Origin: an uncultured Methanomicrobiales archaeon
Lineage (GTDB): Archaea > Halobacteriota > Methanomicrobia > Methanomicrobiales > Methanospirillaceae
NCBI GenBank assembly: GCA_963758915.1
Contig: CAVWXH010000009.1
Span: 32,001-96,000, forward strand
Direction: 5' to 3'
Length of the DNA stretch: 64,000 nt
Shown here: positions 1 to 64,000 of the stretch, in pieces
How positions within the stretch are numbered: position 1 is the first letter of the stretch
Layout: each line of letters starts with the position of its first letter
Made by a program: the position numbers and the translations under genes
Notes under the pieces: generated by a model
The model's database searches: none
The model's input: the letters and a program-made list of their open reading frames with translations, nothing else
What the model was told of the DNA's origin: nothing

Positions 1-636
1 TTGTACACGGGTGGAGCGGACCGTGAGAGTGCATGTCTCGCACTCAGGACCACCTTCGACTCACTATGCCGGATGCTGGCGCCGTTCACCCCCTACTTTG
101 CTGAAGAGTGCTATTCTTACCTTTCTTCTGTCAGCGTCCACAAGCAGGAATGGACGAAATTTACCTTTGCAGACGAGGAGGCACTGCGGGAAGGTGAACT
201 TCTTGTAAAGGTGGTGTCCGAACTGAGACGCTACAAGCATGAACAGGGAATGGCCCTGAATGCCCCTCTTGGAAAGGTGACCATCTATGCCGTACACGGT
301 ATCGATGACGCAGGAGACACCTCACGGACACTGAATGCAGAAGTCCTGTGGAGCAACAACAGGGCTGACCTTGAACAGGTGGTTTGTGATGTACAGTTCA
401 ACCTCGGCGTGATCGGTCCTGCACTCAGGAAACAGGCAAAGGCATTCATGGACGCAGTCAGGGAACTTCCGAAAGATCAACTGATCAGCCCGCCATCCAC
501 GATAATGGCAGGTGGAGAGGAAATCCCGGTACCAACGGGTGCATTTTCCCCAAAATATGCGTACATGGTCGGGGGAGAGAAAGTGGACGTGGTTAATGTC
601 GGTGACGTGATTGTGACCGTGCAGCGGCCGACCTGA
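1..636 (+). CDS. valS: Valyl-tRNA synthetase, C-terminal part (5' truncated by window)
   Basis: Anticodon-binding motif LAPFTPYFAEECY and archaeal ValRS tail (ELRRYKHEQGMALNAPL, GVIGPALRKQA). Confidence 0.85.
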   Translation: MYTGGADRESACLALRTTFDSLCRMLAPFTPYFAEECYSYLSSVSVHKQEWTKFTFADEEALREGELLVKVVSELRRYKHEQGMALNAPLGKVTIYAVHGIDDAGDTSRTLNAEVLWSNNRADLEQVVCDVQFNLGVIGPALRKQAKAFMDAVRELPKDQLISPPSTIMAGGEEIPVPTGAFSPKYAYMVGGEKVDVVNVGDVIVTVQRPT

Positions 637-1210
637 TGGCATCGGCAACGAACTGCTGAATTTCCTTTTCACCTTTTTCTGCATCCACCAGGATAAACCG
701 CGAGGGGTCTTCCCGTGCAAGTGCCAGGTAATTGTCCTGGAATTTTGAAAGGAGAGAGGCGTATTCGAAATGCTCCTTCCTGCCACGTCCTGAACACCGG
801 AACAGGGCAATCTCTATCGGAAGTACAAGGAGAAATGTCAGGTCGGGAACTATTGTCCACCCGGTATGTACCTGCCTGAGCCAGGCGAGGGGGTCAGGTA
901 CCAGGCCTTCGAGGGTCACCTGCTGGTATGCATACCGGCTGTCTGTGTAGCGGTCGGAGATAACAAGCTGGTTTTTTTCTAAGGCCGGACGGACCACGGT
1001 CGCCAGGTGAACCGCATGATCGGCGACAAACAGGAGCGCCTCGGCAACCGGATCGATCTCCTCTGCAATTGCACGCCGGACGGAATTTCCTATCCACGTC
1101 TCCCCGGGCTCACGGGTCATCACGGGCGCGAGATCTGAAAGGGAGGCTGACAGCGAGGCCACGAGGCTGCTCTTACCGCTGCCATCAATTCCTTCAATCG
1201 TTATTAACAG
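593..1210 (-). CDS. tmk: Thymidylate kinase (probable CTG start at 1210)
   Basis: TREPG and ISDRYTDSRYAYQ motifs; reading upstream of the track's GTG (1162) gives LLITIEGIDGSGKSS (P-loop), preceded by AGGAGG. Confidence 0.9.
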   Translation of the reverse strand: MLITIEGIDGSGKSSLVASLSASLSDLAPVMTREPGETWIGNSVRRAIAEEIDPVAEALLFVADHAVHLATVVRPALEKNQLVISDRYTDSRYAYQQVTLEGLVPDPLAWLRQVHTGWTIVPDLTFLLVLPIEIALFRCSGRGRKEHFEYASLLSKFQDNYLALAREDPSRFILVDAEKGEKEIQQFVADAIRSAAARSQSRHRH

Positions 1211-1875
1211 AATATACCCCTCCTGATCATATCCACCGGTAAGGCACTGTTATGAAGCGCGGTCGCAACAATTGCACCGTCAAACCCGGAATTCCCCAGC
1301 ATTTCCAGGTCTTCTACCGATGCCACACCCCCGCCCCAGAGGAGCCTTCCCGAAAAGGCCTCCCTCATTTGTATCAGCCGCTCCTGGTCCAGTCCCTTCG
1401 ACGTGCCTACCCCGCTGATATCAAGCAGGATACAACCATCAAAACATAATTCATGCACAGACCGGATATATTCCAGGGGGTCTCTTCCGGACGGGATTAC
1501 CTTCCCTCCTTTCATGTCGATACTCAGATATCCTGATTTGTAACGGGTTAAATTGTTGCCAGCAGTTTCTGTGCCAATCACATTCTCAAAATGGTCCAGG
1601 GCAAGGAGATCTCCCGGGCCCCTGCATCCCCTGTCCGCATAGCAGTGCCGGACAAGCTGGTTGCACCGGGCGATTAACCCGTCATGTGACCCGGCACCCG
1701 TAATCCTGTCGAGATCGGCGATATAGATCGACCGGGGCCTGATGTGGCGAATAAATTCTTCAGGATCTGCCACGGGTGAGGCCCCCCAGGTAAGCGGGCG
1801 ATAGTTCATACGGTCGCCACGCTCACCATGGACAACAAGCCCGTCCTTCAAATCCATTGCGAGAACAAGTTCCAT
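1204..1875 (-). CDS. HisA/HisF-related TIM-barrel protein (MJ0703/Orf17-like)
   Basis: LVLAMDLKDGLVVHG..YRP, IYIADLDRI, LLDISGVG, GGGV..EDL, AIVATALH motifs; ATG at 1875. Confidence 0.85.
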   Translation of the reverse strand: MELVLAMDLKDGLVVHGERGDRMNYRPLTWGASPVADPEEFIRHIRPRSIYIADLDRITGAGSHDGLIARCNQLVRHCYADRGCRGPGDLLALDHFENVIGTETAGNNLTRYKSGYLSIDMKGGKVIPSGRDPLEYIRSVHELCFDGCILLDISGVGTSKGLDQERLIQMREAFSGRLLWGGGVASVEDLEMLGNSGFDGAIVATALHNSALPVDMIRRGIFC

Positions 1876-1918
1876 GCCAGAACGCAATCACTATTAGGAT
1901 AAAAGATCATTAAACTCT

Positions 1919-2605
1919 ATGCAATTACTGGTCAGCCCGCGGGATATTCCGGAAGCAAGGAAGTCTCTTGCCGCTGATATCATCGATGTAAAAAAGCCTT
2001 CTGAGGGTTCGCTCGGGGCGAACTTTCCCTGGGTGATCAGGGAGATCAAGGCCCTCTCAACCAAACCGGTGAGTGCAGCGATTGGTGATTTTGATTATAA
2101 ACCAGGTGGTGCGAGCCTGGCTGCCTATGGCGCTGCCTGTTCCGGGGCGGACTATATCAAGGTAGGGTTGATGTTTGACGGGATCGATAAGGCATCAGAC
2201 CTTATTGAGTCAGTTGTGAAAGCGGTAAAAGATGAGTTCCCGGAAAAACGTGTTGTGATATCTGCATATTCGGATTATGTACGACTCGGGAGCATCTCCC
2301 CCTTTGATATGGCACCGCTCGTTGCGGAAGCAGGAGCTGACCTCGCGATGATCGACACCGGTATTAAGGATGGAAAGAGCACGTTCGATTTTATGGACGA
2401 GGCGACACTTACCCGCTTTACCTGGAAAAATCATGACCTTGGCATCGGAACTGCAATTGCCGGTGCACTGAAAATGGAAGATATACCTGTATTGAAACGT
2501 ATCAACCCCGATATCATCGGGGTCAGGGGAATGGTCTGCGGTGGTGACAGGAATGCATCTATCCGTGAAGATCTGGTCCAGAAACTGGTCGGGATGGTGA
2601 AGTAA
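1919..2605 (+). CDS. mfnB: (5-formylfuran-3-yl)methyl phosphate synthase (methanofuran biosynthesis)
   Basis: MQLLVSP, DIIDVKKPSEGSLGA, VSAAIGD, MIDTGIKDG, DIIGVRG signatures of MJ1099 family. Confidence 0.9.
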   Translation: MQLLVSPRDIPEARKSLAADIIDVKKPSEGSLGANFPWVIREIKALSTKPVSAAIGDFDYKPGGASLAAYGAACSGADYIKVGLMFDGIDKASDLIESVVKAVKDEFPEKRVVISAYSDYVRLGSISPFDMAPLVAEAGADLAMIDTGIKDGKSTFDFMDEATLTRFTWKNHDLGIGTAIAGALKMEDIPVLKRINPDIIGVRGMVCGGDRNASIREDLVQKLVGMVK

Positions 2606-4075
2606 ATGTTTACTGAAAAACTGGAAACTGCAACGCTTGCTCTTACTTTTGATGATGTCCTCCTCATGCCTGCGGAGTCCTATATCGATCCAGACCAGAC
2701 CGTAGTGACCTCACGTTTCTCGACGAATATTCCCCTCAACGTCCCGCTCGTCAGTGCCGCCATGGACACGGTTACCGAGTCAATGATGGCAATTGTGCTG
2801 GCACATGAAGGTGGTATCGGTGTAATTCACCGGAATATGCTACCCGACCACGAGGTTGAGGAAGTCAGGGCAGTGAAACAGGCAGAAGAACTGATCGAAC
2901 GGAAGGTGCTTACGGTAGGCCCTGATTCAACCGTCGCTGATGTGGAACGCCTCATGAACGAGCACCGGATTGGCGGGGTGCCGGTCATCGATGCCGGGAA
3001 AATCATCGGTATTGTAAGCCGGCGGGATGTCCGCGCGATCGCATCCAAACGTGGGACCGAACGCATAGAGGCGATAATGACGCGGAACCCTATCACTGCG
3101 GACGTTGATATCACCATGGACCAGGCGCTTGAAACCATGTACACCAACAAGGTCGAGCGCCTGCCGGTTGTTGACCAGAAGGGAAAACTGATAGGGATCA
3201 TCACGATGCAGGATATCCTTGAAAAACGCCAGTACCCAAAAGCGACACGGGACAGCAAAGGTAACCTTCGTGTCGCTGCGGCGGTCGGCCCCTTCGACTT
3301 TAACAGGGCGATGCTCCTTGACGAGGCCGGTGCCGATGCGCTGGTGGTGGACTGTGCGCACGGCCATAACATGAAAGTCGTTGCAGCGGTGAAAGATATC
3401 AAAGCAAGTGCAAAAGCCGACGTTGTGGCAGGAAATATCGCGACCGCACAGGCGGCCCGCGAGCTTGTCGACCATGTAAACGGCCTGAAAGTTGGCATTG
3501 GTCCCGGGTCTATCTGTACGACACGGATAGTCGCCGGGGTTGGAGTACCACAGATTACGGCAATCGCAGCGGTTGCGGATGTAGCCCGGCTGTCGGGTGT
3601 CCCGGTAATTGCGGACGGGGGTGTCAGGTACAGCGGCGATGTCGCCAAAGCAATCGCGGCAGGTGCCGATTCAGTAATGATGGGCAGCCTGTTTGCCGGC
3701 ACCGATGAAGCCCCGGGGAGGGTCATTACGATTAAGGGACGACGGTACAAGCAGTACCGGGGAATGGGTTCCCTCGGCGTCATGAGCTCGGGGGTCTCAA
3801 GCGACCGGTACTTCCAGCCAAAGGATATCGGGAGAACAAAATTTGTACCAGAAGGCGTGGAAGGGGTCACACCCTACGTGGGAAATGTCGCGGACATCAT
3901 CTACCAGCTCGTGGGAGGGCTGAAATCTGCAATGGGTTACACAGGATCGAAGAATATAGGGGAAATGCATGAAAAGGCAGCACTCGTCAGGATTACGCCG
4001 GCCGGACATTTCGAGAGCCACCCCCACAATATCCTGATCACCGATGAGGCTCCCAATTACCGGATTAGCGATTAA
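2606..4075 (+). CDS. guaB: IMP dehydrogenase with CBS pair
   Basis: LTFDDVLL, SAAMDTVT, KVGIGPGSICTTR catalytic loop, YRGMGS. Confidence 0.97.
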   Translation: MFTEKLETATLALTFDDVLLMPAESYIDPDQTVVTSRFSTNIPLNVPLVSAAMDTVTESMMAIVLAHEGGIGVIHRNMLPDHEVEEVRAVKQAEELIERKVLTVGPDSTVADVERLMNEHRIGGVPVIDAGKIIGIVSRRDVRAIASKRGTERIEAIMTRNPITADVDITMDQALETMYTNKVERLPVVDQKGKLIGIITMQDILEKRQYPKATRDSKGNLRVAAAVGPFDFNRAMLLDEAGADALVVDCAHGHNMKVVAAVKDIKASAKADVVAGNIATAQAARELVDHVNGLKVGIGPGSICTTRIVAGVGVPQITAIAAVADVARLSGVPVIADGGVRYSGDVAKAIAAGADSVMMGSLFAGTDEAPGRVITIKGRRYKQYRGMGSLGVMSSGVSSDRYFQPKDIGRTKFVPEGVEGVTPYVGNVADIIYQLVGGLKSAMGYTGSKNIGEMHEKAALVRITPAGHFESHPHNILITDEAPNYRISD

Positions 4076-4139
4076 ACAGGGATTATCGCTATTTCCAGCT
4101 TTTTTTTCACCTTCTGAAATCCATCTGACCCATTTGGGG

Positions 4140-4315
4140 GAAGGAATTTCTGAAATTTACTCAGGTTCCAGGGGCTCCACCCAATGGCTTAGGCAACCCT
4201 GGTTGTAATACAGACTTTTTTTTGGAACTCTACTGCATACAGGTAATCATCGGGTGAACCCTGCCCAACCAATATCTTGTTGGGGAAGGTCCGGTAGAAT
4301 GAAAAACCCTCCTGG
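4140..4315 (+). repeat. Degenerate copy of the MITE-like repeat core
   Basis: Recognisable but diverged blocks: gaaatttactca..ggggctc..ggcaaccctggttg..gaaccctgccc..aatatct..gaaaaaccctcctg. Confidence 0.55.
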
Positions 4316-4386
4316 TTATGCAGTTCCGATTTATTTCCAATCTGGAAAGAATAAACCGATCCTTCCACGCGAGAAGAAAAAAATTC

Positions 4387-4669
4387 GGCTCTGTAGAACA
4401 ATAACGGTTCCTCTGACATCACAAAATTCTATCTTCTTGCAGATTGGGAATTCCAAAATTTCGTCACGCTCCTGGGGCTCATAGCCCGCCGCTTTGGCGA
4501 CCCGGTTGGGATAGAGGCTATCCCAAAATACTCTGAATTGAATGAGCCTTCGAGAAACCCTGCCCGAAGGATATCTTAATGGGGGGTGGGGCAGGGAGGG
4601 GGTGAAACCCCCTCCTGTCTTCGTATTTCCCTCTTATTTTTTATGACACCGAAGGGTTTCAACAAAGCG
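4387..4669 (+). mobile_element. MITE-like element with IS903-like TIRs and 9-bp target site duplication
   Basis: Left end GGCTCTGTAGAAC, right end GTTTCAACAAAGCG; AAAAAATTC at 4378-4386 and 4670-4678; no transposase. Confidence 0.8.
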
Positions 4670-4971
4670 AAAAAATTCAGGAGATCCGCCTGACGGGATA
4701 GCTGAGGTATCAGGTACTGATACCGGACCCGGGATTCCGCATACTATGAAACTGAAGACTTTTGACCTGCTACTGCGGGATTCCGCCATGCACAGCAGAT
4801 AGGGGCCAGGGCTGCACATTGTCAGGATGCAGGTTGAAGCATACGGGGCACGTATCAACGGAATTACCAGACCGTATTGTGCAGGAAATGTGATTACAGC
4901 TCCGTTATATGAACATGAAAGCGGCACAATATTTTTTAGTACGGAATGTAAGGTTGCGGGTTCTGAACTAC

Positions 4972-4988
4972 AAATATTATAAATATTT
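4972..4988. promoter_or_regulatory. Inverted repeat overlapping the probable TATA box of the regulator-Hsp20 operon
   Basis: AAATATT-ATA-AATATTT overlapping TTATAAATA, 11 bp before the ORF start. Confidence 0.45.
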
Positions 4989-4999
4989 ACAGGACTAAC

Positions 5000-5632
5000 A
5001 TGAGGTTACTAATGCTCGACAGCATCGACGTTGCCCGCGTTCTGGACATCCTTGGGAACAGGAACCGAAGACGGATTATTGAACTCCTCAGGGAGAAACC
5101 GTGCTTTGTCACAGAGATCTCTGACCGGCTTACACTCTCCCCTAAAGCAGTTATCGAGCACCTGCAGATGATGGAACGAGAAGAGATCCTTGCATTCTGG
5201 ATGGACGAGAGGCGGAGAAAATACTATTTTCTTTCCAACGACATCAGCATCGTAGTGAGCCTTCAGAAGCAGGAAAGGTCTGAGGTTTCAAGAGATAGCA
5301 ATACCGGTACCGGGTTCCTGCGGTCCCTGCTGACACTCCGGAAGATGGTGCAGGCCAGGGACGAACTTGTTTCAAGGGTAGGGCACCTTGATAATGACAT
5401 CGGGGAGCAGATGCGTGAGATTGAAAAGAGAGCGAAAAGTATCCTTCAGAACGAAACAGAACTCGATCTGGTGATTGCACTTTCCCATTACCATCTCACA
5501 CTCTCCGACCTTGTCGAGCTGACGGGAAAAGAAGATGTCGAGATCATCCCGGCGGTCGAAGACCTGATATCCCGCGGGATCATCGAGCAGGAAGGCCCCC
5601 AATACCGTATCTGTGATATGTATGCCGAATAA
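5000..5632 (+). CDS. ArsR-family wHTH transcriptional regulator, Phr/HSR1-like heat-shock regulator
   Basis: LDILGNRNRRRIIELL..PCFVTEIS..KAVIEHL..RRKYY plus coiled coil; overlaps an Hsp20-like gene. Confidence 0.8.
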   Translation: MRLLMLDSIDVARVLDILGNRNRRRIIELLREKPCFVTEISDRLTLSPKAVIEHLQMMEREEILAFWMDERRRKYYFLSNDISIVVSLQKQERSEVSRDSNTGTGFLRSLLTLRKMVQARDELVSRVGHLDNDIGEQMREIEKRAKSILQNETELDLVIALSHYHLTLSDLVELTGKEDVEIIPAVEDLISRGIIEQEGPQYRICDMYAE

Positions 5633-6044
5633 AGAAAACCCGTATGATGATTTTCTCAAGTCCCTTGCAAAACTGGTAGAGGACATCATGAAGGACCTGC
5701 CTGATGATGAGCATGCGAGGTTTATCGGGTGTACGATCATTGCAGGGGGGACCAGCGGGACACCTCCTTTCTTGGAGGGGAATCAGGGTAACTGCAACGA
5801 GATCAGGTATGAAATCATCGAATCCGATGAACGGATATTTATTACCACGCAGCTGCCACCCGACATAAAAAATGCCCCTTATGCGGATATTGACCCGGAT
5901 TCAGTACGGATCTGTATCGATGACCTTAACGAGCTGATCCCGCTCCCTGTACATATCGACGTCATCCACAGCTTTTACATCGTCAGGCACGGGGTAATGG
6001 ACATCGTACTGAAAAAAAAGCCCTCCTACCCGGACATCAACTAA
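5622..6044 (+). CDS. Hsp20/CS-like domain protein
   Basis: YEIIESDERIFITTQLP and HGVMDIVLKK alpha-crystallin-like ends; coupled to the regulator. Confidence 0.65.
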   Translation: MPNKENPYDDFLKSLAKLVEDIMKDLPDDEHARFIGCTIIAGGTSGTPPFLEGNQGNCNEIRYEIIESDERIFITTQLPPDIKNAPYADIDPDSVRICIDDLNELIPLPVHIDVIHSFYIVRHGVMDIVLKKKPSYPDIN

Positions 6045-6118
6045 ATTGTCCAGCTCGCTATTTTTAATAGTAACTCGTGGATTGTAAAAAGGATTGGACT
6101 TTTATTGTCATCCTATCC

Positions 6119-6369
6119 AAATTTATCTTACAGATTATGGGGTTCCAAAAATTCACCACGCTCACGGGGCTCATGGTCCGCCGCTTTGGCGACCCCGGTT
6201 GGGATAGTGAATAACCTCTAAATCTCTGAAATTTTCAGGGACATTACAGATGACCCCCCAGTGAATATCATATTTGGGGGTGGGGCAGGGGAGGGGTGAA
6301 ACCACCTCCTTTCTACGTATTCCCGCTTCTCATTTTTTAAAAAATAACACACAGAGTTTCAATAAAGCC
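6119..6369 (+). mobile_element. MITE-like repeat copy (core plus right TIR)
   Basis: cacgctcacggggctcatggtccgccgctttggcgaccccggttgggatag...ggggcaggggaggggtgaaaccacctcc...GTTTCAATAAAGCC. Confidence 0.75.
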
Positions 6370-6451
6370 CTTCTTTTTTTCAACCCGCAGAAATGTCAGA
6401 AGGCTCATAAACGAAAAAGGAATTATCTCCCGGATTACACGGGATACCGTT

Positions 6452-8635
6452 TCAGACCTTCACATGGGCGTCTGTCGTTGCCCACTCCGTAATTTTCCGC
6501 TCTTTCCTGTCATATTCATGGAACTGGCGGAGTGAGACCGTGAGATCCCGTGTGAATGCGAAGTACCCAATCTGGGTGCTGCGACATAATTTCATCGCCA
6601 TGTCCATCAGACCACGGGGGTCAGGTCTCGATTCACCAAGCCAGATATGGAAAATATTTCCCCCGTCCACGATCGGGAAGAAGACATGTTCGATCTCCAT
6701 GCGCTGTGCAAGTGTAATCCTTGCCCCGGGGGCGACATGTGTCCCATTCGTATAGTATATGGGGAGGTCACGGGTCGTCCCTATCCTTTTCAGTGACCCT
6801 TCGAGGTCTCCTTTGACAACCTTCTTTGCGGGTTCACGGAAGTCCTTGTTGAGCAGGTCTGAAACAGCGAATCGCTGGCCCGTTGTCTCGGCGGGTGTCC
6901 TTGCAAGCGCAATGGTCATCGAATGTTTTTCTGACAATTCCCTGGCATAGAGTTCCATCTCGGTCATCGCACGGACCGCGAGTTTGAATGCCTCTTTCGA
7001 TTCATGCAGTTGTGACCCGACATGGGCCTGCACCATCTCATTGACGCCGACAATCCCAATCGTGTAGACCAGTCCCTCGAGGTCTACGGCTATTGCACCG
7101 CGTTCTCCGGTGATCGGGTCTTTTGGCCTCTGCATCGCAAACGGCATCCTCCCATGTGCCCGGATAATTTCAAGCCAGCGCCGCTTGATATTGAAGACCT
7201 CAACTGCCACATCCATCATCAGGCGGAGTTCTGAAAAAAGCCGCCCGTCATCTCCTTCAGCCTTATACGCAGCACGGGGGCAGTTTAAGGAGACAACCTG
7301 CCAGGAGCCCATCGAGAAATGACGGCCCTCCTCGAAATACAACTTTTTATCAAATTCAGAGTCATTTTCCGCAACGCAGGAGAACTGGTAGGCACAACAC
7401 TGGTAGCAGGAGATACCTTTCCCTGCACCGCGATACCCGGGCATCTGGTTATCATAATAGGGAGTGCCGAATTTCGAGGCCAGTTCAAACGTGAGAAGAT
7501 AGAGCTCGCTGTAGGTCGGGAGGTCGGGGTGCGCCTGGTTATACTCATTCATCTCCTTCATGAATTCAGGTTCGATGCTGATTTCCGGTTTCGGGAAGGA
7601 GAAGGGCTTTCCCCATGAGTCCCCCTCAAGCATTACCTCCATGAGAGATTTGAAAAGGAGCCTCACTTCGCGTTCAAATTCCTGGTAGGTGCGTTTTGGT
7701 GCAGATTTTCCGTCCCAGATCTTCCCCTTGTAGACACAGGGCTTGTCTTTCCAGAGCGCAGGCACACCCGGGCATAGCTGAACAGACGAAAAGACGAGCT
7801 GGCCTCCCCGTGCAACCATCATCTGGGTCATCTCGTAGACAAACATCTGCATCATCTGCCTGATCTCGCTATAGGGCATCCCTTCGAAATAAGGTGCCAG
7901 GAATGTCAGGAAATTATAATAGCCCTGTCCGCCTGCAAAATTCGTCTGGGCACTCCCGAGTGCCTTGACCGCATGGAGCACGGCAACTTCTGCGCGCCTT
8001 GCGGGTCCGGCTACTGATGCTTTTGTACCATTCCCGTCAGGCATGAGCCCGTAGTAAAAGAAGTACCTGAGGTCCCAGTCCTGGCAGAACGGACGTGTCC
8101 CGAAATACTCAAGGTCGTGGATGTGGATATCCCCTCTCAGATGATGGTCCGCAAGTTCAGGGGGCAACTGCAGGAGGTATTGTTCCTTGCTGATCTTGTC
8201 CGCCTTTTTCTTATGAGAAGTCTCAGCGTTTTCCTGGAGGTTGGCATTATCTTTTGCCTCAAATCCCCGCCCCACATCGATCAGGTGCGCATCGTATACC
8301 GGTGTACCAACCCTTGTGCATACATTCCTGTATTGGACAAGTCCCCGTTCCAGGAGCGAGATATTCATTATTTCGCGGATCAACGGCCCTGAAAGGGATT
8401 GCAGTCCCATAGAGAGAATTCTTCGTTCCACCGACAGCGCGATCTCCCGGGCGAGTTCCTCATCCGCGCTGGTATACCCGTAAAATGTCTCAACGAGACG
8501 GGTTTCCTCCACTATCTGGCGGACGATCCGTTCCCGGTCCCACTCGATGATATGCCCGTCCGATGTCCGGACCGGGGGCAACGGGGGAATGAATATCCCA
8601 TCAAGTGTCTTCTGGCGGGTATCGCGCTTCTGCAT
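6452..8635 (-). CDS. nrdD: Anaerobic (class III) ribonucleoside-triphosphate reductase catalytic subunit, lacking C-terminal Zn/glycyl-radical domain
   Basis: N-terminal ATP cone, HLRGDIHIHDLEY, PFSFPKP, YQCCAY, TPAETT, YYTNGTH, DGGNIFH; ends without CxxC pairs or RxxGY. Confidence 0.92.
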   Translation of the reverse strand: MQKRDTRQKTLDGIFIPPLPPVRTSDGHIIEWDRERIVRQIVEETRLVETFYGYTSADEELAREIALSVERRILSMGLQSLSGPLIREIMNISLLERGLVQYRNVCTRVGTPVYDAHLIDVGRGFEAKDNANLQENAETSHKKKADKISKEQYLLQLPPELADHHLRGDIHIHDLEYFGTRPFCQDWDLRYFFYYGLMPDGNGTKASVAGPARRAEVAVLHAVKALGSAQTNFAGGQGYYNFLTFLAPYFEGMPYSEIRQMMQMFVYEMTQMMVARGGQLVFSSVQLCPGVPALWKDKPCVYKGKIWDGKSAPKRTYQEFEREVRLLFKSLMEVMLEGDSWGKPFSFPKPEISIEPEFMKEMNEYNQAHPDLPTYSELYLLTFELASKFGTPYYDNQMPGYRGAGKGISCYQCCAYQFSCVAENDSEFDKKLYFEEGRHFSMGSWQVVSLNCPRAAYKAEGDDGRLFSELRLMMDVAVEVFNIKRRWLEIIRAHGRMPFAMQRPKDPITGERGAIAVDLEGLVYTIGIVGVNEMVQAHVGSQLHESKEAFKLAVRAMTEMELYARELSEKHSMTIALARTPAETTGQRFAVSDLLNKDFREPAKKVVKGDLEGSLKRIGTTRDLPIYYTNGTHVAPGARITLAQRMEIEHVFFPIVDGGNIFHIWLGESRPDPRGLMDMAMKLCRSTQIGYFAFTRDLTVSLRQFHEYDRKERKITEWATTDAHVKV

Positions 8636-8905
8636 TTATGCACCTGCAAGAAATTGTGTGACCTTGTCTTCCCTGACATGTCCCCCAAAAAAGAGATCAG
8701 GGGATGTGAGGAAGTTGTCACCCTTCTGGAGGACGGGGGCCTCGCTGACGAATATCCCATTGATACGGAGTTCGGTCAGTGATTCGGCCGTGGACATGTC
8801 CCTCTCCTCGTACGGGATCGTGTGTCCTGTTAAATATTCTTTTAATAGTTCGCAGTTGGGACAAAGCTCAAGTGTATAGATGGTCAGTTGCGGTGAATCT
8901 GCCAA
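8636..8905 (-). CDS. nrdH: NrdH-like glutaredoxin
   Basis: YTLELCPNC redox motif, EAPVL; abuts nrdD; TTG start with GGGGTGA SD. Confidence 0.85.
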   Translation of the reverse strand: MADSPQLTIYTLELCPNCELLKEYLTGHTIPYEERDMSTAESLTELRINGIFVSEAPVLQKGDNFLTSPDLFFGGHVREDKVTQFLAGA

Positions 8906-9046
8906 TGTATCACCCCCCCTATCTCACGTACAATAGCGCTTAATTTTAAAAAAGTGTTCGATAGTTCTCCCGGGGCGCAAAGAAAATTAATTATCCCCGT
9001 ACCGGAAACAAGATATAACCATAACAGGATAAAGGAGGGGCCCGGA

Positions 9047-9586
9047 ATAGTCAGAGCATTTGTGGCAATCGACCTGTCACCTGAGATACGTGAGAAGATG
9101 CGTGAAGTACAGGAGGCAATCCGGAAGAGCGGGGCAAGAATCACACTCGTTGATCCTGCGATTATTCATATAACTATAAAATTTCTCGGGGAAATTGAGG
9201 CCCCGCGGGTCGGACCTGTCAGGGAAGCACTCAGTGAGGTCATACTTGAGCCATTTGACCTCACAATAACAGGTATTTCTGCAAATAATAACCGTAACCC
9301 CCGTGTTATATGGGGGACGGCAGGGGACAGTGGAGGATGCAGGCTCCTCTTCGAACAGGTTGAAACGGCACTCACTGCCATCGGCGTTCCACGGGAGGAG
9401 CGCGGGTTCACTCCCCATGCTACTATCGCAAGAGTAAAAGAATATCACCCGTCCCTCATGCAGTCAATCAGGCCATACCTCTCAGAAACACTGGGAGAAT
9501 GTCATATTTCCGGGTTCAGCCTGAAAAAAAGTACCCTTACCCCGACCGGACCGGTATATGATACAATTTTGGAGGTTATGTGGTAA
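9047..9586 (+). CDS. thpR: RNA 2',3'-cyclic phosphodiesterase (2H family); start at ATA 9047 or GTG 8954
   Basis: RAFVAID, HITIKFLG, PRVIW, FTPHATIAR (two HxT motifs), S.LTPTGPVY. Confidence 0.92.
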   Translation: MVRAFVAIDLSPEIREKMREVQEAIRKSGARITLVDPAIIHITIKFLGEIEAPRVGPVREALSEVILEPFDLTITGISANNNRNPRVIWGTAGDSGGCRLLFEQVETALTAIGVPREERGFTPHATIARVKEYHPSLMQSIRPYLSETLGECHISGFSLKKSTLTPTGPVYDTILEVMW

Positions 9587-10971
9587 CAAGATCTGCACTT
9601 GAAACATCAGTGCTCGAACGGATCAGGCCGCAGGCTGATGAAAGGGTGCATATCCTTACGGTAGCAGGTGAGCTGATTGACCTGGTCAACCGGAGCGGGA
9701 GGGCGACAGGGATGGTTGTAGGATCCGTTGCACGTGACACGTGGATCCGTGGTGACCGGGACCTCGATATATTCATGCTGTTCCCACCGGACCTCACACG
9801 GGAAGAACTCGAAGATGAGGGGCTTACACTTGCAAGGAACATTGCGGAATCAGCGGGGGGTACCTACCGTGAAAAGTATGCAGAACACCCATATATCAAT
9901 GCAATTATTGATGGCCTTGATATTGATATTGTCCCCTGTTACGCGGTACCAGATCCGGCAGCGATCAGGAGTGCCGTGGACAGGACACCGTTCCACACCC
10001 GGTATATAAAAGACCGCATCAGCAGCCTTATCGATGACGTGCTCCTTCTTAAACAATTTGCAAAGAATGGCGGGATTTATGGTTCTGACCAGATGACCGA
10101 AGGGTTCTCAGGGTACCTTTGTGAACTCCTTGTGTTCCATTACGGGGGTTTTATCCCGCTTCTTGCGGCAGCTTCAGACTGGTGGCCGGGAGTCCTTATC
10201 GATTGTTCAGACCACCGGACAAAGACATTTCATGAACCGCTGGTCGTGGTTGACCCTGTAGACCCGGGGAGAAATGTATCTGCCTCGGTATCACTCACCC
10301 GGATGTGCGAATTTATCGAGTTGTGCAGGGGTTATCTCGAGCGTCCCGGGGAAGGATTTTTTTTCCTTCCGGCCCCTCGTGCTGAGTCCAATGAAAAGGC
10401 AGAAATGCTGGTTGAAAAACGAAAAACCGCAATCTATACGCTGACATTCCCGACACCACCGTATATCGAGGAGATTGTAGTACCCCAGCTTCGAAAAAGT
10501 CTTGAGGCGATCTCCGCACTCCTTGCCAGGCATGAGTTCATTGTAAACCGTGCAGCGTATTGCATGAAAACGGACCGATGCATGCTCTTGTTTGAATTAC
10601 TCACCGATTCACTGCCACCCGTAACACGCCATTTCGGCCCGCCATTATGGGCCCGGGAAAATGCGAGGCAGTTTTCCGAAAAGTACATCCAGGGAATGGC
10701 AGAAGGACGCCTTTTTTCAGGGCCTTATATCGAAAACGGGATCTATGTCGTTGAACTGGAGCGGCGCTATTCATCCGCAGGTGACCTTCTGGCGTCACCC
10801 GATCTCCTGGAAGTCGGGCTCGGACGCCATGTCAGGTCGGAAATCCGGGATTCCCTTTCAGTCAGGAAAGGCCCGGATGGCATAGACGAGGAGTTTGCCA
10901 CCTTTATCACCTCATTTCTTGAAAAGTCATCCCCCCTTACACAGATCAGGCATCTGGAGAAAGGGAGGTAG
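9580..10971 (+). CDS. cca: Archaeal class I CCA-adding enzyme
   Basis: VGSVARDTW..DRDLDIF, YAEHPY, SAVDRTPFH, GFSGYLCELL, VVDPVDPGRNV. Confidence 0.95.
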   Translation: MVTRSALETSVLERIRPQADERVHILTVAGELIDLVNRSGRATGMVVGSVARDTWIRGDRDLDIFMLFPPDLTREELEDEGLTLARNIAESAGGTYREKYAEHPYINAIIDGLDIDIVPCYAVPDPAAIRSAVDRTPFHTRYIKDRISSLIDDVLLLKQFAKNGGIYGSDQMTEGFSGYLCELLVFHYGGFIPLLAAASDWWPGVLIDCSDHRTKTFHEPLVVVDPVDPGRNVSASVSLTRMCEFIELCRGYLERPGEGFFFLPAPRAESNEKAEMLVEKRKTAIYTLTFPTPPYIEEIVVPQLRKSLEAISALLARHEFIVNRAAYCMKTDRCMLLFELLTDSLPPVTRHFGPPLWARENARQFSEKYIQGMAEGRLFSGPYIENGIYVVELERRYSSAGDLLASPDLLEVGLGRHVRSEIRDSLSVRKGPDGIDEEFATFITSFLEKSSPLTQIRHLEKGR

Positions 10972-11165
10972 GTGTTCATTGTGCCGGCAATCACTTTTTT
11001 TATCCGGCGGTTACCTTTGATTCGCCGGGTTTACGGTACCGGTCCCCGGATGCTGTTATGAGATACCTTCATATCTCCCCAAATTAGAAGATTCAATAAT
11101 TAAATCCCGGCAGGACTCCGGAGTAAGGCATGAAACCTTGCGTGGGTACCGACGGGCGGAGGATC

Positions 11166-12812
11166 ATGAACACTGAGGATGCTTTATCGAGGAACTCGAT
11201 CATTGTCATCGTATTATCGATCATTTTGATTGTCGCCGCTGCAGGGGCAATGATTTATTTCTCGTCGAGCCCTGACAAAGTGCCGCGTATGAATGCAACG
11301 GTTGAGGCATCGGGGAATGTGGTATATCTCTATCATGACGGAGGGGACCAGTTTCCAAAAGACCGCCTCCTGGTCCGGATAAACGGGGAGGACATCCCGG
11401 ACAGCCAGGTCTCACTGCTTCACTCGCAGACCTGGCCATGGACAGCAGGAAAAACTATAAAAGTCCAGTATTCCGGTAGTAGCAGCCCGGAAACGGTCCA
11501 GGTGATATACAGGAACGGGCAGAAGCAGACCGTGATAGTCTCGCAACAATTACACAGTGGTACCCCGGCCCCGGTTACCACCCCGGTCACGGTTGTACCG
11601 TCCACACCGTCATCCACCATTATGCCGGGAGTTACTCAGGGAGAGATCGTGCCGGTACAAACAGAGGTGATCCCGGGTATCCTGCCTATTACCATGGTCA
11701 TTCCACAGGTGACCCCTACTCCACCGCGGGCAGATTTCGTTGCGATGCCGACTTCAGGGCAGCTCCCGCTCGATGTGCAGTTTACAGACCTCTCAACAGG
11801 CATTCCCACCAAATGGTCATGGAATTTCGGAGATGGAAGTGTATCAACAGAACGAACCCCGGTACACAGGTATACCACCCCGGGCAGCTATACGGTCAGC
11901 CTCGTCGTGGAAAATAAATTCGGGTCTGATAAAAAGTCGATTCCCGGGTATATCTCGGCGGGCATTGCACCGGTAGCAAATTTTGCGGCTTCGCCACGTG
12001 ATGGTACGGCACCGCTGGAAGTTCATTTCACCGACCTTTCGACAGGGCAGCCCGTGGTATGGTCATGGGACTTTGGTGACGGTATGAAATCATCAGAATC
12101 AAACCCAACACATATCTATTCGTCCGGGGGTTCCTACCAGGTGATCCTCACGGTGGCAAATTCCTACGGGGCAGATACACGGATCAAGAATTCCTATATT
12201 TCCACGACCACCTCCCCCAGCCACGATGTGTATCTCTACGGAAGTACTTCAGGTTATCTGGCACCTGAAGGATATATTGCCTTCACCGTCACTACCACGG
12301 ACTCCTGGGTTAAGATTGCCGGAAGAATTTACCGGTTCATGGAAGGGGACAACGTCCAGCTCATTATCATGGACCCTTCATCCGGGGAGATCGATGCATC
12401 TTCATCCGCCATTACCGGCTTCAACTTTAATAAAGTAAACATGTACGTGAACGGGGCCCTTGTCCAGGAGGGAATTGTCACTGCTATCGGCATCACCGGG
12501 TATGGGAATTACCGTTCGTCAACGACGCTCATCATTCCTGCAGGAGATAGTACTACCGTATTCTTTGCAGACGGAGGCAGGACACTTATCAGCCCCGGAC
12601 AGCAGGTCATCATCAGGAACTTCAAACCCGACTCAACCGGCAGAATGGTCTTTACCAAAACAACCGGCGGAGTATTCTACAAAGGGGGGCTGAATCCTGG
12701 CAGCTCGTATGATACAATTAACCAGGCAATAAAAAACACTGCTTCCCGGTCATCTGGGTTTCGGGAGGGATGTTTTCTTTTCCTTTTTTTGTCAGGATGC
12801 AAGGTAATTTAA
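11166..12812 (+). CDS. Surface protein: type IV pilin-like N-terminus, Thr/Pro linker, two PKD domains (C-terminus possibly frameshifted)
   Basis: EDALS plus hydrophobic helix, LYHDGGD, two VQFTDLS..W.W.FGDG..P.H.Y PKD repeats. Confidence 0.85.
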   Translation: MNTEDALSRNSIIVIVLSIILIVAAAGAMIYFSSSPDKVPRMNATVEASGNVVYLYHDGGDQFPKDRLLVRINGEDIPDSQVSLLHSQTWPWTAGKTIKVQYSGSSSPETVQVIYRNGQKQTVIVSQQLHSGTPAPVTTPVTVVPSTPSSTIMPGVTQGEIVPVQTEVIPGILPITMVIPQVTPTPPRADFVAMPTSGQLPLDVQFTDLSTGIPTKWSWNFGDGSVSTERTPVHRYTTPGSYTVSLVVENKFGSDKKSIPGYISAGIAPVANFAASPRDGTAPLEVHFTDLSTGQPVVWSWDFGDGMKSSESNPTHIYSSGGSYQVILTVANSYGADTRIKNSYISTTTSPSHDVYLYGSTSGYLAPEGYIAFTVTTTDSWVKIAGRIYRFMEGDNVQLIIMDPSSGEIDASSSAITGFNFNKVNMYVNGALVQEGIVTAIGITGYGNYRSSTTLIIPAGDSTTVFFADGGRTLISPGQQVIIRNFKPDSTGRMVFTKTTGGVFYKGGLNPGSSYDTINQAIKNTASRSSGFREGCFLFLFLSGCKVI

Positions 12813-13038
12813 GGTTGTATCCCTGATGGGGCACCAGATATCTGGTATTTTTCATTACCGTTCCGAAATAGTTATACATCACAAGATCGCAAACAATAAG
12901 CAGACAGGACATGTCGTCGTAATAAAAACAACGATATAACCTGGTATGTTACCTCATTCCCTGTTGTACTACTACGGGGGCATGGATACCCGGTAAAAAA
13001 GGAGGAATCACAATTATGCCAATGGGAGATTCAAGATC

Positions 13039-13947
13039 ATGAGAAACAGATTATTTGCCATTACGCTCGCTCTTATCATCCTGGGTATGGTCCTTATCTT
13101 ACCCGTATCTGCAGCAGATCAGCCGGCTGCATCCGTATCACAGGAGAAAGTAATCATATATGCGACTAATTTTTCGACAAACCCGTTATGGCAGACTAAT
13201 AATCCGACGCGCTATTACTGGGAGCCGCAGAAGGGGATGTACCACTATCTTATTCAGCCAGGTACCGGGGGATATTCATTCATCCCGGTGAATTATAACG
13301 GGGAATCTTTTACCCTTGAATATGATTATTACCCGCTTATTACCGATAAGGAACTATCGTTCCAGTTCGGAATGGGCAGCAATGAAATGGATATCACCCG
13401 TGGTACCAATGTGTTGTCCAAATTTACCAACAAGAAAAACGGCAAGCTGATGTGGCTCCAGGTGATCACCCAGAGCAATAAGCTGGCTGAAGTGAGCAGC
13501 GCCCATGACAGCTATGGCGGCCCCACGACGAATTTCGAAGATAACCAGACGTACCACGTCATTGTCCGGTACAATAAAGAACTTATGAACGCGGATATAA
13601 AAGTCAGCTATAAAAATAATCAGACGATGTTATGGGGATACTATGTAACACTGGGGGAGGAACTCCATACCATTAAACGACTTATGATTTCGTCCATCGG
13701 GATGTACGGGAATACAGAATCTGTCGCAGAAGGATATATCGATAATGTGGAACTATCAACGATGCGTGAGATAATTCCGGTCCCGACAACTGCAGCCCCT
13801 TTAATCACGACCCCGGTCACCACCGCAACAACAGTCCGGGCGACAACCACTGCAGCACCGACAAAGTCCCCCGGCACACCGGTCACTTTTCTCCTGGCGG
13901 TGGGTGTTGCAGGGATAACTGCATTAATACTTAACAGAAAGAATTAA
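13039..13947 (+). CDS. Secreted/cell-surface protein with Thr-rich linker and PGF-CTERM-like anchor
   Basis: Signal peptide ending VSA; C-terminal TKSPG + hydrophobic helix + RKN. Confidence 0.7.
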   Translation: MRNRLFAITLALIILGMVLILPVSAADQPAASVSQEKVIIYATNFSTNPLWQTNNPTRYYWEPQKGMYHYLIQPGTGGYSFIPVNYNGESFTLEYDYYPLITDKELSFQFGMGSNEMDITRGTNVLSKFTNKKNGKLMWLQVITQSNKLAEVSSAHDSYGGPTTNFEDNQTYHVIVRYNKELMNADIKVSYKNNQTMLWGYYVTLGEELHTIKRLMISSIGMYGNTESVAEGYIDNVELSTMREIIPVPTTAAPLITTPVTTATTVRATTTAAPTKSPGTPVTFLLAVGVAGITALILNRKN

Positions 13948-14035
13948 TCCATTTTTTTCCGGGCATCCCAAAAAAACTGCCACTACCAGATCACTTAATG
14001 CAGGGGAACAATAAACCCAGTCTCCAGGAATACCC

Positions 14036-14896
14036 ATGGATGACCAGCATGACGAACATATTATCGAAGCGATAGGGAAAAGCCGAATTCTTATCAGGGA
14101 TGGTAAAATTATTGAAGTGGGGGGCGCGTTGATCGCGACCTGTCCACTTGCTGAACGGTTTGCCAGACCTGTACATCTGATCACTCCCGAAGCGGTTGAA
14201 GAGAATTTTTCCAACAGGATAGCGGTGTTTGGTATGTGTACCAACGGGCGTGAAGTGCTTGGCAGCGGGGAATTTGTCGGGTTTGGAGCATCGGAGCTGA
14301 TGAGTGCCGGCCTGAAACTTGGGATCATAGACTGTGCAGTAGTTGCTTCTGACGGGGCTGGCACCGTTATTGTCAGGAGCCCCGAACTTGTGCAGGGAAT
14401 TGGCGGACGCATGTCAGGACTTGTGAAAACATCCCCCCTCCCTGGAATAATAAAAAAAATTGAAGAGGCAGGCGGATTAGTCCTTGATCCGGAAAAGGCG
14501 CGGATCGACCAGCCTGCGGGAACGGTTCTCGCTTTTGCTGAAGGCTATCGCCGGATTGCTGTCACGGTAGCCAGCGCGGCTGATGCTGCAAGGATCCGGG
14601 TGATCTGTCCTGAAGCACTGATTATTGCGGTACATACTACAGGTATAACCCGGGAAGAGGCAGAGGGACTTGCTGTTACTGCCGATCTTATCACGGCATG
14701 CGCCTCAAAATGGGTGAGGGAAATCGCAGGGAAAAAAGCGCTCCTCCAGGCAGGCACGGCCATCCCGGTGTTCGCCATGACCAGGCGCGGTAAGGACCTT
14801 ATCCTCGATAAACTAAAAATCTCGGATGAGCAGGTATTTCTTAAAGGCGCACGTCTGCCGTTTGCAGGTGAGGTCCAGCCTGCACCGCTGGTGTAA
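14036..14896 (+). CDS. Methanogenesis marker 8 protein (DUF2099)
   Basis: DEHIIEAIG, CPL, FVGFGASE, DGAGTV, QGIGGRMSGL, VHTTG, CASK. Confidence 0.9.
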   Translation: MDDQHDEHIIEAIGKSRILIRDGKIIEVGGALIATCPLAERFARPVHLITPEAVEENFSNRIAVFGMCTNGREVLGSGEFVGFGASELMSAGLKLGIIDCAVVASDGAGTVIVRSPELVQGIGGRMSGLVKTSPLPGIIKKIEEAGGLVLDPEKARIDQPAGTVLAFAEGYRRIAVTVASAADAARIRVICPEALIIAVHTTGITREEAEGLAVTADLITACASKWVREIAGKKALLQAGTAIPVFAMTRRGKDLILDKLKISDEQVFLKGARLPFAGEVQPAPLV

Positions 14897-14910
14897 AACC
14901 GTGAAGTAAT

Positions 14911-14934
14911 GCCCCCCACGAATGCATGGGGGGC
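14911..14934. terminator. GC-rich hairpin between convergent genes
   Basis: GCCCCCCA-CGAATGCA-TGGGGGGC perfect 8-bp stem 14 bp after the stop. Confidence 0.4.
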
Positions 14935-15025
14935 TACCGGTCAGGTTATCCTTGTTTCAGGATGTATTTTCTATAATTGCCGATAATGCCGCTGGGAAAC
15001 TAAACAGAAAAAAAATTCGAGGTGT

Positions 15026-15838
15026 TTATTCATTCACGTGGTCGTAGAGCAACATGACCCTTGAAACCATGAATACCGCTGCAATAGTTCCATCCGGGCC
15101 GATAATTGGTCCAACATAGAAATACCGGGTGATCTCCCCTTCTTCCACCAGGGTTACCTCTTCATCACACACAGGATTTCCGGAACAAAAGACAGAGCGG
15201 ATCATCTCCTCGATCCTGGCAGATTCTGAAGATAAGATCCTGATTTCCCGGGGTGTCTTACCAATGAATTCCCCGGGTCCGGCCCCTGCAGACTCTGCCC
15301 GGGCGGTGTTAACAAACAGGTAGTGGCATTCACTATCAAAAATGCTTATTTCATCGGGAAGTTTTTCAATGATCTGGTGGAGCAGGTCCCGTTCCGCCCT
15401 GGCTTCAAGAAGTAGTGACACCGCTTTCTGGTCCTTTCGTTCCCATTTATCAGTTTCGAGAATATCAAGGAAATAAATCAATGCCCCGTAATAAGATCCG
15501 TCCGCCAGATGAAGGGGGACGGTCCGGGAGACCACGAGCATTGTTGACCGGTCTTTCCGGAGTACCTTGTGGAGGGTATGCACGCCATCTTTATCGACAA
15601 CCTTGTTTCCTGATGCCTCAGAGTCTGCAAATGTAAGGAACTCAACAGGTGAATGTCCAATCATCTCCTCCTGTGAACAACCAACGATCGCTGCGCCTTT
15701 TGGGTTTACCACGAGAATACGATTGTTCTGGTCAAGGTACCAGATCCCCTCCCCGGCATTATCAATAATAAAATGGACCAGCGAGGGTGGAAACTCCCCC
15801 CGCCAGTGAATTTCCTGTGGGTGTTCCTTCTTATTCAT
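15026..15838 (-). CDS. Stand-alone tandem PAS-domain protein
   Basis: Two PAS repeats (IIDNAGEGIW..VNP..EEMIG; IIEKLPDEISIFD..VN..FIGK); no output domain. Confidence 0.8.
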   Translation of the reverse strand: MNKKEHPQEIHWRGEFPPSLVHFIIDNAGEGIWYLDQNNRILVVNPKGAAIVGCSQEEMIGHSPVEFLTFADSEASGNKVVDKDGVHTLHKVLRKDRSTMLVVSRTVPLHLADGSYYGALIYFLDILETDKWERKDQKAVSLLLEARAERDLLHQIIEKLPDEISIFDSECHYLFVNTARAESAGAGPGEFIGKTPREIRILSSESARIEEMIRSVFCSGNPVCDEEVTLVEEGEITRYFYVGPIIGPDGTIAAVFMVSRVMLLYDHVNE

Positions 15839-15934
15839 GGGATTGACCAGGTGTGAAGATTCAGGGAGAATATATGTCCCTTTATGGAGCATCTCTTTTG
15901 TTCTTTTCAATATGAGACAATATCTGAATAAGAT

Positions 15935-16035
15935 ATCTTTGTTGAAATACACTTGAACGGGAGGCTTACACCCGGGCTGTCAAAATACCTCGTTCAAAAT
16001 TTTCCATAGATTGGGGTCCGTTTTGTCATTTCCAA
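15935..16035 (+). repeat. Left arm of the MITE-like repeat
   Basis: ctttgttgaaatacacttgaacgggaggcttacacccgggctgtcaaaatacctcgttcaaaat matches 17438 and 55678 arms. Confidence 0.7.
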
Positions 16036-16173
16036 TGAAAATCCCATCGACAATTTCATTGTTTATGCCCGACAGCGGGGCGGTCACAGGCGCTTAATAT
16101 GAAAAACCCCACTGGCAATTTCATGTTGTATGCTTGTGGTCTTGTGGCATCATGCCTGTTTTGATGGGAAATG

Positions 16174-16436
16174 CACTTTGTTGAAATGCTCTGAAACTAT
16201 CTTACCTGCTTGAAGTATTTCGAAATTTACTCAACGCCCCGGGGGCTCATGCTCCGCCGCTTCGGGGATCCCGGTTGGGATAGGAAATGATCTCTTCAAT
16301 CCCTTAAAATTTCAGGGTTTCTACCGCTGAACCCTGCCCGGGAGTATCGTAATGGGGGTGGGACAGGGATGAGTTGGAAACCCCTCGTATCAACGTATTT
16401 CCTCTTACGTTCAATATGCAGGGTTTCAACAAAACC
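16174..16436 (+). mobile_element. MITE-like repeat copy (short form, both TIRs)
   Basis: cactttgttgaaat...ggggctcatgctccgccgcttcggggatcccggttgggatag...accctgccc...GTTTCAACAAAACC. Confidence 0.72.
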
Positions 16437-16466
16437 GGTATTCCAAAACATTGGAATCGCGAACAA

Positions 16467-17270
16467 TCAGGAGAGAAGCGTTTTTATAATAGTCCCTAAG
16501 GCAATCAGGATAAACATCACGGCAATTATCTTCTTTAAAGATTCCGCCGGGATCCCGGGGGCGAGTCTCGACCCTAGCTGTGCTCCGAAAAATCCACCTG
16601 CTGCAAATGTGACCGCAAGTGCCGGGAGGATATGCCCCAGTGCAAGATGTACTGCCGTACCAGCGAGAGACGTAAAAAAGATGATGAACGTGGAACTTGC
16701 AGCAGCAAAATGTATGGGCATCCCGAGGATGAAAAGTGCCGGCACATTGATAACACCACCCCCCAGGCCGCATACACCCCCGATGAGTCCTGAAAGGGCC
16801 CCCCAGGTAATGAGGTGGAGATAATATATCCTCATCGTAACGCACGTGGAAAACCGGTCCCTGCACTCCTCGCTAAATGACGGTCCGATCGTAATCGGGT
16901 AAATCAGGGTGCGGTCCCCGGAAAGCATGGCAACCGCGAAGAGTATTATCAACCCTGAAAAAATTAGCGCAAGCCATGAACCCGGCAACACTGCGGTGAG
17001 AAGACCCCCTATAACCGCCCCGATGATTCCAGGAATAATCATAACCGTGGCAGCACGGTAGAATATCCGCCCCTGGCGGGCAAAAGAAAACGACCCCGAA
17101 AAGGATGTCGCAACAATTACTGCAAGACTTGTCCCGATGGCCATCTTCTGGTCAAGACCAAAAAGGATTGTGAATACCGGCACCATCAGGAACCCGCCAC
17201 CGACTCCGAGGACGGCTGCGATCACTCCTATTCCGATTGCGATGATGATTGCAATGATAAATTCGAGCAG
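16467..17270 (-). CDS. Sulfite exporter TauE/SafE family membrane protein (start probably CTG 17270; in-frame GTG at 17390)
   Basis: GVGGGFLMVP, AIGTSL, GLGGGVINVP, AAASS motifs; about 8 TM helices. Confidence 0.88.
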   Translation of the reverse strand: MLEFIIAIIIAIGIGVIAAVLGVGGGFLMVPVFTILFGLDQKMAIGTSLAVIVATSFSGSFSFARQGRIFYRAATVMIIPGIIGAVIGGLLTAVLPGSWLALIFSGLIILFAVAMLSGDRTLIYPITIGPSFSEECRDRFSTCVTMRIYYLHLITWGALSGLIGGVCGLGGGVINVPALFILGMPIHFAAASSTFIIFFTSLAGTAVHLALGHILPALAVTFAAGGFFGAQLGSRLAPGIPAESLKKIIAVMFILIALGTIIKTLLS

Positions 17271-17437
17271 TTGAACCTCTCCTTCCTGCCGGGTATCCAA
17301 ACGAAAATAATGTGAGGCAACCGGATAAATGGGTGGGATTTGAACTGCAGTGAGACCGTCATATCCTGCGAATAAAAGCCGGGTAAACACCTGGCAACAT
17401 GCTCAAAAAAAAATTGTTGTAAAAGTAAGAAAAATTC

Positions 17438-17807
17438 GCTCTGTAGAAACACACATGAACGGTGAGTTCATACCCGAACCATGAAAATGCCATGTTCAAA
17501 ATCTCTTCATATTGGAGTTCATTCACGCATTTACATGGAAAATCCACTCAAATCTATCTTGCAGATTGGTAATTCCAAAATTTCATCACGCTCCTCCCGG
17601 GGCTCATGGCCCGCCGCTCTGGCGACCCCGGTTGGGATAGAGACGATTCCCCGAATACTCTGAATTTAATGAGCCTTCAGGAAACCCTGCCCGAAGAATA
17701 TATTAATGGGGGTGGGGCAGGGAGGGGGTGAAAACCGGTTGAAACCCCCTCATGTCTTCGTATTTCCCTCTTATTTTTTATGACACAGAAGGGTTTTCTA
17801 CAAAGCC
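17438..17807 (+). mobile_element. MITE-like element, longest copy (left arm + core, both TIRs)
   Basis: GCTCTGTAGAAAC...GTTTTCTACAAAGCC; flanks GAAAAATTC / GAAATATTA (7 of 9 identical, possible eroded TSD). Confidence 0.8.
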
Positions 17808-17813
17808 GAAATA

Positions 17814-18194
17814 TTAATATTTTTTCGGTTTATTTGACCACAAGCCATGTTTGTTGCAGTACGATCGGGCTTTAACATCAGCTGAGGTAACGGGAAATTC
17901 CGCTTCCGGTGAATCACCTGGCTGCAGGCCCCTGACATGAAGATAGTTACCTGATCTGACTTCGATCCACTCAATATAGTGCTCTCCCTCCATCGGGTGC
18001 GGGACTGAACCGACTTTTACTTTAATGCCGTTTCCTGTCTTCTCAATCACAGGCAGGTGCTTCTCTTTGCCCTGGTCTTCTGCCTTTTCTATCTGCAGTT
18101 CCATTGGCTGGTTACAACAGACTGAGGTACCCACCCCATTATGGATTACCATCACAATCTTACCGCATACGTTACACTTCATTACATCGAGCAT
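17814..18194 (-). CDS. dfx: Desulfoferrodoxin (2Fe superoxide reductase)
   Basis: CxxC..CC desulforedoxin domain, EKHLP, HPM..EHYIEWI, CNKHGLW. Confidence 0.93.
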   Translation of the reverse strand: MLDVMKCNVCGKIVMVIHNGVGTSVCCNQPMELQIEKAEDQGKEKHLPVIEKTGNGIKVKVGSVPHPMEGEHYIEWIEVRSGNYLHVRGLQPGDSPEAEFPVTSADVKARSYCNKHGLWSNKPKKY

Positions 18195-18414
18195 GTAGTT
18201 GCCTCTCTATTAGGGAAATCTTCATTGGAATATAATAGTATCGGTCGGTATGGATTATCAGGGAGTGAGGGGAGATCCATTATGGACCAGGTGGATATTC
18301 CGGCCGCTGTTTATAGTCCCGACCTGGCTTTGACGAAAATGGGTATCTACATGGAGTGCCTATGGTACAGGTAACTGTGGACTAGCCAGAATAATCAGGA
18401 GGATGTTTTGTCAC

Positions 18415-19488
18415 ATGTATTCGTGCCGCTATTACCGGATATATGATATCGGCAGGGAAATTAACCTCGAACGACTGGAGACAGCTCTTGCTGAAGCACT
18501 TGCGGCCAATTATTCTTTAGGTCGTGCCAGTTTTCAGAGGGTCCAGCCAAAATCGATCATGATGGAGGAACCCCCCCTCATGCTCAGAATGGACACGGTC
18601 CGTGTGAAACGGGGCGAGCGCGACTTTGATTTCTGGGTGATCGCGAAGGTCTACGATATCGGGGCGATAAGCCTGTGTTTTGTGTATGAAAATAGCAGGT
18701 CCCCGGTCAAAGACCTGGAGGATACAGCAGTCCTCTTTTACGGGCAGGATGGACTGGCAGGTATTTTCCAGCAATACCTGGCAACAATCGGAGAGATACT
18801 CCGCCCACACCTCAAAGACCTGACCATTGATCATGAATTTTTTGAGGATTACACGATCTACATAATGGACAGGATTGACAATTCCATCGATCCGGTCACC
18901 CTGATGACGGGCGAACGGGGCAATATTTCACCGCAGATGCGCGAGGAAATCACGAGAAACACACTCTCCTACCGCACCGATGACCTTGCCATCCTTTCAT
19001 GGGATTCGGCCCTTCTATGCGAACCTGAAAACCCTACCGATATTATTGACCTGATTGAATTTGCAAATGTGCAGGTACTCGAACTCCGTTATTACGACCG
19101 TGAACTGACACGGCAGATGGAGAAGATGTACGATGATATCGACCTGGCTGACAAACTTCCCGGGTTTCGGCGGAGCAGGCAGTACCATGCAATTATGGCC
19201 GGGCAGATGAGGACATCCGCAGAGATATCAGAGATCATCGAAAAAGTAAATAACCTCATCAAGGTGACGGAAGACGTCTATTATGCCCGCGTGTATGATA
19301 TGGTACTCAAGGTAAGCCGGAGCCGACAGTGGAGCGACAGTGTAAGCAGGAAAATTGAAGTAATCCAGGAGACCTATTCCATGCTGTCAGACGAGGTCCG
19401 GATCCAGCATTCCAATAACCTTGAATGGGTCATTATTGCCCTCATAGCACTGGAATTTGTGTTTGCCATCTGGCAGGCACTCAAATAA
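18415..19488 (+). CDS. RMD1/DUF155-like protein with C-terminal TM helix
   Basis: LELRYYD coiled region and terminal SNNLEWVIIALIALEF; AGGAGG SD at 18397. Confidence 0.6.
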   Translation: MYSCRYYRIYDIGREINLERLETALAEALAANYSLGRASFQRVQPKSIMMEEPPLMLRMDTVRVKRGERDFDFWVIAKVYDIGAISLCFVYENSRSPVKDLEDTAVLFYGQDGLAGIFQQYLATIGEILRPHLKDLTIDHEFFEDYTIYIMDRIDNSIDPVTLMTGERGNISPQMREEITRNTLSYRTDDLAILSWDSALLCEPENPTDIIDLIEFANVQVLELRYYDRELTRQMEKMYDDIDLADKLPGFRRSRQYHAIMAGQMRTSAEISEIIEKVNNLIKVTEDVYYARVYDMVLKVSRSRQWSDSVSRKIEVIQETYSMLSDEVRIQHSNNLEWVIIALIALEFVFAIWQALK

Positions 19489-19595
19489 AAAGGCCCCGGG
19501 ACTCTTTATGATTACCGGGTTATGAAAAAAGCGTTGATCTGACCAGAATAACTGCATGAAACTACGCAACAGTACCAGAGAAGCAGGAGGTTTGT

Positions 19596-20066
19596 ATGGG
19601 GTTCGATTGTAAACAGTGTGGGACATGTTGCATGTACATGGGGGATTATATTAGTATTGACCGTGAGATCGGCCCGTTTGAATTTGAATGCAGTTCCGTC
19701 TCAACAGGGACACCATTTTCTGCAACGGTTGACGAGGATAAACGGGAGCTCTTCATTGATACGACATGGATACAGGAACACCCGGAAGCATGCCGGTTTC
19801 TCCGACCATCAGGCGAGCGGATCATATGTACCATCCATACTTCAAGTGCCCCACAGTGTAAGTTCTACCGGTGCGTGGTTTTCCGGGTGTATACCCCGGA
19901 AAGGAAGTTCCTTGGAACAGTAACAGGCACCCTTGCATTACATACAGGGGACGAGGAGTTACAGTCAGTCTGGGAACGGGGAGATCGGATTATCGAGTGG
20001 GAATCCCCGGATGTGGAGGACCAGATAGCCGCCTATCTCATTAATAATGGATATATTCCCGAATAG
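19596..20066 (+). CDS. YkgJ-family Cys-cluster (putative Zn/Fe-chelating) protein
   Basis: FDCKQCGTCC, CRFL, CTIH..PQCKFY. Confidence 0.85.
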   Translation: MGFDCKQCGTCCMYMGDYISIDREIGPFEFECSSVSTGTPFSATVDEDKRELFIDTTWIQEHPEACRFLRPSGERIICTIHTSSAPQCKFYRCVVFRVYTPERKFLGTVTGTLALHTGDEELQSVWERGDRIIEWESPDVEDQIAAYLINNGYIPE

Positions 20067-20210
20067 TCCAACCCTGGCAGCACTACTGGAAATCTCCTGC
20101 ACCGGGTAAATACCGGCCTGAAGAACCATATGGATTCTTTGGGATATACTCAGGTTTCCCCCGTCTTATACGGAATATTAATTGCGTCTGCGGTGAATGG
20201 GCAGTTACGA

Positions 20211-21128
20211 ATGATTCCACGCGAGGTTATCACCGGTGCTATGTTTGGTGGACATAACTGTGACGGACACCCGGAATCCCAGTCCAGGCTGCTCTGTGCG
20301 ATGAAGGGTATTCCCAGGGACGTGAAGCTCCTCAAACCCGAAATTGCATCACCTGAAGACCTGGCAAGATCGCACGACGAAAATTATATCGAGTTGGTGG
20401 CAGAACGTTGCCGGGAATGCCTGCCCGGGAAGTGCCTCTACCTGGACTCTGACACGTACATTACCGGTAATTCCTACAATATTGCACGTCTTGCTGCAGG
20501 TTCTGCGATAAAAGCAGTTGAGAGGGTCTTTGGAGGTAGTCACTGCTTTGCGCTGGTCAGGCCACCGGGCCATCATGCGGACAGCAGGCACGCCATGGGA
20601 TTTTGTCTTTTCAATAATGCAGCGATAGCCGCCACATATGCACTATTACGATGTGACAGGGTCGCAATCGTTGACTGGGACGTGCACCACGGCAATGGTA
20701 CCCAGGAAATCTTCTATGATTCACCAGATGTGTTGTACTGCTCTGTCCACCAGGCATGCCATTATCCAGGAACCGGTACCCCGGGAGAAACCGGTACCGG
20801 GGCAGGAAAGGGGTTCACACTGAACATTCCGTTACCCGCCGGATCATCTGCCAGAGAATACCGGGCTGCATTTGAGCACATAATTATCCCGGGACTACAG
20901 CAGTACCAACCCGATATCATTATTGTTTCTGCTGGACAGGACTGCCTTTTTGATGACCCGCTTGGGAATATGGACCTCCGTCCCAAAGATGTTGGTGAGA
21001 TGGCCAGGCTGGTATGTGAATGCTCCGGAGGCCCGGTTGCATTTATCCTTGAAGGTGGATACGGCCCGTCACATGGTGAGGCTGTTGCGGAGATATTCGG
21101 GGCCATGGGGAACGATTCATTGCAATAA
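20211..21128 (+). CDS. Histone deacetylase family amidohydrolase (start uncertain, 20130-20241)
   Basis: [39 protein letters not shown]. Confidence 0.93.
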
Positions 21129-21129
21129 C

Positions 21130-21244
21130 GGCTTTGTTGAAACCCTTCGGTATCATAAAAAATAAGAGGGAAATACGAAGAATGGAGGGGGTGAAACCCA
21201 TTCCTGTCAGACATGCGGTTTGGGGTTATTGGCGGTGACCCTGC
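21130..21244 (-). repeat. Right arm of the MITE-like repeat, inverted
   Basis: GGCTTTGTTGAAACCCTTCGGTATCATAAAAAATAAGAGGGAAATACGAAG is nearly the reverse complement of 4619-4668; fills the gap between two convergent stops. Confidence 0.78.
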
Positions 21245-22957
21245 TTATACGAAGAAAAACGGGAGTCCGAATGTATTTTCGAAAAGGTCAGCCCTGATCC
21301 CTGCTTGTTCCTTTTCGGGACTGACATTGTAAGACGAAGTGATAATACATTCAATACTCTCAGGCCGGATTGAACACTGCACCGATTCCACAGTGCCCTG
21401 GTGCCGGAAGTCAAGACCATCAGCAATCCGGAGGAGCGCTGAAAGTACAATCGTCCGCTGCTGATCATCGGGTGAGAGGATAGAAAAAAGGTCAAACTCC
21501 GAAGGCTGTTTCTTTCCCCGGTGACTACGTGCAACAAGGCTGATGATGGAGCGTTCGGCAACACCGAACGGGATTGACTCATCTGCAAGGATGAGTGCTC
21601 CGCTCCGCTCGCCATGTCCTTTTTTTCCTGATTTCCAGCCAATGTCATGGAGCATCCCCGCACATTCCAGGAGAAAACGGGAACGCTCACTCATCTGGTG
21701 AAGCGGCATCAGATCATCAAATAGTGCAAGCGCCATTTCCGTAACACGGCGGGCGTGAACCAGTCCTTCCGGGTAGACCATGGCTAGTTGCAGGACTGCC
21801 AGGCGCGAAAATTCGATATCTGCGTTTTTAGGGAGATACTGGTTTTTTACACTACCTGCCACCACCCTTCGGAGGTCATCCCATGTACCGGAACGAACGA
21901 GCGTGTCCCAGTACCGTACAAATTTACGGTAGAGTACCGTCCTTTCTCTCTCCCGGTTCGCCAGGAATAATTTCAGACCGGTAATTTCTGTTGATGAAGG
22001 CCTGTTCGATTCAGTAACCGGACGAAGCCTGGCGCGCTCTTTTAACAGGGTGCGTGTAACCATGTCTATCCATACGTCACAATCGTGGAGACTGCCGAGC
22101 ATCTCCTGGAGACTTGCGACCCTCCTGATGGGTTTTCTTAACCCAAGCCGGTATAGCTGCGCGTACACTTCCATCGTGTAACGGAGTTTCTTTGATGCGA
22201 TCCTCATCGCATGGTGCTCTGCGATGGCATCAGGGTGACGTACCCAGGACGCAAAGGAGAGCAGAACAGCGATTTGTCGTCCGATGTGGTCAGCTGCTAC
22301 CGGGGGGATACCGGTTAAGGACGGCTTCTTTCGTACTGAACCGGACCGATCAATCAGGGACTGGACTGTTCCCTGCATGGCAGGGAGTTCCTGCCGCTTT
22401 TCGAGGCGTTCAACTGATGCAATAACATCTTTTTGTAACGATATCCGCTGCTTTTTCAGGTCAGACATGAGGTAGTCAATACCGAGGACCAGCGGTGATC
22501 CGGGGCCCGGGTCCCCTCCTGCCTGTGATTTCTGGTGTGCCAGCGTCCGCTTCCGGAATTTTTTTAGGAACACGATCTGGACATCAGTATCCCGTGCATC
22601 GCCAAGCACCCGGGTAACCTGCCGGACTTCATCCAGCCAGGTATCATATTTCTTTTCAGGAAGGCACGATTCAAAAAGTGGCATTGCAGCCCGCAGACGC
22701 CGGCTCGCAACCCTCATGCGGTGGATGCACTCGATGTCCTCTGCCTCTTTTACCCCTTGCGTTTCTGCTGCCAGGGCATCGATCTTGGGGGCCAGCTGGT
22801 ATGCGCCATAGAGGCACATCCCCCGCACCCGGACTGGCAGAATACTTTTCACCACCTCAGCCGGGTCACCGGATGGTACCTTAATTAAATCAATATCCCG
22901 GGGAGTAATGGGAGAGCGCTCAGCAGGTTTTGCATTGCCAGGTTGGGGTGGTGACAC
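21245..22957 (-). CDS. CHAD-domain protein fused to a Ppx/GppA-type HD domain
   Basis: EDIECIHRMRVASRRLR, LGDARDTDV, HAMRIASKKLRY, LGSLHDCDV; then HARRV..LFD, MLHDIG, LRIADGLD. Confidence 0.9.
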   Translation of the reverse strand: MSPPQPGNAKPAERSPITPRDIDLIKVPSGDPAEVVKSILPVRVRGMCLYGAYQLAPKIDALAAETQGVKEAEDIECIHRMRVASRRLRAAMPLFESCLPEKKYDTWLDEVRQVTRVLGDARDTDVQIVFLKKFRKRTLAHQKSQAGGDPGPGSPLVLGIDYLMSDLKKQRISLQKDVIASVERLEKRQELPAMQGTVQSLIDRSGSVRKKPSLTGIPPVAADHIGRQIAVLLSFASWVRHPDAIAEHHAMRIASKKLRYTMEVYAQLYRLGLRKPIRRVASLQEMLGSLHDCDVWIDMVTRTLLKERARLRPVTESNRPSSTEITGLKLFLANRERERTVLYRKFVRYWDTLVRSGTWDDLRRVVAGSVKNQYLPKNADIEFSRLAVLQLAMVYPEGLVHARRVTEMALALFDDLMPLHQMSERSRFLLECAGMLHDIGWKSGKKGHGERSGALILADESIPFGVAERSIISLVARSHRGKKQPSEFDLFSILSPDDQQRTIVLSALLRIADGLDFRHQGTVESVQCSIRPESIECIITSSYNVSPEKEQAGIRADLFENTFGLPFFFV

Positions 22958-23180
22958 AGGTAGTCAGGATAACCATTTGCTCTGCATATATTTGTGTTTA
23001 TTTTATCCCTGAAGGGTCCGGCTAACGGGGCGTCACTGCCAATTTTGAATAGGTAATGGAAAACATGTCAGATAACTGTACAATCAGGCAGGACGCAGGA
23101 TTCAATAGCAATGGACTGAATTACCAGTTTTTTTACCTTTATTAGCATAGGTTATTATTTCCAGACATTCTTTTTCTGGT

Positions 23181-23531
23181 ATGGACATTCCCTTGTTCAC
23201 CGATATAGTCCGGATATTTACATATTTTTTTGGCATTGTAGGGGCTGCAATTATTATCTTTGGCGGGATCGGGGCGACGGTGAACATCATCCTCCTCGAG
23301 ACAAGGAAGAAAAAGGTAACATACAACGCGATAAGGGCAGATTTAACAGGAAAAATTGTATTCGGCCTCGATTTTTTCATCGCGGGCGATGTCCTCACCA
23401 CGGTCCTCAACCCATCCACGAGTGACCTGTTTACACTCGGGGCTGTGGTCGTTATCCGGACAATCCTCGGATATTTCCTGTCAAAAGAAAATATCTCGCT
23501 GGAGCCTGTAATTACTCCCGGAACTCAGTAA
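23181..23531 (+). CDS. DUF1622 membrane protein
   Basis: IRADL..FGLDFFIAGDVLTTV..P..L..LGAVVVIRTILGYFL. Confidence 0.85.
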   Translation: MDIPLFTDIVRIFTYFFGIVGAAIIIFGGIGATVNIILLETRKKKVTYNAIRADLTGKIVFGLDFFIAGDVLTTVLNPSTSDLFTLGAVVVIRTILGYFLSKENISLEPVITPGTQ

Positions 23532-23731
23532 TTACGGCTTTTTTCCGGTAGGATTATAACTTTTTCACCAACGTTGCAGGTGAAAAAATGGACATTTCAT
23601 ATTTTCATCGGTTCGTTGTCATACCGTTAGGCTTCTGGGATGTTTCTCTTTAGAAACGGTGGGAATCGTACAGCATTATCCTTCATTTACATTCCCCCTG
23701 ATAGAAAAGATATATTAAACAACGGGATGAA

Positions 23732-24244
23732 ATGTCGTTAACGATTGTCATGTTCTGCCCGGGTTGTGGAGAGAAAAATGATGATACGACAACCTGCTGC
23801 ACAAAATGCGGGTTGGACCTCGCCCGACTCAGATTAGTGCTGGCAGAAGACGCCAAGGACTCCTGCAGTGCAGGCAGGGGGGATACCACGCCTGTCGGAC
23901 CCATTCTTTCCGGGGACAGCAGTATAACAGATAATGTAACGGCCGATCCTCTGCCAGCAGGTGCCGGGGGTACTGCATCTCCTGACCCTGCAGTTTTTGA
24001 TATAACAGACCCTGTTCAATTAAAAGAACGTGGAAATGAGTTATTTCGGCAGGAAAAATTTCTGGACGCACTGGATTGTTATGAAAAGGCACTTGCCATT
24101 GACCAGTTCTACACAGAGGCCTGGTTTAATAAATCAATGGTCTTAAAAAAAATTGGTCGTACTGACCAGTCAAAAGTATGCTGGGGGATCTATAAACGGC
24201 TCAGTTCGGGTGCACCTGAATCACAAAAAAACAGGCAGGACTGA
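23732..24244 (+). CDS. Zinc-ribbon plus TPR protein
   Basis: FCPGCG..CTKCG; GNELF..ALDCYEKALAID..AWFNK. Confidence 0.8.
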   Translation: MSLTIVMFCPGCGEKNDDTTTCCTKCGLDLARLRLVLAEDAKDSCSAGRGDTTPVGPILSGDSSITDNVTADPLPAGAGGTASPDPAVFDITDPVQLKERGNELFRQEKFLDALDCYEKALAIDQFYTEAWFNKSMVLKKIGRTDQSKVCWGIYKRLSSGAPESQKNRQD

Positions 24245-24365
24245 CAGCCCCCACATTAACAGCAGAATGTATTACCACGAAGTTGTGGCATATAACCTCG
24301 CAGTTCATTCAGCAGAAGCAATTTATTGCTTCCCGTTCCAGCCTGAGTAACAACATGATAGTGAA

Positions 24366-24797
24366 GTGGTACGAATGAAGAAACCGAAACTTATGGTTAT
24401 TGCCATGGTGCTGGGTCTTGCACTCCTTATGACACCGGTAGTCTCCGCATCCTATACCCCCTTTGGAAATAGCATGATAAAAACTGATTCTGAATTTTCC
24501 GGGGACGCCGTCCTGAATGAGACCATTGATATGAAATGGACAACGGGGATGGATACGTATGAATGGAAACAATCATCAGTGTATAAAAATACGTTGGGCC
24601 AGAAGACCCAGTCGGTCCTGAATTTCAGGCTGGAGAATGGAAGTGTCTCCTGGTTATTCCAGAGAAATGGCTTCAGTATCCCATCCCAGGCGTCGATAAA
24701 CCAGTATATGGACGATAAGACTATCACAAAACCACAATACCACCTTTCATACCCGGCGATTCCGTTTTACGCCAGGTATCAGTATGATCTGATATAA
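24366..24797 (+). CDS. Hypothetical secreted protein
   Basis: Signal peptide MKKPKL..PVVSA; followed by T-rich terminator-like run. Confidence 0.65.
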   Translation: MVRMKKPKLMVIAMVLGLALLMTPVVSASYTPFGNSMIKTDSEFSGDAVLNETIDMKWTTGMDTYEWKQSSVYKNTLGQKTQSVLNFRLENGSVSWLFQRNGFSIPSQASINQYMDDKTITKPQYHLSYPAIPFYARYQYDLI

Positions 24798-24888
24798 CAT
24801 CATTTTTTTAACACCTCTTGTTAGGGGAATGGTTTATAGCCAGGTTGCTTTTTTGTAATATCTCAGTTATATTACAGAACCGCCCGCC

Positions 24889-25380
24889 TTACCCCGTACC
24901 ACTCCTGCTCATGAGGGATGCCCTTACTGCCTCTGCGTGACCGTTAACCTTTACCTTACGCCAGACTTCCACGATCGTTCCGTCCGGGTTTATCAAAAAG
25001 GTATCACGTTCTGTCCCGAAGAATTCTTTTCCGAACATTACTTTGGGTTTCCATGCATCGTACGCTTTTAGCACGCGGTGGTCAGCATCACTGAGCAGTA
25101 CAACGCTCAGGTTATGCTTCTCAGTAAACCGCTGGTGACTCTCCGGGGAATCACCGCTCACACCAATGACCTGCGCACCGAGTGCCGCAAACTGTTCAAG
25201 CGCGGCGGAAAACCTGACGGCCTCAAGAGTACATCCCGGTGTATTGTCTTTTGGGTAAAAATACAGTACAACCCATTTCCCGCGAAACGTCCCAAGGCAT
25301 ACTTCTTTCCCTTCTGCACCGGGGAGACAGAAATCAGGTGCCTGCCTGTTAATGAACGCATCAATATCTTTTTTTACCAT
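24889..25380 (-). CDS. bcp: Peroxiredoxin, Bcp/PrxQ family
   Basis: VVLYFYPKDNTPGCTLEA, GVSGDS, LLSD, ERDTFLI, GHAE. Confidence 0.92.
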   Translation of the reverse strand: MVKKDIDAFINRQAPDFCLPGAEGKEVCLGTFRGKWVVLYFYPKDNTPGCTLEAVRFSAALEQFAALGAQVIGVSGDSPESHQRFTEKHNLSVVLLSDADHRVLKAYDAWKPKVMFGKEFFGTERDTFLINPDGTIVEVWRKVKVNGHAEAVRASLMSRSGTG

Positions 25381-25723
25381 TGCTACCAGCTGGGTAATAG
25401 CCCTTTTCACTATTTGAATATATGGCGGCGATAAACGGGCAGTGATGTGACATAGACAGGCCTGATGACTGCAAATGGAATTTTGAGGACGGCTAGCCGA
25501 TTTTCTTGGAATCCGCTTTGAAAATGACTGCCCCGCCCTGGTTTTCAGACCTGGAGGTTCTAATCCGGATAGGTTTTCCAATCTTCACTATTCCAATATA
25601 GTACTGGCTGAATACAATAGTACCTGCACATCCCGGAGATTCATACGTTGCCTTTAAAAAAATGGAGGGTGGGTCAGTGCTTGCGCACTATGGTGATGCG
25701 GCAACTCATATGCCCGGCAGCGA

Positions 25724-26074
25724 CTACGGTTCCATCTCATTATTCCCGAGGGTCTTTTCCCCGGTCTCTTCCCTGAAAAAGTCGACCCAGGCCTGCCGCG
25801 CTTCTTTCTGGACCTGGTTTTCCCGGAGATACCTGTAGAGGGCATATATGACAAGGAGATATGCAAGTGTCCGTATGATAATTAATGGAAGGGTGAGTGG
25901 CACCTTCAGCCCGGCCAGCGTCGCTGCGTGTGATAATCCGAAAAGACCAAACGCAATCCCTACATAGAGGGGAAGTTTCTCACCGCTCTTTTTAAAAATG
26001 AGGTACCCAAGTACCAGGATGATGATACAAAGGATCAGGTTGATAAAAATAATGGGGTCCCATTCTATTGCCAT
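25724..26074 (-). CDS. Small 3-TM membrane protein
   Basis: Hydrophobic helices, AFGLFGLSH, IIRTLAY; GGTGAG SD. Confidence 0.7.
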   Translation of the reverse strand: MAIEWDPIIFINLILCIIILVLGYLIFKKSGEKLPLYVGIAFGLFGLSHAATLAGLKVPLTLPLIIIRTLAYLLVIYALYRYLRENQVQKEARQAWVDFFREETGEKTLGNNEMEP

Positions 26075-26218
26075 ACCTTACTCACCATTGAAATAATCTA
26101 TCTGTATATAATCGTACTTTGTTATTAACCTGGAAGGTCAGAGAATTACTGTATATCCCCAATAAAAACCATGAGAGTCAGGGGGTTCGGGATTAATAAA
26201 CATATCAGGGGGCACAAA

Positions 26219-26563
26219 ATGGAAATAACGAGGATAGAAACGACCGATAGTGTTACCATGATGGAGAGAATCGATTCGGATACCGCGGGAATTCTCGAAA
26301 AAACACTTAATAATCTCGTGGCAACGGGATCAAAAACAATTATATGCGATTTTTCGGCAACCACCTATATCAGCAGTGCAGGCCTCCGGGTATTCCTCTC
26401 CATTACAAAAAAACTTGCCCAATCGCAGGGCAGGATCGTGCTCTGTTCACTCCGCCCGAACGTACATGAAGTGTTTAGAATTGCCGGATTTAACCAGATT
26501 ATTCAGATATATTCCACGCGGGAAGCGGCAATCAAAATATTGTCAGGAAGATCCGGATCCTGA
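26219..26563 (+). CDS. STAS-domain anti-sigma-factor-antagonist-like protein
   Basis: RIDS, ICDFSATTYISSAGLRV (phosphorylatable Ser), VHEVFRIAGF. Confidence 0.88.
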   Translation: MEITRIETTDSVTMMERIDSDTAGILEKTLNNLVATGSKTIICDFSATTYISSAGLRVFLSITKKLAQSQGRIVLCSLRPNVHEVFRIAGFNQIIQIYSTREAAIKILSGRSGS

Positions 26564-26735
26564 AAATACCGAACGACTGAATTCTGGTGCGGTCCGTTAA
26601 GGCGCCGTGAATAATGTGCCGGATATCCACGATCACATAGTTGGTGCATTTATCATTGCCATTGTGGTGTATATTATCCAGATTTCGGCGGAATGGACCA
26701 GGGAGTATTCAATACCTACTTCTTTACTATCGATA

Positions 26736-26833
26736 CCTGGTGCACCTATGCACCGGGATCTTTAACGCAATCCACAGTTTTTATTAAGATGCACCACAAA
26801 TTGTTCAGAAGGTGCACCACAAGAGGATTGCAC
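26736..26833. promoter_or_regulatory. Cluster of TGCACC motifs around the probable TATA box upstream of the acetate channel gene
   Basis: IR CCTGGTGCA-CCTA-TGCACCGGG (26736-26757); TTTTTATTAAG; direct repeat TGCACCACAA at 26790 and 26813. Confidence 0.5.
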
Positions 26834-26973
26834 TTTCACTATGGCTGAACAATCCGGCCCACCGTCCTGAAAATCCATTAGAGATGACCAATGGTCCCAG
26901 AAATTGATCAGGGTGGTTTCACCAGGACTAATGAGGCTTTGGGTAACGGCATTCATACCAGGAGAGGACATCA

Positions 26974-27564
26974 TTGACAGAAAACAAAGAAATAGGAAGG
27001 AACGATATCTTCCTGACTGATAATACTGCTAACCCGGCACCACTCGGGCTCTGTGCATTTGGCATGACGACCTTGTTATTGAGTATTCATAATTTAGGAC
27101 TAACCACGTTATCAAGCCCGATTCTCGCCATGACGATCTTTTATGGTGGCGTCGCACAGGTCATTGCCGGCATTATGGAATGGAAAAAGAACAACACTTT
27201 CGGACTTGTTACATTCGGGAGTTTCGGGTTTTTCTGGATCTCGTTTGCCTCAATCATGATGCTCCCCGCGCTTGGGCTTTCAAAAGCACCGGGTCCTGTT
27301 GAACTCGCTACATTCCTGAGCGTCTGGGGAATCTTTGCACTGGGTCTTTTTATCTGCACCTTAAAAATGCACAAGATCCTGATGGTCACGCTCCTGGCAG
27401 TCGTGCTGCTGGTAATCCTCCTCGTCGCAGCACAGTTGACCGGCAATACACTAATCCTCCAGCTTGGTGGTGTAATGGGGATCATCGCCGGGGGTCTTGC
27501 TCTTTATATCGGAATTGGCCAGCTCGTCAATGAGGTCCATGGAACAAAAGTGTTCCCTGTCTAA
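26974..27564 (+). CDS. satP: Acetate uptake channel, GPR1/FUN34/YaaH (SatP/AceP) family
   Basis: ANPAPLGL signature, FYGG..Q..AG.ME, NTFG..FGSFGFFW. Confidence 0.92.
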   Translation: MTENKEIGRNDIFLTDNTANPAPLGLCAFGMTTLLLSIHNLGLTTLSSPILAMTIFYGGVAQVIAGIMEWKKNNTFGLVTFGSFGFFWISFASIMMLPALGLSKAPGPVELATFLSVWGIFALGLFICTLKMHKILMVTLLAVVLLVILLVAAQLTGNTLILQLGGVMGIIAGGLALYIGIGQLVNEVHGTKVFPV

Positions 27565-27593
27565 TCCTTTTTTTCCATACGTGCCTGAACAGA

Positions 27594-27675
27594 CCCCGTT
27601 AGAAGGAGGTTTTGAACGAGGTATTTTCAATCGTCTGCGTGCGAGCTTCCCTTTCATGTCTGTTTCAACAAAGCC
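27594..27675 (-). repeat. Left arm of the MITE-like repeat, inverted
   Basis: Reverse complement GGCTTTGTTGAAACAGACATGAAAGGGAAGCTC..GAAAATACCTCGTTCAAAA. Confidence 0.75.
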
Positions 27676-27715
27676 TAAAAAAGATTTAAATTGCAGTGCG
27701 TTGCAATAACGCTCT

Positions 27716-28267
27716 ATGAAGGGAATTTTAACCGCGGGAATCATCACCTGCATGGTCCTTGCACTTATTATTGCAGGATGTACAACGAAACCATCAACTC
27801 CTGCTGCAACCACGGTTGCAACCGCTGGTGCAACGACAAATCCAACAGTAGTTCCTGCTTTGACACCGGTGCCGGTAACAGATCCATTACTTCAGGGGAA
27901 CTGGTACCTCAAACAGATGGGAGTGCAGGGTGGTACGGCACCGGTATTGATGACGAATGTCCAGATTAACATTATCTTTGATAATGCAGGGAACTTCCAG
28001 GGCACAACCGGCTGTAACAACTACCACGGCCAGTACACGCTGAGTGGCCAGCAGATGTTTAATGGTATGGGTATGACCATGGGTCCCATCGCCACTACAG
28101 GTAAATACTGTGCAGATAATGCGAACACGGAAGCAACATATTTCCAGATCCTTCAGAAGACCACCAGCTACGTTGTAAATTCAAACGGCCAGCTGACGCT
28201 TACTGACAACCTGAACAGTAACCTGGTCTACACGAAAAACCCGGCCTCCCCAATGCCGAAATTCTAA
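27716..28267 (+). CDS. META-domain (HslJ-like) lipoprotein
   Basis: Lipobox IIAGC, Thr/Pro linker, W.L, GTTGCNNYHGQY, GPIATT..C. Confidence 0.88.
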   Translation: MKGILTAGIITCMVLALIIAGCTTKPSTPAATTVATAGATTNPTVVPALTPVPVTDPLLQGNWYLKQMGVQGGTAPVLMTNVQINIIFDNAGNFQGTTGCNNYHGQYTLSGQQMFNGMGMTMGPIATTGKYCADNANTEATYFQILQKTTSYVVNSNGQLTLTDNLNSNLVYTKNPASPMPKF

Positions 28268-28444
28268 ACACCCTTTTTTTAACCAGAAAAGATTCCATCT
28301 TCGGGATATCCGGGATTCTTGGGTACGAAGGTAACAACGTAATTGATCCTTCTGACTGCTCACGTCCCACCTCTCATTGACTGATCCTTTCCTACGTTAG
28401 GTTCCAAAGAAGGTATCGTAAAGGAAAACCGGATTGGTACCGCT

Positions 28445-28813
28445 TTACCGTGTTTTTAATGCAGCTTCGACAGCACTGATAAGGGCGGCCTTATTGACTG
28501 GTTTTAAAATAAACCCATCAGCACCGTTATTTTGCGCTTTCCGGGCATCAATGCCTGAACTTTCTCCAGTTACGATGAGTTTTCTCATGCCAGGGTCGAT
28601 CTGGTGTATCTGCCTGACCAGTTCAGTCCCATGCATATCGGGGAGATTAAGGTCAAGGAGGCAGAGATCGTACTGGTGTAAACCGACCTTTACCAGGGCT
28701 TCTTCACCGGTGGAAGCGGTATCAACCCTGTACCCCCTGCTTTCCAGTATCAACCGGAAAATAGTCAGGATATTTTCCTCATCGTCTACAAGGAGAATTT
28801 TTGTTTCTTCCAT
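28445..28813 (-). CDS. Single-domain response regulator
   Basis: ILLVDDE, LLDLNLPDMHG, VTG, FILKP. Confidence 0.92.
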   Translation of the reverse strand: MEETKILLVDDEENILTIFRLILESRGYRVDTASTGEEALVKVGLHQYDLCLLDLNLPDMHGTELVRQIHQIDPGMRKLIVTGESSGIDARKAQNNGADGFILKPVNKAALISAVEAALKTR

Positions 28814-29254
28814 AGGACACGGCTCTTCCCTGTTGTCACCTGATACTATATTGTAAAACTGGATGTTACTACTACATAAAAGTATTAAAAATAACCCGGC
28901 TCTGATCCTGAATTCCGGTCATTTCAAAGGAAGGACTCTATCCGTGATTTATATTATGCCACCACCTATCCAGACTGTATTGCAGCCATAAAACGGAATT
29001 TGAGCCTTGAAATCGTTATTACTTGACCTGGGGAATTCCCGGGATTTCCATGATTACCCCCGATACCAGATCTCTTCACGGGTTTTTTTTACAAAATCGC
29101 GGACAGAGATCCTAACTGTTATTCAATAGCCACAAAAAAAAGGCAGGAGATCCGGACAAGGAGTGCTCCCACACGGATTGCTGAGTCCTTATTGAAATGT
29201 CTGTTCCCATTAAGGACAGAATCATATTCCAGTGAAGGCAATGATCATAATGAA

Positions 29255-29920
29255 ATGCCGGTCTTGGACACTTCAATTCTTGGTATATTCATATTCGGGC
29301 TTTTAGCGGGCATATGCCCCTGTAACAGCGTCCTTTGCCTGGGATTAATAGGGTATCTCAGCAGTGGAAAAACAAACCTTTCACCTGCAACAATCTTCCG
29401 GCTTGTCCTCGCATTTTCAGCCGGTACAATTCTTGTATTATTACCCCTTGGAGTAATCGCAGGGGTGTTGGGGAATTACCTGTTGTTTTTCGACAGCACG
29501 GTCGCATGGGCTTTTGGAGGGGTCCTGATGATCGCCATGGGAGTCCAGCTCCTCCACCTGTACAAACCACCAATCAGGAAAATATTTTCGTTTTTACGGG
29601 CCCCTGTATCCTACACAGTCACGGGGACCTTTCTCCTTGGCCTTTCATTCGGGGCGATAACGATCGGGCGTGGTGCGCCGATGCTGATCATCGTCCTGAC
29701 CTATATTGCCCTGTACCAGACAGCGACGCAGGGACTTATCACTATGCTGGTATACGGGATTGGTCTGAGTATCCCCCTTATTGTTATCAGCACTATTGGT
29801 GGTGCATTCGGGCAGAGAATCAAAGACTCTACCAGGTTGAGCGGAGAATTTTTCGACCGGGTTATAGGGATTTTCATAATATTTATCGGGATTTACTTCC
29901 TCTACCTTGCCTTCTTATAA
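29255..29920 (+). CDS. CcdA/DsbD-type transmembrane protein
   Basis: GLLAGICPC, 6 TM helices, YGIGLSIPL. Confidence 0.78.
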   Translation: MPVLDTSILGIFIFGLLAGICPCNSVLCLGLIGYLSSGKTNLSPATIFRLVLAFSAGTILVLLPLGVIAGVLGNYLLFFDSTVAWAFGGVLMIAMGVQLLHLYKPPIRKIFSFLRAPVSYTVTGTFLLGLSFGAITIGRGAPMLIIVLTYIALYQTATQGLITMLVYGIGLSIPLIVISTIGGAFGQRIKDSTRLSGEFFDRVIGIFIIFIGIYFLYLAFL

Positions 29921-30037
29921 ATTATTTACCGGTACCGGTAAGGGACGGGTAAAGGGTGTAACCATTCAATGTGGTCTGGCGGGGAGCACCAAAAAATGAG
30001 TTGCTATTCTGCGGAGCACAATCAGCGCACCGGGAGA

Positions 30038-30682
30038 TCACTCGTCTTCATCCAGGGGACGATTGTGACAATCGTCCTGTCTCCTGCGATAAGCACAGGA
30101 GATAAAAACTGCACCGATCAAGAGTATTATCCCGGCTAATGGTGCAAAAGGTATAATTTTTGCAGGTGTCGGAGCAGTTGCCGGTCCGGATGACGGGTAT
30201 TGATTGTAATCGACCGTGGTTGGCGTTGCATGGATGCCAAGGGATTCAAGGTTCCGTTTTGCTTCGATATTATTGGGATTGATAAGCAGGGCCCTTTTAT
30301 ACGCAGTAATAGCAAGGTCATTCCGGTTCATCGAGATATATACCTCCCCCTTTTTCAACCATGCCTGTTCATCTTTCGGGCTGAGCTCTGTTACGCGATC
30401 GAGCGCCTGTATCGCACCTTCCTTGTCGTTTAATGCAGCACTGGCCAGTCCCTTACCGTACCAGGGCAGGGATGAATGCGGATCAAGGGCAATAGCCTTA
30501 TCAAACGAGATCAGGGCATCTTTGTACCGGGCTGCCTTATACAGGTCAAACCCTTTCGTAGTCAGGACCGTTGCATCATCACCCGGGTTGTCACTGGATG
30601 CAGATACCAATCCCGGGATAATAACGAGTGTAACAACCAGGATGAAAAATACCATGAATTTCATGTTTATGGACCGGTGCAT
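30038..30682 (-). CDS. Secreted TPR protein with C-terminal membrane anchor
   Basis: Signal peptide, three TPRs, Thr/Pro linker, hydrophobic helix plus RRR. Confidence 0.82.
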   Translation of the reverse strand: MHRSINMKFMVFFILVVTLVIIPGLVSASSDNPGDDATVLTTKGFDLYKAARYKDALISFDKAIALDPHSSLPWYGKGLASAALNDKEGAIQALDRVTELSPKDEQAWLKKGEVYISMNRNDLAITAYKRALLINPNNIEAKRNLESLGIHATPTTVDYNQYPSSGPATAPTPAKIIPFAPLAGIILLIGAVFISCAYRRRQDDCHNRPLDEDE

Positions 30683-30824
30683 ACCTAGTATTTTTACCAG
30701 CGGTTTAATAATTGTTTATCCGGGAAAAGCTCCCGGTTACCCCTGGTTTCCTGCTTAACGGTACCTGCAGTCCAACTGACCACTACATTTTTTATTCTCG
30801 CATCTCCTTTCATCAAATGAAAAT

Positions 30825-31427
30825 ATGGCCTGTAATGAACAATCCTGGGAGATCCTTGACCAGATATCCGGCGAGATCATGAAATGCCGGCGGTGCCCGC
30901 TCTGGATGGAGGCTACCCATGGCGTCCCGGGAGAGGGCAGTATCTGTGCAAGGGTGATGTTTATTGGTGAGGCCCCGGGTGAACTGGAAGACTCACTTGG
31001 AAGACCTTTTGTTGGCAGGGCTGGAAAAGTCCTTGATTCCCTGCTTGCCGGGACGGGGCTCTCACGTGCCGATGTCTTTATCGCAAATATTGTGAAACAC
31101 CGCCCGCCTGGTAACCGGGACCCGCAACCCGGTGAAGTCGTCGCCTGCACCCCCTGGCTTGAGCAGCAGATCAACGCTATCCAGCCTCCGCTGCTCGTCC
31201 CGCTTGGCAGGCATGCGACCCGTTACGTACTTGGGAGAATCGGGGTGGAGTTTGTCAAGATCACGGATATTTCAGGCACCGTATTTGAAGGCGAACCATT
31301 CGGGTTCCCCCAGAAAATAATCCCGGCCCTGCACCCCGCAGCAACACTTCACAACCCACGGAGCAGGGAGCACCTGGAGGAAGATTTCAGGAGGATTCGG
31401 GATCTCCTTACGGAAATGGAACAGTGA
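30825..31427 (+). CDS. Uracil-DNA glycosylase family 4
   Basis: CRRCPL, IGEAPG..ED..GRPFVGRAG, RPPGNRDP, HPAA. Confidence 0.93.
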   Translation: MACNEQSWEILDQISGEIMKCRRCPLWMEATHGVPGEGSICARVMFIGEAPGELEDSLGRPFVGRAGKVLDSLLAGTGLSRADVFIANIVKHRPPGNRDPQPGEVVACTPWLEQQINAIQPPLLVPLGRHATRYVLGRIGVEFVKITDISGTVFEGEPFGFPQKIIPALHPAATLHNPRSREHLEEDFRRIRDLLTEMEQ

Positions 31428-31467
31428 ACGGTATCGTAATCAGTAGGGAATAGTAGTTGGTAAAAAA

Positions 31468-33090
31468 TTATAGTACCCTGAGTTTCTGACCAAATACCGG
31501 GAGAAAATCTTTTTTTCTCGACATTACGCCGTCAAGCCTGACAGGTTGCACAGTATACTCAAGCCCAAGGAGCGTGTTCTTATCCCCTGCCGCGAGGAGG
31601 TAACTGGTATTTCCCATCACGTTGGTAAAAAGTGCGAGGTACAGGTGAACACCATGTTCTTTCCTCAACGTTTCCAGTTCATTCCTGACCTCTTCAGCAT
31701 GGTTAAGGGGATAATCATCTGATGCCATCATCACCTGTGCGATGATCACGTCGCGGCCAAAAAGCGTGTAATGCTTCGTATCTGCCGTGAGAAGGTCACG
31801 GGGTGCTGCATGGACAAGATCCATCCCCTGCTTTATCAGGGCGGTCCCGAATTCTGCAGGGTCGAGCCCTGTGAGACCGGCAAGGAAGGAAACGGCTTTT
31901 TTGTCTTTTTCTGTGGTCGTCGACATCCGGAGCCCGAGCGTATCAGAGAGAATTCCTGCAAGGAGCATGCCTGCTGCAGGGACAGAGGGAGTCAGGCCCT
32001 TATCCATGAATTTATGGGTGATAATTGTCGACGTTGAACCAACGGGCTCATTCAGGAACGAGACCGGTTTTAATGTGGTAATCGCCCCAAGCCGGTGGTG
32101 GTCGATAATCTCGAGTATCTCGGCAGACTCGATCCCATCGACTGACTGGGTGAACTCGTTATGGTCAAGCAGGATTACTGACTTATGTATCTCCTCCAGG
32201 AAGGTGTTTCTCGATATCATCCCAAGGAGTATGCCCTCCTTGTCCACAACACATGCAGTCCGGTAACGGGAATTGGAAACCATTTGTTTTGCATAGGCGA
32301 GCGGGTCTTCAGGCCTTACAATAGGTACATCAGTTGCCATTACCTGTCCGGCAGCCCGTGAAAGGTGGATCATCCTGCCGACACTGAATGCATCAAGTGG
32401 TGTCGCAAGGATAGAGACGTTCCTGGCCTGTGCGGCTGATATCACACGGTCCCCTACGGGAGCACCTTCCGCTACAATCAGGGCTGCAATCCCGGCAGAG
32501 ATCAGGGCAAGCTGGGAGGGTTCGTTATCGCCCGTAATCGCTACGTCGCGGCCCGTCAGGGATGACAGGGCATTGTGGAGCGCATCGATGGCAATGATCA
32601 CCCTGCCATTCAATTCCTCGCAGCAGGACACGAGGACCTCGGCCTCGAGGATACGGGTCAGGGTAGCCTGGGATATCGGTCCGATGACCAGCTGTTCTCG
32701 CCGTTCCGGGGTGACATATGCCTTGGCAAGCCCGTACTCGCTGACAAGACCAATTACCCTGCCTTCCCGATTGATTACCGGGATGTTCCTGATGTCATGT
32801 TCATCCATCATCAGCGCCACATCGATAGCCGGCATCTCTTCAGGGGCACGGTGCGGATAGAGGAAGGGGATATCTGCTACCGATGGTTCAACAGATTCAA
32901 TCAATTCTGGCGGCTGGACCTGGAATTTTGACAGGACGAACCGGGTCTCTGCATTCAGTTCCCCACACCGTGCAGGGATATACCGGCCACCTTCATTCCT
33001 GTTGAGTAACTCCGCATACCCGATTACGCTTGCAATACTATCAGTATCAGGATGGCAGTGGCCGATGACATATACATTCTGGCTGCTCAT
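31468..33090 (-). CDS. ppaC: Mn-dependent family II pyrophosphatase with CBS and DRTGG domains
   Basis: GH..PDTDS, LLDHNE, IIDHHR, GSTSTI, ILSDT, SRKK; CBS-DRTGG insert. Confidence 0.93.
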   Translation of the reverse strand: MSSQNVYVIGHCHPDTDSIASVIGYAELLNRNEGGRYIPARCGELNAETRFVLSKFQVQPPELIESVEPSVADIPFLYPHRAPEEMPAIDVALMMDEHDIRNIPVINREGRVIGLVSEYGLAKAYVTPERREQLVIGPISQATLTRILEAEVLVSCCEELNGRVIIAIDALHNALSSLTGRDVAITGDNEPSQLALISAGIAALIVAEGAPVGDRVISAAQARNVSILATPLDAFSVGRMIHLSRAAGQVMATDVPIVRPEDPLAYAKQMVSNSRYRTACVVDKEGILLGMISRNTFLEEIHKSVILLDHNEFTQSVDGIESAEILEIIDHHRLGAITTLKPVSFLNEPVGSTSTIITHKFMDKGLTPSVPAAGMLLAGILSDTLGLRMSTTTEKDKKAVSFLAGLTGLDPAEFGTALIKQGMDLVHAAPRDLLTADTKHYTLFGRDVIIAQVMMASDDYPLNHAEEVRNELETLRKEHGVHLYLALFTNVMGNTSYLLAAGDKNTLLGLEYTVQPVRLDGVMSRKKDFLPVFGQKLRVL

Positions 33091-33361
33091 TTCAACGAAA
33101 CCTCTGGTTGCCGGTCCCTTACCGGACGGACTTTCACGGCAGACTGTCTTAACGTATCAGCTCACTACCCTATAATGATCTCGAAAAGAAGTAGTAATAA
33201 TAAATCCCGGGATTTTTCATCCGGGTAACTATCGGGGGCGAGCTTGATATCCGCAGCCTGGTGGTGAATATGTTCGCGTAAACCTGACGGTATGCGGAAA
33301 AACCCGCTGGCGCAACCGATCTCTTTATTCAGGTATTTCCCAAAGAATTGTACAGATTACG

Positions 33362-34514
33362 ATGATGATAGAACAGATCACATGCAGGATATCCCCGGTG
33401 ATTGCAGCCTTCATTATTATTACCTGTGTCATGTGCACGGGTGGAGCGTTCGCATCGTTCATCACTATACCGGGCGCTGAAACGGGACAGGGTGCAGGTA
33501 GTACACTTAACTGAAACCGGGTGGCAGCTGGTCTCGTATAATAGTGGAACTGTACAGGTCCCAGTTGCAGCGGGTTCAAAAATCACCCTGAAATTTAATG
33601 AGGACGGCAGCATAGGCGGCTCAGGTAGCATTAATCTCTATTTCGGATCATTTACACAAAACGGCAATTCGGTTACATTTGGCCCCCTGGGATGTACCGA
33701 GATGGCAGGTCCCGTACCGCTGATGGACCAGGAGAGCACGTATTTCCGCCTCCTTGATTCAACCAGGACTTCGCATGCCACAGGGAGCATACTTGAGTTA
33801 TCTGACGCAACAGGCCACGTTGTTTTGGTATTCAGGTCTGATAATTCCGGGAGTTCAAACAGTCCTGCTATTAGGAATCCTGCATCCATAGTACCCGGGA
33901 CAGAGTGGCAGCTCTCGTCGTATTCAGACGGTGTTACCACGGTATCAGGGCGGGACGTAAGGACAATCACCCTGAAATTTGATGGTTCAGGTAATATCAG
34001 TGGGTTTGGTGGTGTGAACAACTATTTCGGGACCTGCACCATGGACGGCACTACCATCTCTATCGGGCCTGTCGGGTCAACAAAGATGGCGGGCTCCGGG
34101 TCACTGATGACCCTGGAACAATTATATTTCAACCTGCTCAACTCAGCCACCGGGGTTAGTCTTTCCGATGATTCCCTGAGCCTGACCAATAATGAAGGAA
34201 AAGTCGTATTGACTTTCGAACCTAAAACCACGGCATCACAAGACAGGTACACTGCAATTATTCTACCCCGGAAGCCCCATGTCGTGGTACCACTTGCAAC
34301 CGGAGGACATTCCCAGACAACAATAACAAGCAGGTTAAATAAAAATGGCAATTGGACCGGATCCACCGGTGTGCTTCCGGTGAAACTGGTACAGCCGGGG
34401 AAGGGTATTGTCAGCATCCCGGCTACGGGGAATAATCAACGTCCATCCACTATGCCTCGTTTTAATGATACGATTATCCCACCTGTGACTTACCCGGGTG
34501 GACCATTATATTAA
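33362..34514 (+). pseudogene. Secreted double META-domain protein with a +1 frameshift at about 33510
   Basis: Signal-peptide ORF 33362-33514 (MMIEQITCRISPVIAAFIIITCVMCTGGAFAS..STL) joins the META frame (TETGWQL) if one A is removed. Confidence 0.75.
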
Positions 34515-34569
34515 GATCTTATTTTTACAATTCAGTTCGAATCGTCTGGAAATGCCAGAAACAGTATTT

Positions 34570-35241
34570 TCAGGTTTCCACAATTTTACCGTCTTTCAGC
34601 TGGATTATCCGGTGGAAATAGTCCTTGTGCCAGTCCTCGTGGGAGACCATAACAATCGTCTGTTTCATATCTTCATTGATCTCCCGGAACAGGTCCAGCA
34701 CCATTCGTGAGTTTTCTGAGTCAAGGTTTGCGCAGGGTTCATCTGCAAAGAGGATATCGGGCTTATTCACCATCGCACGTGCGATTGAAACACGCTGCTG
34801 CTGCCCGCCGGAAAGCTCGCGGGGGAGGTGGTCCCGCCGGTCACAGAGGCCGATTTTTCGGAGTATCCCGAAACTGTCTTTGCGGATCTGTTCTTCGGTC
34901 CGGTCCTGCCGCAGCATTGCTGGCAGGGAGACATTTTCCATCACCGTAAGATCCGGGACCAGTGCATAGTCCTGGAAGACATACCCGAGCTTGTAAAGCC
35001 TGAACATGGTCTTCTCATAATCTGTGAGAGTTAAGACATCAACGTCATCAATAACAATCTTTCCAGATGTTGGATGGTCAAGGAGACCGAGCATATGAAG
35101 GAGTGTTGTTTTACCACTGCCGCTTGCCCCTACGATGCCAAGAAATTCGCCCTTTTCGATATCGAGCGTAACACCGTCAAGGGCATTGACCTCGACGTTC
35201 CCCATACGATAGGTTTTCCGCAGATCCGTAGTCTCGATCAT
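34570..35241 (-). CDS. ABC transporter ATPase (LolD/MacB-like)
   Basis: [25 protein letters not shown]. Confidence 0.95.
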   Translation of the reverse strand: MIETTDLRKTYRMGNVEVNALDGVTLDIEKGEFLGIVGASGSGKTTLLHMLGLLDHPTSGKIVIDDVDVLTLTDYEKTMFRLYKLGYVFQDYALVPDLTVMENVSLPAMLRQDRTEEQIRKDSFGILRKIGLCDRRDHLPRELSGGQQQRVSIARAMVNKPDILFADEPCANLDSENSRMVLDLFREINEDMKQTIVMVSHEDWHKDYFHRIIQLKDGKIVET

Positions 35242-35242
35242 G

Positions 35243-36463
35243 TCAGGCCCTCATCGCAGTCTGGATATCCTCGCGGGAGACCTGGTAGGCGGGGACATAC
35301 CCGGCAACAACTGCTGCACAGAACAGGATGACGGAATTGGTCAGAAGATCCCATGGTGTGATATACAGGTATGCAGACCATTCGGGAGTCACGATGGGAT
35401 GCACGTACATGTATGCCGCGAGCGCGAGCGTGATGATGATCCCGAGGATAATGCCGAGGATGCCGAGGATAATGACCTGGAACCCGTAATTATGCATGAT
35501 TACCTGCTTGTCAACGCCGATTGCCTTTAGGATCCCAATCTGTTTGCGGCTGTTGAGGGTCTTGATTGTAATGACAATGAACAGCACAACCGTCGTAATA
35601 ATAACACTGACCATCAGGGACACCATATTGATAATAGCAAAACTCTGGAGCACCTTGCCTACACTTTTACTCAGCAGGTCTGTCATTGTCTGGACCTTTC
35701 CTTTTACCCCCACACCGTAAGAGAGGAGTTCATTCTTGATGAACTGCTCGGAATATCCGGGTTTCGCTCGCACGGTGATATAATTAGCACTGTCAAGCGT
35801 CTTTCCTTCCACCTGTTCCATATCAGTCCAGGTTACAAACGCTCCATTGTCAACCGGACTCCATCCGGTGGAATAGATTCCCTTGACCCGGTAGTCTTTC
35901 GTATAGCCATTGCCGTATTCAACGGTTATCGAGTCCCCTACCCGGACACCCCCGAGCGACTCCTGGAATTCATCTTCCTGGCGGACAGAGGAATCACCGG
36001 CTATCGGTTTACCGATGATGATCTCACCCGTGTCGTCCTCCCCGAGATAACTTCCGGTCACCATTTTCGTGTACACCGGCGATACCTCCTTCTCATCCGT
36101 GGGAGTTATGGCACGCACGGAAACACCGATAACCCGCTGCCGGTACTTGATGGTAGCCCCCTTGGAATACTGGGGGGATGCCCGCTGCACGCCCGGCATG
36201 CCGTTGATCAGATCCAGCGTGGCATCAAGGTCTGTAATGTACTGTTCGCCCGATTTGGGGCTGACAAGGACATTTGAGACCTCATAATCCACCAGCTGTT
36301 TAGTGATGCCCTGGCCAATCCCGCTGAACATGGATGGGAGGAATATCATGTTGGTAAAGCACATCCCGATAATCAGGACGGTCAGGATCGCGCTTGAGCG
36401 GCTCCCCCGCTGGAGTGAACGGAGTGCGAGGAGAAAGGCGACTTTCAGCTCTTTTTTACCCAT
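35243..36463 (-). CDS. ABC permease, FtsX/MacB family
   Basis: TM1 + large extracellular domain + IGILKAIG + 3 TM. Confidence 0.9.
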   Translation of the reverse strand: MGKKELKVAFLLALRSLQRGSRSSAILTVLIIGMCFTNMIFLPSMFSGIGQGITKQLVDYEVSNVLVSPKSGEQYITDLDATLDLINGMPGVQRASPQYSKGATIKYRQRVIGVSVRAITPTDEKEVSPVYTKMVTGSYLGEDDTGEIIIGKPIAGDSSVRQEDEFQESLGGVRVGDSITVEYGNGYTKDYRVKGIYSTGWSPVDNGAFVTWTDMEQVEGKTLDSANYITVRAKPGYSEQFIKNELLSYGVGVKGKVQTMTDLLSKSVGKVLQSFAIINMVSLMVSVIITTVVLFIVITIKTLNSRKQIGILKAIGVDKQVIMHNYGFQVIILGILGIILGIIITLALAAYMYVHPIVTPEWSAYLYITPWDLLTNSVILFCAAVVAGYVPAYQVSREDIQTAMRA

Positions 36464-37701
36464 GGAAGGGCTCCGTTGCCGTTTTTCCGTGGCAGGTACC
36501 AGTACCGGTACGCAAGGATTCCACCAACGATAATGATCAGCAGGACAAGGAGAAACATCCCGGTATTGTCTTCAGGTATTACCCTGACTGACATCGGGCT
36601 GGATATCGTATGTGTCCCGAGATCGTCTACATACGTGATGATTGTTGTATACTCGTAGGTGCCACCCTTTGCGCCGTCAAGCGAAAATACAGCAGGTGCA
36701 TCATTGCCAGGCTTGATCTTGCCGATAAATGCCTGTTTTGTACCGGTCATCGGGAGGTCTACCGTCGCAACCACCTGTTTTGCTTCACCGGTGCCGGTAT
36801 TTTCTATCCTGATGGTCAGGTCAAACGGCTGGTTTGCAATTACCCTCCGCGGGCTTGTTTCAACCGAGACAAAACCAAGCTCGGCCTTTCCCTTCATCAT
36901 GACATCAATGGAAGTTGTTTCTACATGCCCTGATCCATCAATCCAGTTGTACTGGAGCGTGACCGGCACCCGGACCAGCCCGGGGGGGGTGTTCCTGTCA
37001 GACAACAGGACGAGGTTAACGGTCCTGGAATCATTGGCATTTATCGCACCGATATGGTAGAAGTCAGTCGTCTTCGGTGCAATCATGTTGCTTACGTTAT
37101 TAATCCGGATAGTCACATCATCCGTGCTGGTCTCTCCCCCGTTCCGGACAACCAGCGTCACCGGGATCTCGTCACCAGGGTTCACCGTATCTGGGAGTGA
37201 ACTTTCCACGATCATGATGGCCCTTTTCTGGATCCCCACCGGGGTGTTAACGTTAACCGGGATTGGGAACCGGGTGCTCCTCCCACCCGTGGTATCGACC
37301 CACACCTCAGGATAGTACATCCCGGTCACTGGTGGCGCCCGGATGGTAAATGTCAACGGGAGCGACTGGCCCGGACCGAGTTCCCCCACCCGCTCGAAAT
37401 CTTTGCTGATGACCAGGATACCTTTTCCCTCGAGCTGGACGTTTTCAATATTCACGTTGATGTCCGTAACTTTGGTAGTCGTAAAATCATTGGCAAAAAC
37501 TCCTGCATTCTCCTTAATGGATGCGGTGGATGCCGTATTTTTCACGACCACGGTGATCGTCCCAAGACTGTCAGGCATCATTATCGGGGGGTTCACCTGG
37601 TATTCGCTTATCTGTACAGTTGGATCACCGGCAGCTGATGCCGGAAATAGTATGCCAGCAGAGATTGCGAGTGCAATTACGAGTATGTGGATTAACTTCA
37701 T
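36445..37701 (-). CDS. COG1361-like (S-layer domain/Ig-like) membrane-anchored protein
   Basis: Signal peptide, repeated Ig-like units (N.G..A..V, G.I.PG), C-terminal TM; first gene of ABC operon. Confidence 0.78.
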   Translation of the reverse strand: MKLIHILVIALAISAGILFPASAAGDPTVQISEYQVNPPIMMPDSLGTITVVVKNTASTASIKENAGVFANDFTTTKVTDINVNIENVQLEGKGILVISKDFERVGELGPGQSLPLTFTIRAPPVTGMYYPEVWVDTTGGRSTRFPIPVNVNTPVGIQKRAIMIVESSLPDTVNPGDEIPVTLVVRNGGETSTDDVTIRINNVSNMIAPKTTDFYHIGAINANDSRTVNLVLLSDRNTPPGLVRVPVTLQYNWIDGSGHVETTSIDVMMKGKAELGFVSVETSPRRVIANQPFDLTIRIENTGTGEAKQVVATVDLPMTGTKQAFIGKIKPGNDAPAVFSLDGAKGGTYEYTTIITYVDDLGTHTISSPMSVRVIPEDNTGMFLLVLLIIIVGGILAYRYWYLPRKNGNGALPWVKKS

Positions 37702-37952
37702 CGTGTTCAGTCCACCCGATCGGGGAAATTTTTCAACCAGCGGGATTTTTGTTTCTATAGAAACTTGTTCTGAATATATTCGCATGAAGTTATAGTATAT
37801 TTATTTATCAGCTCCATGCCCTGTTGTTCCCTTCATGCTAGTGAATCGCGAAATGCATCCATCATTTCCACGTTGAAACGGGGTTGCAGATTGTTACCGC
37901 CACCTGGCCAGCCGGGGACTGAAATGTGTTATACTGCGGAGTGGTTCAACCG

Positions 37953-38795
37953 TCAGCCGTGGAAGGAATGGGAACGAGGTATCATGGGTATTCCCTGCTC
38001 CTGGATGGCATATAAAACCCTGAACCTGCCGTCGCTGTAATTCATCACTATTTTCTTCGGGTGTAACCTGCTCAGGTAAAATGGAGGTAATATGCGGTCG
38101 AGTTCCCCCAATCCCCCGTAAAAAAAGAACTCGATATCCTTCCCGGACGGATTTGTCAGGATCACTTCAATTAACAGGGAATGTTGCTGCCTGTCTGTAA
38201 CATCCAGGTCAAAGATAAGCAGTGATTCCGGCCGGTTCTCCCCAGGAGTCGCATAAATTCGGGTTAATTTCGCAGTAAGCCAGTGGATTTTTTCCAGGCC
38301 CAGCCGCCGGGAAACGGTATCCGCAATATACCCAAACGGGAGTGCCCCGATGCCGATAATCAGGATGGGCAGTTCTTCCTGGAACAGTCCTGTACTGCTC
38401 CGGTATGATACAGGGGTCCCGAGAATTTCACTAATTTCCCGAAGAAGCCCTGTTTCTTCCGGCGTCGCAGAGATCACATTGCACCAGATCCCGAACTTTC
38501 CCTGGGGCCTGTTTATTATTACAACCCTTTTGTCATCTGACCTCCCGCTTTTTGGGATAAAATCCGGGCCAAATAGTTCAACACTCACATCAAGGGCATA
38601 TTCCCCATCTTCCAATCCTCTGATAACACCTGAAACCACCCTTCCTATCGGGGGTTGCCGGGGATCGTGAACAGAGAACACGGGGATAATGACCTGGTCT
38701 ATCATGGCAAGATGCTGCTTCAGGTCATCAGGAGTTATGACCTGGTCACCTGGAACAGCATGGGTGGTGGCTATCCGGATAGATCGAAGGGTCAT
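37953..38795 (-). CDS. Hypothetical protein with prohead-protease-like N-terminal motif and central hydrophobic helix
   Basis: 280-aa ORF; HDPRQPPIGRV..LEDGEYAL. Confidence 0.6.
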   Translation of the reverse strand: MTLRSIRIATTHAVPGDQVITPDDLKQHLAMIDQVIIPVFSVHDPRQPPIGRVVSGVIRGLEDGEYALDVSVELFGPDFIPKSGRSDDKRVVIINRPQGKFGIWCNVISATPEETGLLREISEILGTPVSYRSSTGLFQEELPILIIGIGALPFGYIADTVSRRLGLEKIHWLTAKLTRIYATPGENRPESLLIFDLDVTDRQQHSLLIEVILTNPSGKDIEFFFYGGLGELDRILPPFYLSRLHPKKIVMNYSDGRFRVLYAIQEQGIPMIPRSHSFHG

Positions 38796-38984
38796 TGCTG
38801 GTACGTAATTTTCGGTCTGGCAGGATTAATATAACCTTGTAACAGGTTTTCAGGCCCGGGAATGGAGCAGGAATACCATCGTTACATCTGATGCATGGTA
38901 ACGATAACAGAATTCGGGAAGACGGGGTATGCAATGGCCCGGGTATCCGTTTTTTATCTTTCTGAAACATCAGGTTACTATTAA

Positions 38985-39617
38985 ATGGCCCCACGGTTTT
39001 CGCCCGATGAAGGGAATATGGGGGTAATGGCTGGCGCCCTGGCGATAGCAATACTCCTGTCTCTGGCAATATTCTCATTGTTTATACTCCCCGGTTACTC
39101 AAGCGGGCAGGAGACATATTCCGGGCTGAGCCAACTGGCGGATTCCCCGGTAATTGCCAGTAATGTAACAGGATATGCAGATCTTTCTGGCACACTCGGA
39201 CCGGTTCAGGTGATGACAACGGCCCCGAATCCGGACAAACTCGGCGCAGTGGTGATGAAGATCCGGCTTGACTCCCTGCGGTATGTATGGAAACCGGGAG
39301 CGGGTGTAGACCTCGATAAAAGCACGGTGGTTTTTACAAGCCGGTCTGGCAGGGAAGTGATACCAAGAAATAGCGGGCTGCCTATGAAGAAACCAGGATG
39401 GGCAATTGTCCAGAAAGGAAGTACTATTCCATACCAGGGTGCTGACCAGGACAATATCCTCGAACCTAACGAGGAATTTGTTCTATTTATCTACCCTTCC
39501 ACCCCGCTTCCCCCGTCGACACCATTTACCGTTACAATCAGCATGCCGGAGGAGAACGCGCTTATGGTAAACCGTACCGTCCCCGTAATAGTCAGGCCTG
39601 TGATGAACCTGGGCTGA
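38985..39617 (+). CDS. Archaellin-like domain protein with N-terminal membrane anchor
   Basis: GVDL, W.I, DNILEPNEEF..TPFTVTI..NRTVP archaellin globular motifs; atypical N-terminus. Confidence 0.68.
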   Translation: MAPRFSPDEGNMGVMAGALAIAILLSLAIFSLFILPGYSSGQETYSGLSQLADSPVIASNVTGYADLSGTLGPVQVMTTAPNPDKLGAVVMKIRLDSLRYVWKPGAGVDLDKSTVVFTSRSGREVIPRNSGLPMKKPGWAIVQKGSTIPYQGADQDNILEPNEEFVLFIYPSTPLPPSTPFTVTISMPEENALMVNRTVPVIVRPVMNLG

Positions 39618-39778
39618 TCGCTTTTTTTCCGGCCTGCCCAATCAGGTAATCTCTTTTTATAGCGACGAACGCGAACGGGGATCCCGGCAGTTTACCCGGA
39701 TGACTCAACCGGTTTATCACCCGGCTGATTTCTGTAACGAAAGAAGGGAATAAGAGCCGCGATTACCTAGTAGTATTC

Positions 39779-40108
39779 ATGAAGTATACAGCGCGACACG
39801 TACGGAAATTCCTTGAGCAGGGAAAGATCGACCCAGTGCTCTGGAAGGTGCATTTCCCTTCACTCCTGGAGTCAAGAGTACCCACCTGCGAGGAATGTGA
39901 TGATTTTAAGAGTAACCTCTGCACGGGAGGGAAGGACCCGGTTGAATGTTTCCTGGCGATTGAGCCCTGTACAGATCAACAGCCTGACGACGAAACAAAA
40001 AAACAGGCAGGAAAGGATAAATCAAAGAAATACCAGTGGAACAGCAAAGGAAAAGAAAAAATAATCCCGTCTGGCGCGAATAAGGCGTACGACCAGTCAA
40101 AATTATAA
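39779..40108 (+). CDS. Small hypothetical Cys-containing protein with basic tail
   Basis: CEECDDF..C..PVEC; Lys-rich C-terminus; T-run after stop. Confidence 0.6.
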   Translation: MKYTARHVRKFLEQGKIDPVLWKVHFPSLLESRVPTCEECDDFKSNLCTGGKDPVECFLAIEPCTDQQPDDETKKQAGKDKSKKYQWNSKGKEKIIPSGANKAYDQSKL

Positions 40109-40161
40109 TACCTTTTTATCAGGTTGATACAGCTGATATGAAAAATTCCGTGAATCATTTG

Positions 40162-40253
40162 AAAGGCAACCTTTTTCATGCTCACCTATGAGCCAAAGGC
40201 TCATAGCACGCTTTGTTGAAACACACATGAACAGGAAGTTCACACCAGGGCGG
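40162..40253 (+). repeat. Hairpin flank plus left arm of the MITE-like repeat
   Basis: CTATGAGCC-AAA-GGCTCATAG hairpin (40186-40206), then CGCTTTGTTGAAACACACATGAAC; paralleled at 55631-55720. Confidence 0.75.
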
Positions 40254-40808
40254 TTAATACAGGATATTGACAGGATCCAGGCCCTGTGGGACCGTCCTCC
40301 TGATACTGAACGATGCACCGCCAGGGGGTTTGACTTCGAGGGTGAACTGTGTTCGCGGCTGGATCTTTTTAGTTGGTTTCGCATCGATCGTCCAGACCTG
40401 GTTATCCGAAAGGACCCTTTCACTCGTCCCGGAAACATTCCATTCCCCGTCCCCGGCGATACCTGAGGTATACTTCAGGGACTCAAGCAGGCCTTCCGTG
40501 CTTATGATCATCTGGCTGCCCCTGAAATCGACAGGGGTCCCGCCTGTCGAAAGGGTTACACCAAACTCGACTGTGTCGATGCCCAGGGAAGTATCTGATG
40601 CCAGTCCATAGATATCCCCGACAACCAACACATTTGATGCAACACCCTGGACCCCTGCATTGGCTACCTTCTGGCTGACCTGGGTGGTAAAAAGCCCTGC
40701 CCCGAGCATAATATAGGTGAACACAGAGGCCACGGTGATGAACGCAATCAGTACAATTGCGGCCTCTATACCGGTAAATGCATCTTCATGCAGGGGAGGT
40801 TGTTTCAA
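40254..40808 (-). CDS. flaB: Archaellin (archaeal flagellin)
   Basis: Class III signal EDA|FTGIEAAIVLIAFITVASVF; FTLEVKPPGGA..RTVP. Confidence 0.88.
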   Translation of the reverse strand: MKQPPLHEDAFTGIEAAIVLIAFITVASVFTYIMLGAGLFTTQVSQKVANAGVQGVASNVLVVGDIYGLASDTSLGIDTVEFGVTLSTGGTPVDFRGSQMIISTEGLLESLKYTSGIAGDGEWNVSGTSERVLSDNQVWTIDAKPTKKIQPRTQFTLEVKPPGGASFSIRRTVPQGLDPVNILY

Positions 40809-40968
40809 GGGAAATCGAACTCCGGGGATTCTTTTGGAATATTTTGCTAGTAGTTACCTGTGGTCCTTTAAGTATTTGAGTAACGTGACCTCTGTAACCG
40901 CGATGGCTCATAAGATATCATACCTATAAATACATCAAGCCAGATTGTTGTAACTGGTGAAAACGAAC

Positions 40969-41568
40969 ATGCAGTTTAAAGAAATTGTGATGCAACGTTA
41001 CGCGGTAAAGAAATTTAACGGGAAGGTAGTCCCTGAAGAGAAAATCAACGAGCTGATTGAACTTGTCAGGTATGCCCCCTCTGCCCTGAACCTGCAGCCA
41101 TGGAGAATAAGGGTTGTTACTGACCAGAAATTAAAAGAAGAACTCCGGCCTGCTGCATTTGACCAGGAGCAGATCACCACCTGTTCGCACCTGCTCGTTT
41201 TTTGTGCTGATCCCGACTATGACAGCCTGATAAAAAAGCTCGGAGTCCTGTTACAACAGAACCATATACCCGAAGAGATCCAGACGATGATAACCGGAAT
41301 GGCAACCCAGTTCGCCGGACCTATGTCACCCGGACAGCGGCTTTCCTGGTCGCAGGCGCAGACCTACCTCGCCCTGGGAAACGCATTGAACGGGGCGAAA
41401 TCCCTCGGGCTTGACTCGTGCCCGATGGGGGGGTTTAACCCGGATGAATTCACCCGGATCCTGAATATCCCCAAACCCCTCGTCCCGGTAATGCTCTGCC
41501 CGGTCGGGTATGCAGCTGATACGCCGATGCCAAAATTAAGGTTCAATAAAGAGGATATCCTGTTCTGA
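40969..41568 (+). CDS. Nitroreductase family protein
   Basis: RYAVKKF, APSALNLQPW, SLGLDSCPMGGF. Confidence 0.92.
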   Translation: MQFKEIVMQRYAVKKFNGKVVPEEKINELIELVRYAPSALNLQPWRIRVVTDQKLKEELRPAAFDQEQITTCSHLLVFCADPDYDSLIKKLGVLLQQNHIPEEIQTMITGMATQFAGPMSPGQRLSWSQAQTYLALGNALNGAKSLGLDSCPMGGFNPDEFTRILNIPKPLVPVMLCPVGYAADTPMPKLRFNKEDILF

Positions 41569-41724
41569 ATATGAATTGAATAAGGGGTGGTTTTCAAATA
41601 TCCTGATTTTTGCTGGGTGATAGAATTCCGTTTTCAATTGGGATCACTACATACTACCTGAATTCCAGTTACGTACAGGACTATATTTAGTCAATATACG
41701 GTGATTATACACTGTAATACTATA

Positions 41725-42144
41725 ATGACTGAAAACATAAACCCGTTACCAGGTCCTCGCACCACCTTGTCCTGGGGACAACGACGTGAACAGGTTATTG
41801 ATACCCTCGGACTTGGATTTTGCCTCTGGTTTATCGGGTATGTCGGATCAATTATCCTGTATTTTCTTGTCCCTTCCGATGTAATCGGGTGGATCCTCTT
41901 CGTCATGTTCACGCCGGTTTTTATCGTAATCACCCTTGCAAGATTCAGGAAAAGATTCCTCCCTTTCAGGTATTATGCAATTGTTGCAGTGACATGGACT
42001 GGAATTGCAATTGTGGCTGATTTCCTGTTTATTGTACTCCTGTTCAACCCTGACAACTATTACCACCCGAGCGTGATTGTATATTATCTTGAAACGTTCC
42101 TTGTCCCTTTCGCCATGGGAATTCTCAACCGGAAAGAGGCATAA
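41725..42144 (+). CDS. Hypothetical 4-TM membrane protein
   Basis: Four hydrophobic helices; DFLFI..YY. Confidence 0.7.
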   Translation: MTENINPLPGPRTTLSWGQRREQVIDTLGLGFCLWFIGYVGSIILYFLVPSDVIGWILFVMFTPVFIVITLARFRKRFLPFRYYAIVAVTWTGIAIVADFLFIVLLFNPDNYYHPSVIVYYLETFLVPFAMGILNRKEA

Positions 42145-42237
42145 TGACTCCCGGGTTGATTAGTATACAAAAATAAGACCACAAAAACCGGTCCAGGGAT
42201 GAATTAAAGTCAGAATAACCAGGGAACGGACAGGAGC

Positions 42238-42495
42238 TCAGGGAAAATCTATACACGAACCCGTGTTTTTTGGTACACAACGCCGTACCCTCCTGACCGC
42301 AAGGGACCACCCCTTGAAAAAACCATGCTTTTCCAGTGCGAGTATTGCATAGTGTGAGCAGGAAGGGTGAAACCGGCAGTAAATCCTGCGGTTATGGTTA
42401 TAGGCACGCCCCAACTTCCCGTGCCATACAATACGGATGAGCATAATTGAGATCAGGACGAACGGGTTCCGCTGAATCACTACACATAATACCAA
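42238..42495 (-). CDS. yidD: Membrane protein insertion efficiency factor YidD-like (start may be 42444)
   Basis: CRFHPSCSHY..ALEKHG..KG..L..RV.RC signature. Confidence 0.85.
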   Translation of the reverse strand: MVLCVVIQRNPFVLISIMLIRIVWHGKLGRAYNHNRRIYCRFHPSCSHYAILALEKHGFFKGWSLAVRRVRRCVPKNTGSCIDFP

Positions 42496-42514
42496 TTACG
42501 GGTTATAAAACCTG

Positions 42515-42808
42515 ATGGTCCAGGAATACAAAAGAACCTGTTATACCTGTGAAACGGTCTGGCATTCCCTCAAATCACGTGAAGATTCAATAAAAGCAGG
42601 TGCGTCTGCAGATGCGGGCCACTTTTTTCAACCGGAAGGATCGGCCCGCTCATGTTCATATTGCGGGATGTGCGGGGGGACCGTGATCACCATGGGAAAC
42701 AGGGGTACGGATGGCAATAAGGCAGAACTCGACCGCTTACGTACCTGTCCAAATTGCGGCTCACATAACTATTTTGAAGAGGTCCGGGACCAGGAAGTCC
42801 TGGAATAG
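42515..42808 (+). CDS. Small zinc-finger protein
   Basis: CYTC, CSYCGMC, CPNCGS. Confidence 0.7.
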   Translation: MVQEYKRTCYTCETVWHSLKSREDSIKAGASADAGHFFQPEGSARSCSYCGMCGGTVITMGNRGTDGNKAELDRLRTCPNCGSHNYFEEVRDQEVLE

Positions 42809-42977
42809 ATGGGATCCTGGCGGAAGGTTAAGCCAGGTAAACTTGTTTAAGTACCGTGCTGTTTCTCACAGGTTGATCACTAGTCAGTAACCGGGGTTTC
42901 CATCACTTTCACCCCCCACCCTGCAAGACCTGATATAGCTGGCACGCTCAGTCCTCAACCTCAAGGAGTGAGTGAAG

Positions 42978-43218
42978 ATGAGCATGACTACCGGGATGAA
43001 AAATGTGAGTGTCAGATGGAGAAAGGCATCACGTGCACTTAAAAATCGACGACCAGAAATATGGAATACGCCTTGCTGAAGCACTTGAACGGCACAAGGG
43101 CCCCGAATATGCGATGTTTGATGACCCGCTCGAAGCATCCGTATTTTTCCTTCTTATCGAGATGATGAAGGAGAAGGAAAAAGGACAGGTGACTTTGGCA
43201 ACCGGAAAATCTCATTAA
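42978..43218 (+). pseudogene. Small helical protein split by a +1 frameshift in an A5 run (43041-43045)
   Basis: Frame 1 MSMTTGMKNVSVRWRKASRALK joins frame 2 IDDQKYGIRLAE..FDDPLEASVFFLLIEMMK; GGAGTGA SD. Confidence 0.62.
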
Positions 43219-43309
43219 ATCAGGATTAATAAAAAATGAATGCTTTTTTTTCACTCTGCCCACCATGGGACACGGAAAGGAGGATCCTTTTGTGCTTGCC
43301 ATGGGAATG

Positions 43310-43759
43310 TTACTGTTCCGGCATGGACTGGTTTATCTTTTGATTCTGCCTGTTCTGCTTAATGGCATGAATTAAACGTACTGCTTTTTTATGGTCCTTT
43401 GCATAATTTTTTAAATCTGCTTTGTCGATTGAGCCATCCTTCACTTCTGCACGGAGTTCCCCTGCGAATGTCTTCATAGCAGAACGGAACCGGTCCTTGT
43501 CAGATGCCAGGACGGCAGCCTTTGCATCAGCCAGGGCGGCGTTAAGGGTATCGACATTGTACCCCTTTCCCGCAAGGTACGCTGTCAGGTTTGAAGCCCT
43601 GTCCGGCAATCCCTGCATCCGGATACTATTACCGGCACCATTCACGGGTTTATTTTTTGTGCCCTGTTCCATTGGCGCCGCTATTACGGGTGCTGCAATC
43701 ATTACCAGAAGGCAGACGATCAATGCTACCCCGATAAGTCGAACGATACGTTTCGATAT
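43310..43759 (-). CDS. Secreted helical hypothetical protein (probable ATA start; in-frame GTG at 43798)
   Basis: GAGGTGA SD, then SKRIVRLIGVALIVCLLVMIAAPVIA signal peptide. Confidence 0.68.
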   Translation of the reverse strand: MSKRIVRLIGVALIVCLLVMIAAPVIAAPMEQGTKNKPVNGAGNSIRMQGLPDRASNLTAYLAGKGYNVDTLNAALADAKAAVLASDKDRFRSAMKTFAGELRAEVKDGSIDKADLKNYAKDHKKAVRLIHAIKQNRQNQKINQSMPEQ

Positions 43760-44044
43760 GTTCTCACCTCTTCTACGGAGTCGTCCACGAAAGGACACTA
43801 CCGATGTATAGTATGTTTTACATTATGTTAGAAATACTTTACTGTTGCGGGAGGGGTGGGATGAATATTTTTCATACAACCCCGGGTTTGCAAAAGAGAG
43901 AGACGGTACATGGCCCTCCTTTCTCAAATGGTGTACCAGGATAATGAATACAACATTTACGTCCAGGTCTGAAAAATTGCAGACCAATCCGGCATTCCGG
44001 GTTTAATACCTGCACAGAATGAGGTCGAAACAAGTGCAATACAA

Positions 44045-44251
44045 TTATTCATCGATTGAATCAAGAAGAAAAACATCATCTATCCGTACTTTGAAGAATT
44101 TTGCAATCCTGGCAGCAAGGATCAGGGAGGGGTCATATTTTCCGTTCTCGATAGCGAGTATCGTCTGCCTGGTCACCCCGACTTCGTTCGCCAGTGCTTC
44201 CTGCGAGAGGTCGTTCATTGCCCGGTACACTTTAATTTTGTTTTTCATCAC
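44045..44251 (-). CDS. XRE-family HTH transcriptional regulator
   Basis: [32 protein letters not shown]. Confidence 0.93.
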
Positions 44252-44658
44252 TATGCCCCGTATTTTTTGTTATAATAGAGGGACAATAGCACGTACAGGA
44301 CGATGATCCCACAAAGAAGAATCAGCAGGCGGAAACCGAAAATACCTAATGGCCGGTTGAAACGCCGGATCCCTTCACCCAGTGCGTCAATGATGATCCA
44401 CAGGGCAAAGAGGAACAGACCGACCCACGTGATCTGCAGGGTCCGTAATGCAGTTATCTCGGTGATCTTCTGGGTCCGCTCATCCTCGATGACCTCATCA
44501 ATATACATTTTCGCAAGATATATTCCAAGGATCCCAAGGACAATTGCAATAACAGAGGGTAAGGGATCGGCGAGTTCTACTGACAGCCAGAATATTGCGA
44601 CCTCAAAAAATGCCACCGCGGCCACGCACAGGTAAAAAGAATTTCGTTTCATGATCAC
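44251..44658 (-). CDS. DUF2178 membrane protein
   Basis: 4 TM, VIEDERT..I..TL; coupled to XRE gene. Confidence 0.8.
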
Positions 44659-44805
44659 TTCCCCGCTATTACAGTATTAAGCACGGTGTCTCATTTGGAT
44701 TTGACACTCTACAGGTATATAACCTGATACCCTGATGTTATTTCAATCATCCATTGTTGCACTGAATGGCCCTGTCGGGAAGCAGAACCTGTTCGTAGTA
44801 ATATT

Positions 44806-45996
44806 CTATTCGCTCCTCAACGCATCAATCGGGTCCATGTTTGATGCCTTCCATGCCGGGTACAACCCCGATATAACACAAACGACAATCCCGATCACCA
44901 TACCGTACGGGACATACATAATACTGTCTGGCATGAAGAAATAGGCCGTATTCCCTATCATGGCACTCACCACCGAGTAGCCTATAACCAGGCTGCAGAT
45001 CCCACCGACAACGGAACCAATGAGGCCAAGTATAAAAGCCTCGTACAGGAACATCCTGCGCACTTCACCTTTTTCTGTCCCGATCGAGAGGAGAATACCG
45101 ATCTCGTGCACCCGTTCTGTCACTGACATCATCATTACGTTGAAGATACTGACAGCAGCGACCACAAGCGAAATACCACCGATTGCAAGGATAAACGTTG
45201 TGATCGTGCCTAACGTCTGGGTAATACTGGTCAGGCGCGAGCTTGCATCACTGATTCTGATCACCTGCGTTTTCCGGTTGACTTTTTCATCGATTGCCGT
45301 TTCCACATCACCGATAGTATCAACATTTTTTACAATTACGTTCACCTGATCGTACACGTCTTTGTCACCATACTGGTTCGTGTACCAGGTATCAGACACG
45401 ATAATGGAATTGTCGGTATTTATCCCGTCAGAGGCGAATCCCCGTGCCGGGAGGATGCCGGAGACACGGACTGTCGGTCGGTCTTCCGTGTTAGGGGGGC
45501 CTATTTTAATACGGCTTCCGACGACCAGGTTAAAGTTTGTAGCGATATTTGAGCCTACGAGGGCATCATTCGCCCCGCGGGGAATATCCCCGGTGCTGAG
45601 GGTGAGGAATTTTTCGATATCATTGGGTTCAAAGCCATATATCGAACCTCTGCCGTTGGTAGAACCGATCGTAAACTGCGTATTCGTCCGATGTACCGGG
45701 ATGACCACGTTTGTCCCGGCAGCGTTCCTGATATCATTGAGCTGGCTTTTCGTCACACCCTGTGATGTTGAGGGGGCTCCGGCGGTCATGCTGGTCCGTA
45801 CAACATCCGACGAGATCATGACCGTGTTGACATCCGAGGAGAGCTGCTGTTTTACTGACAACTGCATATTGGCCCCGAGCATTCCCATGGATGAGATGGC
45901 AACCACGCCGATCACGATCCCGATCGATGCCAGCAGTGACCGCATGAAGTTGAGCCTGACGCTCCTGACAGACAGGTCGAAGAATATGTCTCTCAC
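44806..45996 (-). CDS. ABC permease, MacB/FtsX family
   Basis: RSLLASIGIVIGV, SVTERVHEIG, GLYPAWKAS..PIDALR. Confidence 0.92.
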   Translation of the reverse strand: MRDIFFDLSVRSVRLNFMRSLLASIGIVIGVVAISSMGMLGANMQLSVKQQLSSDVNTVMISSDVVRTSMTAGAPSTSQGVTKSQLNDIRNAAGTNVVIPVHRTNTQFTIGSTNGRGSIYGFEPNDIEKFLTLSTGDIPRGANDALVGSNIATNFNLVVGSRIKIGPPNTEDRPTVRVSGILPARGFASDGINTDNSIIVSDTWYTNQYGDKDVYDQVNVIVKNVDTIGDVETAIDEKVNRKTQVIRISDASSRLTSITQTLGTITTFILAIGGISLVVAAVSIFNVMMMSVTERVHEIGILLSIGTEKGEVRRMFLYEAFILGLIGSVVGGICSLVIGYSVVSAMIGNTAYFFMPDSIMYVPYGMVIGIVVCVISGLYPAWKASNMDPIDALRSE

Positions 45997-46673
45997 GATG
46001 CAACGACCCTCCCGTCATCGAGCTGGATCGTCCGGTGTGCGTATTCGGCAATCTTCGGATCATGGGTCACCAGGATGACCGTTTTTCCCTTCTGGTGCAG
46101 GTCAGCAAGGAGGTCCATAATCTGAATTCCTGTTTTCCGGTCAAGGTTGCCGGTTGGTTCATCGCAGAGGATGATTTTCGGGTCGTTGACCAGCGCCCGG
46201 GCTATTGCAACCCTCTGCTGTTGCCCCCCGGATAACTGGTTCGGCCGGTGGGAACTCATTTCCTCGTCAAAACCGACTGATTTGAGAACGGCGGCCGCCT
46301 TGCCTGATGTGTCACGGTGCTTATATCTGAGTATCAGGGGGTATTCCACGTTCTCGTACGCAGAGAGGAGGGGGATTAAGTAAAATTTCTGGAATACATA
46401 CCCGATCGTGTCCCGGCGCATATGCGTCCGTTCCAGGGGGCTCATCTTCGCAACATTTCGCCCATCAATATGGAGTTCCCCGGTTGTAGGGACATCAAGG
46501 ATACCGAGCTGGTTCATCATGGTCGATTTACCGGAACCGGAAGGTCCCATGATCGCAACAAATTCGTTCTCCATGATATCAAGTGATACGTGGTTGAGCG
46601 CTGTGAAGTCCCCACTCTCGAGGTGGTACACTTTTGAGACATCCAGAAGGCGGATGAGTGGATTTTCGCTCAT
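45993..46673 (-). CDS. ABC transporter ATPase (LolD/MacB-like)
   Basis: [29 protein letters not shown]. Confidence 0.95.
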
Positions 46674-46684
46674 TTCCGATCCTT

Positions 46685-47989
46685 TCATTTCCTCTTCAGC
46701 TTTGCAACGATCCATTTCCGTTTCATCCAGAGGACTATCCCAACGACGATAACGATGCCCAGTGCAATCACAGGATAGAATGAACTAACACCGCCTCCCC
46801 TGCTGCTGCCGCCAAATCCGAAGATTCCCCCGCCACCCGGTGGACCACCGGCGTTAGTCCTTGCTGTAGCGCTTCCCGTTGTCCCACTACTACTGGAACT
46901 TCCCGAGCTTCCGCTGCTACTTGAACTTCCCGAGCTGTACCGGAGATCGAGGTTTTTTACCGTGGAGAACGAATTTCCATCCGCGTCTTTCCATTTGATT
47001 TGCAATGGCACGTCGGATAGATCGGTGCTCATGAAGGTAAGGGTAAAACTTGAAAAGTCATCTGAGGCCAGAGATCCGATCGCATAGTCTGCATAGGGTT
47101 CCACGGGCCTGGCGGGCGAAAGCACGGTCAGTACCATGGACTTTGCATCGGTGATCCCGGCATTGTTCACATCGCCGGTCAACTTGTTGGAGGACCCCGA
47201 AGAGGTGATTACGATGTTATTGACAACGGGGACTGCAGCCAGCTTATCTTCGCCAATATTCAGGGGAAGGACTGCGTCAACTGAGTGGTCGTTATTACCA
47301 TTATGGTATGTGATATGAAATGTCAGGTCTGATGCCTGGTCAGGAGTGACCTGGAACGGTACCATCTGTGAACTTCCTGCAGGAAGTGTGGCAACAAATT
47401 TCTGACGTGGTGAGACGGTACTGCCATTTCCTGTCGGGTTAATGGTAATATCTGTCAGCGCTCCGTTCCGGGAATTAACAAGGCTCAGGTTGACACTATC
47501 CTTCTTTCCCACGACAAAATTATCAGGCCGGTCAACAATTGTTGCTTCAAGATCTTTTGAATCGACTTCGAGTTCAAAGGGATAACTGATACTCCCGGCT
47601 TCCACTGTTGAAACGGTAAATACCGGGAAATAGGTCCCATCCTCACCTGAAACTGCCACCCGGAATGAGTAGGTCATTTGGGATCCGGGCCCTAAGCGGA
47701 CATTGGTGTTATACGAGCCCCTGTTTGTGACCGCAACATGAGTTTCAAGAATGTCAGGTTGTGACAAGGTTACGGTCTGGTTACCAGAGTTCGTCAGGGT
47801 AACCGTGACTGTTCCCGTTTCGTAGGGAAAAAACACTTCCGGGTTCAGCTTAACTGATGTCACATGGGTCTGGTAAATGCCATCGCTGGCAGATATCGTA
47901 CCGGTAGAGGTAGCTGCCATTGCACATGCTACCATACTGCACGTCACTACAAGAAGAATAAAGAGATATTTTCCCAAATCTGCCATCAA
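46685..47989 (-). CDS. COG1361-like membrane-anchored surface protein with Ser/Gly linker
   Basis: Signal peptide, GDVNNAG..DAK, IGSLASDDFSSF, SG-rich linker, C-terminal TM. Confidence 0.78.
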   Translation of the reverse strand: MMADLGKYLFILLVVTCSMVACAMAATSTGTISASDGIYQTHVTSVKLNPEVFFPYETGTVTVTLTNSGNQTVTLSQPDILETHVAVTNRGSYNTNVRLGPGSQMTYSFRVAVSGEDGTYFPVFTVSTVEAGSISYPFELEVDSKDLEATIVDRPDNFVVGKKDSVNLSLVNSRNGALTDITINPTGNGSTVSPRQKFVATLPAGSSQMVPFQVTPDQASDLTFHITYHNGNNDHSVDAVLPLNIGEDKLAAVPVVNNIVITSSGSSNKLTGDVNNAGITDAKSMVLTVLSPARPVEPYADYAIGSLASDDFSSFTLTFMSTDLSDVPLQIKWKDADGNSFSTVKNLDLRYSSGSSSSSGSSGSSSSSGTTGSATARTNAGGPPGGGGIFGFGGSSRGGGVSSFYPVIALGIVIVVGIVLWMKRKWIVAKLKRK

Positions 47990-48289
47990 AGAACACCTTT
48001 GTTATTATTACGGAATACCATGGTGATTCCACCAGGACTGGAACATAACAATATGTAAAGTATATTTTACATTATGGTATTTAAAAAATACCTTAAATCA
48101 GGTTAGAATATTCATGGATATCGAAAGACCCGGGTCCCGGGAGCTGCAGACCGGTTCCCTGGCGGAAAGTCATAAGGATTGGCGATTTTGTTGCAGGAAT
48201 CCAAGGGTTAAATTTCTGGATTACCCATTGTTGCACAATCCTTTGCACCCAACCATAGCTCTATTACCATACAGGCAAGATGGAATGTC

Positions 48290-49270
48290 ATGGCAGAACA
48301 GCACCCGATGCCTTATATTGTATTCCTTGTGCTGGTAATCCCCGCACTCTGGCTGTTATATACAGGGATCACCGATCCTTCCCAGGCAATTCTTATCCTC
48401 GCTGGAGTAATCTGGATACTAATCGTTGCATATATTTCTGCATCGGTTAAAATCGCAGACCAGTGGGAACGGGCGGTCATCCTCAGACTTGGAAAATTTA
48501 CCGGGCTGAAAGGGCCCGGATTATTTTACATTGTACCAATGGTCGAGAGGGTCGCCTACTGGATTGATAACCGGGTCATCACCACCTCATTCAAGGCAGA
48601 AAAAACACTTACAAAGGATACCGTTCCCGTTGATGTAGAGGCAGTATTATTCTGGAAGGTCCTCGACCCTGTCAAGGCCGCACTCGAAGTCGAGGACTAC
48701 CGGTCAGCAATCAGCTGGGCTTCACAGACAGCCCTCCGTGAAGTAATCGGAAAGTCATTCCTCTCGGACATGCTGGAAGGCAGGGAGAAAATTGATATTG
48801 AACTCCAGAAAATTATCGACCGGAGGACAATTGAATGGGGCGTCCATGTCAGTTCTGTTGAGATCCGTGACGTCCTTATCCCGAATGAACTCCAGGACGC
48901 CATGTCGATGCAGGCCCAGGCAGAGCGCGAGCGACAGGCACGGGTCATCCTCGGGGACTCTGAACGGCAGGTCGCAGCAAAATTTGAGGAGGCCGCAAAG
49001 ACCTACCAGAATAACCCCGTTGCCCTGCACCTCCGGGCAATGAACATGCTCTACGAAGGGCTCAAGGAAAAAGCGACCCTTGTTATCGTTCCCTCTACCG
49101 TCCTGAATACCATGACACTCGGGGATATGACCGGGACCGTCTCCCTTGCTAAAATGTTCTCTGAAACACAACCACAGAAAAATCAGGTTCCCGATGTAAT
49201 CCCTGATCCAAAGGAACAGCCAAGAAAGCCCCGGTCAGATACTCCCCCGGAGACAGAGGGCACCCTCTGA
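48290..49270 (+). CDS. SPFH/stomatin (slipin) family protein
   Basis: QWERAVILRLG, TKDTVPVDV, QTALREVIG, QAQAERERQA. Confidence 0.92.
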   Translation: MAEQHPMPYIVFLVLVIPALWLLYTGITDPSQAILILAGVIWILIVAYISASVKIADQWERAVILRLGKFTGLKGPGLFYIVPMVERVAYWIDNRVITTSFKAEKTLTKDTVPVDVEAVLFWKVLDPVKAALEVEDYRSAISWASQTALREVIGKSFLSDMLEGREKIDIELQKIIDRRTIEWGVHVSSVEIRDVLIPNELQDAMSMQAQAERERQARVILGDSERQVAAKFEEAAKTYQNNPVALHLRAMNMLYEGLKEKATLVIVPSTVLNTMTLGDMTGTVSLAKMFSETQPQKNQVPDVIPDPKEQPRKPRSDTPPETEGTL

Positions 49271-49675
49271 CCTCCCGGGTGGAAAGATACTACTGCAAAA
49301 AGGGCGGGAGTGCAGGACCACCTTCTTTTCTGAACCAGATTTGCAGGTACATCCCGGCTCCGTAAACGTTGTATTTCCTGGATTCAGTCCCTCTAACATA
49401 TTTTTCGGCGTGGAAGTCCCTCCATATAGAGAACAGGGATAGCATTCATCCGCGCGTGACCTGATCAGTCCAATTGCACCGGACCTGGAATTTGCAGGAA
49501 ATCTCAACATTATTTCTCCGTTACTACCCGGTACCGGGTAATTCCACGATATCATACCGTTAACCGCCAAAAAATTAGTGGAACTCTGCAATTTTACGGG
49601 TCAGGTTCCTTTCGGGATTGCAACCGGACCCGATACCCTTATCCTTCATTCATCCCTACAATTGTTCGATAGTCC

Positions 49676-50281
49676 ATGCAGAGTGAGCACTTCCCCCGCC
49701 TGACACCATTTAAACCCTCTGAAAAGATGGTCACCTGGTTTATTATCGATTTCTTCATCCTCGTATTGTTTCTCCTGCTCTGTTTTATTGCCCCGGTTGT
49801 ATCAATACCAGATGTTCCGTTGCTGGCTGTTGCCATAATAGTGGGAATTGTGTTTGTTATCGTGGTGCTTTACCTCATCTGGGTGAAAATGTACTATGAC
49901 AGCATGTGGTATGAGCTCCACGATGACGAGATGAGGTGGAAACGTGGTGTAATTTTCCGCAGTACGGGCATCGTGCCGTATAACCGGATAACCAATATTG
50001 ACATCAAGCAGGGGCCGGTAATGCGGTCACTTGGCATATCGACCGTTTCTGTCCAGACCGCAGGTTATTCAGGTGCAGCGGCCCCCGAGATACGTATCGA
50101 AGCAATAGTGTATGCTGATGAACTACGCGAGTTAATCCGCAGCCTTGTCCGTAGCTGTTCGGCAGCAGGGGACGGCACGGGTACCGGGAAACCTGAAGTA
50201 AAGGGACCAGCATCACCGGTCCACCAGCAGATGCTGGAAGAACTGAAAGCTATCCGTGAACTTCTCGAGAGAAACGCATAA
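49676..50281 (+). CDS. Membrane protein with bacterial PH domain (DUF304)
   Basis: 2 TM, then RGVIF..VPYNRITNIDIKQGP.MR.LG..VQTAG. Confidence 0.85.
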   Translation: MQSEHFPRLTPFKPSEKMVTWFIIDFFILVLFLLLCFIAPVVSIPDVPLLAVAIIVGIVFVIVVLYLIWVKMYYDSMWYELHDDEMRWKRGVIFRSTGIVPYNRITNIDIKQGPVMRSLGISTVSVQTAGYSGAAAPEIRIEAIVYADELRELIRSLVRSCSAAGDGTGTGKPEVKGPASPVHQQMLEELKAIRELLERNA

Positions 50282-50342
50282 ATTTCCGACGATATTGATT
50301 TATTAGAATAAATCATTTATCTCTCCCGTTTACAAATTTACC

Positions 50343-50610
50343 GGCTTTGCTGACATTCTCTCAAATCTATCTTCCAGATTGGTAATTCCAAAATTTCGTC
50401 ACGCTCCCGGGGCTCATGGCCCGCCGCTTTGGCGCCCCGGTTGGGATAGAGACTATCCCCCAATACTCTGAACTTTCCTTCCAATGTCCCAATCGAACCC
50501 TGCCCGAAGAATATCTTAATGGGGGTGGGGCAGGGAGGGGGTGAAACCCCCTCCTGTCTTCGTATTTCCCTCTTAATTTTTTTATATTACCAAAGTGTTT
50601 CAACAAATCC
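50343..50610 (+). mobile_element. MITE-like element (short form, both TIRs)
   Basis: GGCTTTGCTGACA...core nearly identical to the 4430-4640 core...GTTTCAACAAATCC; between convergent genes. Confidence 0.8.
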
Positions 50611-50676
50611 GGTCCCTTATAGTTCAGGGTGTTAATCTGCCGAACATGGATAAAATAATAATTGGATTTGCAGAGT

Positions 50677-51492
50677 TCAGAGCCTGGCCTCAATGCTCTT
50701 CCACGTGCTCCGGGATAGAAAACTACCGGGTGCGTCTTCCTCCATTTCTTTGTACATGGTAAACGGCACAGCGAATGTCAACACATCGTCCCCAAGGACA
50801 TGCATCACCTGCTGGCGTGCGGAAGGATCGGTAAGACCAAGGACAGCACGGGGCGTATCGGATACCCCTTCCTTATAGGGGAGCAGCATAACCTGGTGAC
50901 AGCCTGCACTGGCAGGAATTATTACGCGTTCGAGGTCCCCGTACCGGAAATTTGCCAGTGTGACAAGTGCCGAAACCTGGTGGGGATTTGCGATAAACAC
51001 AATAACCTGGGGCACTTCCCCTGGCTTAACCTCTGAAAGCGGTTTGAAAATCACGTAGGTATACGGAATATCCGTTACCGGGAGGTTATGAATGAACTCT
51101 TTCACCAGGTCCGGGGTTTTCCTATAACCTTCCCCAAGAAGGAAGTGTTTTTTTATTTCAGGATTGGGGATATTATCTGCCAGATTCTTTAATTCCTCGC
51201 AATGGCTGCACCCGAGGATCCCGTTTGAAAGGAAATGCGAAAATCCTTCGATTCCTCCGGGAGAGGTCACAAAACAGTTACCAAACCCTGCTCCGGTCCC
51301 TCCCCCGTTACAACCGAACGTTTCCCGTGATATGGCAGCAGTACGGCCCTTTGATGCCTGGGCAAAGAGAGACATTAGGCATCCCCTCCTCCCGGGAACA
51401 AACGATAGTGCTGGTTCAGGCTTGGTATCAGACCATATGACTGCAACGGGTGAGAATTTCAGATGCAATATGTTAGCGATAACACTTTTCAT
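50677..51492 (-). CDS. DUF169 family protein
   Basis: PVAV, C..GC.GG, P.Q.SALV.LA, AGC, GLTDPSAR. Confidence 0.82.
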   Translation of the reverse strand: MKSVIANILHLKFSPVAVIWSDTKPEPALSFVPGRRGCLMSLFAQASKGRTAAISRETFGCNGGGTGAGFGNCFVTSPGGIEGFSHFLSNGILGCSHCEELKNLADNIPNPEIKKHFLLGEGYRKTPDLVKEFIHNLPVTDIPYTYVIFKPLSEVKPGEVPQVIVFIANPHQVSALVTLANFRYGDLERVIIPASAGCHQVMLLPYKEGVSDTPRAVLGLTDPSARQQVMHVLGDDVLTFAVPFTMYKEMEEDAPGSFLSRSTWKSIEARL

Positions 51493-51793
51493 TCGGTATC
51501 CACTCCTGGTTCAATGTAGGTGAATTTTGAATATAGTTCCTTGTGAGAAAGATACTGAGTCAGGTGCACCGGTAAAGTTCGGTCATATCACCTATGAGCA
51601 TGAAACACTACCGAACTGAATAAAGGTATAGTACCTATTGCCAATATAACAGTGTTTAATCCGTAAAACCGATTATACCCGGTTTTACGGGTCTTTTTGA
51701 ATAAAGTGTGTGTAACCCGTTTCCATTCTGCTGGGGTATTCCTGATAATCCGGAATTCCCGGGATATATTTTTTCCCGCCCTGCATCTTCCTG

Positions 51794-53305
51794 TCAATTG
51801 TCAACCCGTTTATTCGCCCGCTGGAGAGACGCGAAGATCCCTATGAGGCAAAGGACGGTGAACAGTACAAAGGCATATCGTACACTCAGGGTAACCGCCG
51901 GGTAATACTCATAAGTGATCTCAACATGGCCAATCACGATTGCAAAGATCATCGTGGCAATCCCCATGGAAAGCATCTGGCCAAGGAGTCGCATGGTACC
52001 GACAATTCCAGAGGCCACTCCATAGTATTTCTTCTCGACAGCACTCATAATCGCATTCGTATTCGGGGAGGTGAAAAAGCCGAAACCGGCCCCTATCAGC
52101 ACAAGAGCCCCGAGTATATACCAGAGAGGGGTAGCATCGCTGATAAAAACAAGGAAGAAAAGCCCTACAGCAGACAGCCCCATACCAAACGATGCGATCA
52201 CACCGGGATCGATACGGTCAGACAGTTTTCCTGAGAACGGGGAGATGACAGCCTGCATCAGCGGGGCTGCTATAAGGACAAACCCTGCGTATACGGGAGA
52301 GAATCCCCTGGAATACTGGAGGTACAGGCTCAGCAAGAAAGAGACCGCGTAGGTTGCACTGTAATTGATAAGGGCTGCAAGGTTGGAATATGCAAATAAC
52401 CTGCTCCTGGTGAACAGTTTCGTTTCAAGTACTGGAAATTCCCTCCGGTGCTCGTAGCTGAGGAATAGTACTGCACAGGCCACTCCTGTAACGATCAGCA
52501 CGACACCGGTAAGGTCAGGGAGGGTGGTGAAACCAAGCATGACCGCGACGATTGAGACCGCGTACATCACAGACCCACCGATATCTAACGGTTCCCCCCT
52601 GCTGTCAGCCCACTCTCCTTTGAGTTGCCAGAGGACCAGTATGATGGCGAGGATGCTGATAGGGACATTGATATAAAAAATACTCCGCCACCCAAAGTGT
52701 TCTGTCAGAAGGCCGCCCAGGAAAGGCCCTGTTGACAACCCGATATAAACCGCGGTAATATAGATACCAAGAACTTTCCCACGTTCACCGGGCGGGAATA
52801 CCGAGGTAAGGATGGCTACGGCGGTCCCGAAGATCATGGAGCTCCCAATCCCCTGGAGGACTCGTACCATGATGAGCATCCCGGAAGATGCCACGAGCGT
52901 CATTATAAACGACGCAGCGGCAAAGATTACAATACCGATAAGAAATATTTTTTTTCTCCCGTAAATATCTGCGATTTTTCCAAAAGGCACGAGAAAAATT
53001 GCTGATGCAAGCAGGTACGCGGTAGATACCCAGGAGAGGGCAATCGCGTCCATGTGAAATTCTGCACCGATAACCGGGAGGGCAATATTGACCGCAGACC
53101 CGTCAAACGGCGTAATAAACCCGGCAAGAATCGCAATCAGGAGGACAACACGTTTCCCGGCCGGGGAGACCTCCTGGTCAGGCATGCTGAACAGTCCCGG
53201 TCTATCGGGAAAAGTACGTGGCGTTCTGGAACCGCTCGTCATTTCCAACCCTGAAAAATCCAATATCCCTAGCTTGTCATCCTGCTGAATTGAATGTATT
53301 GGCAA
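51794..53305 (-). CDS. MFS transporter, DHA2/EmrB-like (true start probably 53185-53245)
   Basis: DGSAVNIALP, GKIADIYGRK, GPFLGG, WRSIFYINVP, SPNTNAIM. Confidence 0.93.
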   Translation of the reverse strand: MPIHSIQQDDKLGILDFSGLEMTSGSRTPRTFPDRPGLFSMPDQEVSPAGKRVVLLIAILAGFITPFDGSAVNIALPVIGAEFHMDAIALSWVSTAYLLASAIFLVPFGKIADIYGRKKIFLIGIVIFAAASFIMTLVASSGMLIMVRVLQGIGSSMIFGTAVAILTSVFPPGERGKVLGIYITAVYIGLSTGPFLGGLLTEHFGWRSIFYINVPISILAIILVLWQLKGEWADSRGEPLDIGGSVMYAVSIVAVMLGFTTLPDLTGVVLIVTGVACAVLFLSYEHRREFPVLETKLFTRSRLFAYSNLAALINYSATYAVSFLLSLYLQYSRGFSPVYAGFVLIAAPLMQAVISPFSGKLSDRIDPGVIASFGMGLSAVGLFFLVFISDATPLWYILGALVLIGAGFGFFTSPNTNAIMSAVEKKYYGVASGIVGTMRLLGQMLSMGIATMIFAIVIGHVEITYEYYPAVTLSVRYAFVLFTVLCLIGIFASLQRANKRVDN

Positions 53306-53934
53306 TGAAAATAATCAGCGGTGGATCACCATAACTCCCTGGTTTCCAGCTGCTGACTGGTTACGGTACTGGAATAGTCCTGCAAAGACATTGAAACGAC
53401 TGTTCCCTGCCCGACAGACGACCTGCCCCTTCCATAGACCTGTTATCTGTGCCATTGAAGTAGCCTGGCATCGTGTGTTTTGTATCCTGCACCCTGATTT
53501 TTTTCAGACGAGGTCCGGGTTCTCAACCTCCGATGCAATGTTTTTAGGTGATGTGCAACAAAAGTTATACCTCATCAGCTAAAAAAACCGGGGTGAACAG
53601 CTATACCAGGAAAGACAAGGATAATCACGTATATTATTGCTTTAACAGCCGTTACAATCATTTTCCTGCAGACGCTGTACCGGAATTTTTATGATACGTT
53701 TCCCTGGTCGGTCGATGCATTTCATACGGTAAAATACAAGGCCAGCCTTAGTTTCATCCACCCCGACAGCCTGACATTCTGGATCCTCCTCACCGGATTA
53801 ATCCTCGCCTTCGTTGTCCTGTATTTCCACCCGGTGGAACAGGAACATGGTAAAAGAATGTGACCTGCCCAGAGCAACCCTGAAAAATGTAAACACTATA
53901 ATAGAACATACAACGAAACTTTGAGTGAACCCGC

Positions 53935-54042
53935 ATGGCCCTGTTAAACCGTGAAACAAAACTGCTGGTATTTCTGGCCATTATCGCAATAATCAGCAAT
54001 ACAATTCCCTTTTACCTGCTACTGAATTATGGAAGGCCATGA
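53935..54042 (+). CDS. Candidate 35-aa single-pass membrane microprotein
   Basis: MALLNRETKLLVFLAIIAIISNTIPFYLLLNYGRP; GAGTGA SD-like site upstream; below the ORF-track cutoff. Confidence 0.5.
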   Translation: MALLNRETKLLVFLAIIAIISNTIPFYLLLNYGRP

Positions 54043-54089
54043 GGGGTTTTTCCATATCCTACCGATTTGCCCGTTTTTAACCGGCTTTC

Positions 54090-54740
54090 CTATAAACTAT
54101 CAGGTCCTGTCTTTTTCGGGCGGACCTGTTTCCTGATAAGGTAATGGATGTTTTCTCCTTTGGGGACTGATAAGAAATACAGGTAGGCAACAACGACTGC
54201 GGCAAGCGAGCCGATAGTATGAGCTACGTTATCTCCGATGATATCAGAGAGCCCGTCATTGTATATGGTATGATTCAGCACATCGTTCGATATTTCTACG
54301 ACCTTCCACATACCCCCGAAAAAGGCCATCAGCAGAAAAATAGCGATAAGTATTGTTGTTTTCCGGTACCTGACTCCCCACATATCAAGGAGGAGAAAAA
54401 AGACCAGGATAATCAGGCCTACCGAAAGACCGGAGACAAAATGTGCAACCTTGTCGAACAGGGGGAAGGTGGGCGACCAGTACCACCGCATCACACCGCC
54501 TGCAACATGGAGGAACAGGGAAAGGGCAATAATGCTTTTTACGCCGAACGGCAGGGTGATTTTTAACAGTTTTTCAACCAGCAGCGGGCATAGGGAAATT
54601 ATCATAACCGCGATAACGGCGTACGATCTGGCAGTATCCCCAATCTCAATCGCCCATAACACGAGGCCAAAAAAAATTACCTCAAATATCAGGAGAATAA
54701 GTAAATCCACCGTATTTAAAAAATATTTTGATGGTGCCAT
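54090..54740 (-). CDS. Polytopic membrane protein (DUF2238/YjdF-like)
   Basis: LFLH..G..WY..FDKVAHF..W.VVE..D..GD motifs. Confidence 0.62.
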   Translation of the reverse strand: MAPSKYFLNTVDLLILLIFEVIFFGLVLWAIEIGDTARSYAVIAVMIISLCPLLVEKLLKITLPFGVKSIIALSLFLHVAGGVMRWYWSPTFPLFDKVAHFVSGLSVGLIILVFFLLLDMWGVRYRKTTILIAIFLLMAFFGGMWKVVEISNDVLNHTIYNDGLSDIIGDNVAHTIGSLAAVVVAYLYFLSVPKGENIHYLIRKQVRPKKTGPDSL

Positions 54741-54814
54741 TTCAACATCATAAATGGGTCTTTTTATTGGAAATACTTTTTTCAGGAGCGGCGTACCGGT
54801 GCAGGGTTGCCCGA

Positions 54815-55447
54815 TCATTCCGGGGCGTTTTCTTCCGTCTGCTTTGCAGGGCAGAAATTGCATATTGAATAAAACACTTCTTTTTCCTTGTCCCTGATCA
54901 GGCAGTAAAAATCACTACCCCGCTGTTCCACGGTAAAACCCCCCGGGAACGGCATCCCGACAGGGTGACCGGGTTTATCGAGGACGAACATGGTAAAGGC
55001 AGAAATCAGGTAATAGAACAGGCGCATCCTTGGATTACGGAGATATGGATTCCTTTCCGATTGATCATCCCATGAAAAACATCCTTCAGGAAATACCCTG
55101 CAGAAATTACTGAATGTGACAGGATCACGCAGCGGCACGGAAAATTTGCAGGAGTCCCCGGAACGGGACATCAGGAGCAGGGCGTGGTGCATACCGAAGA
55201 GCTGTTCGATGAAGTATGGACGTATCGCCTCCCGATAGGGAGAGGGTAGTTTCCTTATCTCATTGTATAACCGACCCCCGATCAATTGTAAATCAAAAAG
55301 GGAATAATGCCCGATTTCTTCGGCAAGGATATCCAGGAGTTCCCTTTTTGTTGTTGCGTAACTAATCCGAAGTGCGATTTCACGAATTAAGTCAGATTCG
55401 CCTGGAAACTGGTCCATCAGGAGCGATACCCGGGCATCTGTGTTCAT
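54815..55447 (-). CDS. DUF2115 (UPF0305) methanogen protein
   Basis: YSLFDL, LPSPYR, PGHPVGMPFPGG, YC..RDK..SICNFCPAKQ. Confidence 0.88.
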   Translation of the reverse strand: MNTDARVSLLMDQFPGESDLIREIALRISYATTKRELLDILAEEIGHYSLFDLQLIGGRLYNEIRKLPSPYREAIRPYFIEQLFGMHHALLLMSRSGDSCKFSVPLRDPVTFSNFCRVFPEGCFSWDDQSERNPYLRNPRMRLFYYLISAFTMFVLDKPGHPVGMPFPGGFTVEQRGSDFYCLIRDKEKEVFYSICNFCPAKQTEENAPE

Positions 55448-55630
55448 AGGGGTACATTACTGTATTGCATGCAAGGGCGTAAATCCAGCTGATCCAACAG
55501 AGTACCATATGAAGAACTGTTGGTTACCAGACAGACAATTATTCAAAATGCGACCGGAGTTGTATAAAGCCGCAATGGGAAAGATTATATTTTTTTAGGC
55601 TGATATGAAAAACTTTGGCTAAACAATCTG

Positions 55631-55790
55631 GAAGGTCACCTTTTTCATGCCCATCTATAAGCCAGAGGCCCATAGCACGCTTTGTTGAAACACACATGAA
55701 CGGGAAGTTCATACCCGGGCTATGAAAATACCTCGTTCAAAATTTCTATATATGGGGGTCTGTTTTGTTATTTTCATGGGAAACCCTGCA
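55631..55790 (+). repeat. Hairpin flank plus left arm of the MITE-like repeat
   Basis: aaggtcacctttttcatgc..ctataagccagaggcccatagca then CGCTTTGTTGAAACACACATGAACGGGAAGTTCATACCCGGG. Confidence 0.75.
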
Positions 55791-55812
55791 AGATTAAAAA
55801 AAAGGGAATGCA

Positions 55813-56022
55813 TTGACAGGAGGGGTTTCACCCCCTCCCTTCCCAACCCCATTAAGATAGTATTCGGGCAGGGTATCCCGAAGGCTCATTAAATTCAGAG
55901 TATGTTGGAATAGTCTCTATCCCCGCCGGGGCGCCGAAGCAGCGGGAAAGAGCCCCGGGAGCGTGACTAAATAGTAAGAATAACCTGAATGTTGCAAAAT
56001 AGATTTAAGGCGGGTTTTTAAA
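55813..56022 (-). repeat. Inverted core of the MITE-like repeat
   Basis: Reverse complement aaatctattttgca..cacgctcccggggctc..ggcgccccggcggggatagagact..ccctgcccgaa..gggagggggtgaaacccctcctgtc. Confidence 0.75.
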
Positions 56023-56124
56023 AAATCCATTTTTAAGAAAAAAATGCATCCGACCCGGTTTTCTGGCTGAATAGGGATTAAGAGTTCGCAATAAAGGGTT
56101 TCCAATACAAGATGTATCAGTAAT

Positions 56125-56499
56125 TTACGGTTTCTCCGGCCCACCTGTCAACTGGGCGAGTTCGTTGAGCACCACGCTCCACTGGTACGGTTTATTGATG
56201 TAACTCAGTGCCCCGGCCTTTACTGCCTCCTCGATATGGGCAACCTGCCCGTCCGCGGATATCACAATAATTTTTGCGTCTGGCTTCATCGTTTTAATTG
56301 CCTTTATTGCCTCTACGCCGTTCATCTTCGGCATGATCATATCTATAATAACAATATCCGGGTTCGTCCTGGAAAACTCCGTCACCCCTGCCTCTCCGTC
56401 GCCTGCCTCACCTGCAATCTCATAACCCCCGGATATAAGGATTTTTTTCAAAATATCTCTTGCATATTCGGCATCATCAATGACCAGGACCCGCGGCAT
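56125..56499 (-). CDS. CheY-like response regulator
   Basis: VLVIDD, PDIVIIDMIMPKMNG, ISA, YINKP. Confidence 0.92.
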   Translation of the reverse strand: MPRVLVIDDAEYARDILKKILISGGYEIAGEAGDGEAGVTEFSRTNPDIVIIDMIMPKMNGVEAIKAIKTMKPDAKIIVISADGQVAHIEEAVKAGALSYINKPYQWSVVLNELAQLTGGPEKP

Positions 56500-56707
56500 A
56501 TAAACGAGTATTCTGCCTTCACATACTATAAGGTCTTCGTTATGCAGCTCACCGGCGATATACCCATAGGTGTAACGGGGGTAGTCGGGGGGGCAGGGTA
56601 TCATGTCCGCTGATCTGCCTGTCGCATTATTACACGGTCCTTTCTATCTGAAATGCCCCGGAATTGTTTCAGTTCACCAGACGATGAAGTGACCAGGGAT
56701 GCCCCCG

Positions 56708-58117
56708 CTAGAATGAGGCCATATCTTTCCCTTCCCACCTCTTATATCCTTTCCTGACAAGCCCAAATGCCGGAATACCAAGCAATAACGCAGCGACTCC
56801 GAAATAGGGGTTAATAAACGCGAGTGTAAGGATAACCATCACCGGGACCCCGACAAGGACGATAAAAGCGAGCAGCACTTTCACATCGTACACAAGGACA
56901 TTGGGTGTAAGACCGGTCAGATATATTGAAACCGAGAGGGAATAGAACGAAAACGCACACCAGAGGGCCATTGCAGGGATGAGGTACAGTATCCCGCCGG
57001 TAATGACGGTAACGATCACCATAAACACCGCCGGTATCAGCTGGAGCACGGTAAATGTACACATCTTGCTCGTGATAAGCGTGGAAACACTGACCGGGAG
57101 ACAGGCATAGGAACTGAAGGTGTCAAATGAAGTAATCCACGTATACATTGTCGCTGAAATAATCCCGGTGGTCACCGCGAACACGAGCAGGACGGCGTAA
57201 TCAGGTACGATTGCCCTCAACACAGAAAGGAAGAACCAGATCAGTCCAAGCGGGAGAAGAAACGAAAAAATTACCTGCCCTACCCCACCGCCACTCCTCC
57301 AGAGGTCAACCAGGTCCTTTGCAGCCAGGGGAGGGGTCGGAAAGAACGAGAGTTTTTCTGTAAGGGGGGTGAGGAGGTTTGAAAACCGTTTGGATCTCCC
57401 CGTGTATTCAGGGGTAAAGAGCGCAATTGATACCACAAACGGGATGGTAACAAGGACAAAGGACTCAATTAACGCGGGCCAGGAACCGTTATGTAGCAGC
57501 TGGAGAGGCGGGAACAGGTCTGCAAGACCGGTCCCATATGAAAGGTATGCCAATCCTGAAATGACCAGCACCGCCGCAAATATAATGGCAAGCGCAGGTT
57601 TCGAGCGTGAATACACGGTAGAGAGAAAGAATATCGCAGACAGCCCGAAAAGAAATGTCAGGGTAAGGCTTGCAAATAGGAGGAGCGGATAGCCTGCCTG
57701 TACACCGATGAACGGCGAAGCAACCGCGAACCCCAGTACAAACGGGAGCACCCAGAGGATAAGGTAGTAGACGATGTCTTTCAATACAAAATTTGTGAAT
57801 ATATAACGTTCAGACAATGGCAGGCTTCGCGCAGAATAGGCCAGCAGGCTCATCTGCCCGAACCGCCGGTTCATCACTTCATTCCCGAGAAGGCCAAAGC
57901 CCCCGACCATCACCCCCAGCAGGAGGAAGACCCCCGTTATAATCAGGGCAAGGTCACCTGCCGGGAGCACTGCCCGGAAAAGGGGGAGGAGGAATGAGCT
58001 CATAAAGACGATCCCAAAGATCAGCACCGGGAACAGGGCAAAACTGAGGCTCCCGAACATGGTGGAGTGGAGCCGCCACTCTTCTTTCATCATGCTGCTA
58101 AACAGCTCAAGCCCCAT
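56708..58117 (-). CDS. ABC-2 type permease (about 12 TM)
   Basis: KEEWRLHS..F..FP; downstream of and co-oriented with an ABC ATPase. Confidence 0.75.
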   Translation of the reverse strand: MGLELFSSMMKEEWRLHSTMFGSLSFALFPVLIFGIVFMSSFLLPLFRAVLPAGDLALIITGVFLLLGVMVGGFGLLGNEVMNRRFGQMSLLAYSARSLPLSERYIFTNFVLKDIVYYLILWVLPFVLGFAVASPFIGVQAGYPLLLFASLTLTFLFGLSAIFFLSTVYSRSKPALAIIFAAVLVISGLAYLSYGTGLADLFPPLQLLHNGSWPALIESFVLVTIPFVVSIALFTPEYTGRSKRFSNLLTPLTEKLSFFPTPPLAAKDLVDLWRSGGGVGQVIFSFLLPLGLIWFFLSVLRAIVPDYAVLLVFAVTTGIISATMYTWITSFDTFSSYACLPVSVSTLITSKMCTFTVLQLIPAVFMVIVTVITGGILYLIPAMALWCAFSFYSLSVSIYLTGLTPNVLVYDVKVLLAFIVLVGVPVMVILTLAFINPYFGVAALLLGIPAFGLVRKGYKRWEGKDMASF

Positions 58118-58162
58118 GACCAGGCCCCCTGGAACAGTCAGCTGCAGAATTCTCCGACATTC

Positions 58163-58879
58163 TCAATCATCCTGTACCGCTGAAAAGAAGAACTCTGACA
58201 GGTGCTGTTTTTTATCAGCAAGTTCACTAATCGCCCCGCTATAGAGCAGTTTACCTTTATGCAGGATTGCAAACCCAGTACAGATCTCTTCCGCAATCTC
58301 GAGGATATGGGTGGAGATAAAAATGGTTCCACCGGATGTTACATACTCTGCAAGGTACTCCTTGACCTTTCGCTGCATAATCGGGTCGAAATTGATAAGG
58401 GGTTCATCAATGAGGGCGAGGACGGGTTTATGGAGGAATGCCTGGGCAAACATCAGTTTCTGCCTGGTCCCACGGGAAAGGTCTTTGCAGAGGATATCGC
58501 GCTTATCTTCGAACTCAAGGAACCGGAACCACCACGCTGCCTTTTCTTCAATGTCAGGGATCTTCCTGACTGCCCCGACGAATGCAAGATATTCCATGGC
58601 AGTCAGGAAGCTCGGCGGCGTCTCCTGTTCAGGGATAATCCCCACAGACTTCCGCACACCAATAGGATCAATCAGGACATTGAGACCAAGCACGGAAGCC
58701 TGGCCTTTCGTAGGCCTGATCTGGCCGGTAAGCATCTTGATCATCGTGGTCTTCCCTGACCCGTTCGGACCGAGCAGACCAAAAAGTGATCCCTGCGGCA
58801 CCGACAGGGTAACATTGTCCACCGCCGTGGTATCCCCGAACTGCTTCGTGAGACCCTGTGCTTCAATAACCGTAACCAT
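58163..58879 (-). CDS. ABC-2 type ATPase
   Basis: GPNGSGKTT, LSRG, IDEP, STH. Confidence 0.95.
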   Translation of the reverse strand: MVTVIEAQGLTKQFGDTTAVDNVTLSVPQGSLFGLLGPNGSGKTTMIKMLTGQIRPTKGQASVLGLNVLIDPIGVRKSVGIIPEQETPPSFLTAMEYLAFVGAVRKIPDIEEKAAWWFRFLEFEDKRDILCKDLSRGTRQKLMFAQAFLHKPVLALIDEPLINFDPIMQRKVKEYLAEYVTSGGTIFISTHILEIAEEICTGFAILHKGKLLYSGAISELADKKQHLSEFFFSAVQDD

Positions 58880-59167
58880 TCGAATTCATCCTCCTGATCA
58901 TTATTCGTAAACCGTACCTGTACGTCATCGGCGGTGCACAGGGATCATTCATGGTGCTCCCGGGCAACACACCGTAATGAGAGGCAGGGTTTCCTTATGC
59001 CAGTACCTGACATATGGTTCCTTGGGTATATGGTGATTACCTGACCGGGTGAATTGATCTATCTAAAAAAACAGGATTCCTGGTACAGATGACCCAGGCC
59101 CTCATGACGGTCCTGATGAAAGCAGGTGGTAATATTCCAATGGTCCGGACGATCCAGTACCAGCAGT

Positions 59168-59653
59168 TTACACACGATCTGCTGCTGCCCTGACCATGGT
59201 AATCAGGTCATTAATTTTCCCGTTCCCGGAAATTTCAGATTTATTGAGGACTATTTCCCCGGAGACACGGACTCCCTTCTTTTCGAGGGCTGATTTCATT
59301 ATCGGCAGGGTGTCTTTTGCCGAGCTCCCGCAGGTCGCGAATATGACAGCATTTTTCCCTTCACACCCTTTAAGTGCAGCAATTGCCCCGTTGATCGCGG
59401 GTGTCGCTTTCCATGCCCAGACCGGAGTCCCGATAACGATGAGGTCATATAACGATACGTCTATGATATCCGGACTTATCGGGTCACATGCCCCCTTCCT
59501 TGCACGAATACATCCCACCGAGTAGGCGGACAGCGTTGAATAATTGTCCTTCGGTTTCACTTCAATAAGGTCTCCCCCACAGGCAGCGTTAATTTTTTCG
59601 GCGATGCCCCGCGTAACACCTGAATATGAATGGTAGATAATGCATGACTTCAT
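59168..59653 (-). CDS. Flavodoxin family protein
   Basis: YHSYSGVT, YDLIVIGTPVW, FATCG. Confidence 0.88.
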   Translation of the reverse strand: MKSCIIYHSYSGVTRGIAEKINAACGGDLIEVKPKDNYSTLSAYSVGCIRARKGACDPISPDIIDVSLYDLIVIGTPVWAWKATPAINGAIAALKGCEGKNAVIFATCGSSAKDTLPIMKSALEKKGVRVSGEIVLNKSEISGNGKINDLITMVRAAADRV

Positions 59654-59656
59654 AAT

Positions 59657-60004
59657 TCACCTTTTTCCGGCTTTCCTCTCATTATCCTGCCTGCACTTTT
59701 CCATTACGCTACGGGATAATTCATCAAAATTTTCCTGGTAGCGGACCATGCTCTCCCGGTTAAATGAATAATACATGTGGTTTCCCTCCTTTCTTGACGT
59801 GATAATACGCACATTCTTCAGGATCTTTACGTGTTGCGAGACAGCTGGTTGCGATATCCCGAGCATTCCTGCAAGATCATTGACACCGAGGGCGCCACTC
59901 AGGTCATTTGCCAGGAAATATATAATGCAGAGCCGGTTGTAATCGCCAAGGGCCTTGAACACCCCTGCCATCTCTTCTACGAACTGCCTGTTGCATCCAC
60001 TCAT
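59657..60004 (-). CDS. ArsR/SmtB transcriptional regulator
   Basis: FKALGD.NRL, SQPAVSQH..LK, RKEG..YY. Confidence 0.92.
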   Translation of the reverse strand: MSGCNRQFVEEMAGVFKALGDYNRLCIIYFLANDLSGALGVNDLAGMLGISQPAVSQHVKILKNVRIITSRKEGNHMYYSFNRESMVRYQENFDELSRSVMEKCRQDNERKAGKR

Positions 60005-60188
60005 TATAATATAATAATATTCTTATATACTTAATGGTTATGGACAGGTGTATGCAAGACCCGGTCATCTCCGGTTATCGGCCATATTGAAGAACTTTAA
60101 AACAGGAATTTTTTTCCTTTTACGGTTATGCATTGTTTCCATACCCCTTCCGGAAACAATTTACGATCACATTTACAATAACTATCAG

Positions 60189-60701
60189 ATGCAACAGGTT
60201 CCCGATCAGGCAGTTTCAGAAGTGATTGGGACAATCCTCATGGTTGCAATGGTTGTAATGATTGCGGGGATCACTGCAGCGTTAGTATTGGGAATGCCAT
60301 TTGTCCCCCAGAAACCAACTCTTTCAGGGTTCACGGTAGAAATAATACAGGTTGCCAATGGCACCCTGCCAGGTTCACAAACCGTGCCGGTGATCAGTTT
60401 TTACCAGGTATCCGGAGATAAGCTGGCATTTTTCGGGCCAAATGGAACAAATATCAGGCTTACTGATCCCGGTGGTAATACCAGAAGTGTTAATTTCTCA
60501 GGCACAGGATCTGAAATCCGGATTGGGGAGCGGTTTCTCGTCTTCAGGGAATCAGGAAGCCCCGGTAATTACCTGGTCACTAATAATCAAAGCAGCATTC
60601 CGGGCATTGAACCATTCACCCCGCACGGTACCTGGCGCTTTATCATTACTGATGAAAAAGAGACGAACATGGTAATCTTCGACAAAGATCTAACTCTGTA
60701 A
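60189..60701 (+). CDS. Archaeal type IV pilin
   Basis: Class III signal DQA|VSEVIGTILMVAMVV. Confidence 0.85.
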   Translation: MQQVPDQAVSEVIGTILMVAMVVMIAGITAALVLGMPFVPQKPTLSGFTVEIIQVANGTLPGSQTVPVISFYQVSGDKLAFFGPNGTNIRLTDPGGNTRSVNFSGTGSEIRIGERFLVFRESGSPGNYLVTNNQSSIPGIEPFTPHGTWRFIITDEKETNMVIFDKDLTL

Positions 60702-60710
60702 CAGCAGGGA

Positions 60711-61022
60711 TTGTGGCCACCAGGGGGGATACCGATTCAGGATTTACAATATTTTCTGCTGCTGTTGGCAGTACTAAATAGTATAGCTTTTTTTTCCTAT
60801 TACCGTGACAAGAGGAACGCTGAGAATAACAGATGGAGGATCCCTGAACGTACCCTGTTGATGTGGGGTTTGATTGGCCCTTTCGGGTCATATCTCGCAA
60901 TGCGGATGTTCAGGCACAAAACGCAGAAAACAAAATTCCTGTTGGTGCCGGTTTTTCTTGCAGTGCAACTGGTGATAATCACGTTCGTTGTGGCAGTGTT
61001 TTTTCCGGAGATTCTCCTCTGA
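60711..61022 (+). CDS. DUF1294 membrane protein
   Basis: AF..Y..DK..A..WRIPE.TL..G..G..AM..FRHKT.K. Confidence 0.88.
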   Translation: MWPPGGIPIQDLQYFLLLLAVLNSIAFFSYYRDKRNAENNRWRIPERTLLMWGLIGPFGSYLAMRMFRHKTQKTKFLLVPVFLAVQLVIITFVVAVFFPEILL

Positions 61023-61101
61023 CCTTCTGATACCAGTCACCAGAGTAGTGAAATGTACAAACCCTGCTTCTTTAATACATAGTCCTATCATATTTTCCTC
61101 A

Positions 61102-61587
61102 ATGCGGACCAACAGGCACCAATATTTTCTTGACCTGGCATACCGGTGTGCCCACCAGGGTACCTGCCTGCGGCGCAATTTTGGCGCCATCATCGTCGAT
61201 GAGTATAATACGATCGTTTCCACGGGTTACACCGGTGCCCCCAGGAAACAGCCGGACTGCACGGAACTGAACAACTGCTGGAGAAAGGACCACAATATCC
61301 CATCAGGTTCAAACTATGAACGGTGCAGGAGTGTCCATGCAGAGATGAATGCCCTTCTCCAGGCAGGAAAACTTGCACGCGGGTGTACCCTCTACCTTGC
61401 AGGCTACGATGTGGAGACAGAAGACCTGACCCGGATCTGGCCGTGTTTTCTCTGTTCAAAAATGATCGTCAATAGTGGCATCAAAAACGTCATTATGAGG
61501 ACCGGAACAGAAGAGTTCAGCGAGATGGATCCCATGGCCCTTTACCAGATGCGGAGCATGGAAGCACTGGGTGATGAGATACAATAA
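61102..61587 (+). CDS. dCMP/cytidine deaminase family protein
   Basis: YFLDLA..TCLRR.FGA, HAEMNA, PCFLC. Confidence 0.9.
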   Translation: MRTNRHQYFLDLAYRCAHQGTCLRRNFGAIIVDEYNTIVSTGYTGAPRKQPDCTELNNCWRKDHNIPSGSNYERCRSVHAEMNALLQAGKLARGCTLYLAGYDVETEDLTRIWPCFLCSKMIVNSGIKNVIMRTGTEEFSEMDPMALYQMRSMEALGDEIQ

Positions 61588-61669
61588 GCCTTTTGAGGGT
61601 TAAAAAACACAAATGCCCGGCTATATTGACACCCCCTGACATCTGTAGTATAGATCAAGGGGGTATTCT

Positions 61670-61835
61670 GAAAAACTATTCAGGTGAACCCTGCCCACAG
61701 AATAGTTAGGGGGGGCAGGGGGTCAACCCCCCCTGTCTAGCGTTGCTTCGCTTTCCACAACATACTGCAGGATATCAACAGGGCAAATAACTACAGGAAT
61801 ACCCGGTTTTGTTGAAACACTTCAAATTGGAATTT
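61670..61835 (+). repeat. Degenerate right half of the MITE-like repeat plus a lone TIR
   Basis: gaaccctgccc..ggggcagggggtcaacccccc..gatatcaacagggc; GGTTTTGTTGAAACAC at 61805. Confidence 0.6.
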
Positions 61836-61856
61836 GTTTGTCATAAAAGAGATGGA

Positions 61857-63338
61857 TTACCTTTTTCTGGTCCCGCTTAATGAACCGAACATTCCCCGGA
61901 TAATTTCACGGCCGATCTGGCTCCCGATGACAACGGCTGCACCCTTTGCCGCCTTGCCGATGAGATCGCCCGTGCCTGACTGCCTGCCAGATGAAGGTGA
62001 TTTTCTTGGAGTTTCCCTTGATTTTTCTGCAATTTCTGGCGGAACTGTTTTTTCTGCCCTGGATTTTAATTGTTCGTACGCAGACTCCCGGTCAACAATA
62101 GTAGCATATTGTGCATGGAATGGTGAATTCCTGATGACCTGGTTACGTTCATCAGGGGTGAGCGGGGCCATCCTGCTGTGGGGGGGATAGATAAGCGCCC
62201 GTTCGACGACCATGGGTCTCCCCTGGCTATCCAGCATCGAGACCAGCGCTTCCCCGATCCGTAGTTCCATGATTGCGTTAGCGGTGTCAAACGCCGGGTT
62301 TGCACGTAACGTCTGGGCGGCACCCTTTACATTTTTCTGGTCTTTCGGGGTGAAGGCACGGAGCGCATGATGCACACGGTTCCCGAGCTGGCCGAGGACT
62401 GCATCAGGGAGATCCAGGGGGTTTTGCGTGACAAAAAATACCCCGATCCCTTTGGAGCGGATCAACCTGACTACCTGTGTAATCCGTTCCTTCAGCATAT
62501 CAGGTGTGTCCTGGAAGAGCAGGTGGGCCTCGTCGAAAAAAAAGACCAGTTTTGGCTTCGGGGGATCGCCTGCTTCGGGGAATTTTTCGAACAGTTCCGA
62601 CAGGAGCCAGAGCAGGAGCGTCGCATAGACTTTCGGTGACTGCATCAGTCTGTCAGCTGCAAGGATATTGATCATCCCCCTGCCGGAGGGATCGGCCCTG
62701 GAAAAGTCCATGATGTTTAATGCCGGCTCACCAAAAAAGCGGTCACCACCCTGCTGTTCAAGGGTCAGCAGGCCCCTCTGTATTGCACCGATGCTTGCCG
62801 TTGATATATTTCCATACTGTGTCCGGAGGTCTTTTGCATGATCACCACAGTACTGGCAGATCGCCCTGAGATCTTTTAAGTCCAGCAATAAAAGGCCCTG
62901 GTCATCCGCAATTTTGAAAAGCATGGTCAATACATCTGACTGGATGTCACTCAGATCCAGGATCCGTGCCAGGAGCAATGGACCCATCTCCGAGACCGTC
63001 GTCCGCACGGGATGGCCAAGCTCCCCATAAACGTCCCAGAACGTGACAGGATAACCTTCGTAGGAAAAACCAGGAAGACCGACCTCTGCTGCCCGGTCGG
63101 TGATCTTCGGATTATCCCCGCCCGCCATAACTATACCGGAAAGGTCGCCCTTAATATCTGCCAAAAAGACAGGGACTCCCATGCTGCTGAAATTTTCCGC
63201 AAGGACACGCAGGGTGACGGTTTTACCCGTGCCGGTTGCCCCCGCAACCAGGCCATGGCGGTTCGCCATCCCGGGCAGCATATTGACTATCTCCCGCCCT
63301 TTTGCAATGGGAACGGGCGAAACAGTATCGGTCATCAC
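61857..63338 (-). CDS. HerA-like ATPase, DUF853/YjgR family
   Basis: [48 protein letters not shown]. Confidence 0.92.
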
Positions 63339-63589
63339 AATCCGTCTCCAATATAGTGTCTGGTAAGATATGGTTCATTCGGTCACGGCTTTTTCAGCAA
63401 GACTTTTTTTATAAACAGCAACTCGGGAAAGAGTTCTTGTGCACTCCGCGGGGAATTCCCCCACCTCACGGTTCAGTGCCATCACGCTAAGCAGGTTTCC
63501 CTTCAATTTCATTCGCGGAGCGTAACGATCTCATAGTCATACCCGGCAAAACCTCTATCGTATTCTGCAACAGAATTGATGATCAGGAT

Positions 63590-64000
63590 ATGCAGGACTG
63601 TCCGGTTATACTGGTCCATGGCTGGAAGAGCCACCCGGGGATCTGGAAAAATCTTATTCCAAGACTTTCAGAGGAAGATATTCCATTCTGGAACTTTGAT
63701 CACGTGGCGATGGATGATACATCACTCGGGGAGATAGCGACGGGTCTGCAGCATTATATCCATTCGGTGAGAGAGGAGACCGGTTACTCAGGGAACCTCG
63801 ATATTGTCTGCCATTCCATGGGGACCTGCATCGCCCGGTACCTGCTTGAAGTGGTTGACGGAAAGGAAAAACAGGAGAAGGTACGGCAGCTTATCGGTAT
63901 CGGGCCACCGAATAATGGTTCAGCTATGGCGGAGCTGTTCAATCACCCTGACCATGGCCCGAAGGTTATCAATACCCTGACCGGAGTCTTTGTGCCGGAA
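63590..64000 (+). CDS. Alpha/beta hydrolase (lipase/esterase-like), 3' truncated by window
   Basis: Manual translation: PVILVHGW, DIVCHSMG nucleophile elbow, GPPNNGS. Confidence 0.85.
   Translation, partial: MQDCPVILVHGWKSHPGIWKNLIPRLSEEDIPFWNFDHVAMDDTSLGEIATGLQHYIHSVREETGYSGNLDIVCHSMGTCIARYLLEVVDGKEKQEKVRQLIGIGPPNNGSAMAELFNHPDHGPKVINTLTGVFVPE

Follow-up and report, generated by a model that had tools for sequence, protein, structure and literature searches.

The window, a 64-kb stretch of DNA from an uncultured Methanomicrobiales archaeon, carries 14 segments on both strands, all of which (14/14) belong to one repeat family, as the first-pass annotation had claimed. That claim is upheld by an excess of terminal inverted repeats (TIRs), with GGCTTTGTTGAAAC matched 10 times in the window (≤2 mismatches) against 0.59 matches expected and 10 reached in 0 of 100 shuffles, and by self-BLAST and nhmmer searches of the window, which retrieved every listed segment. 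The total extent has grown from the 2.5 kb given earlier to about 2.8 kb, or about 4% of the window. The segments are a mixture of complete elements, single modules, truncated ends and degenerate relics, built from a core (R) body and from end modules (L and X). In the list below, L074 is the closest relative, about 93.5% identical over window positions 2-16757.

4106..4343, + strand: degenerate core (R) relic, ends not recognizable (nhmmer short-form profile positions 10-241, E 2e-17)
4378..4386, no strand: left target duplication AAAAAATTC of element 4387-4669 (read directly; the 9-mer is single in L074 at the empty site)
4387..4669, + strand: complete short-form element, 283 bp, ends GGCTCTGTAGAA... 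and ...TTCAACAAAGCG, absent from the closest relative (BLAST; nhmmer R-body match 4406-4668; true left end 4387)
4670..4678, no strand: right target duplication AAAAAATTC of element 4387-4669 (read directly; comparison with L074)
6105..6369, + strand: short-form element, right TIR 6356-6369, left end eroded (TIR search; nhmmer R-body match 6105-6368)
15935..16436, + strand: composite of L module 15935-16044, a 130-bp spacer and short-form element 16174-16436 (L match 15937-16044; R-body match 16176-16435)
17437..17807, + strand: complete long-form element, 371 bp, with an L module in place of the R body's left TIR; flanks GAAAAATT and GAAATATT (7/8) (L match 17438-17545; R-body match 17540-17806)
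21130..21208, - strand: right-end fragment with exact TIR 21130-21143, 2 bp past the stop codon of ORF 20130-21128 (TIR search; R-body match 21131-21208)
27568..27675, - strand: solo L module with exact TIR 27662-27675 (TIR search; L match 27568-27674)
40132..40257, + strand: X module 40132-40208, ending in the hairpin TATGAGCC-AAAG-GCTCATA, then truncated L module 40209-40257 (self-BLAST; L match 40210-40257)
50343..50610, + strand: complete short-form element, 268 bp, target duplication not recognizable (R-body match 50343-50609)
55599..56010, + strand: X module 55599-55677, L module 55678-55786 and inverted R body 55764-56010, far TIR missing (L match 55679-55786; R-body match 55764-56010, - strand)
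61677..61780, + strand: degenerate relic of the R body's second conserved block (nhmmer positions 142-261, E 8e-6)
61805..61818, + strand: orphan TIR-like 14-mer GGTTTTGTTGAAAC with 1 mismatch, a weak member (TIR search)

The long copy previously placed at 17438-17807 is real but starts at 17437 and measures 371 bp, and its flanks, reported earlier as a 7/9 match, form an 8-bp duplication that agrees at 7/8 positions (GAAAAATT/GAAATATT). The spacer that holds the 6105..6369 copy is also occupied in two relatives, in the same orientation in L032 and in the opposite orientation, with an X module, in L074. The composite at 15935..16436 is likewise present in L074, with about 375 bp of its interior deleted there, and the structure at 55599..56010 is a recurrent arrangement in which an L module replaces the right TIR.

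Ends, modules and copy number

The basic unit of the family is a noncoding element of 250 to 283 bp with inverted ends of 14 to 16 bp, GGCTYTGTWGAAAYSC. Across 86 termini the ends read GGCT[C/T]TGT[T/A]GAAA[T/C], with most positions at ≥85%; the inverted ends recognized earlier are thus real, while the consensus GGCTTTGTTGAAAC has had to be revised. The variant at position 9 is usually the same at both ends of a copy (39 concordant versus 18 discordant; alignment pair 56-383). Copies of the family have a modular build, in which the core element may or may not bear L and X modules at its ends. In the longer forms, either terminus is taken over by a 111-bp L module carrying its own copy of the end, and other forms have an extra X module of 80 to 90 bp with the related tip GGCTGGTATGAAAAA added outside an end. 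In X-bearing copies the target duplication lies outside X (8/8 in L024, 7/8 in L042 and 7/8 in L072).

Complete copies measure 250 to 283 bp in the short form and 340 to 396 bp in the long form, which refines the earlier range of 260 to 370 bp, and all are under about 500 bp and contain no transposase gene. A scan of 68 ORFs of the window revealed no transposase domain, in agreement with the earlier statement that the window holds no transposase, and the one scanned ORF of ≥100 amino acids that lies mostly within an element copy (50367-50693) matched no Pfam family, so that the elements appear to be noncoding. The short-form profile gave 9 R-body matches by nhmmer in the 64 kb, the copy density of the window is about one per 7 to 10 kb and near copies in other genomes occur at about 1 per 10 kb. 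From these densities, the suggestion of hundreds of copies per genome is best restated as a plausible order of at least 100.

Target duplications, empty sites and distribution

The target-site duplication of the family is 8 bp and not 9 bp. In a census of 44 unique complete short copies, with shuffled flank pairings (1,000 runs) as the control, 13/44 had a perfect 8-bp duplication (shuffled mean, 0.30; maximum, 3 in 1,000) and 20/44 matched at ≥7/8 (shuffled mean, 0.64; maximum, 4 in 1,000). At 9 bp, 0/44 copies were perfect and 3/44 matched at ≥8/9. The 4387 copy entered this census with a wrong left boundary and was scored as a miss, and therefore at most one copy shows 9 bp. Among the long forms (n = 17), two had perfect 8-bp duplications and six matched at ≥7/8, compared to a shuffled mean of 0.42. 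Outside these 20/44 short and 6/17 long copies, no recognizable duplication is left. The duplicated targets are rich in A+T (77.5%, versus 49% overall). The perfect 9-bp duplication AAAAAATTC described in the first-pass annotation for the 4387-4669 copy is real, but since the norm is 8 bp, it is atypical as a feature of the family.

Exactly where the window has element 4387-4669 between two copies of AAAAAATTC, L074 reads GAGAAGAAAAAAATTCAGGAG with nothing inserted. A second presence/absence case, L042 versus L019, is less precise, so that relatives provide one precise and one approximate empty orthologous site. Together with the TIR excess and the duplications, the empty site bears out the view of these segments as nonautonomous elements with TIRs and target duplications. 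The sole window copy with a precise empty site is also the one that duplicates nine bases, against the 8-bp norm.

A scan with the core pattern gave at least 95 loci, and 164 distinct R-body copies were collected from nine Methanomicrobiales/Methanoregulaceae assemblies and the window (10 genomes). Six bacterial loci from the pattern scan had no R-body match and are chance matches; among the matches listed, the family is specific to Methanoregulaceae-type (Methanoregula-type) methanogens. Close relatives differ from one another by gains and losses of copies, by inversions and by deletions inside copies. A text search of the literature, which did not cover the ISfinder catalogue, found no published description, and in agreement with the earlier opinion, the family appears to be undescribed, although miniature inverted-repeat transposable elements (MITEs) as a kind are already well known, archaea included. 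The family is unusually dense and common to many uncultured Methanoregulaceae, which are important methane producers in freshwater and peat. The copies will fragment assemblies of short reads and give rise to spurious ORFs (e.g., 50367-50693, mostly inside a copy), and they can serve as presence/absence markers for strain tracking.

The segments are very probably copies and relics of one Methanoregulaceae-type MITE family moved by a DDE transposase encoded elsewhere, with 8-bp duplications. Such a transposase would recognize the ends and then excise or copy the element, and the 8-bp duplication would result from insertion into A+T-rich DNA cut with a stagger of 8 bp. Mobilization in trans is something that we infer, as is the identity of the enzyme.

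The mobilizing enzyme

With the duplication length corrected from 9 to 8 bp, the hunt for the mobilizing enzyme takes a new direction. Neither the window nor 1.4 Mb of flanking DNA taken from nine assemblies yielded an autonomous element with the family's ends, none of the TIR pairs 600-3000 bp apart encloses a matching transposase, and no transposase with the same TIRs turned up in this related DNA or the window; the only transposase seen was that of an IS630-type IS nested inside a copy. Nor was any IS4/IS5-type transposase seen in the sampled 1.46 Mb, with queries among which there was no IS903 protein.

Two known kinds of element pair GGC-type ends with 8-bp duplications: the archaeal IS5-family clade of ISH28, ISH19 and ISHvo1, and the IS6 family. 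As partner, our tentative first choice is an ISH28/ISH1-like transposase from the 8-bp clade of the archaeal IS5 family. ISH28, which we take to belong to the "ISH1 group" of ISfinder, has the end GGCTCTGGTGAATCGC on pNRC200 and encodes a PF01609 transposase; by eye, this end matches the family consensus at 12/14 positions and differs at positions 8 and 13. A perfect 8-bp duplication was present in 4/6 ISH28-related haloarchaeal copies checked, and the duplication of ISH1 is given as 8 nt in PMC7002104. The clade and ISH1 thus share with the methanogen family the GGCTCTG...GAA ends, the 8-bp duplication and an archaeal host. They differ in that ISH28, ISH19 and ISHvo1 are 938-bp autonomous elements of haloarchaea and that no relative of the ISH28 transposase was found near the methanogen copies in the sampled DNA, where a profile of seven ISH28-type sequences had no match at E values up to 10 among 14,080 six-frame ORFs and tblastn gave a best E value of 0.17. 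There is a parallel in the haloarchaeal MITEs (the MITEHsal series and ISH2), which are described in PMC7002104 as small, noncoding, TIR-bounded archaeal elements with target duplications that are moved in trans and whose class is set by the IS that their ends resemble, those of Halobacterium having been assigned to such classes in this way. These elements belong to another lineage, and the methanogen family differs from them in its much higher density (about 4% of the window) and its exchangeable modules.

An IS6-family (IS26-like or archaeal IS6-like) transposase is a rather unlikely partner. IS6 elements are described as having 8-bp repeats, GG tips and a cTGTt motif, as including two catalogued MITEs, at 227 and 336 bp similar in size to the methanogen copies, and as abundant in archaea, including methanogens (PMC7986276), and the conserved G1, G2, G7 and G10 of the IS6 consensus GGTTCTGTTGCAAA, as given in PMC6807381, are all found in the family ends, along with the TGT core; mean identity of this consensus to the family termini is 9.55/14. 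However, the family has GAAA where IS6 has CAAA ("gaaa" for "caaa" in 84/86 termini). Moreover, IS26-type movement is described as forming cointegrates (PMC7986276), and simple 260-bp insertions would therefore need later resolution. In the sampled DNA, the search for a relative of Tnp26 gave a best E value of 0.99 and an IS6 motif had no match, both being weak searches because archaeal IS6 transposases are ≤25% identical to bacterial ones according to PMC6807381.

The IS903 group (IS5 family), which the first-pass annotation had proposed as the source of the transposase, is a poor fit and very unlikely, even though no other known end comes nominally closer. IS903 itself is an autonomous bacterial element of about 1 kb, unlike the noncoding archaeal family of 250 to 400 bp. 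The consensus matches the IS903 end GGCTTTGTTGAATA at 12/14 positions, and over the 86 termini IS903 has the highest mean identity (10.30/14). With means of 9.65 for ISH28, 9.55 for the IS6 consensus and 9.37 for IS26, however, the others follow closely, and IS903 cannot be singled out by its end sequence alone. The ends of IS903 and IS903B, as given in PMC8477213 and PMC10569121, start GGCTTTGTTGAA, and the T/T end variant of the family is identical to the IS903 end over the first 12 bases (PMC8477213). The 9-bp duplication around the 4387-4669 copy would also suit this group, IS903B being reported to make 9-bp repeats (PMC10569121), but perfect duplications in the family number 13/44 at 8 bp and 0/44 at 9 bp. 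At the family level, IS5 may still hold by way of the archaeal 8-bp clade. Below that clade we rank first the IS6-like enzymes and then the IS903 group, and the rest of the probability goes to other or unknown partners.

The conserved interior and gene 3' ends

Mean column conservation reaches 0.92 and 0.90 in two internal blocks of the element, compared to 0.83 and 0.89 for the ends and 0.67 to 0.70 for the rest, and the same holds in 26 copies without the search pattern. The blocks comprise a GC-rich double hairpin and a G-quadruplex motif, G5-T-G4-CA-G3-A-G5, that overlaps a GGAGGGGG/CCCCCTCC hairpin. This four-tract G-run motif occurs in 61/88 copies, and 5/6 such motifs in the window lie within copies. 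The copies favor gene 3' ends, 53/131 of them lying between convergent genes versus 220/1,090 background spacers. The conserved blocks and the gene-end bias are a testable lead on a possible rewiring of transcription termination in methanogens by such elements.

It is unlikely, though conceivable, that the blocks are functional cargo and that the MITE family, as their vehicle, places a structured module of DNA or RNA at the 3' end of one methanogen gene after another, hundreds in all. The basis of this reading is that the internal blocks are conserved like the transposase-recognized ends in at least ten species-level genomes. If it is true, candidate roles of the module are those of terminator or insulator, protein-binding site and small RNA, and the exchangeable end modules L and X would be the mark of several transposases in competition for one cargo.

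Another reading, which we consider decidedly doubtful, is that the repeats are kept mainly for the use of the conserved interior by the host or the element, as structured RNA, as a protein-binding or terminator-like module or as G-quadruplex DNA, with transposition explaining only their spread. The block conservation, the retention of the G-run motif and the enrichment between convergent genes are all consistent with it, as are two insertions kept at orthologous sites in relatives. Against it, there is little base-pair covariation (80.1% of cells paired versus 79.2% in shuffles, with few double changes), Rfam gave no match at the gathering score over the whole window (in 17400-17850 the only match was at chance level, E 0.8) and the copies turn over between close relatives by gain, loss, inversion and internal deletion. 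The 3'-end enrichment is also expected from selection against harmful insertions or from a preference for A+T-rich targets.

Conservation of the two internal blocks at the level of the ends is not what one would expect of a MITE that is purely selfish and decaying.

Composition and distribution of the repeat family

We find that the elements are real, lineage-specific and modular and that they very probably constitute a MITE family with 8-bp target-site duplications. The MITE reading had been put forward in the first-pass annotation, and it is borne out by an empty site, inverted ends, an excess of duplications and the lack of a transposase domain in the window. MITEs as a class are already known, and the methanogen family is a new member. 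Every segment originally listed as part of one repeat family was found again by self-BLAST and by nhmmer with profiles from window copies, the one at 61805-61818 being a TIR-like 14-mer and nothing more. Their summed length is about 2.8 kb, which is 4% of the window. The end motif GGCTTTGTTGAAAC, allowing at most 2 mismatches, has 10 matches in the 64-kb window compared to 0.59 expected, a count reached in 0 of 100 shuffles of the window.

Segments located by nhmmer in the window (R body, core element with inverted ends; L module, optional end module)
4106-4343, R body
4406-4668, R body (real start 4387)
6105-6368, R body
16176-16435, R body
17540-17806, R body
21131-21208 (-), R body
50343-50609, R body
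55764-56010 (-), R body
61677-61780, R body
15937-16044, L module
17438-17545, L module
27568-27674 (-), L module
40210-40257, L module
55679-55786, L module

The window has methanogen-type content, its genes including those for 4-HFC-P synthase, archaeal flagellin and DUF2099. A transposase domain was found in 0 of its 68 ORFs, in agreement with the initial claim that no transposase is present, and there was no RNA family by Rfam at the gathering score and no tRNA gene by ARAGORN. Two stretches, 42145-43309 (about 1.2 kb) and 53306-54089 (about 0.8 kb), are without an ORF of at least 100 aa on either strand and without an Rfam match.

The inverted ends of the family are GGCTYTGTWGAAA, and 86 termini gave the consensus GGCT[C/T]TGT[T/A]GAAA[T/C][C/G]C. 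Both ends of one copy tend to carry the same variant at position 9 (columns 56 and 383 of alignment A1), which suggests that two end subfamilies exist. The short form, consisting of the R body, is 250 to 283 bp long. The L module is 111 bp including its own outer end and has a single fixed junction with the body; of 59 L matches, 31 stand in place of the left end in the same orientation and 20 replace the right end in inverted orientation (long forms), and 8 are solo. A further module, X, of 80 to 90 bp, lies outside an end in about 20 copies, begins with GGCTGGTATGAAAAA and terminates in the hairpin TATGAGCC-AAAG-GCTCATA. In X-bearing copies, the duplication lies outside X (8/8 bases in L024, 7/8 in both L042 and L072).

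Species-representative genomes were scanned with the internal pattern CCGCCGCT-N7-12-CCGGTTGGGATAG, which has 5 matches in the window compared to 0 expected. The scan returned at least 95 loci, 80 of which were retrieved together with their flanking DNA. Among the matches listed, 89 loci lie in nine Methanomicrobiales/Methanoregulaceae assemblies and 6 are bacterial; the latter are chance pattern matches since the profiles find neither R body nor L module there. With the profiles mapped to contig coordinates, the nine assemblies and the window hold at least 164 distinct R-body copies and at least 59 L modules. In the neighborhood of copies, the density is about 1 per 10 kb, and the window has 9 R-body matches in 64 kb. 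The L module is lineage restricted, as it is missing from two assemblies, of which 244 kb and 127 kb were sampled. Spread via plasmids or viruses was rejected because distant BLAST found no similarity to the 370-bp copy in plasmid or phage collections. Literature searches with the end strings and with MITE plus Methanoregula or Methanomicrobiales found no published description of this family; a 2026 survey of IS elements in archaea, in its accessible portion, touches on MITEs only in passing and reports one Methanoregula genome with 12.8% IS content.

Target-site duplications and empty sites

Among 44 unique short copies with a profile match reaching both ends, the 8 flanking bases were identical in 13 and matched at 7 or more positions in 20; over 1000 shufflings of the pairings, the corresponding means were 0.30 and 0.64 and the maxima 3 and 4. 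With 9 bases compared, no copy of the 44 was perfect and 3 matched at 8. The tabulation upholds the proposed target-site duplications but sets their length at 8 bp, and the 9-bp duplication does not hold as a family rule. It is present at 4387-4669, with AAAAAATTC on both sides, the single copy seen with 9 duplicated bases, which lie in an A-run; in the census, this copy had been given an incorrect left boundary and was scored as a miss. The 17 complete long forms included 2 perfect duplications and 6 at 7/8 or better, compared to a shuffled mean of 0.42; one of the 17, the window copy 17437-17807, has the flanks GAAAAATT/GAAATATT. The duplicated targets are 77.5% A+T compared to 49% overall.

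The closest relative, L074, is orthologous to window positions 2-16757 at about 93.5% identity (about 82% for the more distant L032) and provides the empty site sought in a close relative: where the window carries the element 4387-4669 between two copies of AAAAAATTC, L074 has a single AAAAAATTC 9-mer with nothing inserted. This is a precise empty site. A second case of presence and absence, L042 versus L019, is less exact. In the spacer that contains 4387-4669, L074 has about 1.3 kb that is missing from the window and that includes a long-form copy; this sequence (L074:11640-13140, orthologous to window positions of about 4780-4850) encodes an apparent response-regulator receiver protein, its domain having been recognized by eye in the alignment. 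The window and L074 share the composite at 15935-16436 with identical junctions, and about 375 bp of its interior is lost in L074. The spacer of 6105-6369 holds a copy in each of the three genomes (window, L032 and L074), the body in L074 having the opposite orientation and an X module.

Candidate transposase partners

Terminal 14-mers of candidate partners and their identity, averaged over the 86 termini
IS903, GGCTTTGTTGAATA, PMC8477213, 10.30/14
ISH28, GGCTCTGGTGAATC, L097, 9.65/14
IS6/IS26 consensus, GGTTCTGTTGCAAA, PMC6807381, 9.55/14
IS26, GGCACTGTTGCAAA, PMC8477213, 9.37/14

Since these identities range from 9.37 to 10.30 and control 14-mers starting with GG average 4.6 of 14, IS903, ISH28 and IS6/IS26 are not told apart by end sequence alone; the IS6/IS26 consensus has conserved G1, G2, G7 and G10 according to PMC6807381. 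The partner that we favor belongs to the archaeal IS5-family clade with 8-bp duplications: ISH28 on pNRC200 is IS5-like, 938 bp long, with ends GGCTCTGGTGAATCGC and a PF01609 transposase, 4 of 6 related haloarchaeal copies fetched have a perfect 8-bp duplication, and ISH1 makes an 8-nt duplication (PMC7002104). An IS6-family partner agrees equally in duplication length, and PMC7986276 describes IS6 elements as abundant in archaea, with 8-bp repeats and two MITEs, one of 227 bp and the other of 336 bp. However, IS26-type movement is by cointegrate formation (same paper), so that simple 260-bp insertions are not its direct product, and we infer a preference for the IS5-family clade on this basis. 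The IS903-group transposase originally proposed has the nominally highest end identity but is argued against by the 8-bp duplication, as IS903B generates a 9-nt repeat (PMC10569121). Any particular transposase family is nonetheless a tentative choice, more probably wrong than right.

No IS5/IS903-type transposase with the same TIRs was seen in the window and flanks (1.46 Mb sampled), nor was any full-length element with the family ends. TIR pairs 600 to 3000 bp apart in the window and the at least 95 loci listed enclosed ordinary genes, adjacent MITEs or, in L080, the IS630-type IS described below. Local tblastn of Tnp26 and five pNRC200 transposases gave no significant match in the 1.46 Mb, nor did an ISH28-type profile. 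In six-frame translations, an IS6 amino acid motif had 0 matches and an IS4/IS5 Y-R-E-K motif had 6, the single one put through Pfam (L057) being rejected as a DUF92 membrane protein. The 40 TIR matches outside profile matches were rejected as partner ends, being mostly diverged element ends. The sample is skewed toward the 10 kb on either side of copies, and most of the assemblies are fragmented, so this absence is weak evidence.

The one transposase that turned up belongs to an IS630/Tc1-type IS lying within a MITE copy at L080:790-1900. This IS has two ORFs, in which Pfam-type HTH and DDE_3 domains occur, and is bounded by inverted ends of its own, TAGTTAAGAACC...GGTTCTTAACTA; with these repeats and its position inserted in a copy, it was rejected as the partner. 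Pfam found no transposase among 34 representatives of multicopy nonsyntenic ORF clusters in the loci. Of the clusters left unexplained, the largest is a family of proteins that look secreted. A multicopy nonsyntenic family (L003:17395-18096, L003:18667-19350, L078:18871-19572 and 8 more) has proteins of 227 to 378 aa whose N-terminal segments are hydrophobic and whose C-terminal half is conserved; for L003:17395-18096, the single representative put through Pfam, there was no match at an E value of 1e-8.

Conserved interior and genomic location

An alignment of 88 copies contains two internal blocks whose columns average 0.92 and 0.90 in conservation, compared to 0.83 and 0.89 for the ends and 0.67 to 0.70 for the rest of the interior, and the 26 copies without the search pattern show the same block conservation. 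A four-tract G-run motif lies in the second block and is retained in 61 of the 88 copies, and 5 of the 6 canonical motifs of this kind (G-quadruplex) in the window fall within MITE copies (4581-4602, 6276-6296, 17708-17728, 50521-50541 and 55831-55850). Evidence for a conserved RNA fold was weak, and the structured-RNA reading was rejected: on the MFE-derived structure, 80.1% of alignment cells were paired compared to 79.2% in shuffles, RNAalifold gave 6 pairs and no more, and a relaxed Rfam search returned a single, chance-level match and no family.

Over the window and the at least 95 loci, 2 of 159 element clusters lie within long ORFs. The 131 clusters with a neighbor on each side occupy 53 convergent, 65 tandem and 13 divergent spacers, compared to 220, 674 and 196 of 1090 background spacers, so that spacers between convergent genes are about twofold enriched and divergent ones depleted (13/131 versus 196/1090). 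MITE clusters are thus overrepresented twofold at gene 3' ends and underrepresented in promoter-bearing spacers. In the window, a 371-bp long-form copy occupies nearly the entire spacer 17390-17814, between a desulfoferrodoxin-like ORF (17814-18194, minus strand) and the start codon of a TauE-like ORF (16467-17390, minus strand); either this copy supplies the promoter of the TauE-like gene or both flanking genes are transcribed through it.

What the first reader, a model, noticed from the sequence alone, without database searches (positions are those of the whole stretch)
6452..8905. Class III ribonucleotide reductase without its glycyl-radical domain: a split enzyme
Seen: the 727-aa NrdD keeps the ATP cone and catalytic barrel (PFC, YQCCAY, TPAE, YYTNGTH) but ends at FTRDLTVSLRQFHEY..KV. 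Known: canonical NrdD continues at this point with CxxC..CxxC and the RxxGY loop that carries the essential glycyl radical. I saw no such motif in the other frames or downstream, so it is not a simple frameshift, and the gene remains coupled to an intact nrdH. No nrdG is in the window. Inference: the radical is supplied in trans by a separate small Zn-ribbon/RxxGY protein, an obligate analogue of the GrcA/YfiD spare part of pyruvate formate-lyase. That would allow cheap replacement after O2 cleavage. I recall small stand-alone NrdD-tail proteins in Methanomicrobiales but cannot verify this here.
Basis: partly seen in the sequence, partly recalled or inferred. Interest (0 to 1): 0.75.

Follow-up and report, generated by a model that had tools for sequence, protein, structure and literature searches.

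The report
Two-piece anaerobic ribonucleotide reductase in methanogens
This methanogen's anaerobic ribonucleotide reductase really does lack its radical-carrying tail, and that tail is encoded elsewhere in the genome as a separate 120-residue zinc-ribbon protein, an arrangement shared by nearly its whole order.

Summary
Window 6452-8635(-) encodes a 727-aa NrdD whose family match stops at profile position 511 of 562. It lacks the Zn-ribbon and RVxGY glycyl-radical domain (GRD). An abutting glutaredoxin-like gene lies upstream at 8636-8905(-).

The predicted trans-acting piece exists. On contig C10 a 120-aa ORF matches NRDD profile 509-562 (CPLC..CPEC..SRVTGY). A fused NrdD3 from another order is tiled by the two proteins: residues 5-700 (69% identity) and 709-750 (79%).

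NrdG is present on a third contig.

In 121 genomes of the order, I derive 102 with both pieces. Fourteen, all one genus, have neither piece. Five of those fourteen were checked further: none has a NrdG match over cut-off, and all five have another RNR.

A co-fold supports binding (0.88 against 0.00 for the best control). Halves of a solved fold can pass by likeness.

Caveat: 110 of 121 genomes of the order also carry a class I/II-type RNR, although none was found in this 94%-complete genome.

A related family of stand-alone GRD proteins coexists with fused NrdD in Methanococcoides and ANME-2c genomes. One copy lies on a viral contig.

My literature searches found no description of this. A 2026 review states that spare-part proteins are known only for formate lyases.

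Verdict: a real, conserved, apparently undescribed split class III RNR, with no biochemical evidence yet.

The parts
6452..8635 (-). nrdD, large piece: 727-aa class III ribonucleotide reductase core. It has a weak ATP-cone-like N-terminus, an NxN flap at N130-A-N132, the barrel and a QCCA finger loop at C413/C414. It lacks the Zn-ribbon and glycyl-radical domain and ends with a 27-residue tail after the last barrel strand.
   Evidence: Residues 8-706 align with residues 5-700 of a fused 753-aa NrdD3 at 69% identity. The 120 best homologues listed, of 1888 found, are 706-732 aa and 80-98% identical.
8636..8905 (-). nrdH-like glutaredoxin (89 aa, CPNC, TTG start). Its stop codon abuts the nrdD start codon. 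It is the presumed disulfide reductant of an NrdD3-type enzyme.
   Evidence: PF00462 E 1.5e-5; TIGR02194 NrdH 22.5 bits, below its cut-off. The same nrdH-nrdD order is seen upstream of the fused NrdD3 in G243 (L019:194-514, then 511-2772).

Best explanation
The window encodes the catalytic core of a two-polypeptide class III (NrdD3-type) ribonucleotide reductase. [quoted passage not shown] Here an ancient gene fission has placed it on a separate 120-aa protein. That protein lies outside the window at G000:C10:24077-24439(-), between pyrF and a CbiZ-like gene.

Proposed mechanism (inferred):
1. The radical-SAM activase NrdG (G000:C3:62652-63374(-)) abstracts the hydrogen of Gly95 in the SRVTGY loop of the small protein.
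2. The small protein docks into the open end of the NrdD barrel. Its strand D86-I90 pairs with the last NrdD strand (T698-L702). Its glycyl loop reaches the C413/C414 finger loop. Its C-terminal helix lies on the surface, as in fused enzymes.
3. A family-specific N-terminal Zn ribbon (C29, C32, C41, C44, plus C53, C60 and H62) adds binding surface in place of the lost covalent link.
4. Reducing equivalents come through the co-transcribed NrdH-like glutaredoxin.

What is shown: both pieces exist, they are complementary, they are conserved, they co-occur, and they are lost together. What is inferred: binding, radical formation on the small protein, and any advantage such as replacing only a 120-aa piece after O2 cleavage.
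For: (1) Complementary pieces. The large protein covers Pfam NRDD profile 1-511 and the small one covers 509-562. These are the only two PF13597 matches in the assembly.

(2) Tiling of a fused orthologue. In G243's 753-aa NrdD3, residues 5-700 match the large piece (69% identity) and residues 709-750 match small-protein residues 79-120 (79% identity).

(3) The radical glycine aligns. The small-protein profile, positions 77-116, matches Prevotella copri NrdD chain 8p23 residues 697-737 (E 5.7e-8). G95 falls on the G of RITGY. The paper puts the radical at Gly711 and the GRD at residues 676-739, starting after the last barrel strand (passages).

(4) Conservation. S91-R-V-T-G-Y96 and C29, C32, C41, C44, C53, C60, H62, C71, C74 and C79 are invariant in 34 small proteins; C82 is nearly invariant. 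There are 338 homologues of 66-210 aa.

(5) Order-wide pattern, derived over 121 genomes: both pieces in 102; small only in 2 (85% and 62% complete); large only in 3 (71%, 93% and 56% complete); neither in 14, all of genus g20.

(6) Co-loss. In 5 of 5 g20 genomes checked, no NrdG2 match is over cut-off, and all five have a PF02867 RNR.

(7) Activase. NrdG2 scores 153.6 bits against a cut-off of 131.15 in this genome, with the CPVRCTYC radical-SAM motif.

(8) No class I/II RNR was found in this 94%-complete assembly (tblastn with a same-family NrdJ gave a best E of 2).

(9) Co-fold. ipSAE 0.88 (runs 0.89, 0.86, 0.88); best of 3 controls 0.00. The mark was reached by 116 of 157 solved complexes and by 2 of 215 mismatched pairs; these counts hold only roughly because my own alignments were used. 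Runs share at least 95% of contacts, and partner pLDDT is at least 84. The interface lists NrdD 128-132 (NxN flap), 413-415 (finger loop) and 693-710, and small-protein 86-99 (including G95) and 102-120.

(10) Weak hint of expression. Contigs from RNA libraries of three studies cover parts of the small ORF: 210 nt with 1 difference, 289 nt with 13, and 182 nt with 13.
Against: - There is no biochemical evidence of any kind.
- The co-fold is of two halves of a fold that has been solved as one chain (T4, T. maritima and P. copri NrdD). A pass may reflect that likeness rather than binding.
- 110 of 121 genomes of the order, including 5 of 5 single-contig genomes of the same family, carry a class I/II-type RNR. 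The split enzyme is therefore not demonstrably essential. Its apparent status as the only RNR here rests on a 94%-complete, 18-contig assembly.
- None of the 10 other genomes without PF02867 is a single-contig assembly.
- The three genes (nrdH-nrdD, the small gene and nrdG) are unlinked, so gene context does not tie them together.
- A Foldseek search with the small protein modelled alone (mean pLDDT 75.8) found nothing significant.
- RNA-library contigs do not prove transcription.
Confidence: 0.85

Rival explanations
1. Exchangeable radical cartridge. The small protein is not a fixed subunit. It is activated off-enzyme by NrdG, docks, and is swapped out after O2 cleavage or radical loss. It would have evolved from an accessory spare part that took over when the resident GRD was lost. 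This is a sub-variant of the best explanation, not an alternative to trans supply.
For: A related stand-alone GRD family coexists with fused NrdD (774-804 aa) in Methanococcoides and ANME-2c/Methanosarcinales genomes. This shows the accessory state exists in the sister order. In P. copri NrdD the GRD moves as a rigid body and becomes fully disordered with dATP (passages), so leaving the barrel is physically normal. In PFL, GrcA/YfiD plays this role (passages of the 2026 review).
Against: No data bear on exchange. The co-fold shows a large interface of more than 200 contacts, which fits a stable complex equally well. The oxidative-stress gene neighbourhood of the Methanococcoides-type gene in one genome (desulfoferrodoxin, Usp, VIT1) is not found in 10 other loci of that family. 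The direction of evolution, spare part first or fission first, was not tested with a tree.
Confidence: 0.35
2. The truncated NrdD is a non-catalytic or re-purposed relic, and a class II-type RNR makes the dNTPs. The small protein would then serve some other role.
For: A PF02867 RNR is present in 110 of 121 genomes of the order and in 5 of 5 complete genomes of the same family.
Against: - The 120 best large-protein homologues listed are 80-98% identical.
- The catalytic motifs are invariant in 24 sequences: C184, the NxN flap and the C413/C414 finger loop.
- The small protein keeps an invariant SRVTGY.
- Large piece, small piece and NrdG are lost together in genus g20.
- No PF02867 match was found in this genome or in 10 others. 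Six of those others are listed as at least 98% complete.
Confidence: 0.07
3. Protein trans-splicing. The NrdD C-terminal tail and the small protein's N-terminal part form an atypical split intein that ligates the two chains into a canonical NrdD.
For: NrdD genes of this order are rich in inteins; open frames of 1200-2000 aa interrupt the profile match. The first residue after the break is Ser, where fused enzymes have Cys.
Against: - No HINT or intein family matches either protein at E<=0.01.
- The non-NrdD parts are only about 27 aa and about 70 aa.
- Their invariant residues are Cys/His of Zn-ribbon type. The N-terminal ribbon weakly resembles Spt4.
- The residue before C71 is an invariant Tyr, not the terminal Asn of an intein. 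That expectation about inteins is recalled knowledge.
Confidence: 0.02
4. A strain-specific truncation, a frameshift or an assembly artefact.
For: None was found.
Against: The same end point (profile 510-516) appears in the 64 strongest uninterrupted matches of the order-wide search. The 120 best database homologues listed are 706-732 aa. No tail is present in any frame downstream.
Confidence: 0.01

Closest known systems
Canonical class III RNR, NrdD3 subtype (Methanosarcina barkeri type: NrdD + NrdG + NrdH-like glutaredoxin)
   Same: The barrel, the NxN flap, the QCCA finger loop without Met or Glu (the NrdD3 signature according to PMC9669993 section 2.5, read), an nrdH-like gene directly upstream, and an NrdG2-type activase. 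It is 69% identical to a fused NrdD3 of another order.
   Different: The Zn-ribbon and glycyl-radical domain is on a separate, unlinked 120-aa protein. That protein has its own complete CxxC..CxxC ribbon and an extra N-terminal Zn ribbon. The large chain has Ser where fused enzymes have the first Zn-ligand Cys. The M. barkeri paper (Wei et al. 2015) could not be read. Its content is recalled, apart from the table in PMC9176816 that lists 'Glutaredoxin-like NrdH (NrdD3)'.
GrcA/YfiD, the autonomous glycyl-radical 'spare part' of pyruvate formate-lyase
   Same: [quoted passage not shown]
   Different: GrcA rescues a full-length PFL after O2 cleavage. Here the parent enzyme has no GRD of its own, so the small protein would be required for any activity. 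It is homologous to NrdD, not to PFL: no PF01228 match at E<=0.01. It is Zn-ribbon based. The 2026 review (PMC13450708, passages) says formate lyases are the only GRE class with spare-part proteins.
Split class II RNR (NrdJa/NrdJb, Pseudomonas aeruginosa)
   Same: An RNR whose C-terminal Zn-finger-containing part is a separate polypeptide (PMC9669993 passages; PMC4520616 seen as a search listing and abstract start only).
   Different: Different RNR class. The separated part carries redox cysteines and IscU-like and Zn-finger domains, not the radical. The two genes are consecutive there and unlinked here.
Class I RNR alpha/beta architecture
   Same: By analogy only: the stable radical is stored on a separate small subunit that must dock on the catalytic subunit.
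   Different: No homology. In class I the radical is a tyrosyl or metal-centre radical passed by long-range transfer. Here a glycyl loop would insert directly next to the active-site Cys.

Membership tests
Class III RNR catalytic subunit NrdD (PF13597 / TIGR02487) | Barrel-domain match above the curated cut-off | tested here: met
   PF13597 441.4 bits (cut-off 26.2). TIGR02487 473.1 bits (cut-off 326.35)..
Class III RNR catalytic subunit NrdD (PF13597 / TIGR02487) | Finger-loop cysteine(s) and the conserved beta-A cysteine | tested here: met
   YQCCAY (C413, C414) and RPFCQDW (C184) are invariant in 24 sequences. QCCA is the NrdD3 motif according to PMC9669993. The assignment of C184 to beta-A is by position and not from a structure.
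Class III RNR catalytic subunit NrdD (PF13597 / TIGR02487) | C-terminal Zn ribbon and RVxGY glycyl loop on the same polypeptide | tested here: not met
   The profile match ends at 511 of 562, and no tail lies in any downstream frame. The feature is supplied by a separate ORF on contig C10.
Class III RNR catalytic subunit NrdD (PF13597 / TIGR02487) | Cognate radical-SAM activase NrdG in the genome | tested here: met
   TIGR02495 153.6 bits (cut-off 131.15) at G000:C3. The ORF is 240 aa with CPVRCTYC and matches PF04055.
Class III RNR catalytic subunit NrdD (PF13597 / TIGR02487) | NTP reduction dependent on a glycyl radical (activity assay, EPR doublet) | not testable with these tools
   This needs anaerobic reconstitution.
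GrcA/YfiD-type spare-part protein | Small stand-alone homologue of the parent enzyme's C-terminal glycyl-radical domain | tested here: met
   120 aa; residues 56-117 match NRDD profile 509-562. 79% identical to the tail of a fused NrdD3.
GrcA/YfiD-type spare part protein | Sequence membership in the PFL glycyl-radical family (PF01228) | tested here: not met
   The Pfam scan at E<=0.01 returned NRDD, DZR and TerY_C only.
GrcA/YfiD-type spare-part protein | Coexists with a full-length parent enzyme, which it rescues after O2 cleavage | tested here: not met
   The parent enzyme in this genome and this order lacks the domain. A related family does coexist with fused NrdD in Methanococcoides and ANME-2c genomes. 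Rescue itself cannot be tested here.
Split intein (protein trans-splicing) | HINT-domain halves flanking the break | tested here: not met
   No HINT or intein family at E<=0.01 in either protein. The flanking parts are about 27 and about 70 aa and have Zn-ribbon-type invariants.

The most novel reading that the evidence does not exclude
Methanomicrobiales run a class III RNR whose radical lives on a dissociable, replaceable 'cartridge' protein. NrdG would charge it off-enzyme and it would then plug into the NrdD barrel. This would be a glycyl-radical counterpart of the class I alpha/beta arrangement. It may have arisen when an ancestral spare part, still accessory in Methanococcoides and ANME-2c, became the only source of the radical. 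The same protein family is diverse: 135 of the best 150 cluster representatives are 260 aa or shorter. It also reaches viruses, which might supply a fresh radical domain to a host NrdD.
Probability: 0.35. Interest if true: 0.85.

Novelty: new variant of a known kind. Interest (0 to 1): 0.72.

Why it matters
Every characterised class III RNR carries its glycyl radical on the catalytic chain. How the activase reaches that buried glycine is a long-standing structural problem for all glycyl-radical enzymes.

A natural system in which the radical domain is a free 120-aa protein offers three things:
- a tractable substrate for NrdG, for complex structures and for EPR on the small protein alone;
- a direct test of whether the domain can be charged outside the barrel;
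- the first spare-part-like proteins outside the formate lyases.

It also matters for annotation. The small proteins are currently named 'hypothetical', 'oxidoreductase', 'Spt4/RPABC4' or 'anaerobic RNR'. The 727-aa proteins are named as complete NrdD. Surveys of RNR C-termini that use the large chain alone would miss the GRD in this order.

Tried and rejected
- Read-through or frameshift: no tail lies in any frame downstream.
- Strain-specific truncation: rejected.
- Foldseek (PDB) search with the small protein modelled alone: nothing at E<=0.001, only generic Zn ribbons. A P. copri NrdD chain appeared at rank 24 with 30 aligned columns.
- Gene-context link. The small gene sits in a conserved array: deoxyhypusine-synthase-like gene (named from its N-terminal sequence, not scanned), pyrF, small gene, CbiZ-like gene with a Cys-rich domain, then two genes I take to be RPA-like by recall. 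Seven genomes of the order were fetched. The flanking array recurs in all seven; the ORF tiler printed the small ORF in four of them (three flagged by motif), and spurious longer ORFs displaced it in the other three. Pfam was run only on the own-genome neighbours. nrdG has unrelated neighbours. Context therefore neither supports nor contradicts the pairing.
- Oxidative-stress context of the Methanococcoides-type gene. It is seen in one genome and not in 10 other loci of that family. I dropped it as support.
- RNA evidence. Only contigs from RNA libraries were available, with small word shares (0.06-0.09). They cover parts of the small ORF but cannot show transcription.
I then used single proteins on viral contigs only and ran no metagenome scan.
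- The Wei et al. 2014 and 2015 papers are not held.
- No tree was built, so the order of events (spare part first or fission first) is open.
Full report
OBSERVATION

Window 6452-8635(-) is an open 727-aa frame. It starts with ATG and ends ...GYFAFTRDLTVSLRQFHEYDRKERKITEWATTDAHVKV*.

Pfam NRDD matches residues 129-701, but only profile positions 1-511 of 562 (E 6.9e-132). NCBIfam TIGR02487 matches profile 1-529 of 581 at 473 bits, above its cut-off of 326. The missing positions are the Zn ribbon and the RVxGY glycyl loop.

The 550 bases downstream hold no such motif in any frame. A six-frame search of the whole assembly with PF13597 gave only two matches.

The ORF directly upstream, 8636-8905(-), is 89 aa with a CPNC motif. 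It is glutaredoxin-like (PF00462, E 1.5e-5). Its stop codon abuts the nrdD ATG.

The N-terminal 'ATP cone' is only a sub-threshold match (E 0.0036, 18.2 bits against 25.8).

THE MISSING PIECE EXISTS

The second PF13597 match in the assembly is at G000:C10. There a 120-aa ORF (L002:1489-1851(-), protein P0003) matches NRDD profile 509-562 (E 7e-15) and TIGR02487 540-581. It reads ...[51 protein letters not shown].

The two proteins are exactly complementary on the family profile. They also tile a fused enzyme. In G243, a genome of another order of the same phylum, a 753-aa NrdD follows an nrdH-like gene. Its residues 5-700 align with the large protein at 69% identity. Its residues 709-750 align with small-protein residues 79-120 at 79% identity.

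A profile of the small proteins matches the solved Prevotella copri NrdD (8p23) at residues 697-737 of the 743-residue chain, with G95 on the G of RITGY. The paper on that structure places the radical at Gly711 of a 739-residue protein. It places the GRD at residues 676-739, beginning after the last barrel strand (passages read). The four-residue offset between the deposited chain and the paper's numbering is my inference.

The break in this enzyme therefore sits at the core/GRD domain boundary.

THE REST OF THE SYSTEM

An NrdG2-type activase is present on a third contig: TIGR02495 at 153.6 bits against a cut-off of 131.15. The ORF is 240 aa, carries CPVRCTYC and matches PF04055.

Two ferredoxin-thioredoxin-reductase-like matches (PF02943) also exist. 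One of them is interrupted by two stop codons.

The finger loop YQCCAY is the QCCA motif, without Met or Glu, that PMC9669993 section 2.5 assigns to the NrdD3 subclass. PMC9176816 lists 'Glutaredoxin-like NrdH' as the NrdD3 reductant. The two Wei et al. papers behind this were not held.

CONSERVATION

The 120 best database homologues of the large protein listed, out of 1888 found, are 706-732 aa and 80-98% identical. Source names point to Methanoregulaceae.

The small protein has 338 homologues of 66-210 aa. Their source names come from Methanoregula, Methanofollis, Methanolacinia, Methanospirillum, Methanoculleaceae and Methanogenium. The proteins are named variously 'anaerobic ribonucleoside-triphosphate reductase', 'oxidoreductase', 'hypothetical' and 'Spt4/RPABC4'.

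In 34 aligned small proteins the invariant residues are:
- S91-R-V-T-G-Y96;
- the canonical ribbon C71, C74 and C79, with C82 nearly invariant;
- an extra N-terminal ribbon C29, C32, C41 and C44;
- C53, D56, C60 and H62.

Where fused enzymes have the first Zn-ligand Cys (FTRDMTxC), the large protein has Ser. The small protein appears to carry a self-contained four-Cys ribbon. This is an inference from sequence.

ORDER-WIDE PATTERN

In 121 genomes sampled from the order, PF13597 matched 107. The 64 strongest uninterrupted matches all run from profile position 1 to 510-516. Intein-interrupted copies also stop at 510-511. The only listed match that reaches the end of the profile is a second, distant copy in G003 (1-560, in a 569-aa frame).

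The small-protein profile found a full-length match (positions 1-119, E<=3e-60, in frames of 120-290 aa) in 104 of the 121.

Combining the two searches gives these derived counts:

| Pieces found | Genomes | Notes |
|---|---|---|
| Both | 102 | |
| Small only | 2 | G061 and G098, 85% and 62% complete |
| Large only | 3 | G073, G097 and G103, 71%, 93% and 56% complete |
| Neither | 14 | all 14 genomes of genus g20 |

In 5 of 5 g20 genomes checked, no NrdG2 match is over cut-off, and a PF02867 RNR is present. Large piece, small piece and activase therefore go together in presence and in loss.

Outside the order, a sample of 201 genomes of the phylum was searched with the small-protein profile. 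There the profile matches only through its last ~40 positions, inside frames of 600-830 aa, which are fused NrdD. The exceptions are described in the section on the wider family.

CO-FOLD

NrdD residues 120-727 (alignment of 24 sequences) were co-folded with the small protein (alignment of 34 sequences).

- The score (ipSAE) was 0.88 (runs 0.89, 0.86, 0.88). The best of 3 controls scored 0.00.
- The mark was reached by 116 of 157 solved complexes and by 2 of 215 mismatched pairs. These counts hold only roughly, because my own alignments were used.
- The runs agree in at least 95% of contacts, and partner pLDDT is at least 84.

The interface lists these residues:
- NrdD 128-132 (the N130-A-N132 flap), 413-415 (the finger loop) and 693-710;
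- small-protein 86-99 (including G95) and 102-120;
- N-terminal-domain residues 28, 33-37, 42-43 and 58-69 of the small protein.

Strand pairing 698-702 with 86-90 is among the most confident contacts. This mirrors the flap-GRD-substrate network described for P. copri NrdD.

These are halves of a fold that has been solved as a single chain. The pass may therefore reflect likeness to those structures. It supports binding and does not show it.

AGAINST, AND LIMITS

- 110 of 121 genomes of the order carry a class I/II-type RNR (PF02867), including 5 of 5 single-contig genomes of this family.
- None was found in this assembly (tblastn with a same-family NrdJ gave a best E of 2). None was found in 10 other genomes, six of them listed as at least 98% complete. 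None of the eleven is a closed genome, and this one is 94% complete.
- The split enzyme is therefore conserved and apparently functional, but it is not shown to be essential.
- The three loci are unlinked.
- RNA-library contigs from three studies cover parts of the small ORF: 210 nt with 1 difference, 289 nt with 13, and 182 nt with 13. Such contigs cannot prove transcription.
- The trans-splicing alternative is unlikely. No HINT match was found in either protein, the flanks are short, and their invariant residues are of Zn-ribbon type.

A WIDER FAMILY

Genus g59 is named Methanococcoides by the records. It has a 118-aa stand-alone GRD protein in addition to fused NrdDs of about 800 and about 620 aa. 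ANME-2c and other Methanosarcinales MAGs have the same arrangement, with fused NrdDs of 774-782 aa in the same assemblies. These look like true accessory spare parts.

The small-protein profile was also run against 1.84 billion cluster representatives. It found 673 proteins at E<=0.001. Of the best 150:
- 135 are 260 aa or shorter. About ten of these are evident fragments of fused NrdD.
- The first fused NrdD appears near rank 106.

One small protein (109 aa) lies on an IMG/VR viral contig among virus-like genes.

I could not name the taxa behind most of these clusters.

NOVELTY

Nine of the ten allowed full-text searches were run. Terms combined NrdD, class III RNR, glycyl radical, split, stand-alone, spare part, separate polypeptide, NrdD3 and the genus names. 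None found a description of a split class III RNR.

[quoted passage not shown] The RNR-family analyses PMC9669993 and PMC9531940 (passages, and one section of the former) describe the GRD as C-terminal. They mention split enzymes only for class II.

The library lacks most subscription journals, and I saw no supplements. A prior mention elsewhere, for example in RNRdb curation, cannot be excluded. Databases already label some of the small proteins by similarity.

VERDICT

This is a real, order-wide, two-gene class III RNR with its radical domain supplied in trans. I rate it a new variant of a known kind, with high confidence in the architecture and no experimental evidence yet.

Noticed in passing
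G000:C16:108889-109050(+) (own genome, outside the window): A decayed partial copy of the small GRD gene. It matches profile positions 61-114, has Trp in place of the radical Gly (RVTWY), an in-frame TAA and a frameshift. It lies about 5.5 kb from an FTR-like gene at C16:114485-114760.
   Followed up: partly
L020:2964-3320(-) (G161); L025-L034: A second family of ~118-aa stand-alone NrdD-type GRD proteins in Methanococcoides and ANME-2c/Methanosarcinales genomes that also have fused NrdD. These are candidates for true spare parts. The desulfoferrodoxin/Usp/VIT1 neighbourhood in G161 is not shared by the other loci.
   Followed up: partly
L133:6989-7318(+) (IMG/VR viral contig): A 109-aa stand-alone Zn-ribbon + RITGY protein among virus-like genes. 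No NrdD is present in the 14 kb held.
   Followed up: no
L024:2834-3163(+) and 3403-5802(+) (G191); G057:C82:65859-67898: In two genomes a stand-alone GRD gene lies next to a class II-type RNR gene (PF02867). The G191 copy looks degenerate at its C-terminus (NRDD 22.2 bits, below cut-off). The G057 adjacency is read from coordinates only.
   Followed up: no
Order-wide, (e.g. G118, G058, G004, G070): Many nrdD genes of the order sit in open frames of 1200-2000 aa, with the profile match broken near positions 53, 263 and 510. This fits one to several inteins. The window's copy has none.
   Followed up: no
G003:C1:590703-592373 (L022:389-2086(+)): One genome of the order has an additional, distant, fused 565-aa NrdD (profile 1-560, ending ...RIRRVSGY...) beside its split enzyme.
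   Followed up: no
L002:607-1470(-) (own genome, next to the small gene): A CbiZ-like protein fused to a Cys-rich small domain (PF04071) lies immediately downstream of the small GRD gene. This order is conserved in the genomes inspected. In G017 the two ORFs overlap by 4 nt, which suggests co-transcription. No functional link is known.
   Followed up: partly
L035:3830-4225 (contig binned as Candidatus Saccharibacteria): A Methanomicrobiales-type small GRD protein on a contig assigned to a Saccharibacteria bin. It is probably a binning error.
   Followed up: no
window 8954-9586(+), 9580-10971(+), 5000-5632(+): Flanking ORFs of 210, 463 and 210 aa run divergently from or beside the nrdH-nrdD pair. 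By eye they look like a 2'-5' RNA-ligase-like protein, a CCA-adding-enzyme-like protein and an HTH regulator. They were not scanned.
   Followed up: no
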